Origin: Mytilus edulis | Taxonomy: Eukaryota | Length of the DNA: 64,000 nucleotides | Direction: 5' to 3' | Assembly (NCBI RefSeq): GCF_963676685.1 | Contig: NC_092344.1 | Location: 48,298,001 to 48,362,000, forward strand | In this document: positions 1 through 64,000 of the stretch, in pieces | Layout of the letters: each line of letters opens with the position of its first letter | Position numbering within the stretch: the first letter of the stretch is position 1 | Program-made: the position numbers and the translations under genes | Notes under the pieces: model-generated | The model's database searches: none | Told to the model about the DNA's origin: nothing | Seen by the model: only the letters and a program-made list of their open reading frames with translations

Positions 1-2389
1 TCTTGAGAGAATTATTGGTTGTTTTCATTTTATTTAAATTTGCAATGTGTAAATAAGTGCATTGTATTATTATTTTTTTTTTATATAGATTTTACATCAC
101 AATCAAACTTTTCTACTGTATTATTTATTTATATGCATGTACAATGATTTTTTTCTAATTAACAATTACATAATTCTTTAAAATTTGTTCCCTAATGTGC
201 TGAAAATCAATGTAGAGTAATGTTTGAATTTATCACATTTTGTTATATGGGAGACAACTCTGTAGCTCTAGCTCTTAATTAATGGGAGGTAATTCTGAAT
301 TGCTAAGAAAAGGAACATCAGAAGCATTATTATTTTTTGTTAGACAACAGTCATGACAGATGATTTAAAAAGTAATTTAATGCATTTTAGGAAAATCTTG
401 TATTGAAATATATATTTTCAGAGTAATTTGTCTAAGAAAGAAAGAATATAAATCAATAAAGCATATAAAGCATATGATCCTAATCTGATAAGTTAAGAAA
501 AAAACCTGTCAGTTTATTCCTTTCAATAGTAGATCTTAATTTGACCCTGAAGAAATGAGCAAAGATCTTAAAAAATATTTTGAGTCTAATCCACCAGGCT
601 TTCCAGATTTGCACATTCATTTCCCCTTCATTCTAACCTCAATAAGTATTCTAATATCACATTTATGACATCTCCTGTAAAGTTATTCTATTTCAATGAA
701 TTAAATTCCTTTGAAAGCTAACAGTTACATAGTTTGTGTAAAATACAGAAACAAAATGATTATTATTTGGTGTGTCCTAACTCCAAAGTGCTTTTCTGTA
801 TTAATCTTTATCAGGAACACTAAAAATTAAATTCATTTTTAATAAATTCAGAAACAGGAATTTCATTTTCACTATCCAATTGGACATAATTTTCTTTATT
901 TGTATTCACAGGTAAATCTCTCAAGCAAGAGAGAAAAATGAACTTGTCAGAAAATGAGAGTTATTTTATATCCTTTTATATTCTTCTTTTAACATACTAT
1001 TATATTCTGCTCAATTACAAATCAATCAATTCTTATCTTTTAGAAGTAAGTTGTTTTTACATTAAATTTCTACAAAGTTTAGTAAATTTCTAGCATACAG
1101 AAAACTATTCCCTTTTTGTATGTGACCTTTGTTTGCTTTCACCCGTCCATGTTGTTACTTTTCCTAATAAATAGATAGTAATGTTATGTCTGTTGTCTTT
1201 TTTGTATGCAAAGAAACTGAAAAAGAAATAATTTTCATAACCAATTTTTTCACTGGATGTATATTATAGAACCAAAAAACCAAGTCTTCAGTTACTTTAG
1301 GAATTGGAATAGTTTTTTTGTGATTTGAGATTGTGATTTTGTGTGCAAAAATATTCTCAAAATGAGAAGATTTCAAGTTTATAAATAGAAAGAAATGTGA
1401 GTATACTTCCAATGAGACAGCAACCAAACTATAAAAAAAGATATTGAGAGGTTTTCATATAGTTCAGCTGTTATGACTTTGTATAACTTGGGGGTATACA
1501 CTAATGAGACAATAATCAAACTGCACAAAAAAAAACATAAAAAAATTTAGAGTCTACATATGGTTTTCAACAATCAAAATGTGATTTACTATACATTGTA
1601 TGTCAAGCTTTAAATTGTCTATAGTTTTAAAAAAAACCATGGGGGAAACTTAACAGAGACTATCAATCTGCTATGAACACCCAATTTTTTATTGCCAAAA
1701 AAACATTTACCGTAGATATATCAAAAGCCAACATTTGGTACAGGAAAAAAGAATTTATCTTGATGATTAGACTTTAAAATAAATAGTATATGCAACTAAA
1801 TCAATACAGGAAAAACACTTAACTCTATTATAACTGCAACAAAGATAACAAAATTTAAGCTCAAAATAAACAATATAAACAATTTCTTATCAAAAAATGT
1901 TGGCAGTTACTTAGAGCAGGCTTAATTAAGTGCTCAACTGGATTATATAAAATCCTATCATACTACACTCTAAGTGGCTTTTTTCAAAATGACAGTCATT
2001 TAATGGTCCATATATCAATCATACTGTGATGCAATTTATTTGATTTGTCTAGAAATATAATATATCTACAGAAGATTTAAAAAGGTTTGTTTTAATTCAC
2101 TCCAAAATTCAAAGGTCACAATCATAAACTGTCTCAGTCATAGGATTCAATGATTTATTTGTCATTTATAGAAATAATGACAGACTATTGAGTTTATAAA
2201 ATTTATTCAAATAAGTGAAAAAATTTATAGCTATGTTATAGGATGATACTGTTCCACATATGACTTACATTTGAAATTTGGTTAAAGACTTTTAAAGAAT
2301 ATACATGAATGTACTGATATAAAAGTTCAGAGAACCCTTGTTTATGCAGGGTTCAATTAAAAATTAAACAATTAGATTTTGAGTTCAAA

Positions 2390-2560
2390 ACCAGCACATT
2401 GCAGGTGAATTTGACTTCAATCTCAATTCACAAGAATGACAGTTTTCCTACAAAATTTGTTGGTTATCTCCTATCACACAGGCCGCTTTCCTCCACCAAT
2501 AAAAACTGGATGCTACAAATCAGCAAGTGACCTTAAACACCAAAGATTAATTAACCAATC
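2390..2560 (+). mobile_element. degenerate SINE-like repeat
   Basis: B-box-like gagttcaaaacc, a central ttcctccaccaataaaaactg motif and an AT-rich (aatc)-like tail, resembling mollusc tRNA-derived SINEs; recognised by eye only. Confidence 0.35.
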
Positions 2561-2837
2561 TGCTTCCTTTTAAGACTTATATGAAAATACTTTAAAATAT
2601 AGTAGTGAGAAAGTCATTTGCTATCTAAAACAGCCCTTGAATTCACTTTTGTTTTAATATAACAACCTTCACGTTACATTGTCATGAAATATTAATGTTA
2701 TCCTGATAGTATACAAAGGATAACCGCTGAATTTAGTACCTTTCTATACGATTGTATTGGCTAGTGTAAACAGTATACGTTTTGGAATAGGGCAGCTGTG
2801 GGTCCAGGATTTCATCATGAATGGGCAGCAAACATAA

Positions 2838-2945
2838 TAGAATCAAATTCAAAACAGTGTAGCCACGACCATTGATTGACGACCTAAATTCTCCCATTGA
2901 CTGGGACAGATTAGGTAAATGTTAGTTTGTAACGTCCACTGCTAA
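2838..2945. mobile_element. solo arm of the palindromic MITE at 27360-27780
   Basis: tagaatcaaattcaaaacagtgtagcc...cattgactgggaca aligns with 27360-27470. Confidence 0.7.
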
Positions 2946-4099
2946 TACCAATCTTCTCCCCCTAAATCCTGTTAGATCTCGATATTGTATTTGTAATTGT
3001 TTACAGCAAATATTAACTTTTTTCTATTCTTATACCCCGTAACCAAACATAATGTGTCGCCTGCTGGTATCTCTCAGTTTTAAGGGAATTCATCAATTCT
3101 TATACAGCCTCTTTTTTCAATATCCATAGGATATGTGATAGAATATAAAAACAAACAAAATGATTTTTTACTGCAAACAATTTATGACAAATACTATTAC
3201 TGATATGATGTTCTGTAAAACAATTAAAGCCTGGCCAATTGATTTAACTGTTATAGGTTGTTATAATTTCCCTCTATTTGACAAAATGAGCAACTCTTTA
3301 GCGACAGTTGCTGTGAAAAATGAGATGAAAATTCATCCTGTAAATTGATCTGTTTTCAATACTGTTTCTAGATGGTACATCAAAAACGATGATATCTGTA
3401 TAATTTTGCAATTTGATCTCAATAAAAATGAGCATTGCGTTTAATTATTTATTATAATATCTTGTGTGACATGCTTTTCACTATGTCTGATGCCAGGTAA
3501 CGATTGTCGTCTGCTCGATATGTTTTAGATAACTCATTGAATTTGTACTTTATAAAACAGTTTACAATACTTTCGCAACTTTTGGCTAAAAAGAATTGAA
3601 ATTCTGCCGGTCAATTGACTCAGTGTTGCTTTCCTGTCTTTTTCTTTAGGTTTTCAGTAGTCCTTCAATGATCTGAAGATTATTTACTGTTTGCGCAGCC
3701 TGATGGCTGTATGCAATATTTTAAACAGTAAATCCACAAATCGAACGCGATAAAAAAAATTTCGAGATAATCACAGCTCTTGTCCGAGTATACTATTTGT
3801 AATAATTTTATAGTTAATATGATTGCATGGATGTATATTAAAGACTATGCATGGACTTACTTTTGGTGCGAATTAAATATTTTTTACGTAGCAAGTAGTT
3901 TTAGACTATGTTATTCGATACTTTCCCAGGAGTTGGAACATATCATCGCCCGCCCTTATCAGTTGGTCTATTTCTGTAGTCCCAAAGTGTACCTTCCTTT
4001 GATGGTAAGGTCTACGATTTTTATCGTGCATGTTAATGAATTTTCCACGAATATTTGGTAAAATCTACATAAATAAAGGTAAATTTTACATGTCATTTC

Positions 4100-4250
4100 G
4101 ATGCCGTCTATAGCTGACAATGCGGTATGGGCTTTGCTCATTGTTGAAGGCCATACGGTGACCTATAGTTGTTAATTTCTGAGTCATTTGGTCTCTTGTG
4201 CATGTAGAGCTGTCTCGATCATTGGCAATCATACCACATCTTCTTTTTTA
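4100..4250 (+). repeat. dispersed retro-type repeat 3' module (other copies ~4395-4525 -, 28480-28610 +, 55255-55370 -, 57045-57185 -, 60960-61075 +)
   Basis: shared sequence tatagctgac..gcggtatgggctttgctcattgttgaaggcc..cggtgacctatagttg...ttggcaatcataccacatcttc in both orientations. Confidence 0.8.
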
Positions 4251-4704
4251 TATAAACAATTAAAACATTAAACAGTTTGGTTGTGTACCTTATTGGTATA
4301 TAGCTTTCATTGCAATCATACCTTTCTTTGGTTGCTAAAACTTGTGGTTTGGATCATTATTAATGAATAATATCCAGAAAAAAAAAACGGTATAGGAAGA
4401 TGTGGTATGAGTGCCAACGAGACAATTCTCCATCCAAGTCACAAAGTAATTCATTATTGGTCAAGGTACAGTCTTTAACACGGAGCATTGGCTCACACCC
4501 AACAGCAAGCTATAAAGGGCCCCAAAAAATTAAAAGATTGCATTTAAGATTGGGACGAAGAACATAAAAGAATATCAATGAATATACTGTTCATTTGACC
4601 GATATTAACATCTTGTTTAATGTACTTTTATTTTGTCATAAAAAGTTTGTTGATTCTCCTTTTTTCCTTTGTCAAAATAAAAATAACGTACAAAGGTATA
4701 AGAC

Positions 4705-4895
4705 AACCTTCCTGGAGCACCTGTGATCACCCACAGTTTTTGGTGGGGTTCGTGTTGCTTAGTCATTAGTTTTGTCTTGTGTACTATTATTTGTTTGTTT
4801 GTATTTTTCTTTTTAAACCTTGGCGTTGTGAGTTTATTTTCAAACCAGAACCAAGAGTTTGAATGTCCCTCTGGTATCTTTTGCCCCTCTTTTAT
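4705..4895 (+). repeat. dispersed repeat 3' module (fuller copies 47805-48098, 61730-62143)
   Basis: ggagcacctg..atcaccc..agtttttggtggggttcgtgttg...ccctctggtatcttt shared between copies. Confidence 0.8.
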
Positions 4896-6189
4896 AGTGC
4901 CAAAAAAGGTAAGGGAACAACACGACAGGCCGTAATTTGTTGTTGATGAAAATACATCGTCCTTCTACTATATAGTAAACCTATATATTAAATGAGACAT
5001 GGAAATTGAAAGATATAGAAAGAACATAGTTCATATTTAAAGGTTTATTTTGTCAATAAAATATATCACAGATATTAAAAGTTTGATGTAATAAAATTTG
5101 ACATCATTAACAAAAATCTATGCTAAAACAATTGGTCAACAAAAAGACGAACTATCACAAAGTCAATCAAATTGTAATTCTTCTTTAGTTCTATTTGATT
5201 TACCAAGTGGGAGAATTTCAGATAATAAAAATAAACGGCTCTGTTAACTTGTTAAGGACCCATTTACGGCAAGAACTTTTTTCAGCATCGTTTTTTAAAC
5301 AACTTAATTTCTTTCTGTCTTTACAGGTCAGTCGGTAAAAATGAAAAGGCTGAACTAGAATATTCTTTGATTCTTCATTAAATAAGCTTTAATTTCAATA
5401 ATATTTACATGCGTTTCCTATAACCTTTTTTTAAACCACAAATATTTAAAAAGATAGTTTTCACTAATTAAGTTCATTCCAACATCTAGAGAAAATGAAA
5501 AAAAAAACATTATTAATTTTAAAGTCCAGTTGATATCCAATTTGAATTTAATTTGATAAAAAATAAATGGAGTTTCCGTAAATTAAATGTATTGTAATAA
5601 TTTTTTTTACAAAAATACGACGATTTGTTTTTTTTACACAAGTTCTTGATGAAATAATTCTTTGAAAATCTATAACCATTCTTTAAAAATCTCAAGCTGT
5701 ATGTGGCACGAAACTCAAACACAAAGTACGAAACTCACAAAAAATGATGAAAAGTCGCTTAAATTGCCACTTTTCCAAATTCTCTAACATCTAGTGAAAG
5801 CTACACATTTAAATGAAATAAATACAATAGATTACAAAATGTATTTCTAACAATTATATTGCAAAGAAGAAGGAATAATACTGTTTTCAAATAGATTACT
5901 ATGATTATTATTGCCTTTGCTAAACAATAATCAAAAATATATAATATTAATAAAAAAAAATATTTTCACAAACAAATGATTTATTGAGCAAACAAAACAA
6001 CCTCCACAAATAAACCGTGGATTAGGTGAACATTCATGCATGCATACATAGAGACGAAGTTTTTACACCAAAAGTCCAAAGTTCCGTGTTACATTGTATA
6101 TGTTTTATTATAGAAACTGAATATGTTTTGGTGTTTTAACCTATAACACAATAAAAAGGTTGATTCAGAAACACATAAGAAAAATATAA

Positions 6190-6432
6190 TACTCAAAGTA
6201 TTCAACAATGGTAATGCATTTTTGTTAAAAACTTTTCATTGAGGGTAACATGCATTATTCTTCGAAGTATTCCACGAGGGTAACATGCATTAATACTCAA
6301 AGAATTCCAAGAGGTTAACATGCACTTTTACTCAAAGTATTCCAAGAGTGAACATGCATTTTTACTCAAACCGTCTTCCAAGAGGGTAACACGCATTTTA
6401 CTCAAAGTAATCTAAGAGAGTAACATGCATTT
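6190..6432. repeat. ~35-bp minisatellite, ~7 degenerate copies
   Basis: unit actcaaagtattccaagagggtaacatgcattttt recurring near 6191, 6260, 6295, 6330, 6364, 6399. Confidence 0.85.
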
Positions 6433-7021
6433 GTTTTATATCTGTGTATCCAAATACGGGAAACGTCACATTTTAATACTGTTTGTTATTACTGTTTTTA
6501 ATTTCTTATTTGTGAGACTTTCTAGAAACCTTTCATAATTTTTCATCATTAATTAGTACTGTATTTTGATAAATATCTATAACAATAATTTCATAAATAA
6601 TAATATTTTCTCATACCCTACGATGATCTATAATTCACAATTCAGCTACGTGTTTCAAAATATAAGCACATTTTTGACAGCACCATCTCAGCAATAAAAA
6701 TATTTGAAATTACAGAAAAGATCAGAAAGTACCTAGATACTCTCTTATCAAAATTTCAAAAAAGAAGAGAAAATTTCAGTTATAACTTATTTTTTTATCT
6801 TTGTACAAACTGATTTGTTGCACCCCAATCCATGTTGAATCTATATTTGTCTCCTGCATAAATTATACAAAAGCTATACATATTACAGTATATATAAATT
6901 ATACGGGGACAAATATTTTTAAACAGAAGGGAGGTGTAAGATAGAGAATGTCTCTTTATTGGCAATTTAAGTCATACTTGTCACATATCATAACAGAACA
7001 ATCAAAGAAAGTTATGAGAAA

Positions 7022-7132
7022 TTATTTTAGAGAACAACTCCAGTTAATAGGATTGTAGCGTAGTTTCTCTCTGTCTATCCTGTCTTCTAAGAATTTGTTT
7101 TGCTTTCTCGTTTCCCAATGATCTTCCATAAA
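7022..7132 (-). CDS. exon 3 (last coding exon) of uncharacterised ~212-aa protein; FMEDHWETRKQNKFLEDRIDREKLRYNPINWSCSLK*
   Basis: ttttcttttcag acceptor, phase 0 matching the exon 2 donor, TAA at 7024-7022, AATAAA ~60 nt downstream. Confidence 0.85.
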   Translation of the reverse strand, partial: FMEDHWETRKQNKFLEDRIDREKLRYNPINWSCSLK

Positions 7133-7913
7133 CTGAAAAGAAAATAAACAAAACACATTTATAATTACTGATACAAAAACATTTAGTTAATTAAATCTTT
7201 ATGCTTATGCAATCGGTATGATAACATAAAACTAGTCTATTTTATTTTTAAAATTGCAAAATAAATATCACGCATATTGCAATGCTCAAAGTATGATCGG
7301 TCCTTATAGTGATGAATTGGAACATGTGGCTTGTGGTTATTTGGTCGCATTGTATGCCACTCTAGATACTAAAGACTAAAAAACGTTAGAAAAATAGCAT
7401 AGCCATCAAATGTTCATCATGTTTATAGTCTTAAATGTTTGATTACTTGCCAATCACATTTCAACTTATGCATACGAAAAGCTAATCATATTTTCAACTA
7501 TTGCATGTAAAAAGCCCTGTGGTATATATCTGTATAGTGTCATTGGCATATATACATGTACCCTTCACCTCGTGTAATTCATATCCATGACACGCTTACT
7601 ATGCACATTATGCAGAAAACAATATCATCATGCAGACCAAGATGAAAAATGATACGAATAATATCTTTAATAACGTTACTTGTATATATATTTTTTTGAA
7701 TTATTAAGATAAAATCAAGAACGGAATAGAAATAAAGTTCCTTTAATCGATAATAACAAATATACTTATTTGGAAGATTTATAAATATAAGATTTGAAGG
7801 CTATATATCTGCTCTGTATGCAAAATGTAATTGATCTTCAATTGCTTTGTTTTTGAATGAATAAAAAAACCAGCAGTAAACACAACTTCTCTCTTCTTTC
7901 TATAAATACATAC

Positions 7914-8103
7914 CGTTTTATTTTGATTCCTGTATTGTTGTAAATACATGTGTTTGTTGATATATTTGTCTACGTCCTCTTTTCTACACTTGTTATCGTA
8001 AGCTATAGACATAGCACTCTCCTGTGTTTTCTCTCTGTTAAATTTATTTTTTTGAAAGTCTTTATCTTGCATTTGCTGTTTCAGTGTTTCTCTAAAATGC
8101 TTC
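7914..8103 (-). CDS. exon 2 of uncharacterised ~212-aa protein (KHFRETLKQQMQDKDF...YRNQNKT)
   Basis: ttttctttcttcag acceptor and gtatgt donor; 190 nt, phase 2 to phase 0, consistent with the flanking exons. Confidence 0.85.
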
Positions 8104-8281
8104 CTGAAGAAAGAAAACAATTATCACATTATGATGTTTTAATAGAATCGAATTTTATAGAAAAATAAATATTTTTTTTAACCATTTTATTCTGTTTTTC
8201 TTTGACTTATAGTTTTTAATTGCTCTCTTTGTACAAACTAGCTCTGACACATCAAACACATACTAGATTTTAAGAACAGAT

Positions 8282-8566
8282 TCAATCAAACTCGGAATTT
8301 ATAGTAAATATGATGTCCAATGCAGTGGCAAATATTTCAAGCATATGCCAGAAGGACGCTAATAGAAATGCATGTTCATAAAGATTGGAATATGCTCTAC
8401 AAAAATGATTGACCTGGATTAAGGGCATATCATTTGGTGTGTTGATAGAAACAGATATTGGGTCTCTCAACAAGCCACCTACGGGCATATCAAAGAGTTG
8501 TTCAAACATTTTTATAACTTGCAAAGAATGTACACCTAGTACGGTTGTTCGATTTGACAGTCTCAT
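8282..8566 (-). mobile_element. possible highly decayed CR1-like LINE 3' fragment
   Basis: LQVIKMFEQL...CRAYSNLYEHAFL..W weakly resembles the C-terminal segment of CR1-type ORF2. Confidence 0.25.
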
Positions 8567-10577
8567 TTACAAACGGACTTGCGGCGGATATTAACACATC
8601 CTAAGCAACAAAACTGACGCCCCCTTCAGAACAAGTCATTCTGCCGGTACATTAGAATCTAAGTCAAATAAAATAAGATATATATAGAGAGAGATTTGTA
8701 AATATATGAAATAGGGCAAGTGTTTCAATTGGAATAAACTGTTTTATTCTGTTTTGGTCCTTTGCTGGGATGCGGTACGGAACGTTTGTCCTTGAAATTC
8801 CTTGCTACTGTACTATTCTATATTTTTATTTATTAAAACACAAAATATGTTGTATTATTTTTTTGTCGAGTGCATATACATCATTTAATAAAATGGCTGA
8901 ATGTTTGCATTTAAAATCAGCTTCATTGAATTAGAAATTGTCGATTTTCATTCAATTCTGCAGTCATTTAATCCTTTATACTGTCTAAACCGGAACTTGA
9001 TACTAATATACAAGCTTCCAATGTTTTTCGATTGATCAGATATCGTTTCCTGCTCAAATCTCTAATGAATCGATTTTAAACTAATATGCATTGTAACATT
9101 ATTATGTATTAGAATATTTTCAAGTCTGGTGATATAATCCGGTGAACTTCTTTAGAAATTTAAGGATAATGACAAGTGCCAAGTAAACAAGTGCAATCTT
9201 AATTCTCAATGATTAAATCAGAGTTTAAAAAAATATGGCATTGTGTTGAATACGCAATGCGATAAAAGGGAAAACATATCTAATATATTCTTTTATTTAT
9301 ATTTAATTGTTGATTAGTTACCAATACTATAGTCTGGGTTCCTGTCGGAAGAACAAAACACAATGTAAGCTCTCGTCTGCTAAACATTGGTGCATTCCAA
9401 TATTTTGATTTTCTAAATTTGTTTGAGGTTAAACGGCTTTACAAATTAATCACAGACCTTATTACCAAAATTACACTTTAAGTTACATAAACATATGTAT
9501 AGATCTAACATGTTATTTCACAGATCACCATATTTGGGTTTAAATAATAAGAATCAGATTTGAAATCTTAAAGATAAGAGACAGATTTAAATTACATGTC
9601 ACATTGCACAATAGCAATTGTCCTTTATTCAAATTACAAGATTTACTATACTGATGACACCATTTAAAATCGACACTAGCTGTTTTGACGGCATTCAGTT
9701 ACCGTAATATAATTATTTGAACACTTTGTATTTCAGTTATAATTAAACAAGTTGGTCACAGTGTAATTCTGTGGAATTTTAACCATTTTTTTTGTTTATG
9801 TGTGTTTGTCCGTGTGTATGATGTGTTTGTGTGTGTGAAGATTATCTAATTTAATATTCACTTTTTCGTCTAAGCGTTTTCTAAAATATATCGTTGCTCG
9901 GTGTTATACACGAATAACAATAAGTCAAGTCTATTGTGCATGTGGAGTCATGTCTGAAACCAAACATGTCACCGAGAACAATAACAATTCCAAAACTGAA
10001 GGATAAAAAAAAGCTCGTAGCCACGGCAGTTGAACGTCGCCTTGTGAATGTTTGGAGAACATTGCCTCTAAAGTTTGGAACATGTACAATATCAGTGTTT
10101 GCCTTCGAAATCTCCCATTTACTTAGTATGTTTTTGCTTTCTTGAATATACTAAGATATTTCAGTTTTCAATAAGGTATACCGATCACCAAATGATAAGA
10201 CATGATAGCTATAGCATTACAACTCAATATGTATGAGAGCTTAGCTATAAATCTATTCTTTGGCGTTTACCACAGTCACATGCAGTTGTCTGTGATTGCA
10301 TTATATTGTGTGATATAGGATAGAGAGATAACCCTTAATAAAAATTTACTCTTCCTGTATTATATGTCCTTGTAGCTTTTGTCGTCAATACAAAAGGGGG
10401 TCAACGAAGAGTCCTTTAGCTATATTTTTGAGACATTATGGAATTAAAAATAATATTCCTTGGTTGATATTTTTTTAATTTGCTGAAGTCCGCTTTAGCG
10501 TAGTTATATTTTCAATTTTGGTCAATGAATTACTTTTAAGCACTATACTTCTGATTTGTTATGATGACGTGACCTTA

Positions 10578-10895
10578 GGGAGCTACCATTTGATTTTTAT
10601 GGGGGGGGGGGGGGAGAGGGGGGGGGGGGGCTAGGATGAAATTTGAAAAAAATAGGCAGGACAGGAGTTTTGAGTAAAAAAAAGGCAGGATGAGACACTT
10701 GCACAAAAAAAAGTCAGGACGACAATTTAGGTAAAAAAAAATCAGGATAAACTAAAAATAAAAAAGGCAGGACCGAACAGAGTGAAAAATAAAAAGGCAG
10801 AACCGAGATTACAGCTAAAAAAAATGCATGACAAAATTTTTCATCCTAGTCCCCCCCCCCCCCCCCCCCCCAATAAAAATCAAATGGCAGCTCCC
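10578..10895. mobile_element. PIF/Harbinger-type MITE with poly-G/poly-C arms
   Basis: TIR gggagctaccatttgatttttat(G)n ctaggatgaaa / tttcatcctag(C)n ataaaaatcaaatggcagctccc; TTA target duplication at 10575-10577 and 10896-10898; internal aaaaaggcaggac repeats. Confidence 0.85.
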
Positions 10896-13800
10896 TTAGT
10901 ATGTGACAAAATTAACACTCCAAACATTACCAACATATAAACGAATTAAATTGGATTAAGTTACTCAAGAATTTAAGACAACTTGGTTACCAACACACAA
11001 CAAACTTTTCAAAGAAAAGATTAAGTCAATCGTGAAAGAAAGTAATTCAATTTTCAATTTAAGCTAGCTTCACCATATACCTCACACTTCTTGGTATATT
11101 AATCTTTTTAAAAAGAACCCAGGCATGACTACTTTTCAAAATGAAGGTTATATAGATCATAAAGAATGCTTTTTAGATATGAAATCATTTGTGAAAATGT
11201 TTACATTTTATGGGATGATTTCTTTGAAGAAGATAGTTGAAAAGTCTATACCCATTTCACAATCACTAACCTTTTAAGAAATCGTGTTAAAAAATGAAAA
11301 TGTGGTGAAAGATAAAAGCTTTATGAAATATTTACGATGTATTCAATTAAGAAGTATATTTATATATATATAGATCCGAATATTCATGAACTTCTAAACA
11401 AATTTTGAGAATAATAGAGACGAATCGGTGATTTCTGCAACTTTTACAGCAATTCAAAGACTAGAGTCACTAGAGAAGACTGAAGTATATAAATACGTAA
11501 TATACCTTGACTTCTCCTATCCAACAATATAACCTTAAAAGAATGGGTGTTTATTTGGCTCCGTGGCATGTTTAAAAACACAACCACGTTTGTTTGGAAT
11601 GGGGACGGTAAATGTCATCCCTTGTTATTGGAGTGCCTCCCTCTTAGTATGTTAAAGAATTTTGCATCTAGTTTCGCGAGTCCTTCGGTTGCCTGTTGCG
11701 TTGCAACATTTATCCTACTGTCAAGCACAACTTAAATTTTCCATCGGCATTAAAATTCCCGCCATTCACCACAATCTGTCCTCTTGAAATTGACAGAATA
11801 TAAACTTGGATGTATTGTCCTGAATATGCATATAAAATGTGCCACTGACTGGTGATATTACGATATAAGAAAAAACGGAGCGGTGGCAGTTTTATGGAAC
11901 ATACATGTGCATAAGAAGCGAATATTTTTCAATCCGTCTTGTAATCTATTTTCAAAAGAAAATTTTATCTACTTTGAAAACTTTTTCCTACATATTTATT
12001 TTTCTGTACATGTTTATTTGAACTAGTTATACAAGTCTATGTGAACCTGAAGATTCGGGTTAAAAATAGTTTTTTTCCCCACGTAACAGTTCGTTCGATT
12101 TGATAAAAAAGCAAACATATAAAATAATTGATTACAAAAATTACAGCATAACCAACTTATCTTATATAATTCTTATAATCTCAAATTGACTTTTGTTAAA
12201 ATTGTTTGATAAATAAACATTTATTTATTTCAATATTTGTAACACCGCCTTTTTATTGGTATGTATTGATAAGTCATGGTTTAATGCAAGATTTATATTT
12301 TCTTCAAACATTCTATCACGAAATGTTGTGATAATATTTAAATGTTATCTTGACGTTTTGATTTTACAGAAATATAAATGTCTATGTAACTAAAATTTAC
12401 CCTGTTGACATAAAGTAATTTATAGATACACGAACATTTATTATAATTTATTGCAGTGTTTAAATAATCATTTATTTGTGTTTTTATAATGGAAGTTTTT
12501 TTTCTCACAAACTTCACTTTAATTTTGGTTTTTGAAATTTGTCATGTCCTTTTATCTTAATAAATACATTTGTAATATCGGCCACTGCACTCACAGAAAC
12601 CAACAACAATACGGTTAGCGAATTAAAAAGATACACACAAAATATAAAATTTTATATAAACTTTCTTGTTACTTTTTTGTTAAAACCGTATTCAATAATG
12701 AAAAATTACAACGATAAAGTACTAAAATATTACATGAAATTAAAATATGGGATTCGGAAACAAGTTTAGAAAAACTTTAATAAATTCGTCTACCAATTTT
12801 GTTACTTTTAAAGTGTACTAAAGTCCTAGTTTAACTTATTATGATTGTATCTCTTACTTAGAAAATTGCGAGGTTAAACAGAAATATACAGACTATAAAA
12901 AACCCTTTCATGGACATAGAAAACTTTCATGAATAATAATGATCTATATTTTCCCTATGCATAAACAGATATATAGAAGAACCAATTGACACATAATCTT
13001 ATGAAATTAAAAACACCATTCATCTTTATAAAATATGACGATCAGATAAAAAAAACTTTCAAAATAAAAGGGACTATCTATTATAATAAGTAATTATAAT
13101 GAACTTGAACTGTTTTTCAAATTCTTCCAATAAAATTGTAATTATAAGGTGATAGTCGCTAAATATATCATGTATATATGTCTCTACATGTATTTGTTTG
13201 TGAGAGGTGGCGTAAATAACTAGATTTCCCCAAGTTACTAGCTTGTCATTTAAAATTTAACCAGATCTATTAACTTCAAGGGGGTATACATTAAAATTAA
13301 AGTATCGCATGTTTTAATAGATACATAAGTCTTTGATCGATATAATTTACGATTATATCGACATGAAAAATTAAGATGTACTGCCATAAATATAGGTCCT
13401 CAATTCAACAGTTGCGTATATTTAATTTGCACTGACTGACTCTATGCATGGTGGAGCATCCCTACTGATGGTTGTCTCCACAGCTTGAGTTCGAATATGA
13501 GTTCGAATTTTGCTACGAAAACTATACAAATTTGCAAGTGCAATAACTAAGATAGATATTTTTGTTTTCTTCAGATTTATAAAGTTTTAGGTACATATGG
13601 CTAGCAAATAGTCAGAACTCTAGATCTATTTGTAAAATGCTCAATGGCAGTGAAAAAACTGCTGTTAAATTATTTTTCCCTTCCAAAACCCTCTTCAATG
13701 TTTAGCATGTTCTCAGCGCGTGCGTTCGGGTAAACATGTAGTAACAATGAAACAAAACCAAACAAAAAAACGTCAGGTTTAACGTTATTGTAAATTTTAT

Positions 13801-16800
13801 GTAAATTGCCAGAACCTTAGAAAAATGCCTTCACAGCATGTCAAGTTCGAAGTCGATTCGAGTCTAGACAAAATGCAGTTTCTCTTCAAATAATGAAAGC
13901 AGGACAAACTGCATTGCATTGTGACTTCAGCTGCATTTTAAATTAAAAGTTACCAAAGTAAACAAACTATTGGTTTATGTTACTTCAATCGAAAGAATGG
14001 AATAAAATATTAAAAGACCGGATTTTTCTGCTGTTAAAGAGACGCATAAAACTATCTCCATTCTTTTATTTGGATTTTATCGAGGTTCTGAACAGGAGAA
14101 AATAACCCCGATAAAGAACCCAGTCTCGCTCATTTGAAGTTCATGCGATTATTTTTCGATTAACGTCAAGTTGAATTACAAATGTAGGTTCCGATATTTA
14201 TGATTTTTTAGAATTGTCATTGTAAACATTAATACACTACTAACAGGTTGGAACTTTGGAACGTGTCTGTTGGTCTAGTAAAGAATATACTTCTATTAAA
14301 AGCTAGATCTATATATATGACAAAAAGCTTGTATAGTATTTATAAACATAGTACAGTACTGCAATTGTATTATATGAAAGAGACTAAATATTTTTTTTTA
14401 ATTATTTGACACATATGGTTAACATAGTAATGTAATGAGTTGGAATAAATATAAGTCTATTGCATCGCTTAAGAAAACAGTTGGTTCACAGACAAAGCTG
14501 TAATTTATTAATCTTTTGAACGGATAATAACTTTATATGATTTAACTATTCGAATCGATAATACAAAAAATCTCAATTAATCGTCCATTGTTCCTGGTAT
14601 CGATTAGAACGAAATCTGATCGATGCTTCTTCCCTAGAAACAAAAAGGCTATAGATTGCCTCGTTAACGGTTTTTCAAATATTTAAGTTTCTGAAGTACC
14701 TATTGAATTTTTGAGTAGATAAATTAAAGCCTTTTATTTTCCTCGGGGATTCTGTGTCGCACAGGAAATTGATTTTTTTGTGAAGGAATTTACATTTTGA
14801 AATTATTTTCAATGAAATTTGATTCTAATTATTGCAAATGACTAGCAGTTCGATATTTAGATTCTTCAATTATAATTCAAGGTTCATTTAAAATATGTAT
14901 TTTTCTCTCCAGTATCTTATTTTGTTTGAAGTTTTCACAGCAATTGAACGTCTATTTACATGCACGCTGCGCTTGTAAGTAAAGCAATTAACTAGACGTA
15001 CCACAGTGTCAACAAAAGAGCTTCTCAAGGTACTAGTATTCTTCATTGAAAAAAAAACCAATTGTAACATTTTTAAAAGAGATTGTATGAAGAATAGACA
15101 TTTATTCTTATATATTTGCCATAAACAATACTTAGCTTAATGAAATATAGTGCCAACTTCTAGTTTACATTAACTATATGCTTTTGAATGTTTTACATGC
15201 ACCACCAGAACACAAAGAAAAATCAATTATTCCTGAAATGTTATACATAAATAGATACTGCTTACTAGAAGAAAGAATCAACTGCACGTTTTTTTATGAA
15301 ATGCCACAAAAAAGAGATTAATTTATTTTACTTTTTTCTCAATATTATTTGACAATTATCTGATGTTTCAAGAGGTTGTAACTTTCATCAATTTCTTAAT
15401 GTTCAATACGAATTTGAGCGAGAAATTATAATAACTATTTTATTTTCTTATCATGTTAAGAACTTAAACTGACCAGTCCAAATGAAAAATTTCTAATGTA
15501 TATATATATAAAGGAAGTTATAATATGTGTTTATATTAACACTAAAAAAATAATCATTTCAACCCATTCAGTGGCGTGCACGTGGTGCAAGATAAAGTAT
15601 ACGACTCTTCCATTACACCCTTTAAATGTGGGAGCCTGGATTCTCTCTACTCGTCCCGATCGACGCACTTTGCAGCACCTATATAAATCTTCGCATGACA
15701 TGTGTGTCACTGGACGCTAAGCAAAACAATCAAAGTTAATAATTTAATATTGAATATTTGGCAACCTTGCAAACTGTTCGTTAGCAATTTCATATTTTAG
15801 TTTCAAAAGATATTTTCAAAAAGTATAAGTACATTATTAAATATTATTACTAGTGATTTAGTCATTCAAAGACATACATGTAGATTGCAATTATTTCAAT
15901 TAAATAAGTTTGTCCATTGTTTGGTTTGTTCTTGAGGGTGTTCTCAGACATCAATAGTTCGCCAGATTAAATACTTGAACGTAGTATATTTATACTTATA
16001 TACAATGCAGTCTTATACTTAATATATGTATATATATATGTCTGAATCTTACCAGGAATGTTAATATTTGAAATATTTTTTTTTTAACTTATTCGTCATG
16101 AATGATAGAATCAAAATGTCGCACAGTTCATGTATTTGTATATTTTAACATAAGTGCAGATAAAGATAAGATCTGATAATAACTGTTATAGTTTTTAGTC
16201 CAAATATTTGTTTAAGACCCTTGTGAAAACCAGTAGCTATTCTGAACATCTGTGGCGCTTTTAACTAATTTTTCTGCCTTTATCTTTTATGCAAGATTGA
16301 GACCGACATTCGAATTATAAATATTTGGCGAATACACATAATTATATAATGTGCTCTAGACTTGACCCGAGAAAGGGATTATATCATTATGGATTGATTG
16401 ACTTTAGTCCAGTGACAAATATTTCTAGGTAATGTATGTTCAGATAGAACAAAATTCAACAACTAATACAGTATGTTTCTCCTGAAATAAGAGTCTACCG
16501 GATCGAAGGACAACAAATAGTGGTTGTCACTTATAAATGGGGGTATAGGGGATAGGGACAAAAATTAAGCCTTACAAAAGGCCACCTATGGTTTTATCTC
16601 TCCCCTCTCGAGGTATCGTGTAACTGTCTTCTAAGCAAGACGGTGTCGTTTTAGCAAGGGTTTAACTGCTGATGGAAAGAAAAGCCACCATTGGATCGAG
16701 ATTAAAGAAGATGGTTTAATATTCCAATGAAATGACGGTTAGTTGCACGAGGGTTTTAGTCTTTCTTCGGTTTTTAAAAGAATAACTTTGATATGAATTT

Positions 16801-18772
16801 AAGATGGCTGAAATGAAAAAATAAATATACGCATATGTATATGTAAATAAAGTCGATTCCATATCTTAAATACTAAGTTACAACACCCTAATGTGATATC
16901 TGAGGTTTATCGTTATTCCAAATTTTATAAAAAGATGGATTAAAGTGGATTAACTACTGATATTAAATTTCAAACATTTAGCACTAACCACGGTATTTAC
17001 AAAACGAAATATTAACTGTACTCTTATTAAAGGTAAATTTTACATTTAAATTTTAGAGTGTATAAGCTAGTTAAAATGTCTCAAGTAGTCAGTGTTATCA
17101 AAGTTTGGCTAGAAATTGATCTTTACGATAAGTTTTCGTCATGTGCTCCTGGGTAGGGTCAAATACATATCTAAGTAGAAAAAAGATATACTTTTTAAAA
17201 CCACATAATTTATCGTGACTTGTGTTAAATTTCAATTCTTTTGTTTGAATGTTTTAATTTAAAATTTGTCAATTTAAAAACCTTTTGTAAGTAATGATAT
17301 TAAAATGTGCTAAATCTAAACAGTAATAGATGTTAGCAACACCGGATATATTCTAATGAGATTAAATACTCCATAGAAAATTGAAATAACATATACTTCA
17401 ACGGGTACGGTGTAGATTTATTTCTACATGTGTTGAAGTGTCTTTTGTGACTTTAAAATTTACAAATCTTTAACTGAAATGTTTTCAAAAGATTGCAATG
17501 CATGTGTTGATGAAATGTCTTGCATGTAAGGAAAATTTTAAGGTCCTCACAATATGTGTGTGTACGCAATTCATATGGGTTATACTTTAAAAACTTTATT
17601 CAAAATGAAAACTTATATGTTCATTTTCCCAACTCGTAAGTAACTACATTCTCAATTCACATGTGCGTGAGTGTGGGTTTTGATAAGTTGATTATTTGGG
17701 TTATATATTTATTACTGGTCACGGCTCTTGGTACGTAAATGATTACACGTACGTGATTTTTACCACTTTACTTGTTTAGCTACTCTACTTTTTAATTACT
17801 ACTTCTATAAAAAAAAAAATACTGACACTGTTCAACTTTTTACATGACACACACATCAGCAGCATCACTTTCAAACCTGTCTAATTAAGATATTGTGATG
17901 GAATAGATCGAACATCTTCTATTTTCATAATTGAAGGAGAGTAAAGGCAAGAAGACTCGAGTTGACCTGCGACCTTTTAAAGTCAATACTAGGGTTGTTT
18001 TGGTCTAACTGTATTGTATATATGTCATTTAGTTAAATGTCTGAAGACCATTAAGAGGAAAGACCGCATTGCAAGTGCTGCCATTTTATGATATTGAAAT
18101 ATTGGCTATTTTAACTAGTATTCCACTGTATGTATATTAAATGTAAACCTATCCCATTTGCACGCCTTAAATGACCTTGAATATTAAAAACAAATTGAAT
18201 GCGATGATTATAGCCTTAATAGATTTGTTATGTAATATCTAAAATGTAATGTATTGAACAGATTCTTATTAATGCACATTCACGTTATGTACATACACAT
18301 TAACATAACGAGCATACCAGGTATGCATAGAGAGGGCTCGTATAGTTCAAAAAAAGGTGTTTTGATAAAATGATTGAAAAATGAACATTATCTGAAAATA
18401 CTTGTTAAAAATATATTTCATAAACTAGTTGAAAATATGATGAGGTAAGGATAGTACCTCCTTTTCCATTACATTATGAGACGAGAATTTGATAACTTGA
18501 TAGCTTGATAAATTACCAAAAATATCAAAGGAACAGTATTGTTAGTTCTTCGTCTTGAAAGTTGTTGCAAAAGTTTTAAATATGAACAGAAAAGCTAACA
18601 CCTATTTGAGGACCCTGACAGTCCATTTAATGCTCACTGGTACTGTTCCATGGACTATATATAAGAAATCAATAAATTGTAGATCAAACTGTTGAAACAA
18701 TCCTACAAAAAACAGATTCGTTGTCCTAACCCAACCCCCCTCTTTTCCCCCATATAAAAATACCCTACATAC

Positions 18773-19110
18773 CTATATTGTTCCTTTTCGGCGGGTTGAC
18801 CATAAAAAGGTTTTGACCACGCTGAGTGGTATCTCTGATGCTCTCTCTGTTGCATCATAATCCTTCGTGCCTCATTGTGCCAATGTTGGTCTACTGTTTC
18901 CCAAGCCATGTTTATCCGCTTCTTAGGAGGAGGAGGTGACAATGGATTAATCCTCTGTGGTATGCGCACAAGTTCCATAGAGGTTGAGAGTTCTCTTGGA
19001 GGATAAGGTCCAAATGAATTGGTAGATAGCGATGCTGATAAAGTCCGAGGACATTTTGTTGGAACTGGCGTACTTATTGGTGATATTTTTGGCAGTGTTG
19101 TTGTAGACAT
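18773..19110 (-). CDS. exon 1 (coding part) of uncharacterised ~212-aa protein (MSTTTLPK...WSKPFYGQPAEKEQYR)
   Basis: ATG at 19110; AG|gtatgt donor at 18773/18772; 338 nt (phase 2) completes an Arg codon with the first G of exon 2; upstream ttcctcag acceptor at ~19148 implies a 5' UTR intron. Confidence 0.85.
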
Positions 19111-21392
19111 TTTGAAGTATATTTACACGAGACCCTAAGTCACAAATCTGAGGAATGAACCAAAAGATCAATTGAAATATGTACACATGTAATTCAAGTT
19201 ACGTTCTTTGATAATGTGAATTTAATACATATACGCGATCCTATAGTCAGGTAAATTTTCAAGAGTCAAATCTTAAGTTATTTATTCTATACAATTATGT
19301 CACCGCGTTTTTCACTCCACTCCCTCGAAGAAAAAAATGTTGAAATCGATGTCTGGTATCTGACGACTTTTTCAAATTATAACCTAACTTAAAAGACACT
19401 TTGTATAGTTTTACAGTCATAGAAATAATTTTCTTTCATTAGGTTCAATTATGTCATCGTTTCCTTTTCTTTTCATTCCGTACACAAATTGATTTCAGCA
19501 TGTTAAATTATGGTGTTTATATTCGGTCTTTAAAGAAGATCAGACATATTTGTTTGCAACCATTCAAGTTAAATAATGAATGTTTAATGCACTTTAATAT
19601 TATTCAAACATTGTTCGATATGATCATATAGACTATATATACATTTATATTAAATATGAATTAAAACTCAATACATATTAAAACTTAAATATCATCTGCT
19701 AGTTTAAAACGACAATGTGTAGAAATGTTTCGCGTCTATGAACAATTAAAAATACAACGAAACAAAACAAATTAATGCTCTACATACCTGTAAAAGTTAA
19801 CATATATCCAGATTTTTACATTTTTTTCAAATTATCACCATTTTCATATCTAAACTTTTTGCATGTTGAGTTTCACAGTTGGTCACATGATAATTCGTAC
19901 GTCGCTACGGAGATACGAGTAAGCCTCGTTTGTATAATTCATTCAATTGTCAAAAAGTTGATCCGTTTTAAAACGGGTAGGATTACTGTTTTTATATGTA
20001 TAGTATTTATTTAATATTTGTGGAAGGCAATTAGTGAAGCTATTCAAAAGAGAATTACCTTTTACCTGTAAAAACTTAGGTATATCATTTTACCTTTAGT
20101 TAAAAGAAAGGTTTTAAGAGATCGATATTGAAAAATCACTAACAGATATGAAGTATAAAATTGCGTGTGATCATCCAGACCTTACTAAATCAATTAGACT
20201 AATTAAATCAATTAACATAATTACGTCATGAAGGAAGGAAATAAAATACACAATTGAATGCAATTAATAAAGTTTTATGATGTAACCGCTCGCAACAATG
20301 TAAAACAAATTGAAGTTTTTTTCAAGTAAAGTTAGCTTTTATAGTCACTGAAAACATTTATTTTTCTTTCACATCTTCGATTTTTTTTAATATTTAACTG
20401 AATTTTGTTAACAACGATATCACCAATTGAATGTATGTGCATTTTCTGAACCGATCTGTATTATTCGGTTTTATTCAATTTTATTTTTTACAGAGTTTGT
20501 CTTTAGTGCCGTGTGGAGACAATAGAGTGCCTCCCCGTGCTTCAGGTTTATGCTCTTATATCATTCTAGATTTTGGAGTGTATGGAAGGACGGCTGCTGG
20601 TGCGGGAGTTTCTCGATACATTGAAAACCCATTGGTAGCGTTCGGCTGTTGTCTGTTCTATGGTAGGGTTGTTGTCTCATTGGCACATTCCCCATTTCCT
20701 GTTGTCTCTTTGACACATTCCCCATTTCCATTGTCAATTATATATATATATTTCATTATCTCGTGATTTCGTAGATCGTAAACGAAATAGAAATTTGAAC
20801 AAAGTTAGTGAACTAACCAGGAATCTTTGATGTACATGTCAGTAGTGCTTGTTTGAAGTGTTTTTTTCTTTCTGATCTTATGACGATCAGATGCTTTAAT
20901 CGTCCTGATATGCATCACATATTTGCTACTGTACATTTAAGCAAAAAAACAATCTATCAATTTAATCAATGGTTGTTCCTTTTAAGGGAACTGGTTACGA
21001 TTAAGAGAAAAATCTCATTTTCTTTTTAACACCCAGTATAACAGTAGAATATTGAAAATAAATCCGCTTTTATCAATCAGGTTTTATTTCAATTTCAATT
21101 TGTTTAAAAAGTGGAAGGAAAAACATTGCGATTGTACGTTCTTGACTTTGGTGTATTTATATCGGGTAACATGACCACTGGCATTCTTCGGAGGTCATCT
21201 CAGTGGCTTAGTTAGATAGCATCTAGTCTAACACACACACGAAATACTGATACATTAAATCGAGTCCATGGATTGCTTATTGTTTCTGTTAGACTTTTTG
21301 TAATTTGATGATACGTTTAATTATGTTATTATATTTTAAATAATATATGAATATTTGAGTAAATCACTGATTATGAATTTGGCAGTTAATAA

Positions 21393-22260
21393 GTAATACG
21401 TCAACGAGATATGAAACGGTAATACATCAACGAGATATGAAACAGTAATATACGTCAACGAGATATTTAAAAATTATAATACGTCAACGAGATTTCAAAC
21501 GGTAATACGTCAACGAGATATTAAAAATATATTACGTCAAAGAGATATCAAATGATAATACGTCAACAGGATATCAAATGATAATACGTCAACGAGAAAT
21601 CAAATGATAATACGTCAACGAGATATCAAATGATCATACGTCAACGAGATATTACATGATACTAGGCCAACGAGATATCAAATGATAATACGTCAACGAG
21701 ATATCAAATGATAATAAGTCAACGAGATATCAAACGATAATACGTCAGTGATGTCAAAAACGGTAATACGTCAGTAACATATCAGACGGTAATACGTCAG
21801 TGATATATCAAACGGTAATGCATTTATAGGATATCAAACGATCTATCAATGAGATATCAACGGTATCACGTCAACATGATATCAATCGATAATACGCCAT
21901 TGAGATACCAAAGGATAATACGCCAATAAGATATCAAACGCCAAGACGTCAATGAGATATCAAACGGTAATATTATATGTCAATAAGATGTCAAAGAATA
22001 AGACGTATAAGAAATAGCAAACGATATCATAATAAGTAAATGAGAAAGCAAACGGTTGTACTTCAAAAAGATATAAAACGTCAAGGAAACAGAAAAAGGT
22101 AGCACGTTATTCAAACATCGAACATCATACGTCAATGAGAGATCAAACTTTTTCTCGTCGATGAGGCATTAACGATTTTAAAAACGTCAATGATACAATA
22201 AACGGTACATAGGTCAATAAGACATCAGACGGACATAGGCCAATGAGATTAAAAATACAT
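21393..22260. repeat. 26-bp minisatellite (~30 copies), homogeneous at left, decaying to right
   Basis: unit taatacgtcaacgagatatcaaatga. Confidence 0.9.
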
Positions 22261-23125
22261 TACAGTATTAAATAATATCAATAAAATACATGTATGATTT
22301 CGTTATTGTTTTGAAAAAAGAATGTGCTAATTAAGGTAATTTAAGTATTGAGAGAAGTCATTGTTTAAGTGAAAAACGAACAAGTGACTCTTTTGTTTAA
22401 AAAAAAAGAACCATTGAAGGAAAACAGAAACTATTAATTAATTCAATAACCCTGTAGAATGTGAACTAAAATTAGACGTCTGAAGAAACCACGTACGTAA
22501 GTTTTGAAGAAAAAAAAATGTTGAATAGCCTTATATGATTTAAAACCATAAAACCATGCATTATTATAGTGAGACACTTTCAGCAAAACTTGCTTTTAAT
22601 TTGTTGCATAAATAGTTACCTAGTTGGTGTATCTAAGGTGTATAGAATTTTCGGGGAAAATAAAAAGATACACGTTTTGATTTATTTATACTACCTTCAT
22701 ATCACCGGTGTTCATATTTTAAGATTGGTATGCTTTCGTCAAGTTCTCGTACCAGTAATTGTTACGTGTATAATTCTAATATTAACCAGTATTTTCATGA
22801 CTTTTCATAACATCTGCCCTTTTCTAATATAAACCCATGTCAAGCACTTGAAATTATTTTAAGGTATCAAAAGAATACTAAAAGTTATTTATAAATTTCT
22901 AATTATTGGTATTGAAAAAGATGGGTATTTTTTTCAGATGAAACAACTGAGTCTTGTACATTAACTTAGTAAAGCTTAACTCAAAACATTGTAACATTTG
23001 AAAATAGCTTAATAAGATATAATAAATAGAAATGATCACGTGCAACGTTTATTTTGGTAATACATGTATGGTTCATGTTGTAAATAATATTTACAGGTAT
23101 TGAAATTAATTGCAGACTTTCTAAC

Positions 23126-24721
23126 ATGTCCACAATGAAACGTGTGCAGTTTGCTGTTTCGGATGAAATGAACCACACTGCAGCATCTATATACGGGTCT
23201 GAGTTTTGTCCAAACCATCCTACATATAAAGTCGTATCCTGGTGTTCTACACATGAAATATCAATCTGCATGGTGTGTTTCAAGTTAGATCATGCCAAAT
23301 GCAAAGGAGTTGAACCACTCGAGGAGGCAATCAAAAGTACAAATTCTAAAGCCGAGTTAAAATCTTTAAGACAACGCGTTGAAGAAACTAGAAATATCTT
23401 CAAACGCCTAGTAAAAGACAGAAATCACAATATTGATGCCCTTGAAAATCAAAAAGATGTTCTCAAAGCTGATGTTAAGACGTTCAAAGAAAGAATTTAT
23501 CAACATCTTGAAAGATTAGAATATCGGTTAGAAAAGGAGATAGATTTAGCTTTAGATCGACATAAACACAAACTTGAAGACCAGATATTTGAATACAATC
23601 AAAGGGACGGTACGTTAGCATCCCTTTATAATGATCTTATACATATAAATGAGGATTCAACTGAAAACCATACTATTTTGTTTTTGAAAGAAGCAAACGT
23701 TGTCCAAAGAAAGGAAGAAGAGTTCCTAAAAGGGGATGTAGGATCGCTTAAAAATATTAATCTGCAGTTAAAAATGGACGAAACAGTCAGAAAGGTGGTT
23801 GATGTTCCGACAATAGCAAATGTCAAAATGGTAGAAAGTTACCCAACAAACCCGCCAGACTTACAATCACTTTCGAAGGACGATAAACAAACTGAAAGCA
23901 TGCTTATCAAAGTCGAGGAATCGGTAAAAGAGTACAATATGGACAAATTTAAATTCGTTTTCGAAAGAGATATAGATATAAAACCTACATTTTCGACAAA
24001 TGCTCTGGTCCCCGAAGTAACTGGTGGCATGATTTTACCAGATGGAAGATTATTTGTTGTTGATAAGGTAAATAAACGGTTGCTAGGATACACTGCCAAA
24101 GGACAGTTAGCCAAAGAAACCTTCATGGAATATGAACCATATGCAATGACATACCTTGATGTAAATAGATTTTATCTTACAGTTCCGAGTCAACAATGCA
24201 TCGAAATTCGAGATTATGGAGCACTTCAGTATTCCGAAAAGATTGATATAAAACATCATGTTTCTGGAATTTCGTCCTACGAAGATACCATTGCTGTCGT
24301 TTGCGAAAATTTTGGCATTGCTCTTTTGGACCAAACAGGAACAATGGTGAACAAAATAGCAATGAAAGGAAACAAAGAGGGTCCATTACATCTTTTAGGG
24401 AAAACTATTTGCTACGCTGAAAGTAAGAAAGGAACCATTCATGTATTAAGCGTTTCCGGAGAAATTAAATTTACGACTACCGTAAAAGGTTTAGGATACG
24501 TCCAAGGAATAGCGGTATTACGAGACAGCAGTTTCCTCGTTTCAAGGTCAAGTCCAGGAAACAAAGTCACGTGGCATTTTTCCCCTGACGGTCACCAACA
24601 AGCATTGCGTGAAGAGTTTGAATCCTTTAAATCGCCACGTTCAATAACTTACGAAAAGAAATTAAAGAAGTTGTTTGTCGCAAATGGAGTGCGAACAATA
24701 TCAATTTTCAGAGAAGTATAG
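23126..24721 (+). CDS. RING-less TRIM-like protein: B-box zinc finger, coiled coil, C-terminal NHL-like beta-propeller (531 aa)
   Basis: CPNH..WCSTH..ICMVC...HAKC B-box pattern; heptad-rich helix; repeats such as GGMILPDGRLFVVD and PRSITY..KLFVA; long uninterrupted ORF. Confidence 0.85.
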   Translation: MSTMKRVQFAVSDEMNHTAASIYGSEFCPNHPTYKVVSWCSTHEISICMVCFKLDHAKCKGVEPLEEAIKSTNSKAELKSLRQRVEETRNIFKRLVKDRNHNIDALENQKDVLKADVKTFKERIYQHLERLEYRLEKEIDLALDRHKHKLEDQIFEYNQRDGTLASLYNDLIHINEDSTENHTILFLKEANVVQRKEEEFLKGDVGSLKNINLQLKMDETVRKVVDVPTIANVKMVESYPTNPPDLQSLSKDDKQTESMLIKVEESVKEYNMDKFKFVFERDIDIKPTFSTNALVPEVTGGMILPDGRLFVVDKVNKRLLGYTAKGQLAKETFMEYEPYAMTYLDVNRFYLTVPSQQCIEIRDYGALQYSEKIDIKHHVSGISSYEDTIAVVCENFGIALLDQTGTMVNKIAMKGNKEGPLHLLGKTICYAESKKGTIHVLSVSGEIKFTTTVKGLGYVQGIAVLRDSSFLVSRSSPGNKVTWHFSPDGHQQALREEFESFKSPRSITYEKKLKKLFVANGVRTISIFREV

Positions 24722-25533
24722 TGACGCTGAGTTATTCTGAATGATCATATGAATGAAATTCGAAAAGTAGAAGATTTGAAATTATAAAACTTTATGATGT
24801 TCATTTTGTTATAACAAAGTGTAAATGTTGGTAGCGGACTAGCTAAGTTGTCGTTGGTTCATGTCTGTAATATTTGTTTTCATGTATAAATTTTAAATAA
24901 GGTCAGTTTGCGTTCTCTTTTGAATCATGTCATTGTATTGTAGTGTACTAAGTATACGGAAAGGAAACGAGCGCTGTACGGAGATTGATGTGTTGCATGA
25001 GAACGAATTACAAAACGTATAATTATGACAGAACAGACTAGTTACTAAAAACAAAAGTGTACTGGCAATTTATGGTCTTCAAATTATCTTTATGCCATAC
25101 AAAGATCTAAATCGCACTAAAATTGTACACTTCTGCTTTTCTTTTTTTAGAATTCAATTCTTTATTTACGCACTGACATAAAATATGTGTTACATGAGGA
25201 CGAATTACAAATCAAATACAATAAAATTTAATGACAGAATAGACAGGATGCTAAAAATAAAATCAATTTACTAAATGAGAATATATATAGTTTCTGCTGT
25301 GTTTATTTTACGAAAAATCTCGAAATGTACCTCAACTAAATTTAGCCTGTGGAAATTGGAGCCTTTTCTTAATTAAATTTATCAACGAAAAATTTAAAAA
25401 GGTGTGTTATAATAAATAAAAAAAAGTAAAATCACAAAAATACCGAACTCAGGGGAAAATCAAATCGGAAATTAAAGTCTAATCACATGCTAAAAATCAA
25501 ATGACAAAACACATAAAAAACGAATGGACAACA

Positions 25534-25632
25534 ACAGTCATATTCCTGACTTGGTACAGGCATTTTCAAATGTAGAAAATGGTGGATTAAACCTGGTTTT
25601 ATAGTGCTAAACCTCTCACTTTGTACGACAGT
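25534..25632 (-). ncRNA. P5-type twister-like ribozyme within a dispersed repeat (~25425-25680)
   Basis: minus strand: actgtcgta-caaa-GTGA-GAGGT-...-TTAATCCACC-attttc..gaaaat-G-CCTG-TACCAAGT-CAGG-aa-tatgactgt; P2, P3, P4, P5 and both pseudoknots can pair. Confidence 0.7.
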
Positions 25633-26943
25633 GTCATCAAATTCGGATATATTTACAATATGATGCGTGAACTAAACAGACAGAAACTCTAGCTTAAATT
25701 GTAGGAGAGTAAGAAAGATAACTCTAAACTGTATTAATTCTATTTTAGTAGATAGCTATTTAGGGCAATAATTTTTTATTTTAAACCGTGATACTTATTT
25801 CTGATGCGTCAGACCGTTACTTGACCTAATAATAGTGTAGCCAACTCTGAAAAATGTACCTGGAACGATTTATGCTGTTCTGTTTTTTATTTTCTTTTTC
25901 TTTTTTTTTTTTATTTCGTTTTGATTTTGAGGCTGCCAGAGATTATAAATAGTTAGTAACTAAAACAATTGGTATTGTTTTTGTTTAACTGTATGGTTAT
26001 TTTCAAAAATTTGAGTTTTCTCTATTTCGGTACTATAAATTATGATTCTTCTCCGTGTATTATCCATCTCTTTAGCAGATCTAATACCCCTTCCATATAT
26101 CTTTAAATTACTCATATATAGTTGAGTGGTACGTAAGTGTAATTACTGAACGTATCTATATTTCCAAACTAAATATTTTTGAGAGTTCATACTTAAGGTA
26201 ATCTATACTGCATCCTTGTCTTTCATTTGTATCATGCAACAAGGGAAAGAACCAGTCTAGAAGTGAGTTAGCAATATGGAACGGGGACCCAATTATTTGC
26301 CCCATTGGAACGCATTGAAAATCATAGTAAATACATAGGGTCCTGTTCAATAAATAATTTTGATAGCCACCTTGGGACTTCTGGTTCATGTTAGGCATTC
26401 ATTTTGAAGTGTCTAATTACAATCTCAGTGCCTCATGACCGGCATTCCGTTGCAAAATTTTGTTTTTATTGACAACAGGGTCAGTCTGTCTACTTCCGGG
26501 AAAGAATAAAGGCTAGAATTTAGGCAATTTACTCTATGTACTGACGCCAGATTACATTTAAATCAATCAAAATTTTTACAGAAATTCAAACAAGAAAGCC
26601 TACCCTTTCAAATAAATCTACATTCAGTTACAGAACTAGTGAAATAATAACACTACACAATTTATAACAAAAGTTATATATTTTTTTTAAGAACTACATT
26701 CGTGGGTACCGGACTGGTTGCCCTAACTGGGATCCTATTCCATATACGGAAGCAGCCATCTTTGATTTGCTACAAGTATTATAATACTAGGTAATCAATT
26801 TTGCGGTATTGTTCATAGTTTTGGGTGAAAAACAAATTCAATACATTCTGATATTATGAATTTGTAAATTACAAAAAACGCATTTTTTTCATGTACTAGG
26901 TGAAATCTTTAATTTTCTGTTTACTAGACTCGGTCTTTTCGTG

Positions 26944-27850
26944 TTTATACGCCCGTCAATATTTTGACAGGACGTATTATAGTATACAAATGTCTGGCGT
27001 CCGTCTGTCCATTCGTCCGTCGTACCGTCCGTCCGTCTGTTTATCGTAAACCTTTCGCACCGTCACTTGAGAACAACTTACCCAAATTTCATGAGACTTA
27101 ACATAGTTGTATCTTATGATGGTGAAACGATCTGTATTTTTTTTGGTGAAGAAAAATTAAACTTTTTGAGTTAAGGGACTTTTTTTCACATTTCGCACCG
27201 TATATCAATTTAACGATTTATGATTATTTCTTAAAATTTTACACACTTCTTAGTTATATCAATCTAATTAAAAGATCTGTATAATTTTTGTTGATGATTC
27301 AAAATTATAATTTAGAGTTGTTGAGTTTTTTGTAAAAAATGGCGCCGTAACACGGAAACTAGAATGAAATTCAAAACAGTGTAGCTTTGGCCATTGATTG
27401 ACACATTAAATTCATCCATTGACTGGGACAATTTACGTGAACGTTTGTCTGTAACGACCACTGTTCACGACGTACCTACGATAGACATTTAAACTGGGGT
27501 CACCAAAGGTTTCTTAACGCCTTTAATTATAAAATAATTCGAAAAATTAATCAGGAATAACCTTTAGGTTTTAAACATCGTGTTATTTCTGATTAATTTT
27601 TCGAATTACTTTATTTATGTGTTGAGAACCTTTGGTGACCCCATAGTTTAAGTGTCTTTAAAAAGTACACAGTGAGCAGTGGTCGTTACATACAAACGTT
27701 CACCTAAATTGTCCCAGTCAATGGATGAATTTAATGTGTCAATCAATGGCCACAACTACACTGTTTTGAATTTCATTCTATGTATGATAATTGCATAAAA
27801 CTTTACACACAAGACGACGGGCGTAGCATGCGCTCGTGGCACAGCTGTTT
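26944..27850 (+). mobile_element. Helentron-associated (HINE/DINE-like) non-autonomous element, interrupted by a MITE
   Basis: subterminal IR tacgcccgtc (~26948) / gacgggcgta (~27816), (gtcc)n microsatellite near the 5' end, T-rich ends. Confidence 0.65.
27360..27780. mobile_element. palindromic MITE (~420 bp, TAG...CTA ends)
   Basis: long imperfect inverted repeat covering almost the whole element; no clear TSD. Confidence 0.85.
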
Positions 27851-28989
27851 ATTATTTTTATTTTGCCATATTTCTTTGACTTTTGGTCTTTGATTGCTTC
27901 CATGTTATTTTTCACCTCCTTTTTTTCAGACAAGGCATACCTTATATTAAGATTTGTTGCGCGTGTATTTTTTTTTTATACATAATAATTATGATGTTCA
28001 TATTATACATGTTATAGCCTATTGGCTTATTGGTGAAAGAAGTTAAAGAAATTTTTAGAAAGTCCTAATATAAAGGAAGAAAATTTTACGATTTTTATAA
28101 TTAATAGTTTCATGATTTAATATCTGATACTTCTCCCATCGCTTTTGTGTTATGTCACATAGCTATTGATGAATAATAACAGTTTTATAATGCTACAATA
28201 GTTTCATAGATAATCATAATACATTAATATTGTAGATGCAATTACCATTATTAGCTGATATTTCATTCATGCATGAATGCTGGAATAATTACTCATAATT
28301 AGTATGGAAGAACATGATCTATTCATTAGTTGTTAAAGGCTTTGAAATAGCTTCCAGTAACTGGACGAAATCGTTTTCAGCGGCCCCGTTTTCAGACACT
28401 GTGTGTCTATTGTCTTTATTTTAGTAGTTTTTAGCCAATCTGCCGAGTCGAGACTTTATGGGTCCATTCGTATTATTTTGACTATGTGATATGGACGTTT
28501 CGTATTGATGACGGCCATACATTGACCTATAATAGCTATTCATTTCTGTGTCATGTTGTTCTCTTGTGGAGAATTGTCTAATTGACAGTCATACCACATC
28601 TTCTCTTTTATCTTTTACAATTTTTTTTCTTATTTCTTGTGTTTTGTTGTTCTACCTGTGTACCAGGTTTGTAGGATAGTTAGCGCTTTCAGACATACAT
28701 GTTTAACATTGCTACATTCTATATGTGTTAATTCTAAGTTAGAAGCCTATAATGAAGTGGTTGTGGATGTTTGATAGAATGAAGGATGGAAACAGGGAAG
28801 GTGTCAAAGAGATAACTACTCAACCGAAGAGCAGAAAACAATCCAAGAGCACCAATGGGTTTCCAATGCCACCACGGATGCGGTAAGGTATTCAACTTCT
28901 CCTTTAACAATAATGTATGTTTATCATAGAAATGGACGCTGCACTTAACTCCAAGAGATAGAAATAAATCAAAATCTAAAAAAATAAGC

Positions 28990-29095
28990 AAGACTAATAG
29001 GCTAGTGGCTCCTATCTTAGGAAAGACAGACAAATGCAGCGGGGTTAAATATGTTTTGTCAGATCTCAACCCTCTCATATACATATAGCCAATGA
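28990..29095 (-). repeat. degenerate copy of the twister-bearing module
   Basis: reverse complement reads gagagggttgagatctgacaaaacatatttaaccccgctgcatt...aggagccactagcc, homologous to 54368-54458 but with P4 damaged. Confidence 0.55.
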
Positions 29096-30950
29096 GAAAT
29101 AAACAAATTCTCTTCAAAACAAACAGTAAAACTCAGATTAAAAGGTGTTCTAGTCCGATGAACAGAAGAAACTAATACAAATGTCTGCCATATTTGTGTC
29201 TTTTATTGTAGTGGCATAAACCAAGCAGATGGTTTTTTTTTGTTAGAACTGGCTCATATTCTTTTTTTTACAGTGGATGACCGTTAGGGCAATCCCGTAT
29301 CATGTTGCCTGCGCCTGACATTTTTACCCACGTGACTTTCGTTTTAGACTGATAATAAAAAAAAAAACAGTTTTAAAGAACATAGATAAATGATATGAAA
29401 ATATTTTGTCGTGAAAATATATATATTAATTACAAATCAAGAATATCGAAAAATTGTGTTAACGCATGCGGAAAAACAATTTGCCAAAAAACTCTGGAAA
29501 ACCATGAAGTGTACTTGCACTGCACTATTATCATCATAGTAGAATAGAATGATATACAAAATGAAATATATATAGCTGTTATACAAATATTAATACGATA
29601 TAATATATTACAACAAACCAGGGTATACTGATAACAACTGAATATATCACTACAATATAATATATATCACGATGAGGTTGGAAAGACTTGTCATTTATTC
29701 ATCATCCACACCAGAACTTTTCTCCGAAATAAATATGTCTATGTACCTTAACCTAACTTTCATGTATCATAGAAATGTGATTTTTATCCGAGACACGTGC
29801 TTGTAACCATCCACAAGAACTTGCGGTCATCCGATGTTCAGTACTTCAGTCCTTTGATTTTTCATGTCGAAGCCTTTTGTACCTGTACCTGATTATACGG
29901 TATAGGTTTTGTTAACTGTTGAATGCAGTAATATGGTGAACTAGAATTGCTTAAATTTGCTTCGTTTAGACTGTTGAATATTTGTCTAATTGGAAATCAT
30001 ACCACATCTTATTTTATAGACATCGACCGACTATACTATTTTAGTACTATATATTACTTGTATTTTTAAAATAAATAAATTGAAAATGATTCACTGAGCT
30101 TGAAAACATTTCAATTGTGTAAACTTGTTTGGTATTATACTATGAATTTCTATAACTATGTATTCATTTCTACTGGGTTTGACTAGTCTGAAAACTTTTG
30201 TTAAACCACACGTTGATTGAAATTTTCTTGCGTTACCTCATCTATATCCTTTTGGAACATTGCGTCGTGCAAAAACTGTAAATTCAGAAATTATTCATTA
30301 CGATTGAAATATTGCATTGGACAAAGGTAAAACGTAAGATTAATTCCTGCGCGTTGAGGAAATGGAGCATACACTGAATAAGTCAATATTTCAAAAGCGA
30401 GTTTCCAGCTTTTCAAAACCGACCCCGTTGCAGTTTTCGCTAAAATAATTACCTCGCAAATATTTCTAGACTTACAGTTATATATTTCATCAATTCGGAT
30501 GTCCATATAGCACAAATTTTCAAAATTGTTTTTTTCATGTTTTGGTTCATTTCTCCTCACACAGTGTTCTTGTTGCCTGAAGAAAACGAACTAAGAATGT
30601 GTTTCTAGGACACAATTTGTGGCTAACCACATCTTGACACACTTATATAACATTGCATTTAATATATGTTCTCATATCAAATAGTACGCATTTGAACTGA
30701 CTCTTCGTGATTATACCATCTAATGTTACTTATCTCGATTTTACAAGTGTAACTATGTTGAAAGTTTATTTTTGGCATATTGCGTTAATCATTATACAGT
30801 ATTATGTTTTTATCAAACAGTATTATGTTTTTATTTTACAGTATTTTGTTTTACAGTACATGTATTATGTGTGTTTCTCTGTCCTATATGTTCTCCCATT
30901 TATTTGTATTGTAGACCTTTCATGTTATGTTGTCATTCTAATGTTATGTT

Positions 30951-31058
30951 TAACATTGCCATAAAAGCGGGAGGTTTGGCATGACACAAAACCAGGTTCA
31001 ACCCACCATTTTTTTTCTTAAAATGTCCCGTACCAAGTCAGAAAAATGGCCATTGTTA
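30951..31058 (+). ncRNA. twister-like ribozyme variant (P4 partly degenerate) in a repeat (~30800-31230) absent from duplicate B
   Basis: taacattgccat-aaaa-GCGG-GAGGT-ttggcatgacacaaaaccagg-TTCAACCCACC-...-TACCAAGT-...-atggccattgtta. Confidence 0.55.
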
Positions 31059-31542
31059 TATTATAGTTTCTTTCTGTGTGTATTACATTTTAATGTTGTG
31101 TTTCTGTTGTGTCGTAGTTCTCCTCTTATATTTGAGACGTTTCCCTCAGTTTTAGTTTGTAACCCGGATTAGTTTTATTCTCAATCGATTTATGAATTTC
31201 GAATAGCAGTATACTACTGTTGCCTTTATTTATAGGAATCATATTAGAATCGATCATACATGTATTAGCTCTTAAAATGTATCTCTCTATGATAAGTGAC
31301 GACCATTTGACATTCTGAGGGAGGACAGGAGGATTAATAGAAATTAATAATTGAGTACAAAGTGAACTGAATTAAGCCGAGTAAGGAATATTCCGTCGGA
31401 TAAAACTGCAAACAAATCTAACGGGTCTATTTGACCAAACAAAAAACATATAAAATATCAAATGTTCGACCCTCGTCTCTGAAGCACAATCGCATAGTAC
31501 AAGTAATTTAAATTTATAGTGTTTCCCTTTAAAAGCTATCGC

Positions 31543-34246
31543 TACGGGGCGCCGAAAGGGACTCTTGTGGTTTTGTACAAAATTCAATTCTGTCATAACA
31601 AAATCATTTTTGTCTTACAAAACTATGTGCTACAGACTTGTTTTGTGAGAACTTTAATTTTGTGATGACAAAATTCATTTGTGTAGACAAAATTCATTTT
31701 TGTAGACAAGATTCATATTTGTCATGACAAAAGTCAATTTTGTCTAAAAGGTATGCAAATATAAACATATTTGCATACAAAATTGACTTTTGTTACCTGA
31801 TATGGAAATTAAATCACAAAAGTGAGACAAAATTGACTTTTGTGAGACAAAATTGACTTTTGTGAGACAAAATTGATTTTTGTGAGACAAAATTCAATTT
31901 TGTGAGACAAAATTCAATTTTGTCAATTTTGTTGAGACAAAAGTCAATTTTGTTAATTTTGTTGAGACAAAAGTCAATTCTGTCAATTTTGTTGAGACAA
32001 AAATCAATTTTGTTGAGACAAAAGTCAATTTTGTTAATTTTGTTGAGACAAAAGTCAATTTTGTAAATTTTGTTGAGACAAAAGTCAATTTTGTCAATTT
32101 TGTTGAGACAAAAGTCAATTTTGTGACGACAAAATTCATTTTTGTGACGACAAAATTCAATTTTGTAACAACAAAATTGACTTTTATGAGACAAAATTGA
32201 CTTTCGTGAGACAAAAATCAATTTTGTTGAGACAAAATTCAATTTTGTCAATTTTGTTGAGACAAAAGTCAATTTTGTCAATTTTGTTGAGACAAAAGTT
32301 AATTTTGTCTCACAAAAGTCAATTCTGTCAATTTTGTTGAGACAAAAGTCAATTTTGTCAATTTTGTTGAGACAAAAGTCAATTTTGTCTCACAAAAGTC
32401 AATTCTGTCAATTTTGTTGAGACAAAAGTCAATTTTGTCAATTTTGTTGAGACAAAAGTCAATTTTGTCAATTTTGTTCAGACAAAATTCAATTTTGTCA
32501 ATTTTGTTGAGACAAAATTCAATTTTGTCAATTTTGTTGAGACAAAATTCATTTTTGTCAATTTTGTGTAACAAAAGTCGATTTTGTATGCAAATTAGTT
32601 CACAGAAACCAAACTAAACTAATTTGAATACAAAATTGACTTTTGTCGCCCAATTTTCAAATTAGGTAACAAAATTCAAGTCTGTGTAACAAAAATGAAT
32701 TTTGTCATGACAAAAGTGACTTTTGTCCGCTGATAGATAATTTTGTATGACAAAATTTTAAATTTGTAGTATGATACAAATTTTGTTAAACTGAACTTAT
32801 TTTTGTTGAACAAAAGTCACTTTTGTCCGTACAAAATTGAATTTTGAGTACAAAACCACAAGAGTCCCATTCGGCGCCCCGTAATACGGGGCGCCGAAAG
32901 GGACTCTTGTGGTTTTGTACAAAATTCAATTCTGTCATAACAAAATCATTTTTGTCTTACAAAACTATGTGCTACAGACTTGTTTTGTGAGAACTTTAAT
33001 TTTGTGATGACAAAATTCATTTGTGTAGACAAAATTCATTTTTGTAGACAAGATTCATATTTGTCATGACAAAAGTCAATTTTGTCTAAAAGGTATGCAA
33101 ATATAAACATATTTGCATACAAAATTGACTTTTGTTACCTGATATGGAAATTAAATCACAAAAGTGAGACAAAATTGACTTTTGTGAGACAAAATTGACT
33201 TTTGTGAGACAAAATTGATTTTTGTGAGACAAAATTCAATTTTGTGAGACAAAATTCAATTTTGTCAATTTTGTTGAGACAAAAGTCAATTTTGTTAATT
33301 TTGTTGAGACAAAAGTCAATTCTGTCAATTTTGTTGAGACAAAAATCAATTTTGTTGAGACAAAAGTCAATTTTGTTAATTTTGTTGAGACAAAAGTCAA
33401 TTTTGTAAATTTTGTTGAGACAAAAGTCAATTTTGTCAATTTTGTTGAGACAAAAGTCAATTTTGTGACGACAAAATTCATTTTTGTGACGACAAAATTC
33501 AATTTTGTAACAACAAAATTGACTTTTATGAGACAAAATTGACTTTCGTGAGACAAAAATCAATTTTGTTGAGACAAAATTCAATTTTGTTGAGACAAAA
33601 TTCAATTTTGTCAATTTTGTTGAGACAAAAGTCAATTTTGTCAATTTTGTTGAGACAAAAGTTAATTTTGTCTCACAAAAGTCAATTCTGTCAATTTTGT
33701 TGAGACAAAAGTCAATTTTGTCAATTTTGTTGAGACAAAAGTCAATTTTGTCTCACAAAAGTCAATTCTGTCAATTTTGTTGAGACAAAAGTCAATTTTG
33801 TCAATTTTGTTGAGACAAAAGTCAATTTTGTCAATTTTGTTCAGACAAAATTCAATTTTGTCAATTTTGTTGAGACAAAATTCAATTTTGTCAATTTTGT
33901 TGAGACAAAATTCATTTTTGTCAATTTTGTGTAACAAAAGTCGATTTTGTATGCAAATTAGTTCACAGAAACCAAACTAAACTAATTTGAATACAAAATT
34001 GACTTTTGTCGCCCAATTTTCAAATTAGGTAACAAAATTCAAGTCTGTGTAACAAAAATGAATTTTGTCATGACAAAAGTGACTTTTGTCCGCTGATAGA
34101 TAATTTTGTATGACAAAATTTTAAATTTGTAGTATGATACAAATTTTGTTAAACTGAACTTATTTTTGTTGAACAAAAGTCACTTTTGTCCGTACAAAAT
34201 TGAATTTTGAGTACAAAACCACAAGAGTCCCATTCGGCGCCCCGTA
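31543..34246. mobile_element. head-to-tail dimer of a ~1.35-kb non-autonomous TIR element filled with ~21/30-bp quasi-palindromic repeats
   Basis: copies 31543-32883 and 32885-34246; 36-bp TIR tacggggcgccgaaagggactcttgtggttttgtac; ATCGC duplicated at 31538-31542 and 34247-34251; empty site in duplicate B near 42088. Confidence 0.9.
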
Positions 34247-34299
34247 ATCGCGACACAACACGTTTTTTTTTGTAATTGATTGATATAAATGTCTCAAAC

Positions 34300-35155
34300 G
34301 ATACTTAGCTGTAAGGATCTCGCTACAATGTTGTCTCGATAGGTGACAGATGTTGCTGAATACCGATGAGTCACAAGCCATAACGATATTTAAAACCATA
34401 CTTAGCTGTGAGGGTCTCGCTATAATGTTGTCTCGATATGTGACAAATGTTACTAAGTACCGATGAGTCTTAAGCCATAACGATATCTAAAACCCTAACT
34501 AGCTGTGAGGGTCTCGCTATAATGTTGTCTCGATATGTGATAAATGTTACTGACCGATGAGTCTTAAGCAATAACGATATCTTAAACCATAATTAGCTGT
34601 GAGGGTCTCACTATAATGTTGTCTCGATATGCGACAAATGTGACTGAGTACCGATTAGTCTTAAGACATAACAATATCTAAAACCCTAATTAGATGTGAG
34701 GGTCTCGCTATAGTGTTGTCTCGATATGTGACAAATGTAACTGAGTACTGATGAGTCTTAAGCCATAACGATATCTAAAACTATACTTTGCTGTGAGGAT
34801 CTCGCTATAATGTTGCCTCGATATGTGACAAATGTTACTGAGTACCGACGAGTCTTAACCCATAACGATATCTAAAACCCTAATTCGCTGTGAGGGTCTC
34901 ACTATAGTTTTGTCTCGATAGGTGACAGATGTTACTGAATACCGATGAGTCTTATGCCATAACGTTATTTAAAACCATACTTAGCTGTGAGGGTCTCGCT
35001 ATAATGTTGTCTCGATATATGACAAATGTTACTGAGTACCGATGAATCTTAAGCCATAACGATATCTAAAACCCTGATTAGCTGTAAGGGTCTTACTATA
35101 GTTTTGTCTCGATATGTGACAGATAATTCTGAGTACCGATGAGTCTGTAGCCATC
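34300..35155. repeat. 97-bp tandem repeat, 9 copies
   Basis: agctgtgagggtctcgctataatgttgtctcgatatgtgac... at 34307, 34404, 34501, 34595, 34692, 34789, 34886, 34983, 35080. Confidence 0.92.
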
Positions 35156-35244
35156 AAGATGCATGTTAGGGTTTGGTACTTTTTTACAGCTAAAGCTATG
35201 GTGATTAAAAGTTCGGAATGTTTGATTTACCCTTTGTCAATATA

Positions 35245-35885
35245 AATCTTCTTCTTCTTTTTCTTCTTATGAAACGAGTATTTACAGTTAAAATCCAAAA
35301 ATTACAATTAAGAATATAGTGGACGTAGGCCAGTGCCTGTTTGAACCCATCGAAGGTTGTCAAACTAGGTATAGTGGCTGTGGCAGGTAGTTCTAAATTC
35401 TGGTGCACTCGGATTGAAGGAATGTTGATATACAAGAGTTCGTCAGTGTGGTTTCAGGTATCTGATTTTATGTTCTCGAGTGGAAACACCTGTTAGTATG
35501 AGATATGGTTCTGATGGGATATCTACGAGGTGGTTGACTACTAGTATCTGGTATAGTAATATTGCTTTAACTTTGGCTTTTCTTGATTGTAGGGTTTCCC
35601 ATCCAAGGTTGTTGATCATGAGACTAACACTGCTTGTTTGTTGGTAGTCATTGGAAACAAATGTGACCCCTCTGCATTGAACCATTTCAAGTTGGTTTTG
35701 TATGTGGCTTACTTTACAGTTGGTCTGACGAAAGTGTTAAATGCTCGTTCTTTGGCTTTTGAAGGACAATTTCCGCTGATTATTCTTTGGAAAAACAGAG
35801 TGTCGTTTGGCTTCTTAGTGACAGCATCTGTGTGGGTGTTCCAATATAAGTCTTTTTATATGTTAAAGCCTAAATATTTTGCAGA
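35245..35885 (-). mobile_element. 5'-truncated non-LTR retrotransposon (CR1/L2-group) 3' fragment
   Basis: MVQCRGVTFVSNDYQQTSSVSLMINNLGWETLQSRK resembles ORF2 C-terminus; (GAA)n tail at ~35248-35260. Confidence 0.75.
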
Positions 35886-36134
35886 GTCAAACAACAAGAA
35901 CAACAATACTTTGTTTTAAGAGGGTTACACAGTTAGCTATATACCTATTCTTTCATGAGGCCCCCATCATGAAAAAAAATCAAACAAAATGCAAACATAT
36001 AAATTGCATACATAACATGTTTAAAAAGTCAAGTATGAAGATAGTGTTTATTACAACTTTATTATGAAAAAATATAAGAGATAACATACACAATCATTTT
36101 TCAATATTCTTTCAACATATTTAATGAATGGCTA

Positions 36135-36420
36135 TTAACGGCGAAGCGGATTATGTAAAATGTGAAGAGTCAAAAATTAATTTTCTGGATCAATGAATTA
36201 AAAAAAAAATATTGCCATTCATTGTAAATAAATTTCTATCAAAAATAAGCCTTAAAGAACTTTTTATACTATTTATATTAACAATAAAAACGTACACACA
36301 TGTTGGCGTATAAATACACAACATCAGAGTGGGCGTGTCGCCATAAAAATTGATAACATTTGAAATAAAAGTAATACTTTTAACCAATCAGAAGACAGTA
36401 AATACACCAAATTTATTTAT
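36135..36420. repeat. dispersed repeat (second copy ~57820-58030)
   Basis: gcgaagcgga..atgtaaaatgtgaagagtcaaaaatta...gtgggcgtgtcgccat shared. Confidence 0.75.
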
Positions 36421-37390
36421 AAAAAAATATTGAAAACGTATTGGGTATGTTATCACGTTTATTTCTCTTACATTTTATCAAGTTGTATTGAACACTATCA
36501 TAATCCATTTAAAGGTTTCAATAAGCCATTAGGGTTCGTAAGGAGCGAAAGGGTCTGTTTCTAGTATTAATATACAGTTCTCTTTTGAATTTTTAAGATC
36601 CTAATTAACCTTTACTGCTACAAATACTCCACACTGTACAACAATAATCAGTTAGTGGCAAGATATAACAATGAAGAAGGGCATGACCATGGATGAGGTA
36701 GCAGGGGTGGATCTAGGCATTTTAAAAAGGGGGGTTCCTAACCCAGGACAAAGGGGGTTCAACTACATGTCCCCATTCAAATGCATTGATCGTCCAAAAA
36801 AGGTGGTGTTACGCCTGGGTAGTCATAATAAATTGGGTTCCGTTTCTTAGTGACAGAGGTTGTGAACATATCGCAAGAAAGAACTTAAGGTTTCAAGCTA
36901 AGAACTAAATTTATAATTTAGTCATCATTTGAGATAGAACTGCTTAAGCATACCGCTTGAATTTGAATAAAAATTTAAGTTTTATAATAATTTGTTCTCA
37001 TGGACATTTAATTATTAAGAAAAAGAATGATAGTGAAGCTTATAGAAGATAACTGGCTTATGGCATATAATGAATATTGAAAAATTAAGAATACACGAGA
37101 AAAGAAAGAATAAAATTACAATGTAAAACTAACGAATAGTCATATGACATCATGTCTGTGCGCCAACACTGAATATTCATGTGTGTAAATGAAAATGTTG
37201 ATAAAAGCGGTACAATACAATTAGAAATTGAAAAAAATTCAAGTTTTTATTTCTGCTGAATCCATCTTTTCGTATATCTTGCAGTAAAGCCATAATTATA
37301 ACAAAAAAAAATTAATAAAACCGTACACGACTAAAATAAATATCAGTCCTAATTCTGGAGTACTTGTATGGTTTGTAAATGTAATGTTAT

Positions 37391-38593
37391 TCATTTTCCT
37401 GAAAGCGTATATTCAGCTTTGTAAACAGTGTAAAATGAAAGTGCAGTAATTGAAAGTATGCATATTGACAGCAAACACCAAAACGAACAGAAATCAATAG
37501 TGGACACATACTCTTTCCATGTAATGTAAATATGAGTTTCCTTTTCATCTTTCTGAATCTCCGATGATGTGTTCACACTCGTTCCTCTCTTATAGGTTAC
37601 AATGCGTTTTAGGAGACATGACGAAATAAATGTCTGTCCATTTCGAGCACAAAATCGGGATAAAATGGCTGAAAGCAACACAACCAGTGTACTTTGGAAT
37701 AGCTGCATCACTATAAATATATCCATAAAAGATATTGATTCCGAACTCTCTGGCAGAGACTGTCCAATAATAGTAAGAAACACACCGAAGGACAACCAAA
37801 CGGTTACCGTGTAACCCATGCGTTCTCCACTATCAGCAGGTATGGCAAATGTAAACAGATTCAAAATTGATAAAAGGACTAACGGCAGAACCATATTCAG
37901 CATAACATACAACGGTTTCCTCTGTAATGTGATAGAAAATATCACTAGAGATTCTTCGTGGTACTGTGCTGTACATGCTGAGGTTGAAATAACCGTCCAA
38001 ATTGTATTTTCTTTTATTGAGCGCTCCAATGCTATTCCTGACACATTTTTTATTAGAAGGGAAACATCTTTCAAACGCATACTCCAAGCTCCGAAAACAA
38101 ATTCGCAAGTTTGCCTGTCAAATGGAAAGAACGTCATTGACACTGGACAGTATGAATTAAATACTTGAAACGGTGTCCAATTGACCCTACCATCATGTTT
38201 GATTGTCGCCAATATCAAATCGGAACCGAGCTCTTTCATCCCTGTATAACTATCTTGTAAGGTTATATCCGGTTTCCATATCTCTGACTGAGGAAGGTAT
38301 ATATAGTCCAAGTCTCCATATTGTTGTCGGTTCCATGTTAGGAACTCATCATGCCAGCTTATATTAAGATATCCAATAGTCGTTAATCTTTGTTGAACTT
38401 CATCGAGTGTTATTAGTGAGTTTAATGTCAATTCAACATTTACGTAGATGGTACTCTCGTAATCTTGTACAGGTTTGGAATCTTTATCATATTCCTTTGT
38501 AAAGAATAGCTCCTTTTTCAAAGCTTTGAAATCACTTGAGTTTTGGCATAAAGAAAAACTGACAGTAGAAAACCAAATGATAAAAACAATCAT
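37391..38593 (-). CDS. intronless nicotinic acetylcholine receptor-like Cys-loop channel subunit (400 aa from ATG 38593)
   Basis: signal peptide MIVFIIWFSTVSFSLC, WKPDI, Cys-loop CPVSMTFFPFDRQTC, PADSGER, four TM segments. Confidence 0.92.
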   Translation of the reverse strand: MIVFIIWFSTVSFSLCQNSSDFKALKKELFFTKEYDKDSKPVQDYESTIYVNVELTLNSLITLDEVQQRLTTIGYLNISWHDEFLTWNRQQYGDLDYIYLPQSEIWKPDITLQDSYTGMKELGSDLILATIKHDGRVNWTPFQVFNSYCPVSMTFFPFDRQTCEFVFGAWSMRLKDVSLLIKNVSGIALERSIKENTIWTVISTSACTAQYHEESLVIFSITLQRKPLYVMLNMVLPLVLLSILNLFTFAIPADSGERMGYTVTVWLSFGVFLTIIGQSLPESSESISFMDIFIVMQLFQSTLVVLLSAILSRFCARNGQTFISSCLLKRIVTYKRGTSVNTSSEIQKDEKETHIYITWKEYVSTIDFCSFWCLLSICILSITALSFYTVYKAEYTLSGK

Positions 38594-39029
38594 CTTTAAT
38601 CGTTCCGCAATAAATTGATTATGGATAATCTTGTAGGCAACGGAATGAACCTGGAATGCAACTCTTTGGTATTTCACACTTTGAAATTGTAATTCAAAAG
38701 GATCAATATAATACTTTTCTGACTTTGTAAAAATCAATTCAAACTTTTAAAAAAATTATAATTTACAGTTTTGATCACTTTTTCATTTTGAAACATAAAA
38801 GAATAGATGCGGTTTAGCATTAGCACTTACACGGTTACGATTTCATTAACATGTGTCATTACAAATTCATATCCGACATAACTAAAACATCTCCGGTGAA
38901 TTAAATTTCAGAATTTTGAGTCCCTTTTTATAATTATACAATTTATTGTCAGGAATAATTCATCATGCTTCTTTGTTCTGTGAAGCGTGAATTGATTTCA
39001 TAAATTTAATCTCGCACGCATAACAAATA

Positions 39030-39110
39030 AATGAATAAATGCAACATTTATAGAGTGCATTATACAATAACAACAATAACTCTAAGCGCTTCACATTTAG
39101 AAAATAAATA
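39030..39110 (-). mobile_element. L2-like LINE 3' end remnant
   Basis: reverse complement gtgaagcgcttagag...ctctataaaatg..tttattcatttattt resembles L2 termini. Confidence 0.35.
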
Positions 39111-39896
39111 AAATACATAAAAACACGAAATTATATAGAATACCAAGCACCAACTTTACGAATCAAACAAGCAGATAAAAAAAATGCATGTCCTATAAGA
39201 TATACAAAACAGTCTAAAATTAATGAAAACAGTTAAAAGTACATAATAAAAAGAATAAATAATAAATCTAAAAGAAATCCTTTAAAGTAATTTTTGTTAA
39301 AACAAGAGTTCAAATTCTGTAAACGCATACTTAAACATTTGAGAGAATTTACTCACATGTTAAATTCCAGTAATTTGAAACAAATTTTTAAAACACGACC
39401 CAAGAAAACGAAAACATAATGATTAACCGTACTACTTTGAAGTCAGAAACGTGTTGTGTATCTAGAACATTATGCGTTGATTTAAACCGCCAGACCTTCT
39501 AAAAATCAGGCAAACAATCCAAACATGGTAGATAATCAGATGTATGCAGTTTATCTTGAAATCTCAACAATAAACGCTGTCAATAATATCTGAATTAACA
39601 GTTTCTTTAACTGTTTAAAAGGTATATTGGAATTAATATATAATATCATAATTAATTTACTCAATTAATACTTGTGCATTACATTTGATTGTTATATTCA
39701 CAACTGCCCGATTGGCTCTGAAAGGCATGTTTAACAAGCACGAATTAATGCTTGTTGACAAGACGTTGTTGTCAGATTTATCAAAAATATTTCATAAAAT
39801 TTTCGAGAAAAAAAATGTTACTTTATTTTAAACTTGTAAATGGACTGGCAGTGTTCATATTTAGACATAAATAGTCAACCCACACACTATTTAGGC

Positions 39897-40098
39897 GTTT
39901 CTACCTCAGGAATAGATTACCTTAGCTGTATTTGTCAAAACTTGTAGGAAATTTGGTCTCAATGCTCTTCAATTCCGTACTTTATTTGGTCTTCTCAACA
40001 TTTTTGACTCGAGCGTCACTGCTAAGTCTTTTGTAGACGAAACGCACGTCTAGCGTTAACATAAAATTTCCATCATGGTATCTATGATAAGTTTATTT
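39897..40098 (+). mobile_element. partial retrozyme-like unit with degenerate hammerhead (CTGCTAA core)
   Basis: homologous to 41190-41390. Confidence 0.75.
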
Positions 40099-40260
40099 GA
40101 AAGATCATAAAATGGCTTCATTATTTCTGTTAGTGTTTGCTATTTGTTTACAAAAAATAGACTTTCGAATAAAAACTAAACAATATGAAAAGATAAATTA
40201 CATAGCATTTAACTTTTAAAAAGGGAAATAAGAATATCGCATCAGTTTATTTTGATATGA

Positions 40261-40304
40261 GCGTCACTGATGAGTCTTATGTAGACGAAACGCGCGTCTG
40301 GCGT
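40261..40304 (+). ncRNA. minimal type I hammerhead ribozyme (intact core)
   Basis: gcgtca-CTGATGA-gtct(tatgt)agac-GAAA-c(gcgc)g-TC|tggcgt; predicted cleavage after 40298. Confidence 0.88.
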
Positions 40305-41076
40305 ACTAAATTATAATCCTGGTACCTTTGAGAACTATTTCAAATATTTGGTTTCATAATTTCTATATATAACTCGGTGTTCATTTATAAATACTGGTTT
40401 TGACTAGCTTGACATTTTTGGTTAAAACCCACACGTTGATTGAGTTTTCTCGCGTTACCTCATCTATATATCCTTCTGGAACATTGCGCCGTGCAATAAC
40501 TAACTGAAAATTCAGAAATATTTCCCTCTATTTATTATTACGATTGTTGGACAATGGTAAAACACGAGATTAATTACTGCGCTTAGGGGAAATGGTGCAT
40601 ACAAATAATTTTGATCAATATTTAAAAGTTGTCACTTTTTCAAAACAGACACGTTGCAGTTTTCGCTATGATAAATACATTGCAAATATTTCTGAACCTA
40701 CAGTTATATATTTTATCATATCGGATGTCCATAACACGAGTTAAATTTCTATCCTTCTCTACGCATCTACTTGCACAGTGTTTTGTTGCCTGAAGAAAAC
40801 GAACTTAAAACGTGATTCAAGGACATAATTTGTGGCTAACCACATCGTGACACACTTATATAACATTGCAGTTAATATATGTTCTCATATCAAATAGCAC
40901 GCATTTGAACTGTTTCCGCGGGATTATCCCATCTAATATTACTTATCTCGATTTTACAAGTGTAGCTATGTTGTCAGTTTATATTGGACATGTCGCGTTT
41001 ATTATACTGTATATTTTGTTATGCTTTTCCTCATTGCTATATTGGTTTATATAGGAATCATATCATCATATCAGCT

Positions 41077-41764
41077 TGCTGGTTGAGATTTATTTCCCCG
41101 AGGGTATCGCCAGCCCAGTAGTGCTGACTTGTGTATTCATATAATAAATAAACTGTTAACAAATCTTTGAATTTGTGAAGTACTAAGGCTTTTCTACCTC
41201 AGGAATAGATTACCTTAGCTGTGTTTGGCAACACTTTAAGGAATTTTTGGTCTTCAATGCTCTTCAATGTACTTTATTTGGCCTTTTAAACTTCTTTTAA
41301 TTCGAGCGTCACTGATGAGTCTTTTGTAGACGAAACGCGCGTCTGGTGTATATATAAAAATTTTATCCTGGTATCTATGATGAGTTTATTTGCAACCACT
41401 GGGTCGATGCCATTACTGGTGGAGATTTATTTCCCGAGGGTATCACCAGCCTAGAACCATCACCTCTAGATCTGTGTTGACTTGAGTTATCATTGATATG
41501 TTCATAATAATAAATTAACTGTTTACAAAACTTTGAAGTTTTGAAAAAACTAAGGCTTTTTTTACCTCAGGAATAGATTACCTTAGCTGTATTTGGAAAA
41601 ACTTTTAGGAATTTTTGGTCTTCAATGCTCTTCAACTTTGTACTTTATTTGGCCTTTTTTTTTAACATTTTCTGATTCGAGCGTCACTGATGAGTCTTTT
41701 GTAAACGAAACTCGCGTCTGGCATACATATAAATTTTAATCCTGGTATCTATGATAAGTTTATT
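41077..41764 (+). mobile_element. tandem retrozyme-like insertion (~2 units) with hammerheads at 41306-41349 and 41681-41724
   Basis: direct repeat; 375 nt between predicted cleavage sites 41343 and 41718; absent at the homologous site in copy A (~31280). Confidence 0.85.
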
Positions 41765-42935
41765 CTAAAAGGTATCTCTGTATGAACAGTACCGACCATT
41801 TGACATTCTGGGGGAGGACAGGAGGATTTAAGTAAAGAATATCCGAGTACAAAATGAACAGGATTAAGCCGAGCTACGCATATCCCGTCTATTAAAACTG
41901 CAAAAAAAAATCTTTACACCCCCCTTGAAAAGGCAAAACAAAGAAAATTTCCAAAATCAAATTAATGGTAGACCTGTTACGTTATCGCATAACACCGGTA
42001 TGAGAAGGACATGAAGATTTATATTTTTAGAAAAAATTAGGAAAGCATATTTAAAGCCATATTTAATGTCTTTCCCTTGCAACGTTATCGCGACACAACA
42101 CGTTTTTGTTGTTGAACATACAGATGTCTCACACAACACTTACATGTAGCTTTGAGGGTCTCGCTATAACGTTGTCTCGATAGATAACAGATGTTACTAA
42201 GTACCGATGAGTCTTTAGCCATCACGAAACATATTTGAGTTTTGTACTTCTCAACAATTAAAACTATGGTAATCAAAAGTTCAGATTTTTTCCCTGGGAT
42301 AGTCGATATACCTTTATCTAACCATTTAAGTGTCAATATAGATAAACGTCCATGATATAACTGTTTTAAAACCAGTCGACGTCAACATTTCCTTTCTGAC
42401 TAATGTGTGAACATACTACATATGTATCTAATAAAACGTACTAAAGGTTACAGGCAAGTAATTTCTAAATTAAGTCATCATTTGAAGAGGAACTGCATAC
42501 ATTGTAAGCATAACGCTTACATTTGATAGAAAATTTAATTCTTCTCATAAGTTGTTCTTTTATTATTAAGAAAAAGAATATTAGTGATTGTAATAGAAGA
42601 TAACTAGTTTATGACATATAATGAATATTGAAAAAAAAGAATACAAGAGAAACAAAAGAATAGAATTACAATGTAAAACTAACGATCAGTCATATGTACA
42701 TCATGTTTGTGCGCCAACACTGAATATTCATTACTGTAATAAAAATGTTGATTAAAGCGGTACAATACAAATAAAAATTTTAAAAAATCCAGGCTTTATT
42801 TCTACTGAATCCATCTTTTCGTATATCTTGCAGTAAAGCCACAAAAATAACAAAAAACAATAAAACCGTACAAGACTAAATTAAATGTCAGTCCCCCTTC
42901 TGGAGTACTTGCATGGTTTGTAAAAGGAATGTTGT

Positions 42936-44138
42936 TCATTTCCCTGAAAGCGTATATTCAGCTTTGTAAACAGTGTAGAATGAAAGTGCGGTTATCAATA
43001 GGATGCATATTGACAGCAAACACCAAAACAAGCAGAAATCAATAGTAGACACATACTCTTTCCATGTAATGTATATTTGAGTTTCCTTTTCATCTTTCTT
43101 AATCTCCGATGATGTGTTCACACTCTTTCCTCTCTTATAGGTTACAATGCGTTTTAGGAGACATGACGAAATAAATGTCTGTCCATTTCGAGCGATTAAT
43201 CTGGATAAAACGGCCGACAGTAACACAACCAGTGTGCTTTGGAATAGCTGCATCACTATAAATATATCCATAAAAGATATAGATTCCGAACTCTCTGGAA
43301 GAGACTGTCCAACAAGAGTAAGGAACACACCGAAGGACAACCAAACGGTTACCGTGTAACCCATCCGTTCACCACTATCAGCAGGTATGGCAAATGTAAA
43401 CAGATTCAAAAGTGTTAAAAGGACTAACGGGAGGACTAAATGCATCATAACATACAACGGTTTCCTCTGTAATGTGATAGAAAATATCACTCGAGATTCT
43501 TCATGGTACTGTGTTGCCTTTACTGAGGTTGAAACAATTGTCCAAATTGTATTTTCTTTTATTGAGCGCTCCAATGCTATTCCTGACACATTTGTTATGA
43601 GAAGGGAAATGTCGTTCATTTGCATACTCCAAGCTCCGAAAACAAATTCGCAAGTTTGCCTGTCAAATGGAAAGAACGTCATTGAGACTGGACAGTATGA
43701 ATTAAATACTTGAAACGGTGTCCAACTGACACTACCATCATGTTTTATTGTCGCCAATATCAAATCGGAACCGAGCTCTTCCATCTCTGTATAACTATCT
43801 TGTAAAGTTATATCAGGTTTCCAGATGCTTGACTGAGGAAGGTATATATAGTCCAAGTCTCCATATTGTTTTCGGTCCCATGTTAGGAACTCGTCATGCC
43901 AGCTTATATGAAGATATCCAATAGTTGTTAATCTTTGTTGAACTTCATCGAGTGTTATTAGTGAGTTTAAGGTCAATTCAACATTTACGTAGATGGTACT
44001 CTTATAATCTTTTACAGGTTTTGAATCTTTATCATATTCCTTTGTAAAGAATAGCTCCTTTTTCAAAGCTTTGAAATCACTTGAGTTTTGACATAAAGAA
44101 AAACTGACAGTAAAAAAACAAATGATAAAAACAAGCAT
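42936..44138 (-). CDS. intronless nAChR-like Cys-loop subunit, close paralog of 37391-38593 (400 aa from ATG 44138)
   Basis: same motifs and same length; near-identical protein. Confidence 0.92.
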   Translation of the reverse strand: MLVFIICFFTVSFSLCQNSSDFKALKKELFFTKEYDKDSKPVKDYKSTIYVNVELTLNSLITLDEVQQRLTTIGYLHISWHDEFLTWDRKQYGDLDYIYLPQSSIWKPDITLQDSYTEMEELGSDLILATIKHDGSVSWTPFQVFNSYCPVSMTFFPFDRQTCEFVFGAWSMQMNDISLLITNVSGIALERSIKENTIWTIVSTSVKATQYHEESRVIFSITLQRKPLYVMMHLVLPLVLLTLLNLFTFAIPADSGERMGYTVTVWLSFGVFLTLVGQSLPESSESISFMDIFIVMQLFQSTLVVLLSAVLSRLIARNGQTFISSCLLKRIVTYKRGKSVNTSSEIKKDEKETQIYITWKEYVSTIDFCLFWCLLSICILLITALSFYTVYKAEYTLSGK

Positions 44139-45590
44139 CTTTAATCCTTCCACAATAAAGTAATTATGAATAATCTTACAGGCAACGGAATAAACCTGGA
44201 ATTCAACTCTTTGATATTTCACAATTTGAAATTATGATTTAACATAATCAATAGAACACATTTCTGACATTGTGAAAATCAATAGAAAATTATTTTTTTT
44301 CAAATAGTTTTTAACACTTTTTAATTTTGAAAAACGAAAAAAATAGACCCAGCGTAGCATTCGCACTTACACTAATACGATATCATTAAAATATTTCAAT
44401 ACAACATCAGGCAGAAATAAGCCATCCCTCGTGTATTAAATTTATTATTTAAATTAAAGTGTTATCTTTTGAAAATGCAGTTAAAATTTATGAATGTTAA
44501 TTATTTTGAAGAAATACAGCGATACTCTATTTCAATTTGGATTTTTACTTTTCTACAGAAAAAATACTCTGTAAAATCGTTAAATTGATTTCAAAGAAGG
44601 AAAATTTAAACTGTCAAAAATTGTTGTTTGCCATTTCCTTGTACTCTGACGGTCTTCACGGAAAACTGGTTTGTCAGACCTACAAAAATTCTTACATATG
44701 AGAGGGGGTGAATAAACTCATCATAGATACCAGGATTGAAATTTTATATTCACGCCAGAAGCGCTTTTGATTATTTGATCTCTGAAGCGTGAAATATTTT
44801 ACCGGATCCAAAAAAGCAGTACATGAAAAATTGATCATGCTATTTTGTTGTCAGAAGCGTTAAATATTTATTGTGCATCTGTTGATTATTTATTTAGGAT
44901 TATTTATCAATTATGGACTTTGTACGACGTCAATTTGTTGTATATGGACCTGTTCAGATTATATCAACCGATTGCCAATGTGATCTAACAGGTCCATTAT
45001 AAAGCGTATTGACTAAGTGAAAGTCCTACATTTGAAAATGCCTGTACCAAGTCAGGAATATGACAGTTCTTGTCCATTTGTTTTTGATGCATTTTATTAT
45101 TTGATTTTGCCATGTGATTATGGACTTTCCGAATTGATTTTCCTCTAAGTTTAGCATTTTTGTGATTTTTACTTTTTATATATTACATATATAAATAATG
45201 TATTAGAAAATGGTGTTCAGTGTTTTTTCGGTGAATTTTTAAATCGTATTTTGCAATAATGTGTTAACATTAAAATATCATATTCTTTGAACAACTTTAT
45301 AGCTTGTTGCATTACTTTCTTGAATTCTTAGCGTCTGCATTTAAACTTGCAAACTTTCTTTTCGTCTGCTGCGGCGCTTCGTCCATGGTTGTTATGTTTG
45401 ACGTAATGACGTCATAAATCTTTTAGCAATATATTTTTTTTTATTTTGACCGTCAATATACATAGAAATAGAAAAAAGCGTCAATATCCCTTAAAATAGA
45501 AACGAGGCTTCGGATACGTAAAATAACCTGTGAAACATGTGATCGTCATCGCCAATGAAAACAATAGTATGCTACACCATATATGATATA

Positions 45591-47790
45591 AATTATAATT
45601 TGTATTTTGACTTTGTACAAATTGTAATTTGTACAAAAAGTGCCTGTACAAATTACAATTTGTACAAAATTTGATGAAAATTCACTTATAACTTGTACAA
45701 TATTTTATAATATATATTTTGGTGAAAAAGGCATTGATATATACACAACAGAATTTCTTATTAATGACCACACAATTCACCATATTTATCAAATACTAAA
45801 TTAATTCTGTATCTTTCGTTTGAGATGGCATCGGGAATGCAGCACAATATCTTTTGACTTTCACATTTTTAACCGGATTTTTGTGACAAAAATTCGGTTA
45901 TTGAATTGGGGATGTACGGCGGTTGGGCGGGCGGGCGGCAATCAATATATCAATATATTTTAATATGTTGTTACTGACAATAAAATGAAGGTCAAGTGCG
46001 ATAATGGCGATTTTGACTTTTACCGTTCAGGAGTTATGGTTCTTGAAAGATTGAAAAATGGAGTTTCCAGTCGTTTCCGTGCATTTACGTATGAACTGTT
46101 CTACCAAAGCTTCCCACATTTTAATGTGTTGTTACTGATGACAAAATGTAGGTCAAGTTCAATAATGATGATTTTGACTTTTACCGTTCAGGAGTTATGG
46201 TTCTTGAAAGATCGTAAAATGGCGTTTCCAGTCGTGTCCGTGCATTTACGCATGAACTGTTCTACGAAAGCTTCCCAAATTTTAATATGTTGTTACTGAT
46301 GACAAAATGGAGGTCAAGTTCAATAATGACGATTTAGACTTTTACCGTTCAGGAGTTATGGTTCTTGAAAGATTGAAAAATGGTGTTTCCAGTTGTGTCC
46401 TTGCATTTTCTCATGAACCATTCAACCAAAGCTTTTCAAATTTTAATATGTTGTTACTGATGACAAAATAGAGGTCAAGTTCAATAATGACGATTTTTAC
46501 TTTTACCGTTCAGGAGTTATGGTTCTTGAAAGATCGTAAAATGGTGTTTCCATTCACATTGTTGCATTTACTCACGAACCATTCAATCTTAGCTTTTCAA
46601 ATTTTAATATGTTGATACTTATGACAAAATGAAGGTCAAATTTGATATGACGATTTTCACTTCCACCAATCATCAGTAATGGTTCTTGTGATATTGCCAG
46701 GACACAAATAAATGTTAATAAATCCGGTTTGTTGTCGTTGTGACAGCCTCTTGTTACAATTAAAAGTACCCGCCTATGCATTTACATGAAAGAAACCCCT
46801 GACAACCTATTCTTTAAAGGCTGGTTAACTGCGATACATAGCGAAAGTTGAAGCCCGAGAACAGTTACTGTGAATAAAATGTGTCTTTCATAGCTTTAAT
46901 TTAACTATGAGACATAAATATCCTGTTCAAGTTTATACAGTTTTTCTGATTTGGTAATCAAAATCTCCAGATTCAACAATTACCCCTTAAATATATCGAG
47001 GACAGGTTTGGACACGATCATACTGAGGAATATGTATAATGACATTAACCCCAAACAACAAGTTATGATAGTTACAGTTACTGGTTGTTTTCTTGGTAAG
47101 ATATTAGTCTTGGGTCTATTGTCCACACAGTGCACACTTCCTTGCAAGAATGATTGGTGTTTCAATATCAGCATCGTTCCCAATTTAACTATGAACCCAT
47201 TATGCTTGTCCGTGGGGTACACATACTTCTTCTTTTGTCTATCATTCCATGTTAGGTTTATAATGTTTTGCACAAATTTCTCCTTGTGATCAACAATGCC
47301 ATCCATGTTTACACTATTACAGCAATTGAGTAAATGACTGAACATGTAAAAGAATGTAAAAAAAAATAAATTCTAGGATATAGAGCTTTACCAACTTATT
47401 AAAATAATTGACCCCAAAGTAGTTAGCTGTTGCAAAGTGTTTAAGAAGAGATAAATGTTTAAGTCAAATGATGCAATTTCTGATGCCAGAATTCAATCAC
47501 CTGCCCAAACGAATCATAAAGAACAATTTTATATTTTGTAAGTAAGATGTACTGTTTAGTCATTTAATACATGTACCAATGGTGTGTATCAATGCTTTTT
47601 TCATCAAAATCCATATTATGAATTATTGTACAAGTTATAAGTGAATTTTCGTCAAATATTGTACAAATTGTAATTTGTACAGGCACTTTTTGTACAAATT
47701 ACAATTTGTACAAAGTCAAAATACAAATTATAGTTTGTACAATTTTTTTGTACAAATTATAATTTGTACAAAATGATAACTTGTACACAA
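45591..47790. mobile_element. TIR DNA element with ~120-bp tgtacaaa-rich inverted ends, carrying a nested HINE
   Basis: 45591-45711 is the reverse complement of ~47625-47735. Confidence 0.75.
45866..46755 (+). mobile_element. HINE/DINE-like element carrying ~4.5 copies of a 161-bp satellite unit
   Basis: subTIR aaccggattt (45871) / aaatccggtt (46720), (gcgg)n microsatellite, 3' hairpin tgtc..gaca, units at 45970, 46131, 46292, 46453, 46614. Confidence 0.85.
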
Positions 47791-48770
47791 CATATATATA
47801 TATCCTTCCCTTTCATGAATGTGAACTACCGAATTAGACTATTTATCGGATTTTTTATAACACAAGCAACACGACGGGTGCCACATGTGGAGCAGGATCT
47901 GCTTACCCGTCCGGAGCACCTGAAGATCACCCCTAGTTTTTGGTGCGGTTCGTGTTGTTTATTCTTTAGTTTTCTGTGTTGTGTCATGTGTACTATTGTT
48001 TGTCTGTTTGTCCTTTACATTTTTGGCCATGGCGTTGTGAGTTTATTTTCGATTTGCGAGTTTGACTGTCCCTCTGGTATCTTTCGTCCCTCTTTTATAT
48101 TAACGGATTGCGAACAACTCAGGTAACTGTTTAATTTCACGTCGAACATCTGAAGTTAGAGGCATTTTGTACAATTACCATACTTAGCTGTCAACCTCTG
48201 TCTCAAATTAGAGATTTAGTTCTTTGTTGGATGATGAATTGATATGAAAAGAAAACAAAGTGGGCTTCATAAAATGTTATTCTACAGTGAATTTTTGTTT
48301 ATACCTTTACTATTTGAGTTGTTAAAGAGCAAACAAAAAGAAACTGTATTGTGCATTTTTTAGTCTGTTCTCTGATTTAAACTCAAAAAAACATTCAATT
48401 AACGGAAAGATGTTCACGTTACTGTCACCATGTACAAAAATATCAAATTACATACTATTTACACTTTTGATCATTGTTTTCGGATATTTTCCTTTGTTCC
48501 ATTGGAGTTAGGCAGGTAGAGAACCTCTCTGAGTTCTGTGTTTCCTTTTTTATTTATCTTGAAATGTTTTTAGAGAATAATAATAAAGAAGGTTTTTGCA
48601 CTATAAGTATCACGGAGGAGTCAGAAATAGACTGAAATGGTTTTTTTTAAATTGTTTGTCCTTTTATAAGCTGATGATACAGTTTGGCAGAATCTCAAAT
48701 AATGTTTTAAGGACAACTGGACTCCTTATGTGATAATTGGAAGTTATGGAAACTTACAATATTAGTTTAA

Positions 48771-49075
48771 GGATGTTCGCTACTCTGTTTGAAAATAACA
48801 AGCATTTTAAAAGACTACTATGAAGTGATAGTATATAAATAAAGAGACTAAAAAAACAGAAAAAAATGGAGTGTCTGTGTGCTATATTTTGGGGCCAAAA
48901 AGGGGTCTTACTGAACCTACTCCTTTTGAAATATGTCGTTTTAAACTTTATGTTATAAAATTATGAAAAGAAAAGTAGGGGTTAGTGGACACATTTTTTA
49001 AATGGCAGTACATGGATAAAACCAGAGGATTCTTAAAATCTGGCAATTATTCAAAAACTAGAGGAGCAATCATCC
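48771..49075. mobile_element. TTAA-flanked MITE (Kolobok/piggyBac-type)
   Basis: ttaa-ggatg...catcc-ttaa ends. Confidence 0.45.
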
Positions 49076-49892
49076 TTAAGTTGGTAAGTGGAAAACCGGA
49101 CAAAATACCTTTCATTTTGTATAACTTAGCCACCCACTGCCAATTATGATGCACATATTTTATGGTTAAAACAAAGTCAAATTTATGGCACGTGTGGCTT
49201 GTCAAATGTATGAGCAACAATTTATTAGTGAACAAAATGTAGTTACATGTAACCATTAGACATTAATAGATCAGTTAAACGAAGTTGTCTAGCAAGCCTA
49301 CAGAAATCACCAAAAGCATTAAATGATCGTTTATTTAGAAATAATTTAATTTTGAGATGTAACGCGTCTTCTGATTGGCTGACGTTGTTTTGTTTATCCG
49401 CTCATAGACATAATTTTGTCATGTGAATATGACGTCATCAACGTTTTTCATGGTTTACTCCGGGAATTAAATTAAATGATAAGAAATTACTGTAATAATG
49501 TTTCTGTCTGCTACGCGCGTTATTCAGTGTGCACCACATTTTTTATGTTATTTCTTCATAGACAGAAAAAATATTACAGTCATTTCTTAAATAATTCGGA
49601 GAAATACTGTAAATGTATGTAGTTGTTTACAAAACTTAAACTTTGAATATCAACTAAACAATATGAAACTACTATTATTAAATTCTTTTTTACATACGGA
49701 TAAAGACGATAAAAGCTTTAAAGGGTAGTAGTGACAAAACTCCATTGTAATTAGATAACCTTTAAAAAGCTTTCTTGAGTGTTTCACACATGATTAGGTA
49801 TTGTGAATACGGTATTAACCGACAAATATTTAATAAACAATTTACTACGTTTCATTTCATACTGGATTTAATTTAAACGGCGAGTTGTGAAA

Positions 49893-51218
49893 ATGTTTTC
49901 GTATTTGTGCTCTATCATTATACTATTATCATTTGTACTTAATGCAAATGCTGATGAACAAAAAGAAGATGAATCGAAAAAAGAGGAATACAAACCTATA
50001 CAGGAACTTATAAAAAATGTGACAAATGGAAGAAATAAAGAGGTCAGACCTGTCAACAATTGGGACGAACCTGTTATAATTTACTTTTATTTTCATATGA
50101 CTTATATTCAGGAATTCGACGAAGTTGCCGGAAAATTAAGTTTAAACGGATATTTTGGAGTTCAGTGGAGAGACAATACTGTATCATGGGATCCTAGCGA
50201 ATATGGCGCTTCTTCCTTTACATTCAATGAAGAATTATTTTGGAAACCAACCTTTATAATGTCAAATCCATATGGAGAACAAAAAATATTATATAAAGAT
50301 GATAGTGTAAAGAGGGTGCATTACACTGGACAAATTGATTGGTTTCCAAGCGATGCATTCGATATTTCATGTCAGGCTGATGTTACAGATTATCCATTCG
50401 ATACACAAACATGTACTATAGCATTTGTTTTATCGGCATATGACGAAAAAGAGGTAATTTTATGGCCAACAGCTTTTATAACTGAGTGGTTTGTCCCACA
50501 TAAAACATGGGATTTGATTGAGACGAATCTGACTAGAATTGCTTCTCCACAGGTGGCAAATTTTCATATCAAACTGAAGAGAAAGCCTATGTTTTTTGTT
50601 TTCAACCTAATACTGCCAATAGTTCTTATGTGTATTCTTAACCCTTTTGTCTTTCTACTACCAGCAGATTCAGGTGAACGGGTTGGATTTTCCATAACAG
50701 TATTATTGGCCATTGCAGTATTTCTGACGATTTCTGCCTCTGGTCTTCCGGCAATCTCAGATCCACAAATACCAACATTATCTATTCTTTTATTTGCTGA
50801 CGTCACTTTTAGTGGCGTAATTGTTATACTAGTCATTATAAGTTTACGTTATTATCTGCGTGATGAAAATATTCCAGTTTCATATCTTGGAGAAAAATTT
50901 GTGACGATTTGTCGTGTACTAAAATGCGGTTGCTGCTGCAGGAAAGGGACGAAAGGTAAAGGTGACGAGTATGGAAACAAACATGAAAACAATGATAGTG
51001 TGGATATCAGTAAAATAAAACTTTTTGGATCGGAGTACCAGTATCGAGGAACTAATAGTGAGGAAATCAACTCTTTTACCTCCAAAGATGAAATTACATG
51101 GAAGAATGTCGGAGAAGAACTTGACTTTGTTTTTGGCACTTTAAGTGCTGTTTATATGGTAACAGCACATTTATTGTATATTCTTGGAATTGTACTAGAT
51201 TTTCCTTTATTTTCATAA
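49893..51218 (+). CDS. intronless divergent nAChR-like Cys-loop subunit (441 aa from ATG 49893)
   Basis: signal peptide, VRPV, WKPTF, Cys-loop CQADVTDYPFDTQTC, PADSGERVG, four TMs, CGCCC cluster in the M3-M4 loop. Confidence 0.92.
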   Translation: MFSYLCSIIILLSFVLNANADEQKEDESKKEEYKPIQELIKNVTNGRNKEVRPVNNWDEPVIIYFYFHMTYIQEFDEVAGKLSLNGYFGVQWRDNTVSWDPSEYGASSFTFNEELFWKPTFIMSNPYGEQKILYKDDSVKRVHYTGQIDWFPSDAFDISCQADVTDYPFDTQTCTIAFVLSAYDEKEVILWPTAFITEWFVPHKTWDLIETNLTRIASPQVANFHIKLKRKPMFFVFNLILPIVLMCILNPFVFLLPADSGERVGFSITVLLAIAVFLTISASGLPAISDPQIPTLSILLFADVTFSGVIVILVIISLRYYLRDENIPVSYLGEKFVTICRVLKCGCCCRKGTKGKGDEYGNKHENNDSVDISKIKLFGSEYQYRGTNSEEINSFTSKDEITWKNVGEELDFVFGTLSAVYMVTAHLLYILGIVLDFPLFS

Positions 51219-52105
51219 TTTGTTTATAACTAATAAATAGATAGATTAGTTATATCTGTCGGAATAGTCTACTCTTTAAGTAGGCTAGTTTACCTATCAT
51301 AATAATGACTTCACAGTTTAGCTAACAAGCAAGCTTACCAAAGATTCTACCTTTCCCTACACACTGAAAGAAATCGGCTGTAACAGAAATCGGCAGGTTT
51401 TTACTTTGTACACATCAGTTATGAAATTTAGTAAATTACTAAATAAAGAATGTCTATGCAATGCTAGCAATGAGTTACATTAACGACGATTTTAAAAATA
51501 GAAATTTATTAAAAAGAAATACAAACATGGACATATTTCAATACACTTTCGAGGGTGCGCTCAGCCATGGTGACTCATCACAAGGATTTTTATTCGGAAT
51601 TGTAATCTAAGATAGTTTAGCCGATTTTGAAGACAATTACCAGATGCATATCATAGAAATACTACAAAAGGACTGATTTGAAAATGTTAAATGTTAGAAT
51701 TTCCTTTTCTCTGTAATAAATACTTTAAGTCTGTAGGTTTTCCTGTGTATGTCTAGGCTTGATTTTTCAACACAAAACAATTATTCGTAGAAAAACAAAC
51801 AAATCAAAGTCGACAGAATCAAACAAACAAACAAGCAACTTTCATCAAACAGAACACTACTCAGAAATATAAAATCGGGCTCAACACAAACCCTGCCAGT
51901 CACTCAGGTTGAACCTTGCTTGATTTTCTTGAAGGGTATTCCGTGTTTGATCCACTTGTCTGATTTTATGAATTGTCGTGGGTGTCAGTATTCACCCCAG
52001 AAACTTACAAAACCTTTGAATAGACTTATTAAGAAGGGATATAATTACGGTACTGTTGTCAAGTCATTAAAGATTGCATATTTTGGCGTTAATATTGAGT
52101 CACTG

Positions 52106-52109
<4 letters not shown>

Positions 52110-52139
<30 letters not shown>

Positions 52140-54031
52140 AAATTTATAAAGCGCCCTATATAAAAAATAAAAAAGACGCTGTACATACACATGGTAATTA
52201 AAACATATCAATGACAATAACATAAAACATAAAAAAATACATCGTGTCAGATTCAAATACTGAAACAAAAAATGCCTACCATGAAATAAAAGGTCAATAC
52301 GAAATACATGTTAAAACAAAGAATAAAAAAAATAACAATATAGGATAAAAGCATGCAGAACAAGCAAAAACTCAATACAAAGAGTAAAAAAGCCCGTAAA
52401 AGAGAAATCAATCTAATTAAAAGCAATACGATAACAATGAGTTTTTAACTGTATTTTAAAACACTCTAGGGACTTGCATTGTCTTAAACTGTTCGGGAGA
52501 TTGTTCCATAGAGATGCCGCTACCCAATCAAATTGTCTTTCACCGTACGTCTTCGTTCTCACTTTTGGAACGGTGAGTAGTTTTGTGAAACTTGAACGCA
52601 AAGATCGGTTTGGCACGTGTAGATGGACTAGTTCCCGGAAGTAAGCAGGGCCAATGTCATTCAAAGCGCAGTACACACAAGTCAGTATTTTGTATTGTGG
52701 TCTATATTGGACGGGTAACCAATGTAAATCAGCAAGTATCGGTGTAATATGTTCATGTTTCCTTGTCCTGGTGATAAGACGAGCTGCTGTATTTTGTACT
52801 TTTTGTAATCTGTTCAATGTAGTCTTGTTGATACCGTTCAGCAGAATATTCCCATAATCAGTCTGGATGTTACTAGACTGTTCACAAGTGTTTTGCAAGC
52901 AGTTGTTGTTATGAAGTTGCGAATGCGTCCAATATTACGGATGTGAAAATGACAGGATGTTACTATGGCAGAAACTTGCCGTTCCATCGTTAGGTGTTGA
53001 TCAAAATATACACCTAGGTTTTTCACGCAGGATACACTACTTATAACAGTATTGCCGACTTTGAGTTGGAGATTTGGTACACTAGCCTTCAGATGTTTCG
53101 GTGTGAATATGATAAGTTCGGTTTTATCTTGATTCAGTTTTAACATATTTTTTGACATCCATGAACTAATGTCGGAAAGACATAGTTCAAGTTTCGAAAA
53201 ATAGTTTTCCCAGTTGTCTAGTGGCTTGATAACCATGTAAACTTGTGTGTCGTCCGCATAGCAGTGATATGTCATGCCATGGCGACGGCATATTTCACCT
53301 ATTGGCTTAGAGAAAAGACAGTACAATTTAGGGCCAAGCACGGAACCTTGTGGAACACCGAATGTTAGATGACATTTCTTCGATGTAGTTGTTCCAATCA
53401 CCACACGCTGATGTCTATTCGTCAAATACGATTTATGCCATATGAAAATGACAGACGTTCTAGAAGAATTCTGTGATCTATAACATCGAATGCAGCGGAA
53501 AGGTCCAATAGCACCAATACTACTGATGACTGTTTATCTAAAGCTGCATTGATATCATGATGTACTCTCGCTAATGCAGTTTCAGTTGAATGGCGTGGTC
53601 TGTATGCTGACTGAAGTGGATCACACAATGAGTTCGAGTCCAAATGAACATCTAGTCTCTTATCAACTACCTTTTCTAGAGTTTTCGAAATAAAGGGTAA
53701 ATTGGACACTGGTCTGTAATTTTTGTAAATTTCGGAATCAAGTCCAGGTTTTTTCAGAAGAGGTCTCACAAGAGCCTGTTTAAAGTCTGTCGGCACGATG
53801 TTCTCATCAAATGATGCATTGACGATTTCTGAAATAAGTGGCACGACAACATCGGAACACTGTTTCAAGAGGTTCGACGGAATAGGATCAAGCTCGCAGG
53901 ACTTATTCGGAGCTTTTTGAATGATAGTTCGTATCTCATCATTGGTTGTGTGTTTGAATGACAACAAAGGTGTACCAGTGAATTCAACATCAGCCTGTAG
54001 AAATGCAATGTTATCACCATTCACTACGTTT
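52110..54031 (-). mobile_element. 5'-truncated, frameshifted L2-clade LINE (reverse transcriptase)
   Basis: NYRPVSNL, LDLSAAFD, GVPQGSVLGP, YADD, HITPIL..LHWLP; gcgctttataaa + (TTA)n tail; TGATAA TSD at 52104-52109 and 54032-54037. Confidence 0.93.
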
Positions 54032-54367
54032 TGATAAGGTCTTTGCATCGGAACTAAACACATTTATTCTAAAAACAGTTGTTGGCATGACACGGGTTAT
54101 GTTCTTCTCATATGTTATGATGCTATGATACTAATCCCCTAACGGAAAGAATTGTGCCTGATGTTCATATGATGAAATCATAATCTTTCAGTCAGTTTAA
54201 TTGAAGTCTGGAGCTGGCATGTCAGTTAACTGCTAGTAGTCTGTTGTTATTTATGTATTATTGTCATTTTCTTTATTTTCTTTGGTTACATCTTCTGACA
54301 TCAGACTCGGATTTCTCTTGAACTGAATTTTAATGTGCGTATTGTTATGCGTTTACTTTACTACATT

Positions 54368-54458
54368 GGTTAGAGGTATAGGGGGAGGGTTGAGATCTCA
54401 CAAACATGTTTAACCCCGCCGCATTTTTGCGCCTGTCCCAAGTCAGGAGCCTCTGGCC
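54368..54458 (+). ncRNA. P5-type twister-like ribozyme (best-preserved copy)
   Basis: P5 ggttagaggt/gcctctggcc; P2 GGGG/CCCC; GA-GGG pairs with CCC in L4; T|AA at 54411/54412; P3 gca-tttt-tgc; P4 CCTG/CAGG; L4 TCCCAAGT. Confidence 0.75.
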
Positions 54459-55468
54459 TTTGTTAGTCTTGTATTATTTTAATTTTAGTTTCTTGTGTAC
54501 AATTTGGAAATTAGTATGGCGTTCCTTATCACTGGACTAGTATATATTTGTTTAGGGGCCAGCTGAAGGACGCCTCCGGGTGCGGGAATTTCTCGCTACA
54601 TTGAAGATCTGTTGGTGACCCTCTGCTGTTGTTTTTTATTTGGTCGGGTTGTTGTCTCTTTGACACATTCCCCATTTCCATTCTCAATTTTACTTCAAAA
54701 GGAAAATATAAAAATCTTATTCAGTGACATCAAACAAGACAAAAGAAGGAGTTGTTAATTTTTTTTTATAGTGTTGGACAAAGAGAAACAATCAAGCAAT
54801 CAATTACTTGTACTAATCAACATTCGTTTTATACATACGGATAATTATGTCTGTACCAAGTCATGATTATGACAGTTGTGTTTCATTCGTTTGATGTGAT
54901 TAAGCTTTTGATTTTACCATTCAATAAAGGACTTTCCTTTTCGGATGTTTTTGGAGTTCGGTTATTATGCAATTTTACTTTGATCTTATCTGTAACAAAA
55001 ACTGTTTGGAAAAGATTAATTCACATGTGTGGACAATTGATCGGAGACTCTACACACTGGAAAGACGGAAGGTGGATTTAATCAAACGAAATTTATGCAG
55101 TACATTAATCGTCAGATATTCATGTCACTATGAAATTTATCTTTCAGTTCGATGCAAAAGGTGAGGCAAGAATCAAAGATTTGAACTAAGAATAATTATT
55201 ATGCAAAAGTTCCGTAAACATGAATTTCTAACTCTTTCGGGTTTAAATATAAAAAAGAATATGTGGTATGATTGCCAATGAGACAACTCTCCACAAGAGA
55301 CCAAATACATAGAAATTAACAACTATTACAGGTGACGAGGAAACCCATACCGCATACTTGGCTATAAAAGGTGTTACTTTTTTTAATTTGTTACGTGTAA
55401 CATTGGAATGAGATGTTGAGATGGGGACAAGTCAATAAAAGATTGTTTTAATTCAAGACAATTTCTTG

Positions 55469-55751
55469 TTTTTATACCCCACTTAGGGAAATTATGTTTT
55501 TCAGTCTGTGAGTTAGTCTGTTCGTCCGTCAGTCCGTCTGTCCCGCTTCAGGTTAAAGTTTCTGGTCAAGTTAATTGTTGATGAAGTTGAGGTTCAAATA
55601 ACTAGAAACTTAGTACACATGTTACCTATGATATTATCCTTTTTATTGTAATGTCAAATTAGAGTTTTTTTATCCAAATTTCACGGTCCACTAAAAAATA
55701 GAAAATGATAGTGCTAGTGGGGAATCTGTGTACTATGGACACATTCTTGTC
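55469..55751 (+). mobile_element. short HINE/DINE-like element
   Basis: subTIR ccccact/agtgggg, (gtcc/gtct)n microsatellite, 3' hairpin gtgt..acac, ttcttgt end. Confidence 0.6.
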
Positions 55752-58096
55752 TTTTTCTCTCGAGTCATTCAGTAAAATTTTATATTTTACATACATTTAT
55801 ATTACATTATAAAAGCGTACATTTCCAGTTCTAAAATCGTTTAATTACATGTTGATTTCTTGAATAGTATCTGAAATAAAAAGTGAATATCATACATTGT
55901 GAATATGCATAATGAAAAAAAATTCTAACGTTCTTTTGTTGTTTTCGGTTTATTTTGTGTATTGCTACATATACAACCCTAATGCGTTTCCTGTAGTTAT
56001 AAACATTTAAATTGATTTTAATGACTTGTATGGGAAAGCCAATTCAAATATGGCTGATAAATTGTTTGGATTTTTGAATAGATAAAAACAGTTCAATTAT
56101 AGTTTAAAATGAAATCAAATAAATTTTAGATTTAAAGTAAATAAAAATAGGATGCCCATATAATTTTCCCATTGTATGAATTTAAGTACAATATTCACCT
56201 CAAATATATAGCTACACTTTTTGTGTAAATTCTTAGACTTTTGAAAATATCACTGAGAACAATTTCAGTTCCTTCATTTTTATGTAATTTTATTATGTCA
56301 CTCAAAATTTTAAATAGTATACCATAAGTTAACAAACAAATAGTTTTTTTATAAAATTATAATGAATTTATTTGATCATTCCATGAAAAGTTTTAAAAAA
56401 AAATACTTAAATACTTAATGAACAAAAATCTTTTGAAAAAAGAAATCGATAAAAACGTATTTATCTTGCTATCCACAAATTCATATTAAAAAATGGACAA
56501 TTACATTTTTGTTCAATAGAAAGATGTCATGGGCCAAATCTGGATATCTGTCAATGAAATCTCAGTAGCGCGACGCCAAGGAATTAATATATATTTTTTT
56601 ACGCTATTTCCCTTTAGTAACCTGCTATTATATAGCAGATAAAAGGAATAAAGAACATGAAAAAGTAATTTTAAAGACAACTAATGTTTACATAAAAGGT
56701 TCCATTTCTGAATATATATATTTTACAGGAAAAAAAAATAAATCTTTTAAGTGACAGTGACGGTACAAAATCAAGCAACAGCTTGTAAATGAAGTTTGAA
56801 AATTGTACAATTATTTTTTTTGCAAAGTGACAGATAGACATGCAAAAAAGATATGTGGCGTTTATATTCCTTTTTTTTTATATCCACTCGTTTTTCAGTA
56901 GTAAAGTGGCATCGGCCGAATATGATTTTTTTGTCATTTGAAACTCAGTAGCCCGACGCCATGTATTAAATATTTTTGCGTTATTTCCCTTTTAAGGTAC
57001 TTGCTATTATATAGCAAAAAAACCCCACTAAATATAAAAAAAAAAGATGTGTTATGATTGCAAATGAGACAACTCTCGACAAGAGACCAACATGACACAC
57101 AAATTAACAACTATAGGAAACCGTTCGGCCTTCAACAATGAGCAAAGCCCATACCGCATAGTCAGCTATCAAAGTCCCCGAAATGATAGACGGTGGCAGG
57201 ATAAAAACAAAAGTAAAGGAAATAGACTGATTGAATGTTGGTGTTTTAACGCCACTTTTAAGCGCCATTTTCCGGCTATTTCTATATATAAGAAATAGAA
57301 CATTAATAATCATGATAATGGAATCAGTAGAAATCTATGAATAAGTAGACACATATATGATTAAAATAAGGCAGATGAATAAATAATTTCAAAGACAAAG
57401 AAAATCCCGCACACGGAGGGGTTATTCAGCTGGCCACTAATAAAAAAATGTATACTAGTCAACAAAAGAAACGATACACGACTTTAGAATAAAATTTACC
57501 AAAAAGTATTAAAACTAAAACAAAATGAGATACACTATTTTAACAAGCTTTCATTTGAAATATATGCACACATGATAATGAAAATCAAAACCTGTCGGAA
57601 AGTAACTACATTCCATGTAAACGATCATAGGGTGCAAATTATTTTTGCGAAAAGTTGGACACAAAATCGACAAATAATTTTCTAAGTACTAAAAGTGGGA
57701 CGAAAGATACCAATGCATTTTCAAATTTGTTTAAAATATTCAATATGCGTATCAAGTAATGTTCATAGTGTCACTAATGGGTTGATATATTGTTTTTTTT
57801 TTATTTTTGGTAAAAAAAATCCGCGAAGCGGATGATGTAAAATGTGAAGAGTCAAAAATTAGTTTTATATATGGTTCAATAAAATCAAAATAAATAAATT
57901 TCTATCAAAACTAAGGCTCAAAGAACTGTTTATATTATTTATATTAACAATAACAACGTACTCACATGTTGGCGTATGAATACACAGCGTCAAAGTGGGC
58001 GTGTCGCCATCAACATTTATTTATATACAAATAAATAGAAAAGACTCGTCTTATAGTCTGTCGCTTTTTGAAAAAAACCCGGATTGAATTTATGTA

Positions 58097-58432
58097 TGTT
58101 CCGGACCATATGAGTATTTGGACCATATGCGTATACTCATATGGTCTGACCATACGCGTATGGTCCGACCGTACGCGTATGGTCGGACCATATGAGTATA
58201 ATACTCGTTTGGTTATTATTGGACGATATGAGTATTTGGACCACATAGGTTTTTTTTTAAAATTACTTTATAAAAGTTTCAATAATACAAAAACTTTATC
58301 TAAAAAACCCATGATGGTTACATGACAACGTATTATTTTCATAATTCAATTACTACATAAAAATTAAATATTGATGCCATAGTAAGTCATGACCATACGC
58401 GTATGGTCCAAATACTCATATGGTCCGGAACA
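58097..58432. mobile_element. MITE with TGT...ACA ends and 4-bp TSD (Ginger-like)
   Basis: TIR tgttccggaccatatgagtatttggaccata; TGTA duplicated at 58093-58096 and 58433-58436; internal palindromic ccatacgcgtatgg repeats. Confidence 0.85.
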
Positions 58433-58699
58433 TGTATTCTAGCGGCAATTCAGGATCTTTTATCTTCGTACTCTCACAGAACATATTGGAGAATCTTTTT
58501 TGTTTGTCTAGTGGTGCAATTGTTATTTACTATGAATGAGTATTCACAGAAATTAATGTCTCTTTAAATATGTGTCTTCTCTAAAATAAAGAAATACTAT
58601 TTATGATATCAATTGTACGACCCTCTAACCATTTGACCTATGAAGGTATTTTCACTAAAGTTACAATGTATACAATAGCTTAAACTCTCTTTTGCATTT

Positions 58700-59115
58700 T
58701 AAATTTCTGATTCTAGCGACACTGATGAGTGTATTTAGACGAAATGTCCGTATGCCATACACAAATTATCAATCTGTTATCTAGTTAGTCTTTTGTAAAA
58801 CCACTGAGTCCTCCCGTCTCCCATTGTATGATAAGCCCAGGAAACAGCACGTCTGTGTTGACATAGATCATCATTGAAATGGTAATATAAATTAGTAAAC
58901 TATTAAACAAAGCTTTGAATTGTTCGAAATACTAGGGCTTCCCTCTCTCAGGAATATATTACCATGATTACCTCAGCTGTTTAAGTGAAATCTTTCAATT
59001 AATTATTTTAAACTTAGGTCTTTCTTTTCTATTTAAGCATCACTGATAAGCCTTTTGTTGACAAAACGCATCTCTGACGTACAAAATTATAAGCTAGGAA
59101 TCTTTGATGAGTTCT
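58700..59115 (+). mobile_element. old retrozyme-like unit with two decayed hammerheads (~58716-58757, ~59037-59080)
   Basis: ctgatgagtgtatttagacgaaa and ctgataagccttttgttgacaaaac, with spacer homologous to 41350-41680. Confidence 0.7.
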
Positions 59116-60299
59116 TTTTAATAAGAGTCTATAGGCCAAGAGCTGTTGATACTGTTTTCAGATATATATTGCTTGCATATCATACAGTATAAAATTACTC
59201 TGCCATAAAGATTGCAAAAAAATAATAAATCATTAAGTCTACACGCTCGGCAACAACTAATTAAAATATCATAAAATATCATATGTATGTGGTAAAATAT
59301 GTGTTTAAATGTATGCATTCCATTCAAAAATCAAAACGTTTTCCTGTTTTTCGACATACATTTTTACAAAGTATATTGACGCAGAAGAATTGTGTGATTT
59401 GAAATAAAATAAAAAAAAGTATTTCTACAAACGGCTGGATTAATCTTTATAGTTAGAATAAAATGAATGCTATATCTAAATCTAAAGAAGTAACCTATAA
59501 CATGTATAAGGAATTCGAAAAAAACAGATTTCAGCGAATCTAAAAATCATTTTTTAATTTGCCTGAACGAAAGTAGTTTGCATGCATTGTACCTAACACA
59601 AGAGAAATTAGTCTCGGTGTTTTCAGTTACCCTGATGAAAACATTTCTATTTCTATTTTGAAATCAATATATATCTATCCAAATTTAACTGGTCTCAGTC
59701 TTATTGTTCACCGTGATCATATGAGCATATAACTTCTATCATACACAAACTTAGTTGGTTGTATGATCTGTTAGGTGTTTAAATTGATTTGAAAGGGATA
59801 ATCAATAGAGACAATGTTCACAATAAAGGCAACAGTATTATGCCGGTTGTAAAAAGTCACAAATCGATTGAGAGATAACAAAACTGGGTTACAAACTATA
59901 ACCGAAGAAAACACATAAACTTTTTGATTATAATAGTGTCATGTTTCACATTTAACTACAGCTCCCTTAAAAGCATGATGTATACTTGCCTTGGAAAATG
60001 AAATTGGGATGGGGAAATAGCAAAAAAAGTCGAATCGAATATCTTTTTATTGTTTCGGTCATTATAAGTAAAAAGAAGGGAGAAGTGTTCAGCTCTAATT
60101 TAGCTATAATATGTGTAAATCTATATTACTTTTAATTTTTGAATGCAATACTCGAATGCAACAGTATGTATTTTTTTTTAAATACACACACAGTCTGTTG
60201 CTTGCTGGGAAAAGCTATCACCTGTGAAGATCTCGGATAAGGTAGATCATTGAAATAACAAAACGTATTCAACTTTATTTAAGTTCAGTACAAAAGTTT

Positions 60300-60870
60300 C
60301 ATTTTCATGTGCATGTCTATCAATTATCAATGATGGTCAGAACAAATTAGATGAAACTTGATTTAGGAACAAAAAGAACTTTATACTTGATACGAGATGT
60401 GAACACAGGACAAAACAAAGATGTCTTACCTGTCAATAAACCTGTAAAAGTCGTTTTTTTCATATGACGTTTCTTCCTTTACTTTCAATTTATTTTGAAA
60501 AACCAAGATTTATAGGGAAACTTATGTATCTCGTTTTGGATCTCTTATTGACAATTGAAACAATGTGTATTAGATTAATTAAATCTCTTTTTTTCCTACT
60601 CCTAGCAGATTCATGTGAAAGAAATGGATTTTGAATTAGTCTGATTAGGTATTGCCGAATTTCTTACAATTGTTGCGTCTGGACCTCTAGCACTCTTAGC
60701 ACCACAGCTTTCATAATTATCTATGCTCTTTACTGACATTGAATTTAGTACCGTGTTTGATATATTAGTCATTATAAGTCTATGAATTTCCCTCCGTTAT
60801 GAAAATGTTTTGGTGTCAAATTCCGCAGAAAAATTTGTTAAATATTGTCGTGTACAAAGACTTGAAGCAA
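60300..60870 (+). pseudogene. internally deleted nAChR-like pseudogene related to 49893-51218
   Basis: LIRDVNTGQNKDVLPVNK, HMT, SSFTFN-LF*K, LLLADSCERNGF*, EKFVKYCRV segments match the neighbour; stops and frameshifts present. Confidence 0.8.
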
Positions 60871-61729
60871 AGGGAAGTAAGCTTCTTTTAATTTGCTTTA
60901 AATGGATGTAGATGTAATCCAGAGGTTGGCAATCAAAACGTCTACTACTTATATGTTATAGTTGGCTATACAGTTTTGGCCATGCTCATTGTTGAAGTCC
61001 GTACAATAACCTATAATTCTTAATTTCAGTGTCATTGATAATTGTCTCATTGGCAATCATATTACAACTCTTTTTTTTCAAACATTTGAATGAACTTTGT
61101 TTATTGTCGATTTTTGTTTAAAAGCTCATGAATAGTTTTGTCTTTTGAATTATTCCATATTATGTCATACCGAGACCTTTTAAGACTTGTCATAAGTTGT
61201 ATGTTATTTGTTTACTTGAAAACCAAATAAAGTTTGCTGATGAAACTTAAGATAAGTGCTCTTACCACTATAAAGATGTATTTCGTTTCAGAAATACCAT
61301 ATATATGTACATTGAATGCGATTGGCAGACCTAGCCACTCATGTAAATATATGATTCTAAAATCAAAACTCAATATAGTTAAATGATAAAATTTGAAATG
61401 ATTGTGCCAAGAACAGTTTTTTCAGCTCTCTTCTTTATTACCCCTGAGACAAAAAAAAAACCCAAATCATTATACAACCAAATGCATCACAGAAGATTTT
61501 TTTTTTATTTTCGATAACTCGATTAACTGGTTGTCTCTACATTAATATTGTACAATATCAGTTTTCGACACAATATAGAGCCCTATTTTTTTTATTAGTT
61601 CGCTATGATCTCTTGACATAAACTTCATATTGTGATTCGCAGCTGAATTTTTCGATATCATGCCAGCAGTATGAGTTCTTTTTTTTTATGATATTTCTCC
61701 TATTTATAATGGCTGAAACACGTATGTTA

Positions 61730-62143
61730 CTTATGGTGAAGTTGAAATCATCCCTTCGTAAATTTTACGGACGCCATCACGAGTTGGTTGACCGTTATGG
61801 AATAACCGTTTCACAAATGATATCGGATATGTTCCTTACGTCGTAACTACAATCCCCTTTCATGAATATGACCTACCGAATTAGACTATTTACCGGATTT
61901 GTAATCACTTAAGCAACACGACGGGTGCCACATGTGGAGCAGGATCTGCTTACCCTTCCGGAGCACCTGAGATCACCCCTAGTTTTTGGTGGGGTTCGTG
62001 TTGTTTATTCTTTAGTTTTCCATGTTGTGTCGTGTGTACTATTGTTTTTCTGTTTGTCTTTTTTATTTTTAGCCATGGCGTTGTCAGTTTGTTTTAGATT
62101 TATGAGTTTGACTGTCCCTTTGGTATCTTTCGTCCCTCTTTTA
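61730..62143 (+). mobile_element. 3' fragment of a retroelement (possibly Penelope-like RT C-terminus plus structured 3' region)
   Basis: MVKLKSSLRKFYGRHHELVDRYGITVSQMISDMF resembles the C-terminal helix of PLE-type RTs; class is inferred. Confidence 0.55.
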
Positions 62144-62147
62144 CTTA

Positions 62148-62620
62148 AATAAACTTATCACAGATACCAGGATTACAATTTAATTTGAGCACCAGACGCG
62201 CGTTTCGTCTGCAAAAGACTTTCGAATCAAGTGATGTTCGAATCAAAATAAGTTGAAAAGGCCAAATGAGTACGAAGTTGAAAAGCAGTTAGGATAAAAA
62301 AAAATCCTAAACGTTTTGCCAAAACAGCCAAGGTTCGGTGTTATGTCGTTGTTCTCCTCTTATATTTAATGCGTTTCCCTCGGTTTTAGTTTGTTACCCC
62401 GATTTTGTTTTTTGTCCATGGATTTATGAGTTTTGAACAGCGGTATACTACTGTTGCCTTTATTTATCTATTCCTGATGAGGTAGAAAGCCTTAGAATTT
62501 CAAAAATTCAAAGTTTTGTTAACAGCTAATTTGTAATATGACCATATCGATGATAAATAATGTCAACACAGAAGTGCTGACTACTTGGTTTGTGATACCC
62601 TCAGGAAATAAAAACTCCAC
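62148..62620 (-). mobile_element. retrozyme-like unit (hammerhead core disrupted), interrupted by another repeat at ~62335-62466
   Basis: ccagacgcgcgtttcgtct is the reverse complement of the hammerhead 3' half; remainder homologous to 41400-41764. Confidence 0.75.
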
Positions 62621-63480
62621 TTAAAGAGACGTTATATTATTGGTGTCTCCTTACTTTGTTAAAACAACTGTACCGCTGTTTTTGAATCAATATAATTAAC
62701 TGTTCAAACTTATTGGATTATTTCCCTTGCTATCGTAATTACTACATCAAACAAACAAAAAATGGAATATTGACACGAAGCAAGTATATGAACACCCCGA
62801 CAATAATAACATTATTGACGGATGTTTTGCGTTAATTGAAAAATGATGAGATGTAATTGCAACGTTAACCTTTGATTTAACAGGAAGTAGAGATGACTAT
62901 TACATAAGTATTTGCTTGTGAATGGAATATATTAATCAGCCTATACGTCTTACTTCCTTAAGAGTCTAGGTTCTGTGATAAGATTAGCACATCATAATTA
63001 ACTTTGAAATGCATTTTACCTCATTTCATACTGGATTGATTTGAAGTAGATAAATATTCTTTTTTTTTAATTGGGCCTTATTGTTATTACATCTTTTATT
63101 TGCAAATTCATATTGATTATTTCAACTTCTAGATAATCACGATTCCGAAACCAATCTTCTTTATTAGTAAAATTAATGGAGAGAAATAGAAAAGAAATAT
63201 GTCCATACTTCTTTTTATTGTTTTCGGGTAGTTAGAGTAGACATCAAAGATGCGTGATGGATACGTAAAGCATTCGGAATGACTTAAACCTAAAATTTGT
63301 TTTTGAAAAATTAATGTACCAGGATGCAACATGTTTTTCCACAACTATGTATTTCTTATTTTACTGTCTATTGATAGCTCTATTGAATAGTGTAACCACC
63401 TTTGAAATATCTAGGAAACAAAGTATTTCTATATGTATATACATTTCATGCGGAATTGAACTTGAATTCGTTAAGTAGTA

Positions 63481-64000
63481 ATGGTTTCATATGTGTGTTT
63501 AATAATAATCACATTGACATGTCTCGCATGGACAAAGGCCAATCAGCACAAGACAGATAAACCAGATTTGGACAGAAATAGGAGTGTTCATGACTTGATG
63601 CTAGAAGTGACCATAGAAAGAAACAATAAGGTATTACCTGTCAATAAATCGGGGGCACCAGTGGGCGTTTCGTCATTGAGGGTATTACCATCCCAGTAGT
63701 CAACACTTCGGTGTTGACATGAATATCAATTATGTGGTCATTTTTATAAATTTCCTGTTTACAAAACTTAGATTTTTTCGAAAATCTTAGGATTTTCTTA
63801 TCGCAGGCATAGATGATTTTAGCCGTATTTGGCACAACTTTTTGGAATTTCGAATCCTTAATGCTCTTTTACTTGTTTAGCTTTATAAGTATTTTGATAT
63901 GAGCGTCACCGATGAGTCTTATGTAGACGAAACGCGCGTCTGGCGTACTAAATTATAATCCTGATAACTTTGATAACCAGTTATTATCATTTTTATTTTA
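63481..64000 (+). pseudogene. 5' end of another nAChR-like gene, disrupted by a retrozyme-like insertion
   Basis: signal peptide, then HDLMLEVTIERNNKVLPVNKSGAPV matching QELIKNVTNGRNKEVRPVNNWDEPV; resumes as PVIII after the insertion. Confidence 0.75.
63663..63975 (+). mobile_element. retrozyme-like insertion with hammerhead at 63903-63946 (CCGATGA core variant)
   Basis: ACCAGT duplicated at 63657-63662 and 63976-63981. Confidence 0.82.

Follow-up and report, generated by a model that had tools for sequence, protein, structure and literature searches.

Maintained non-alpha nicotinic receptor-like subunits in an intron-poor gene cluster of Mytilus edulis

Three intact single-ORF genes, A, B, and C, in a 64,000-nucleotide stretch of Mytilus edulis DNA (the window) are ordinary members of the known intron-poor expansion of nAChR-like genes in bivalves. 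We propose, with moderate confidence, that they are selectively maintained non-alpha subunits, likely opened by a ligand other than acetylcholine in a remodelled inter-subunit pocket. Earlier publications already cover the family and its arrangement in intronless tandem arrays, as well as the lost acetylcholine site and the chemosensory idea; what was measured here is the contrast in evolutionary rate between pocket and pore and a gene C lineage that lacks the loop B Trp.

Gene A (37391-38593, minus strand) and its tandem duplicate gene B (42936-44138, minus strand) each encode 400 residues, with 90% amino acid identity. Gene A sits in a duplication unit of about 2 kb (36903-38908, minus strand), and a second copy of this unit, at 42456-44443, has 87% DNA identity to it. 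Gene C (49893-51218, plus strand) encodes 441 residues, belongs to a second subfamily, and is 28% identical to A and B. Two decayed C-type copies follow on the plus strand. The first, psi1 (60390-60881), retains only C nucleotides 118-167, 309-336, and 691-1030, with stops, a frameshift, and large deletions. The second, psi2, starts with a 5' part extending from the signal peptide to the first strand (63481-63662), is interrupted by an unstranded interspersed repeat of about 310 bp (63663-63974) that has eight further local copies or part-copies, and resumes with many stops and frameshifts from 63975 to 65046, about 1 kb beyond the window end. C nucleotides 176-182 align on both sides of the repeat, possibly marking a target-site duplication. 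The receptor cluster continues past the window: gene D (contig positions 48374061-48375392), which is intact and 73% identical to C, lies after psi2, 12 kb beyond the window. Between C and psi1 there is also a fragmented reverse-transcriptase element (52413-54063, minus strand; RVT_1 E ~1e-13), which is likely non-LTR and is separate from the receptor genes.

Broken copies thus make up two of the six at the locus, the other four (A, B, C, and D) being intact. The original prediction of three intact single-exon genes, at least two broken copies, and birth-and-death turnover is borne out, with local copy gain in A/B and C/D and decay in psi1 and psi2. Its picture of one cluster is correct for turnover but not for descent: A/B and C/D fall in separate, distant deep clades (quick tree; FastTree), and the cluster is therefore not one local tandem expansion.

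Genes A, B, and C match Pfam Neur_chan_LBD (PF02931) with E-values of 1e-32 to 1e-45, and Neur_chan_memb (PF02932) is matched as well. A ligand-binding domain with a 13-residue Cys-loop, together with four transmembrane helices, identifies them as nAChR-like members of the Cys-loop pentameric ligand-gated ion channel family. An AF2 model of gene C (pLDDT 85.6) matches nAChR structures at Z 29-32, reaching Z 31.0 with alpha7 (rmsd 6.1, 353 aligned), and on this model gene C is predicted to have the Cys-loop fold. Genes A, B, C, and D all carry SGER and a 9' Leu, with Glu at −1' and no Pro at −2', and a cation-type pore is predicted for all four from these residues. The vicinal Cys-Cys is absent from loop C of the same four genes. 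The loop A Tyr position (Y93) is Gln in A and B and Ser in C; the loop B Trp (W149) is present in A and B and is Ser in C; and the Y198 position is Glu, Glu, and Pro in A, B, and C, respectively. None of the three has the complete principal aromatic set of an alpha subunit (Y93, W149, Y190, Y198). Loop B and the pre-M1 Arg lie 55 residues apart in A and B and 49 in C, compared with 59 in a fish alpha3. The M3-M4 loop spans 47 residues in A and B and 85 in C, against a family median of 50 and 147 in a canonical beta1-like subunit. Everything that had been read from these motifs (an intact Cys-loop, the cation-type GER with 9' Leu, loss of the Cys-Cys and of the loop A Tyr, no loop B Trp in C, and a shortened loop C) stands, except that the supposedly short M3-M4 loops are a property of A and B and not of C.

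How unusual are these genes within their own genome? Among 89 sampled single-ORF paralogues, C included, none has the vicinal Cys-Cys and only two keep the loop A Tyr; these losses are the rule across the subfamily and do not set the cluster apart. The one uncommon residue loss is that of the loop B Trp, missing from nine of the 89, C among them. Genome searches returned 95 and 104 scored matches, and at least 88 such genes are spread over many clades. Tandem arrays and many paralogues were found, and all named matches in the searches for relatives are bivalve. The exact gene A protein is present in NCBI/UniRef, both M. trossulus and M. galloprovincialis have orthologues of it, gene B is 99% identical to M. 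edulis P0001, gene C has orthologues in three other Mytilus species, and intact orthologues overall span four Mytilus species. As had been noted in advance, large intronless nAChR expansions in bivalves, arranged in tandem arrays with lineage-specific turnover, were described by Jiao et al. (2019; PMC6896357), who count 33 alpha subunits among 132 nAChR-like genes of C. gigas, 13 of them with a full principal site. The present genes resemble that expansion in their intronless tandem arrays, their turnover, and the lack of alpha cysteines in most members, and differ in that Mytilus is not among the species of that paper, which does not describe this cluster (PMC6896357).

Gene C is transcribed unspliced across its coding sequence. 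Among the matches listed, its sequence occurs in at least 20 runs from nine studies, the run kinds being guessed, none of them RNA on record, and their tissues being given as codes. In both contig runs, gene C is a single gap-free 1.4-kb contig, with no contig on the unique flanks; gap-free RNA-type contigs cover nearly all of the coding sequence, and raw RNA reads over the ORF have a single orientation in two of two runs. Single ORFs and these contigs agree with the predicted intronless coding sequence. Genes A and B gave no reads in one raw RNA run and scattered low-depth pieces in two of three contig runs; since these four runs were chosen by gene C, the near-blank result is not evidence that A and B are silent.

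The genes are under purifying selection, with dN/dS of 0.30 for A/B (dS 0.17) and 0.15 for C/D. Within a non-redundant subset of 53 paralogues the pore is strongly conserved (E−1' in 50, T6' in 49, L9' in all 53), and median entropy rises from 1.88 bits in M1-M3 to 2.64 in the extracellular domain and 3.34 at 14 pocket positions. Similarly, pooling 19 of the 22 pairs of close paralogues gives a dN/dS of 0.82 for complementary-facing positions and 0.81 for loop C, compared with 0.20 for inward-facing positions of the same strands and 0.19 for M1-M3; the M3-M4 loop gives 0.64. No site class lies above 1, and the pocket-facing intervals (0.48-1.18 and 0.53-1.13) include 1; a sign test for the pocket across paralogue pairs gives 16 of 22 (p=0.052). 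Between A and B, 12 of 22 counted extracellular-domain differences fall in loops B-F (p=0.028, with borders drawn after the alignment was seen), and no such loop enrichment appears between C and D (p=1.0). The C lineage has its own derived complementary face: relatives with as little as 55% extracellular identity keep it at 6-8 of the 8 positions scored, even though the loop B Trp is gone.

We propose that A, B, and C would form pentameric cation channels, perhaps assembling with other members of the family, in which a ligand at the orthosteric site between subunits would cause cation influx in a peripheral tissue such as gill, where the family is expressed in other bivalves. The ligand may be endogenous or waterborne. 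A conserved pore joined to a variable pocket argues for a ligand other than acetylcholine, and diverse ligands have been proposed for the bivalve expansion, in which family-level gill expression and expression in the early embryo before acetylcholine synthesis are also reported (PMC6896357). Several points count against this reading. Near-neutral rates would equally be expected if an unused pocket had come under relaxed constraint. The comparable annelid channel Alpo4 of Alvinella pompejana (PDB 8bx5), likewise lophotrochozoan, without the vicinal Cys-Cys, and with a proposed non-acetylcholine ligand, stayed an orphan after wide screening; unlike in the mussel genes, its aromatic box is largely intact (W159, Y199, Y205, W65) (PMC10338036). 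The gene C model scores Z 24.2 with Alpo4 and 31.0 with alpha7.

It is possible, if less probable, that A, B, and C are instead accessory non-alpha subunits that co-assemble with Cys-Cys alpha subunits and tune the kinetics, permeability, or toxin sensitivity of acetylcholine channels. All of the losses described so far sit on the principal face, and Torpedo gamma in our alignment has the same three (vicinal Cys-Cys, loop A Tyr, and loop B Trp); other non-alpha subunits (beta, delta, and mollusc beta1-like) share the missing Cys-Cys and the cation filter. Partners exist: the Cys-Cys is found in 24 of the 30 best alpha-like loci of this mussel genome. In A, B, and C, loop D has a Tyr in place of Trp; this residue is still aromatic, so that a complementary role beside an alpha subunit is possible, and A and B keep the loop B Trp. 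Near-neutral pocket evolution suits an unused site, and oyster gill is rich in both AChE and nAChRs (PMC6896357). The mussel genes differ from known non-alpha subunits in their replaced loop D Trp (kept in 2 of the 53 paralogues and retained in fish alpha3 and octopus beta1-like), in an identity of only ~25-30%, and, for A and B, in the short M3-M4 loop. Against the accessory reading, the family forms a clade apart from canonical alpha3, alpha6, beta, and beta1 references (FastTree, with a reference set lacking alpha7- and alpha9-type subunits), at least 88 genes in many clades would seem excessive for accessory use, and the C lineage conserves pocket residues of its own.

A narrow form of the ligand reading holds that these genes are dedicated environmental chemoreceptors, convergent with the chemotactile receptors (CRs) of cephalopods, in sensory cells of the foot, mantle edge, larval apical organ, or gill. 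We consider this unlikely. Like CRT1 and CRB1 (PDB 9e6b, 8eiz), the mussel genes are nAChR-derived and have a fast-evolving pocket, in the mussel family beside a conserved pore, and they share with CRs a genomic syndrome of clustered, intronless genes with altered acetylcholine residues (PMC13174522, PMC9068888). CR pockets are reported to be under diversifying selection where cephalopod nAChR pockets are conserved (10.1101/2025.10.28.685082). The 'CR-like' clade of MolluscaGenes includes bivalves (PMC13174522). CRs, in contrast, have proven ligands and sucker expression. Vertebrate nAChRs score above octopus or squid CRs in both sequence and fold (132 bits for alpha7 against 105 for CRB1; for the gene C model, Z 31.0 against 22.2 and 21.8 for CRB1 and CRT1), and CR structures are missing both from the top 60 matches of gene A and of the family profile and from the 50 fold-search entries listed. 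Such similarity argues against membership of the CR clade, and any likeness would likely be convergent. Loop E pocket residues in A and B are polar, unlike the aromatic cage of CRT1, at positions that we take to be equivalent. Pocket dN/dS is ~0.8 with no class above 1, and family expression is also reported for gonad, for embryo, and under infection (PMC6896357). Of the predicted sensing of non-acetylcholine environmental ligands, then, the non-acetylcholine part is plausible and the chemosensory part stays a hypothesis: the losses are the subfamily default and mark a subunit as non-alpha. An extension, which we regard as doubtful, is a mussel repertoire of ~100 or more nAChR-derived chemoreceptors, independent of cephalopod CRs, with clades tuned to different waterborne or surface cues; if it were true, the cues would be biofilm, algal, or predator metabolites, and the Trp-less C/D lineage, which would combine a conserved complementary face of its own with broad expression, would be a first candidate for de-orphaning.

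Least probable is that the products are not ligand-gated in practice (pH- or ion-gated, signalling without conduction, or serving as decoys or toxin-binders) and that copy number is mostly drift, for although turnover is high, with two of six copies broken, the pocket is near neutral, and in pearl oyster a larger share of intron-poor copies is silent (31% versus 7.5%; PMC6896357), the filter, gate, and Cys-loop are strongly conserved and intact orthologues persist in four Mytilus species.

The chemosensory hypothesis for divergent molluscan nAChRs has already been stated (PMC13174522), so this locus alone adds little to it. The literature searched, which covered few subscription journals, yielded no study of function for any non-alpha nAChR-like channel of a bivalve. 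If some members of the large bivalve repertoire sense the environment, this would matter for larval settlement, feeding, and fouling. Two pairs could serve as test genes: the close pair A/B, which differs in its pocket loops, and the expressed pair C/D, without the loop B Trp. Finally, we note that loop C of gene A contains a lone Cys; Ser occupies this position in the orthologues of M. galloprovincialis and of another M. edulis assembly, and the Cys is therefore not a remnant of the vicinal pair.

What do the intact nAChR-like genes of this cluster encode? Three single-ORF subunits, gene A (37391-38593, minus strand; 400 aa), gene B (42936-44138, minus strand; 400 aa) and gene C (49893-51218, plus strand; 441 aa), each carry both the ligand-binding and the transmembrane Pfam domain of neurotransmitter-gated channels. 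Two decayed C-type copies follow: psi1, in three remnant pieces (60390-60881), and psi2 (63481-63662 and, on the far side of a ~310-bp repeat insertion, 63975-65046), which overruns the window end. The original prediction of three intact single-exon subunits and at least two broken ones was thus a real and accurate observation, and all of the motifs that it named in the intact genes are found in alignments; its short M3-M4 loops hold for A and B (47 aa) and fail for C (85 aa). One further intact copy, gene D (G000:C1:48374061-48375392), lies within 60 kb downstream of the window and is 73% identical to C. The A and B proteins are 90% identical, both genes lying inside a 2-kb duplication (87% DNA identity), and C shares 28% identity with them. 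The birth-and-death turnover that had been proposed is seen in a young A/B pair (dS 0.17; dN/dS 0.30), an older C/D pair (dS about 1; dN/dS 0.15) and the two dead C-type copies.

The cluster is a sample of the genome's large non-alpha set, and its losses of binding residues are not special to it. From genome searches with C (95 of 336 candidates scored) and A (104 of 408), which gave overlapping lists, 80 stretches were sampled with stop-free matches favoured, a sample biased to A and C relatives. With the window and its flank they gave 89 ORFs of at least 300 aa, one of them canonical beta1-like; one stretch yielded none. We take the position numbering to be the alpha7/Torpedo convention, placed on these genes through alignments. 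The Cys-loop is present in 89/89 ORFs, the vicinal Cys-Cys of loop C in 0/89, the loop A Tyr in two, Tyr198 in 14 and the loop B Trp in 80, being absent in nine; loop D has Trp in 11, Tyr in 29 and Phe in 14. Two sets of database homologues were cut by a length filter from 80 to 77 and from 120 to 104, of which 76 and 102 were scored; the vicinal Cys-Cys occurs in 0/76 and 0/102 and the loop B Trp in 72/76 and 58/102. A control search of the genome with a fish alpha3 recovered other loci, with Cys-Cys in 24 of the best 30; the genome thus has an alpha-type set in addition to the large non-alpha one. The sole uncommon loss is that of the loop B Trp in C, which is common to D, to orthologues in other Mytilus species and to two relatives at 55% identity. 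Large intronless expansions in bivalves, as the original prediction stated, are described by Jiao et al. (2019, PMC6896357), who report 99-217 nAChR genes in five species, intronless tandem arrays, and just 33 alpha-type genes among 132 in C. gigas. The cluster genes are uncharacterised additions to an already known family, and the exact A, B, C and D proteins are already present in NCBI/UniRef.

We propose, as the best explanation and with about an even chance of being right, that A, B and C are orphan cation-channel subunits likely opened by a ligand other than acetylcholine. The AF2 model of C (pLDDT 85.6; alignment of 74 sequences) predicts a standard Cys-loop subunit. Among 53 paralogues below 60% identity the pore is conserved (E-1' in 50, T6' in 49, L9' in all 53), and median entropy is 3.34 bits at 14 pocket positions versus 2.64 for the extracellular domain. 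Pooled over 19 of 22 close pairs, three being left out for saturation, dN/dS is 0.82 (0.48-1.18) at complementary-facing sites, 0.81 (0.53-1.13) in loop C, 0.51 in loops A/B, 0.20 at inward-facing sites of the same strands, 0.36 in the remaining domain, 0.19 in M1-M3 and 0.64 in the M3-M4 loop; a sign test on the close pairs gave 16/22 (p=0.052). A and B differ at 12 of 62 loop positions versus 10 of the other 128 domain positions (p=0.028, with loop borders set post hoc), and the same test on C/D found no excess of loop differences. A fast pocket with a fixed pore would fit ligand diversification and an unused pocket equally well. In the C lineage, 6-8 of 8 complementary-face residues are retained in relatives at 55-92% domain identity, which may count, if only suggestively, against an unused pocket.

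A possible reading, which we hold to be clearly less probable, is that these proteins are accessory subunits of acetylcholine channels. All of the losses originally listed sit on the principal face; the gamma chain of Torpedo, a component of an acetylcholine-gated channel, likewise has no vicinal Cys-Cys, loop A Tyr or loop B Trp; the loop D Tyr is kept in A, B and C; and alpha-type partners are present in the genome. Loss of the acetylcholine site alone is therefore no proof of a new ligand. The non-acetylcholine-ligand reading has a narrower version, in which the genes are dedicated environmental chemoreceptors; this is unlikely.

Similarity scores, which are not phylogeny, give no sign that these genes belong to the cephalopod chemotactile receptors (CRs). 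The bit score of gene C is 132 with alpha7 and 105 with squid CRB1, and no CR is among the best 60 matches of A or of the family profile, where 5-HT3A does rank. Likewise, with fold Z partly a product of aligned length, the C model gives Z 31.0 against alpha7 (rmsd 6.1, 353 aligned), 24.2 against Alpo4, 22.2 against CRB1 (rmsd 3.2, 310 aligned) and 21.8 against CRT1 (rmsd 3.0, 284 aligned). Alpo4 is described as a still orphan annelid relative lacking Cys-Cys (PMC10338036), and CR pocket data are found in 10.1101/2025.10.28.685082, 10.1101/2025.03.03.641191 and PMC9068888. MolluscaGenes describes divergent nAChR clades with changed binding residues and a CR-like clade with bivalve members, and suggests a role in ionotropic chemosensation (PMC13174522); diverse ligands for bivalve nAChRs are a hypothesis in PMC6896357, which also reports expression highest in gill and earlier than acetylcholine synthesis.

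For the canonical side of the phylogeny originally suggested, a FastTree of 297 rows, whose references were fish alpha3/alpha6/beta and invertebrate beta1-like proteins, sets all family members apart from these references (support 0.99). In an IQ-TREE quick search of the 89 ORFs, the genes that group with A/B lie on contigs C12, C14, C3 and C10, those that group with C/D on contig C2. The host is M. edulis: B is 99% identical to a known M. edulis protein, and a paralogue on contig C7 is 100% identical to another entry from this species. M. trossulus, M. galloprovincialis and M. coruscus also have cluster members. In the last of these the A/B and C types apparently share one scaffold, and the composite cluster is therefore probably older than the split from that species.

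Gene C sequence occurs in 20 runs among those listed, from nine studies, none recorded as RNA and with tissues coded. In both of two contig runs a single gap-free 1.4-kb piece spans the CDS, with unique flanks bare; both of two raw RNA runs gave few reads on the ORF, all of the same orientation, as expected of sense transcription if the library is of the usual stranded type. For A/B, two runs were blank (one of raw RNA, one of contigs), and two further contig runs had scattered low-depth pieces; all four were picked by gene C, so the blanks are no sign of A/B silence.

Finally, we note other features. Clustered alpha-type loci, mostly on contig C4 (L087-L116; loop C Cys-Cys in 24/30, many with divergent M2), form a second, apparently intron-containing expansion alongside the non-alpha one. 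A canonical beta1-like subunit (L078, G000:C7:23935-23937 kb) is one 545-aa ORF, apparently an intronless copy of a conserved gene, and a related locus at C4:52.2 Mb also has a long ORF. A single 545-aa ORF at 23084-24721 (plus) shows a weak match to the B-box zinc finger (E 5e-4, short of the Pfam cut-off), together with a probable coiled coil and a propeller-like C-terminal part; we take it to resemble bivalve TRIM/NHL-like single-exon genes. The 139-aa ORF at 18703-19122 (minus), with no Pfam match, looks like an unrelated gene's coding exon. Near G000:C1 ~48391.3 kb (L003:9288-10000 into L004), a 250-aa ORF with no Pfam match at E 0.1 starts like a signal peptide and contains two internal repeats rich in Cys. 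Two ORFs that resemble reverse transcriptase and belong to a single element family (L002, ext 79180-80094; L004, ext 100164-100952, in window-plus-flank coordinates) have a related 3' piece at 51791-52201. A degenerate 20/30-bp minisatellite block is present as two near-identical ~1.34-kb tandem copies (31576-33980), and further arrays have 97-bp (34292-35154), 161-bp (45957-46688) and 26-bp (21394-21972) units.

Follow-up and report, generated by a model that had tools for sequence, protein, structure and literature searches.

A type-P5 twister fold with two palindromic arms in the 3' pseudo-LTR of Naiad retrotransposons from mussels and clams

In the genome of the mussel Mytilus edulis, a stretch of DNA of 64,000 nucleotides (assembly GCF_963676685.1, contig NC_092344.1, positions 48,298,001 to 48,362,000 of the forward strand), referred to here as the window, contains a sequence resembling a twister ribozyme in which two palindromes are located between loop L1 and the predicted cleavage site. 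This raises the questions of which fold is present at this locus, in which kind of element it resides, and why symmetry should be kept directly beside a cut site. The original prediction, made from the letters of the window, was that the P1 stem of the ribozyme is replaced by the palindromes and that P1 may form between two molecules or two tandem units. The features identified in the window are collected in Table 1. Published work is cited by PMC number.

Table 1. Positions of the twister-like fold, its host element and related copies, counted from the first letter of the window
Feature	Position	Strand	Basis or remark
Type-P5 circularly permuted twister-like ribozyme fold, family A	54368..54458	+	folding; partial Rfam twister-P1 match
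P5 5' strand, forming 10 pairs to 54449-54458, where the permuted fold is open	54368..54377	+	folding
P2 3' strand GGGG, partner CCCC at 54414-54417	54381..54384	+	folding
L1 GAGGG, with predicted general-base G 54385 and T1 partners	54385..54389	+	identical to S. mansoni twister L1
Palindrome 1 (TGAGATCTCA), specific to the family, with a self-duplex predicted at -14 kcal/mol	54391..54400	+	duplex energy, alignment
Linker between the palindromes	54401..54402	+	54401: 13 C and 15 T in 29 copies
Palindrome 2, AACATGTT, ending one base 5' of the cut triplet, predicted self-duplex -6.4 kcal/mol	54403..54410	+	
UAA, predicted cut 54411/54412	54411..54413	+	homology to twister
P2 5' strand CCCC and T2 partners GC	54414..54419	+	
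P3 hairpin, polymorphic loop position 54424	54420..54431	+	
P4 (CCTG/CAGG) and L4 TCCCAAGT	54432..54447	+	
P5 3' strand	54449..54458	+	folding
3' part (ORF end, 3' UTR/pseudo-LTR) of a 5'-truncated Naiad copy, 3' end fixed at 54692	54032..54692	+	
Remnant of the RT C-terminal coding region, upstream part of this Naiad copy	51981..52109	+	
Unrelated decayed RT-bearing non-LTR insertion with (ATA)n tail, splitting the Naiad copy	52110..54031	-	
Family B1 copy in which TAGCGCTA has decayed to TAGCACTA, then AACCAGGTT	25535..25633	-	approximate ends
Family B3 copy in which TGGCATGCCA has decayed to TGGCATGACA	30955..31056	+	approximate ends
Decayed family A copy	28963..29094	-	
Heavily decayed copy with TAGCGCT	28670..28745	+	approximate ends
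5'-truncated B-type copy, P3 to P5 only	45026..45070	+	
Second, non-twister RNA motif	47875..47920	+	
Second, non-twister RNA motif	61922..61967	+	

For the window copy, the elements inside P5 follow in the order GGGG, GAGGG, insert, UAA, CCCC, GC, P3 and P4 with the loop UCCCAAGU. A single T at 54390 separates GAGGG from palindrome 1, which is followed by a C at 54401, and a T/C variant at 54370 preserves its P5 pair. The numbering and the catalytic roles of single bases were taken over from the twister literature, with G54385 presumably serving as general base, and the predicted catalytic letters are intact. In comparison to the S. mansoni twister (Table 1 of PMC8501958), identity was found for the 3' letters of L1 (5 of 5), for UAA (3 of 3) and for L4 (8 of 9). 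At the gathering level Rfam gave no hit in the window, and the partial twister-P1 match obtained in a relaxed search scored 13.3 bits compared to a gathering value of 67.2; the Rfam twister-P5 model gave no match to the ribozyme at E-values up to 10. When the copies were sorted, 85 of 117 unique ones were assigned to six families (A, C and B1 to B4), with 26 unassigned and 6 truncated. P5 is the closing stem in families A, B1, B2, B3 and B4 and differs in sequence between A and B; in family C a closing stem forms as well, in a less clear register. P2 consists of three pairs and a bulge in the mussel B families.

The core was also found to covary. For T1, CCC/GGG in some families stands against ACC/GGT in others, and for T2, GC/GT and AC/GT were identified, together with CC/GG in published clam Naiads. 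In the latter, P2 (GCAC/GTGC, GCTC/GAGT) and P4 (ACCG/CGGT) covary as judged by eye. At the outer pair of T1, Mphi, Scon and Mmer have U-U, and A-G occurs in some of the B1 copies. The conserved L1 (N-AA and GAGGN) and L4, the stems P2 and P4 and the pseudoknots T1 and T2 characterize the fold as a twister, and from mussel to clam families the predicted catalytic G, N-AA, L4 and the two pseudoknots are retained, with covariation in the stems. An ordinary P1 stem, which belongs to the conserved twister consensus, does not form, the cis duplex between the halves of the insert being predicted at -0.3 kcal/mol in family A and at -1.1 to -3.3 kcal/mol in four other families. The paired fraction of the whole structure was equalled in none of 500 shuffles of a 10-row alignment, a kind of control which is inflated by related sequences.

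The element carrying the fold is a Penelope-like retrotransposon of the Naiad type, and the ribozyme fold is located in its 3' pseudo-LTR. In the genome of 1.37 Gb, a 21-base core has 16,225 exact matches and the pattern of the whole ribozyme has 24,200, with none for the reversed control. A full unit was identified at locus L061, where a GIY-YIG remnant, a KR block, CxC, GPKY, DKA and the RT were recognized by eye, and where a partial tandem places two cores at a distance of 3,968 bases. The assignment to Naiads is given by GIY-YIG upstream of the RT, by CxC and DKA, and by a unit of 3.4-4.4 kb with 5' truncation and a partial-tandem pseudo-LTR; Pfam gave no significant hit for the Naiad protein. 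The copies share a fixed 3' end and have variable, 5'-truncated starts. By eye, family B2 matches the 3' end of the published Naiad_Mgal. Linkage to the RT was seen directly for families A and B3, and by eye for family C. The two pieces of the Naiad copy in the window (51981-52109 and 54032-54692) are about 97% identical to the full element of L061, with a value of 97.3% for 54032-54692, and the non-LTR insertion between them is flanked by a 6-base duplication, TGATAA (52104-52109 and 54032-54037). In family A, the ribozyme site is located about 280 bases inside the Naiad 3' end.

Several further properties of these elements and of the window were observed. The family A reading frame (L061:4247-5900) contains four in-frame TGA codons at Cys-like positions, the same selenoprotein type as already described from clams and spiders. 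In the 3' UTR (window 54096-54185), a long hairpin may represent a SECIS element. Ribozyme cores at G000:C1:6233548, 6238297 and 6243047 are about 4,750 bases apart, and copies of a second motif, described below, are 3,370 bases apart at L175-L177; such spacing may indicate full head-to-tail Naiad arrays. About 110 bases upstream of the family C twister (L001, L019, L027, L029), the sequence CTGATGAG represents the first half of a hammerhead core, for which no GAAA partner was seen nearby. Similar hammerhead "half cores" were marked in other Naiads by Craig et al. (PMC8557442). Elsewhere in the window, a single, apparently intronless frame of 448 codons (49872-51218, plus strand) codes for a subunit of a Cys-loop ligand-gated ion channel (Pfam Neur_chan_LBD and Neur_chan_memb). 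Tandem arrays with units of 20-30, 97 and 161 bases are present at 31576-33950, 34292-35154 and 45957-46688, and the block at 31576-33950 appears to be duplicated about 1,340 bases apart.

The two adjacent palindromes which had been reported in place of P1, between GAGGG and UAA, are present in the window copy as TGAGATCTCA at 54391-54400 and AAACATGTTT at 54402-54411. The second of them is located as claimed, but its final T is the U of the UAA triplet, and the conserved part is the 8-mer AACATGTT. Near-palindromes had also been named in other copies. Two of these, TAGCACTA at 25609-25602 on the minus strand and TGGCATGACA at 30977-30986 on the plus strand, each followed by AACCAGGTT, were recovered and represent decayed forms of the perfect palindromes TAGCGCTA and TGGCATGCCA. 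The third, TAGCGCT at 28681, is weak evidence in contrast; it lies in a heavily decayed copy with an unrecognizable core.

For the six families of this genome, palindrome 1 was identified as TGAGATCTCA (A), TGGGATCCCG (C), TAGCGCTA (B1), TAGCTAGCTA (B2), TGGCATGCCA (B3) and TGGCTAGCCA (B4). Palindromes were also read by eye in four published consensus sequences, namely TGGCGCCG with AATC-T-GATT in Bathymodiolus, TGATGCATCA with AACC-T-GGTT in Modiolus, TGGAGCGCTCCA with AAACC-A-GGTTT in Sinonovacula and GGTGCGCACC with AAACCGGTTT in Mercenaria, in each case as part of a twister fold that is complete and has covarying P2, P4 and P5 stems of its own. Ten distinct sequences of palindrome 1 are thus present in ten families, six from this genome and four published, and all are symmetric to the centre, where five kinds of tetramers (GATC, GCGC, CTAG, CATG and TGCA) are found, each symmetric in itself. 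The palindromes are 8 to 12 bases long, and palindrome 2 has odd and even forms. The statement that symmetry and not sequence is conserved was therefore borne out by ten different first palindromes and by two-sided changes to their innermost pair, and the proposed comparison across genomic copies and subfamilies gave symmetry in 10 of 10 families.

In a 10-row alignment, 95.3% of the cells of the palindrome-1 mirror pairs are paired, and four of the five pairs have changed on both sides, including the innermost one; the alignment includes L003, a row with a wrong address, and L170, in which the core is deleted. Palindrome 2 was outside this count, since its odd and even forms share no columns, and has the compensatory forms AACC-A-GGTT, AATC-T-GATT, AACCGGTT and AACATGTT. 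The register of both palindromes is fixed in 10 of 10 families, with palindrome 2 ending at the base preceding N-AA, the position at which P1 would stop, and palindrome 1 beginning 0-2 bases past GAGGK. Among 29 copies of family A, a minor allele shared by at least three copies was found in 0 of 18 palindrome columns versus 53 of 322 flank columns, a comparison limited by the selection of many copies through their core and by a similar lack of variation in other stems. When the insert of the window copy was shuffled, 85 of 20,000 sequences reached its two-palindrome score; the same test gave 60, 94, 44 and 20 of 20,000 for four other families, values which do not multiply because the families are related. 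The search pattern for family B4 allowed 64 versions of the palindrome, 8 of them palindromic. Among the 100 matches listed, 71 are perfect palindromes by hand count (67 of the B4 form, three TGAGCGCTCA and one TGAGTACTCA), and 10 carry one common palindrome-breaking change.

A subfamily of family A in which both palindromes are broken was considered as a counter-example and proved to be a passenger, as 11 of 11 fetched copies share both flanks; at L124 and L142-L151, a dead family A copy has spread to at least 11 loci inside another repeat. The search for new families with another P4 gave 13 matches, all of which are mutated copies of known families, and the search for compensatory palindrome-2 families gave 242 matches, which among the 100 listed are mostly point mutants. 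As a separate observation, YAA often follows palindrome 1 (54401-54403) and resembles the cut triplet after palindrome 2 (54411-54413), hinting that the insert may have arisen by duplication of a palindrome-YAA unit.

What the symmetry implies follows from its centre. The loop of a hairpin would vary freely, and the symmetric centre of the palindromes therefore points to pairing between two strands. At the ends of the palindromes, families C and Bpla have U-G wobbles, which are symmetric on the ribozyme strand only, so that the palindromes fit the RNA of this strand and not duplex DNA. With high probability, the palindromes pair like with like between two RNA copies. For palindrome 1, the predicted self-duplex of -12 to -19 kcal/mol exceeds every cross-family duplex in 6 of 6 families, and palindrome 2 is weak (-6.4 to -6.8 kcal/mol) and common to the families. 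As in the retroelement ribozymes of the Penelope hammerhead type which likely cleave as dimers, a self-complementary segment conserved in its symmetry is present at the helix adjoining the cut site. The proposal that P1 forms between two molecules or two tandem units is the best reading of these data as far as intermolecular pairing is concerned, but each palindrome is expected to pair with its own twin, which would result in two helices and not in one P1.

In the mechanism proposed here, palindrome 1 would pair with its twin and act as a family-specific partner code, and the pairing of palindrome 2 with its own twin would place a helix directly against the cut site, the two helices being separated by linkers of 1-3 bases. 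As partner, either another RNA molecule or, within a partial tandem, the second pseudo-LTR could serve. Pairing would draw the arms off a monomer misfold which hides the T1 guanines or the cut triplet, and tandem Naiad transcripts would be cut into unit-length RNAs. Because insertions read through the site, the cut unit would be re-ligated or the template left uncut. If both arms were bound to one partner with closed cores, the loops would interlock, and this reasoning favours a strand swap, sequential helices or different partners for the two arms. A requirement for a dimer would, as a speculation, spare host transcripts that contain a single solo copy, tens of thousands of which exist. For the misfold, two-dimensional ensembles of the monomer, calculated without pseudoknots and without a canonical twister as control, have the T1 partner bases paired off in 6 of 6 families. 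Masking of the palindromes, in ensembles with the same two limits, freed the T1 partners clearly in 2 of 6 families (B1 and B2) and partly in A and B4; family C freed only the cut-site A, and B3 changed little.

Different parts of this reading are held with different strength. We give equal weight to the proposal being right or wrong that the fold is a P5 twister with palindromic arms in which the pairing of twins switches on or strongly stimulates cleavage, and by which tandem transcripts are cut into units. The chances are similarly balanced for the narrower statement, reasoned from the sequence, that dimer formation would stimulate cleavage. Cleavage strictly as an obligate dimer, which had been raised as a possibility, appears rather unlikely by the same reasoning.

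Among the alternatives, the one which survives best holds that the monomer cuts without P1 and that the palindromes are an RNA dimerization signal, used for the pairing of templates or of the 3' ends freed after cleavage. Palindromes are known in this role from retroviral dimer initiation, where they pair two templates in one particle. We regard this alternative as possible, though well short of an even chance. Twisters devoid of P1 were reported to cleave at a near wild-type rate (PMC5408937), and P1 defects were without effect in a large survey (PMC11662667), so that the absence of P1 does not by itself force a dimer. Naiad insertions often have an adjacent inverted second copy (PMC8557442), which fits two templates, and the family specificity of palindrome 1 likewise speaks for such a signal. 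However, such a signal need not keep register, whereas the register to N-AA and GAGGK is kept in all ten families, and a freely active monomer should halt reverse transcription at the site unless it is re-ligated, whereas truncations there are rare.

A further point in favour of a dimerization signal is that other Naiads have, at the corresponding place, an unrelated fold which likewise contains two covarying palindromes. This second motif (Table 1, and additionally L172-L201) has 8,176 matches in this genome. It has a closing stem, and its covarying palindromes, CCACATGTGG or CCGTATACGG and TCCGGA, flank a small pseudoknotted hairpin. It is located about 160-310 bases past the ends of Naiad-type RTs, in the 3' UTR. 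In the Naiads of oyster, ark shell and pearl oyster, it is present at the place of the twister, which is absent there, and it recurs in Naiads of Clytia, hemichordates and fish. In PMC8557442's own consensus sequences of 11 bivalve Naiad families, the twister fold is present in five and the second motif in five, and one (Mcor) ends upstream of the site. A twister is nearby in 2 of 30 loci with the second motif and, in the one inspected, is part of a neighbouring insertion. Rfam gave no hits for the second motif at E-values up to 10, and by eye it did not fit the hammerhead, HDV, pistol, hatchet or twister-sister patterns. The second motif is a candidate for a new ribozyme or a dimer signal. 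Two unrelated folds built on the same two-palindrome plan show that Naiad RNA needs this plan, catalytic or otherwise. It appears doubtful that Naiads in general use a two-palindrome dimer switch, which in mussels and clams would be an obligate-dimer twister joined by two intermolecular helices, with palindrome 1 as family identity code, and in oysters, cnidarians, hemichordates and fish a new class of self-cleaving fold.

A fold which no longer cleaves in vivo would be a structural signal, for example for binding of the Naiad RT, with the palindromes as dimer interface. This is considered improbable, and the evidence bearing on it comes from RNA reads and from insertions. In 9,087 RNA reads of one raw data set, no pile-up of read ends was found anywhere and no drop of depth at the site, as expected for a silent fold. 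However, 67% of the reads continue into unlike sequence, so that they mostly represent read-through of solo copies in a fragmented library and are a weak test of cleavage. The step in read depth across the site, from 485 to 668 in one mate direction and from 772 to 821 in the other, was rejected as a sign of cleavage, since comparable steps occur elsewhere (516 to 707). Insertions beginning at the site are not in excess either, with 20 matches at the cut site, comprising 12 true truncations and 8 internal changes, versus 67 unchecked matches at a control position. As insertions do not start preferentially at the cut, the template is uncut or re-ligated, which fits a dimer-gated ribozyme, a circular template and a silent fold equally well. 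The silent fold is opposed by the catalytic G, N-AA, pseudoknots and L4 kept from mussel to clam, as described above, while the stems covary.

Two other explanations are very improbable. If each palindrome formed a mini-hairpin of 2-4 base pairs, as part of a cis junction replacing P1, three-pair hairpins could be drawn in families B3 (-1.1 kcal/mol) and C (-0.8 kcal/mol), but the would-be loops are symmetric in every family, two-sided changes reach the innermost pair, and no structure is predicted for the isolated insert in 3 of the 5 families analysed, including family A of the window. A reading of the symmetry as DNA, either as the site of a protein dimer or as an integration cruciform, could draw on the palindromes being symmetric on both strands and on the GIY-YIG nuclease encoded by the element, but is opposed by ten different sequences, by lengths ranging between 8 and 12, by a palindrome 2 which can be odd or even, by U-G ends symmetric on the ribozyme strand only, and by a site which, in family A, lies inside the element and away from its junction.

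The palindrome-armed twister fold of Naiads gains its importance mainly from its location in the pseudo-LTR. Naiads were reported to be without the canonical hammerheads of other Penelope-like pseudo-LTRs, and as a Penelope-like clade which thrives without this ribozyme (PMC8557442), they have in the twister a candidate replacement at the same place. A second ribozyme class has thereby arrived at palindromic arms, after the hammerheads of Penelope elements. The role of pseudo-LTR ribozymes can be tested directly on RNAs about 90 bases in length. The copies, at least 24,200 in number, form a very large ribozyme-like family which was missed by Rfam, and the second fold in Naiads spans animal phyla. 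If the dimer reading is true, this would be a naturally occurring twister gated by dimer formation and equipped with its own partner code, and a ready part for concentration-gated RNA switches.

The twister class itself is known, and its type-P5 permutation has been described (PMC5408937, PMC6765202); what is new is that a P5 twister fold resides in the pseudo-LTRs of Naiads and has a pair of palindromic arms. In the accessible open-access literature, no Naiad twister and no palindromic dimer twister was found, and the words "twister" and "palindrom" do not occur in the main text of PMC8557442. With the published Naiads, the elements described here share the N-terminal GIY-YIG, the KR block, CxC, DKA and 5' truncation, and also partial tandems, a unit of 3.97 kb and in-frame UGA at Cys positions (PMC8557442). 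With the described type-P5 twisters, the fold shares the element order, the open P5, GAGGG, N-AA, P2, P3, P4, L4, T1 and T2, and their covariation, but these have a P1 hairpin where the Naiad fold has two covarying palindromes.

Among retrotransposon ribozymes, active T-variant twisters were shown for Perere-3 of Schistosoma (PMC8501958), and truncated twisters at the 5' ends of RTE elements were announced as "in preparation" (PMC7761336). Like the Naiad fold, they have a weak or missing P1 and reside in a retrotransposon. However, the T-variant twisters, which are of type P1, and the RTE twisters occupy the 5' end of the element and free it from upstream RNA, whereas the Naiad twister is of type P5, lies within the 3' pseudo-LTR and carries palindromes that are conserved. 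The closest parallel in layout is found in the minimal type-I hammerheads of Penelope elements, which are likewise pseudo-LTR ribozymes with the stem by the cut site reduced to a palindrome. Their stem III loops are palindromic and cleavage likely occurs as a dimer (PMC6765202), for which the tandem layout is helpful (PMC6765202, PMC7761336). They belong to another ribozyme class and have one palindrome where the Naiad twister has two, and for this reason a simple strand-swapped single helix does not describe the Naiad twister.

Follow-up and report, generated by a model that had tools for sequence, protein, structure and literature searches.

The window, a stretch of 64,000 nucleotides of the 1.37-Gb genome of Mytilus edulis (G000:C1:48298001-48362000), ends in an intronless nAChR-like sequence that is interrupted by a hammerhead-containing insert. 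The best overall explanation, in which we place high confidence, is that a 5'-truncated copy of a common retrozyme lies in an nAChR-like duplicate that was likely already dead. The initial annotation had described a retrozyme that knocks out a receptor gene, with a target-site duplication (TSD) and an inverted scrap of ribozyme at the 5' junction. The insertion of a known element is real and the inversion was refuted, and a knockout by this insertion is unlikely. We also examined 39 kb of further downstream sequence. The features at the insertion site are as follows, with monomer positions (m) counted from the ribozyme cleavage site.

63481..63662 (+): 5' part of the intronless nAChR-like pseudogene, codons 1-60, whose translation has 34-36% identity to the N-termini of intact neighbours
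63657..63662 (+): left ACCAGT, whose final GT also matches element sequence
63663..63975 (+): 5'-truncated retrozyme copy of 313 bp, 35% GC, monomer ~71-355 then 1-34
63665..63674 (+): complementary segment, native monomer sequence (family form GACGTTTCGTC) at the top of the predicted hairpin m47-98, with 9-10 nt complementary to the hammerhead's GACGAAACG(C)
63903-63946 (+): type I hammerhead-like motif, found by reading the letters, with predicted cleavage between 63940 and 63941
63976..63981 (+): right ACCAGT, in which AC and the next A match the element's own end (ACTA) and C63978 alone is an unambiguously duplicated host base
63982..64000 (+): start of the 3' pseudogene part, which runs on beyond the window to about G000:C1:48363046

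The receptor-like host sequence and its neighbours

The ATG frame at 63481 showed 36% and 34% identity to the N-termini of intact intronless nAChR-like neighbours. It does not end at ...GAPV, as had been noted, and instead reads 11 codons into the insert, to a TAG at 63697-63699, giving 73 aa. Homology restarts at the next codon after the insert and spans about 1,065 bp, with DNA identities of 70% and 73% to two intact neighbours located 13.6 kb upstream and 12.6 kb downstream of the pseudogene. The sequence beyond the window, where the rest of the frame was to be sought, is thus nAChR-like. The proposal that coding resumes at PVIII holds for the homology but not for the frame, as a 1-nt deletion follows within about 27 nt, and then nine more frameshifts and three stops.

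Relative to both intact neighbours, the host part carries 13 lesions besides the insert, comprising 10 frameshifting indels (the same number under three gap penalties) and three in-frame stops. The 182 nt upstream of the insert contain no frameshift and no stop. The first Cys-loop cysteine codon of the pseudogene is CGC. Changes specific to the pseudogene numbered 61, 57, and 83 at codon positions 1, 2, and 3, against 22, 16, and 59 and 39, 30, and 64 in the intact neighbours. Three downstream fragments were scanned, and two of them gave Pfam matches, to Neur_chan_LBD (E 0.0046) and Neur_chan_memb (E 4.4e-5), each below the Pfam cut-off. The pseudogene is therefore nAChR-like by homology, but it is not a functional intronless subunit gene, which would have an unbroken ORF that encodes the LBD, the Cys-loop, and the TM region. 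A splice from GT (63661) to AG (63979-80) was rejected as a rescue; it removes 320 nt, 1 above a clean excision, and the 13 other lesions are beyond such repair. In RNA-labelled runs, only 5-9% of the words were present.

Related genes and other features of the surrounding sequence are listed below.

37394-38746 (-): intact intronless nAChR-like ORF
42939-44231 (-): intact intronless nAChR-like ORF
49893-51218 (+): intact intronless nAChR-like ORF
L003:3061-4392 (+): intact intronless nAChR-like ORF downstream of the window; the four frames are of 431-451 aa
about 60,300-61,000 (+): second paralogue, decayed further, with large deletions inside it and no retrozyme
23084-24718 (+): intact single-exon frame of 545 aa, which we take to resemble a B-box/coiled-coil/beta-propeller protein
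31817-33752 (-): short-period tandem repeat yielding long low-complexity open frames

The four intact ORFs fall into two subgroups and form a tandem cluster with the two pseudogenes. The intact upstream neighbour at 49893-51218 showed 99% identity to Mytilus proteins and contained PF02931 and PF02932. In the two intact neighbours examined, the Cys-loop was present and the ectodomain vicinal cysteines were absent, so they look like non-alpha subunits despite their database names. The bivalve nAChR expansions in the accessible text of Jiao et al. (2019, PMC6896357) are similar, consisting of intronless, tandem subunit genes with PF02931 and PF02932, some of them inactive; the present copy differs in being a heavily decayed pseudogene. 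A search of the M. edulis genome for a closer intact paralogue found only the two neighbours at 70-73%. When the 61-aa N-terminus was used to search proteins for a full-length orthologue, P0004 alone was returned, which is weak evidence of absence. P0004 is a Mytilus edulis database model that fuses the first 50 codons of the pseudogene (63481-63630) to the downstream intact gene, with matches of 98% and 87%. This fusion spans a would-be 12.6-kb intron and is probably a prediction artefact.

The insert, its repeat family, and the complementary segment

The two ACCAGT copies (63657-63662 and 63976-63981) enclose exactly 313 bp, confirming the length reported for the hammerhead-containing unit inside the receptor frame. 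The identification of this unit as a retrozyme is supported, as it matches a Mytilus hammerhead repeat family of 355 bp. A first look gave 4,934 candidates, and 71 scored matches at 86-100% were obtained, many in tandem arrays with a period of 355-356 nt and a GC content of 0.35-0.38. The type I hammerhead motif was present in 83 cleavage-to-cleavage monomers, and the longest stop-free frame in a doubled monomer was 50 aa (+) or 86 aa (-). The family thus has the tandem 350-390-bp monomers, low GC, and lack of a long ORF that characterize retrozymes, and the insert is a truncated solo piece of it. Nine retrozyme-like loci were found in the 103 kb examined. Pieces outside the pseudogene belong to two subfamilies, and that at 40248-40340 is 98% like the young one.

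39907-40340, 41077-41757, 58690-59108, 62155-62605 (-), and L002:7109-7336 (-): other retrozyme pieces, two subfamilies

Mytilus retrozymes are described in the available text of Cervera and de la Pena (2020, PMC7229834) as about 5,000 hammerheads in 350-390-bp repeats that give circular RNAs, and self-cleavage and circular RNA expression were shown there for the Mytilus family. The present family resembles these non-LTR retrozymes of Mytilus galloprovincialis, by their published description and not by clone sequences, in its type I hammerhead, its low-GC tandem monomers (353-357 nt in that text), and its thousands of candidates, as well as in the two subfamilies in the window and in TSDs of >4 bp when present. 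The insert is unlike them in being shorter than a monomer and in having a single ribozyme of the U4C type. The insert is an unremarkable truncated copy of a mussel element that is already known and very abundant.

We compared the insert with the family majority, taken from the columns of 25 copies; two of these were mis-oriented (distances 0.52), and the column majorities were unaffected. The insert differed by 24 substitutions over the 317 columns compared and by a single 7-nt deletion, and 12 of the 24 differences were common to two or more other copies. The other copies (23 of 25, the remaining two being the mis-oriented rows) were mostly 1-5% from the majority. The hammerhead consists of stem I GCGTCA/TGGCGT, core CCGATGA, stem II GTCT/AGAC, GAAA, and a short palindromic stem III. 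Its core is a U4C variant, with C63910 against T in all 25 copies, and U4C lowers hammerhead activity considerably in vitro, according to the accessible part of PMC3088659. An Rfam scan of the window gave no family at the gathering score, hammerhead included, and folding of the isolated hammerhead gave no signal above shuffles. Under the published model, the insert would be unable to release a circle by itself, since it has a single ribozyme and less than one monomer.

The complementarity on which the inversion had been based was confirmed, as GCGTTTCGTC (63665-63674) is the reverse complement of GACGAAACGC (63926-63935). Other copies align from the third base of the insert and carry GTGGACGTTTCGTCCCCGAGGG at the same place and in the same orientation. 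We observed CGTTTCGT at m60-95 in 81 of 83 monomers from 29 arrays when one mismatch was allowed, and 75 of these were exact. The complement native to the family is 9 nt long, and the tenth base, G63665, is nearly private to the insert (A in 21 of 25 aligned copies and G in one).

Two other origins of the segment were weighed. One is that twin priming or template switching made it during insertion, and the perfect 10-nt match favours this, as does a modelled linear fold of the insert in which the segment pairs with the ribozyme strand. However, the segment is collinear in those 81 other monomers and unbroken with the sequence that follows, and a survey of the other insertions found an adjacent inverted piece at none of 50 closed 5' ends, a search in which only long inversions were detectable (E 1e-8). 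Because the segment is collinear in the family and other 5' ends lack adjacent inversions, we conclude that neither inversion nor template switching occurred, and we give that origin practically no credence. The other is that selection has kept the native 9-nt complement as an anti-ribozyme strand, blocking re-cleavage of the circle, as in plant retrozymes and viroids. A complement to the core of this length was matched in 17 of 1,000 shuffles, and the available text of PMC7229834 describes some mussel circles as exceptional in that the ribozyme is not predicted to fold freely. Against this, pairing of the segment with the core appeared in none of 42 predicted circular minimum-free-energy folds, imposing the helix would cost about 7.5 kcal/mol at 37 and 15 C, the segment is predicted to form the top of its own hairpin, and the complement is missing from two copies in the window (41436, +, and 62602, -) that belong to the other subfamily. 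Selection for an anti-ribozyme strand is thus doubtful, and the segment is best read as ordinary monomer sequence.

The target site and a possible route of insertion

Intact paralogue A has a single corresponding site, ACCTGT, followed by the same downstream codons, indicating that no host sequence was lost. The duplication at the insert is 2-6 bp long depending on attribution, as five of its six bases can also be explained by element sequence, and identical letters would result from a blunt insertion together with a single T-to-C change. Among other insertions of the family, an exact TSD of at least 6 bp was observed at 9 of 44 arrays, against 4.3% in an across-locus null (p 9e-5), and exact repeats of at least 5 bp at 16 of 44, against 13.4% of cross-locus pairs (p ~1e-4). 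Because of this family-wide excess of exact flanking repeats, a real TSD is the likelier reading, and the duplication at the insert is probably real, as judged from sequence. It begins 4-5 nt earlier than in other copies with clear TSDs. Together, the repeated ACCAGT and the family excess make the initially proposed target-primed insertion with a short duplication the probable reading.

The ends of the family members were not alike. Of the closed 3' ends, 47 of 50 lie at m34-48 past the cleavage site (52 arrays examined; BLAST ends overshoot by a few bases), and the same was seen for 16 of 17 in a set found with a mid-monomer query. The 5' ends are scattered from m3 to m354. The family therefore shows the fixed 3' end and variable 5' truncation of elements mobilized by Penelope-like elements (PLEs). 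Insertions of sufficient length span an intact cleavage site, suggesting that either a circular RNA or an uncut multimer was copied. In the 17-array set, a small and partly biased sample, no 5' end fell in m1-101 and nine fell in m102-148, just 3' of the m47-98 hairpin. Reverse transcription could often stop on reaching this hairpin.

We propose the following route. A Penelope-type (possibly Naiad) endonuclease/reverse transcriptase would nick the DNA at ACCAGT, and copying of the retrozyme RNA would begin at the fixed internal start of the family, about 35-40 nt past the ribozyme cleavage site. Copying would then cross back over the cleavage site, on a template that was presumably a circle or an uncut multimer, and would end about 35 nt before a full lap, where a 2-nt GT match may have joined it to the target and left the 2-6-bp duplication. 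On this route, the complementary segment at the 5' junction would be a chance stopping point of copying and not a product of the event.

Mobilization of retrozymes by PLEs was proposed in PMC7229834 and argued in the preprint of Li et al. (2026, 10.64898/2026.07.22.740005), as far as the accessible text of both goes. In the available parts of the papers on PLEs, Naiads included (Craig et al. 2021, PMC8557442; Frangieh et al. 2024, PMC11167929; Li et al. 2026), animal retrozymes are proposed as non-autonomous PLE derivatives, and PLEs share with the present family the fixed 3' end from an internal start of reverse transcription, variable 5' truncation, and partial tandems. In vitro, a Penelope-like element starts reverse transcription internally and its endonuclease prefers AT-rich sites, as described in the accessible text of PMC11167929. 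Unlike PLEs, the retrozyme has no ORF, and the 5' inverted segments that these texts call common in PLEs were found at none of the 50 ends here, where only long ones were detectable. The PLE PAc is described as priming without homology, in contrast to the 2-nt matches at both ends of the insert junction.

A candidate partner was found downstream of the window and elsewhere.

L003:6183-7094 (-), also L092 and L093: Naiad-like element in 4,031-bp tandem units, very abundant and near-identical, with 52,831 first-look candidates

In every copy seen, a single stop codon position lies between its two long frames of 424 and 480 aa; a GIY-YIG-like frame precedes the RT frame, and no hammerhead pattern was present. 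The retrozyme hairpin after the fixed 3' end gave no BLAST-level match to this one Naiad-like family. The tandem junction of the Naiad-like element aligned weakly and in register with the retrozyme hairpin, at a score that 17 of 3,951 other positions and 7 of 300 shuffles also attained. The complementary segment sits within the hairpin compared.

Order of gene death and insertion

Twenty-four population runs were listed, 17 of which contain half or more of the words, and we compared seven runs using contigs only. In five of the seven, under four organism labels, insert-bearing contigs crossed a junction, namely both junctions in X2 and X10, the left one in X1, and the right one in X5 and X8. 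X16 had depth at the right junction and no spanning piece among those listed, and X14 had no cover there. The suggestion that population reads might contain uninterrupted alleles was not borne out, as none was found among the contigs listed from the seven runs, in which rare variants are dropped. Long contigs of X1, X2, X5, X8, and X14 aligned to the broken 3' part without gaps and with 0-1% substitutions, and they therefore share the frameshifts that they span. A contig of X16 (L002:1058) has an extra T at the 64059 frameshift site, reflecting either lesion polymorphism or homopolymer slippage. X5 also contains a second haplotype (L002:1008-2123), about 11% diverged and at about one third of the depth, which lacks at least five of the frameshifts. 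Its 93 upstream letters did not align to the element, which hints at an empty site. It may be a presence-absence paralogue or the orthologue of another species.

We estimated the neutral period of the pseudogene using a codon model with a functional and then a neutral phase. The neutral time was 0.11-0.14 substitutions per site, with a profile range of about 0.06-0.19. The Jukes-Cantor (JC) divergence of the insert was 0.08 when all 24 differences were counted and 0.04 when the 12 differences common to at most one other copy were counted. The prior was set at 1:13, the insertion being one of 14 lesions, and the posterior that it was the first hit was 0.008-0.149 over eight settings, assuming distant paralogues as the reference and equal rates in both DNAs. 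An indel clock (1 in 313 versus 12 in 1,247 nt) was not significant (p 0.23). The dating intervals overlap and are compatible with simultaneous death and insertion.

These data bear on the view that the insertion was the first disabling hit and that the 13 other lesions came later, with the retrozyme acting as a gene mutagen. The insert divergence of up to 0.08 falls within the neutral-time range of the gene, the insert must be old because it is common to runs under four organism labels, and the 182 nt upstream of it are free of frameshifts and stops. The second haplotype of X5 is consistent with a more intact relative that lacks the insert; should it be a working close relative, the neutral time is limited to near 0.11, the first-hit figure becomes about 15%, and the death of the gene is more recent and nearer in time to the insertion. 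However, the insertion is one of 14 lesions, the point estimates place gene death earlier, and the posterior stays low. Half of the differences of the insert are shared with other copies, making it younger than 0.08, and the other copies are themselves mostly 1-5% from the majority. With nine retrozyme-like loci in 103 kb, retrozyme hits in dead DNA are expected, and gene death appears common here because the second paralogue decayed further with no retrozyme. We therefore consider an insertion-first history improbable, and the claim that this locus directly shows a ribozyme element mutating a gene is unsupported in view of the 13 other lesions, the retrozyme-free decayed neighbour, and a first-hit posterior of about 1-15%. 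By the time of the insertion, the receptor duplicate had likely become a pseudogene. A bolder form of the insertion-first history would make the insert both the founding lesion and the record of an almost complete lap of reverse transcription round a retrozyme circle, started at a signal shared with Naiads and stopped inside the same hairpin, so that a circular-RNA ribozyme element would have destroyed a protein-coding gene within the nAChR expansion of mussels. We regard this combined account as very improbable.

As it stands, the locus is of small significance, since the element has been described and exists in thousands of copies, and the DNA around this copy had probably lost its function already. 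A literature search for a retrozyme together with a pseudogene or gene disruption found no such case, and in Xenopus, retrozymes are depleted from exons according to the accessible text of a 2026 preprint. Had the insertion come first, the locus would illustrate concretely how a retrozyme can act as a mutagen in a gene family with rapid turnover. Three family-level features, namely 3' ends fixed some 40 nt beyond the cleavage site, copying through that site, and the excess of TSDs, bear on which enzyme and which form of RNA mobilize animal retrozymes.
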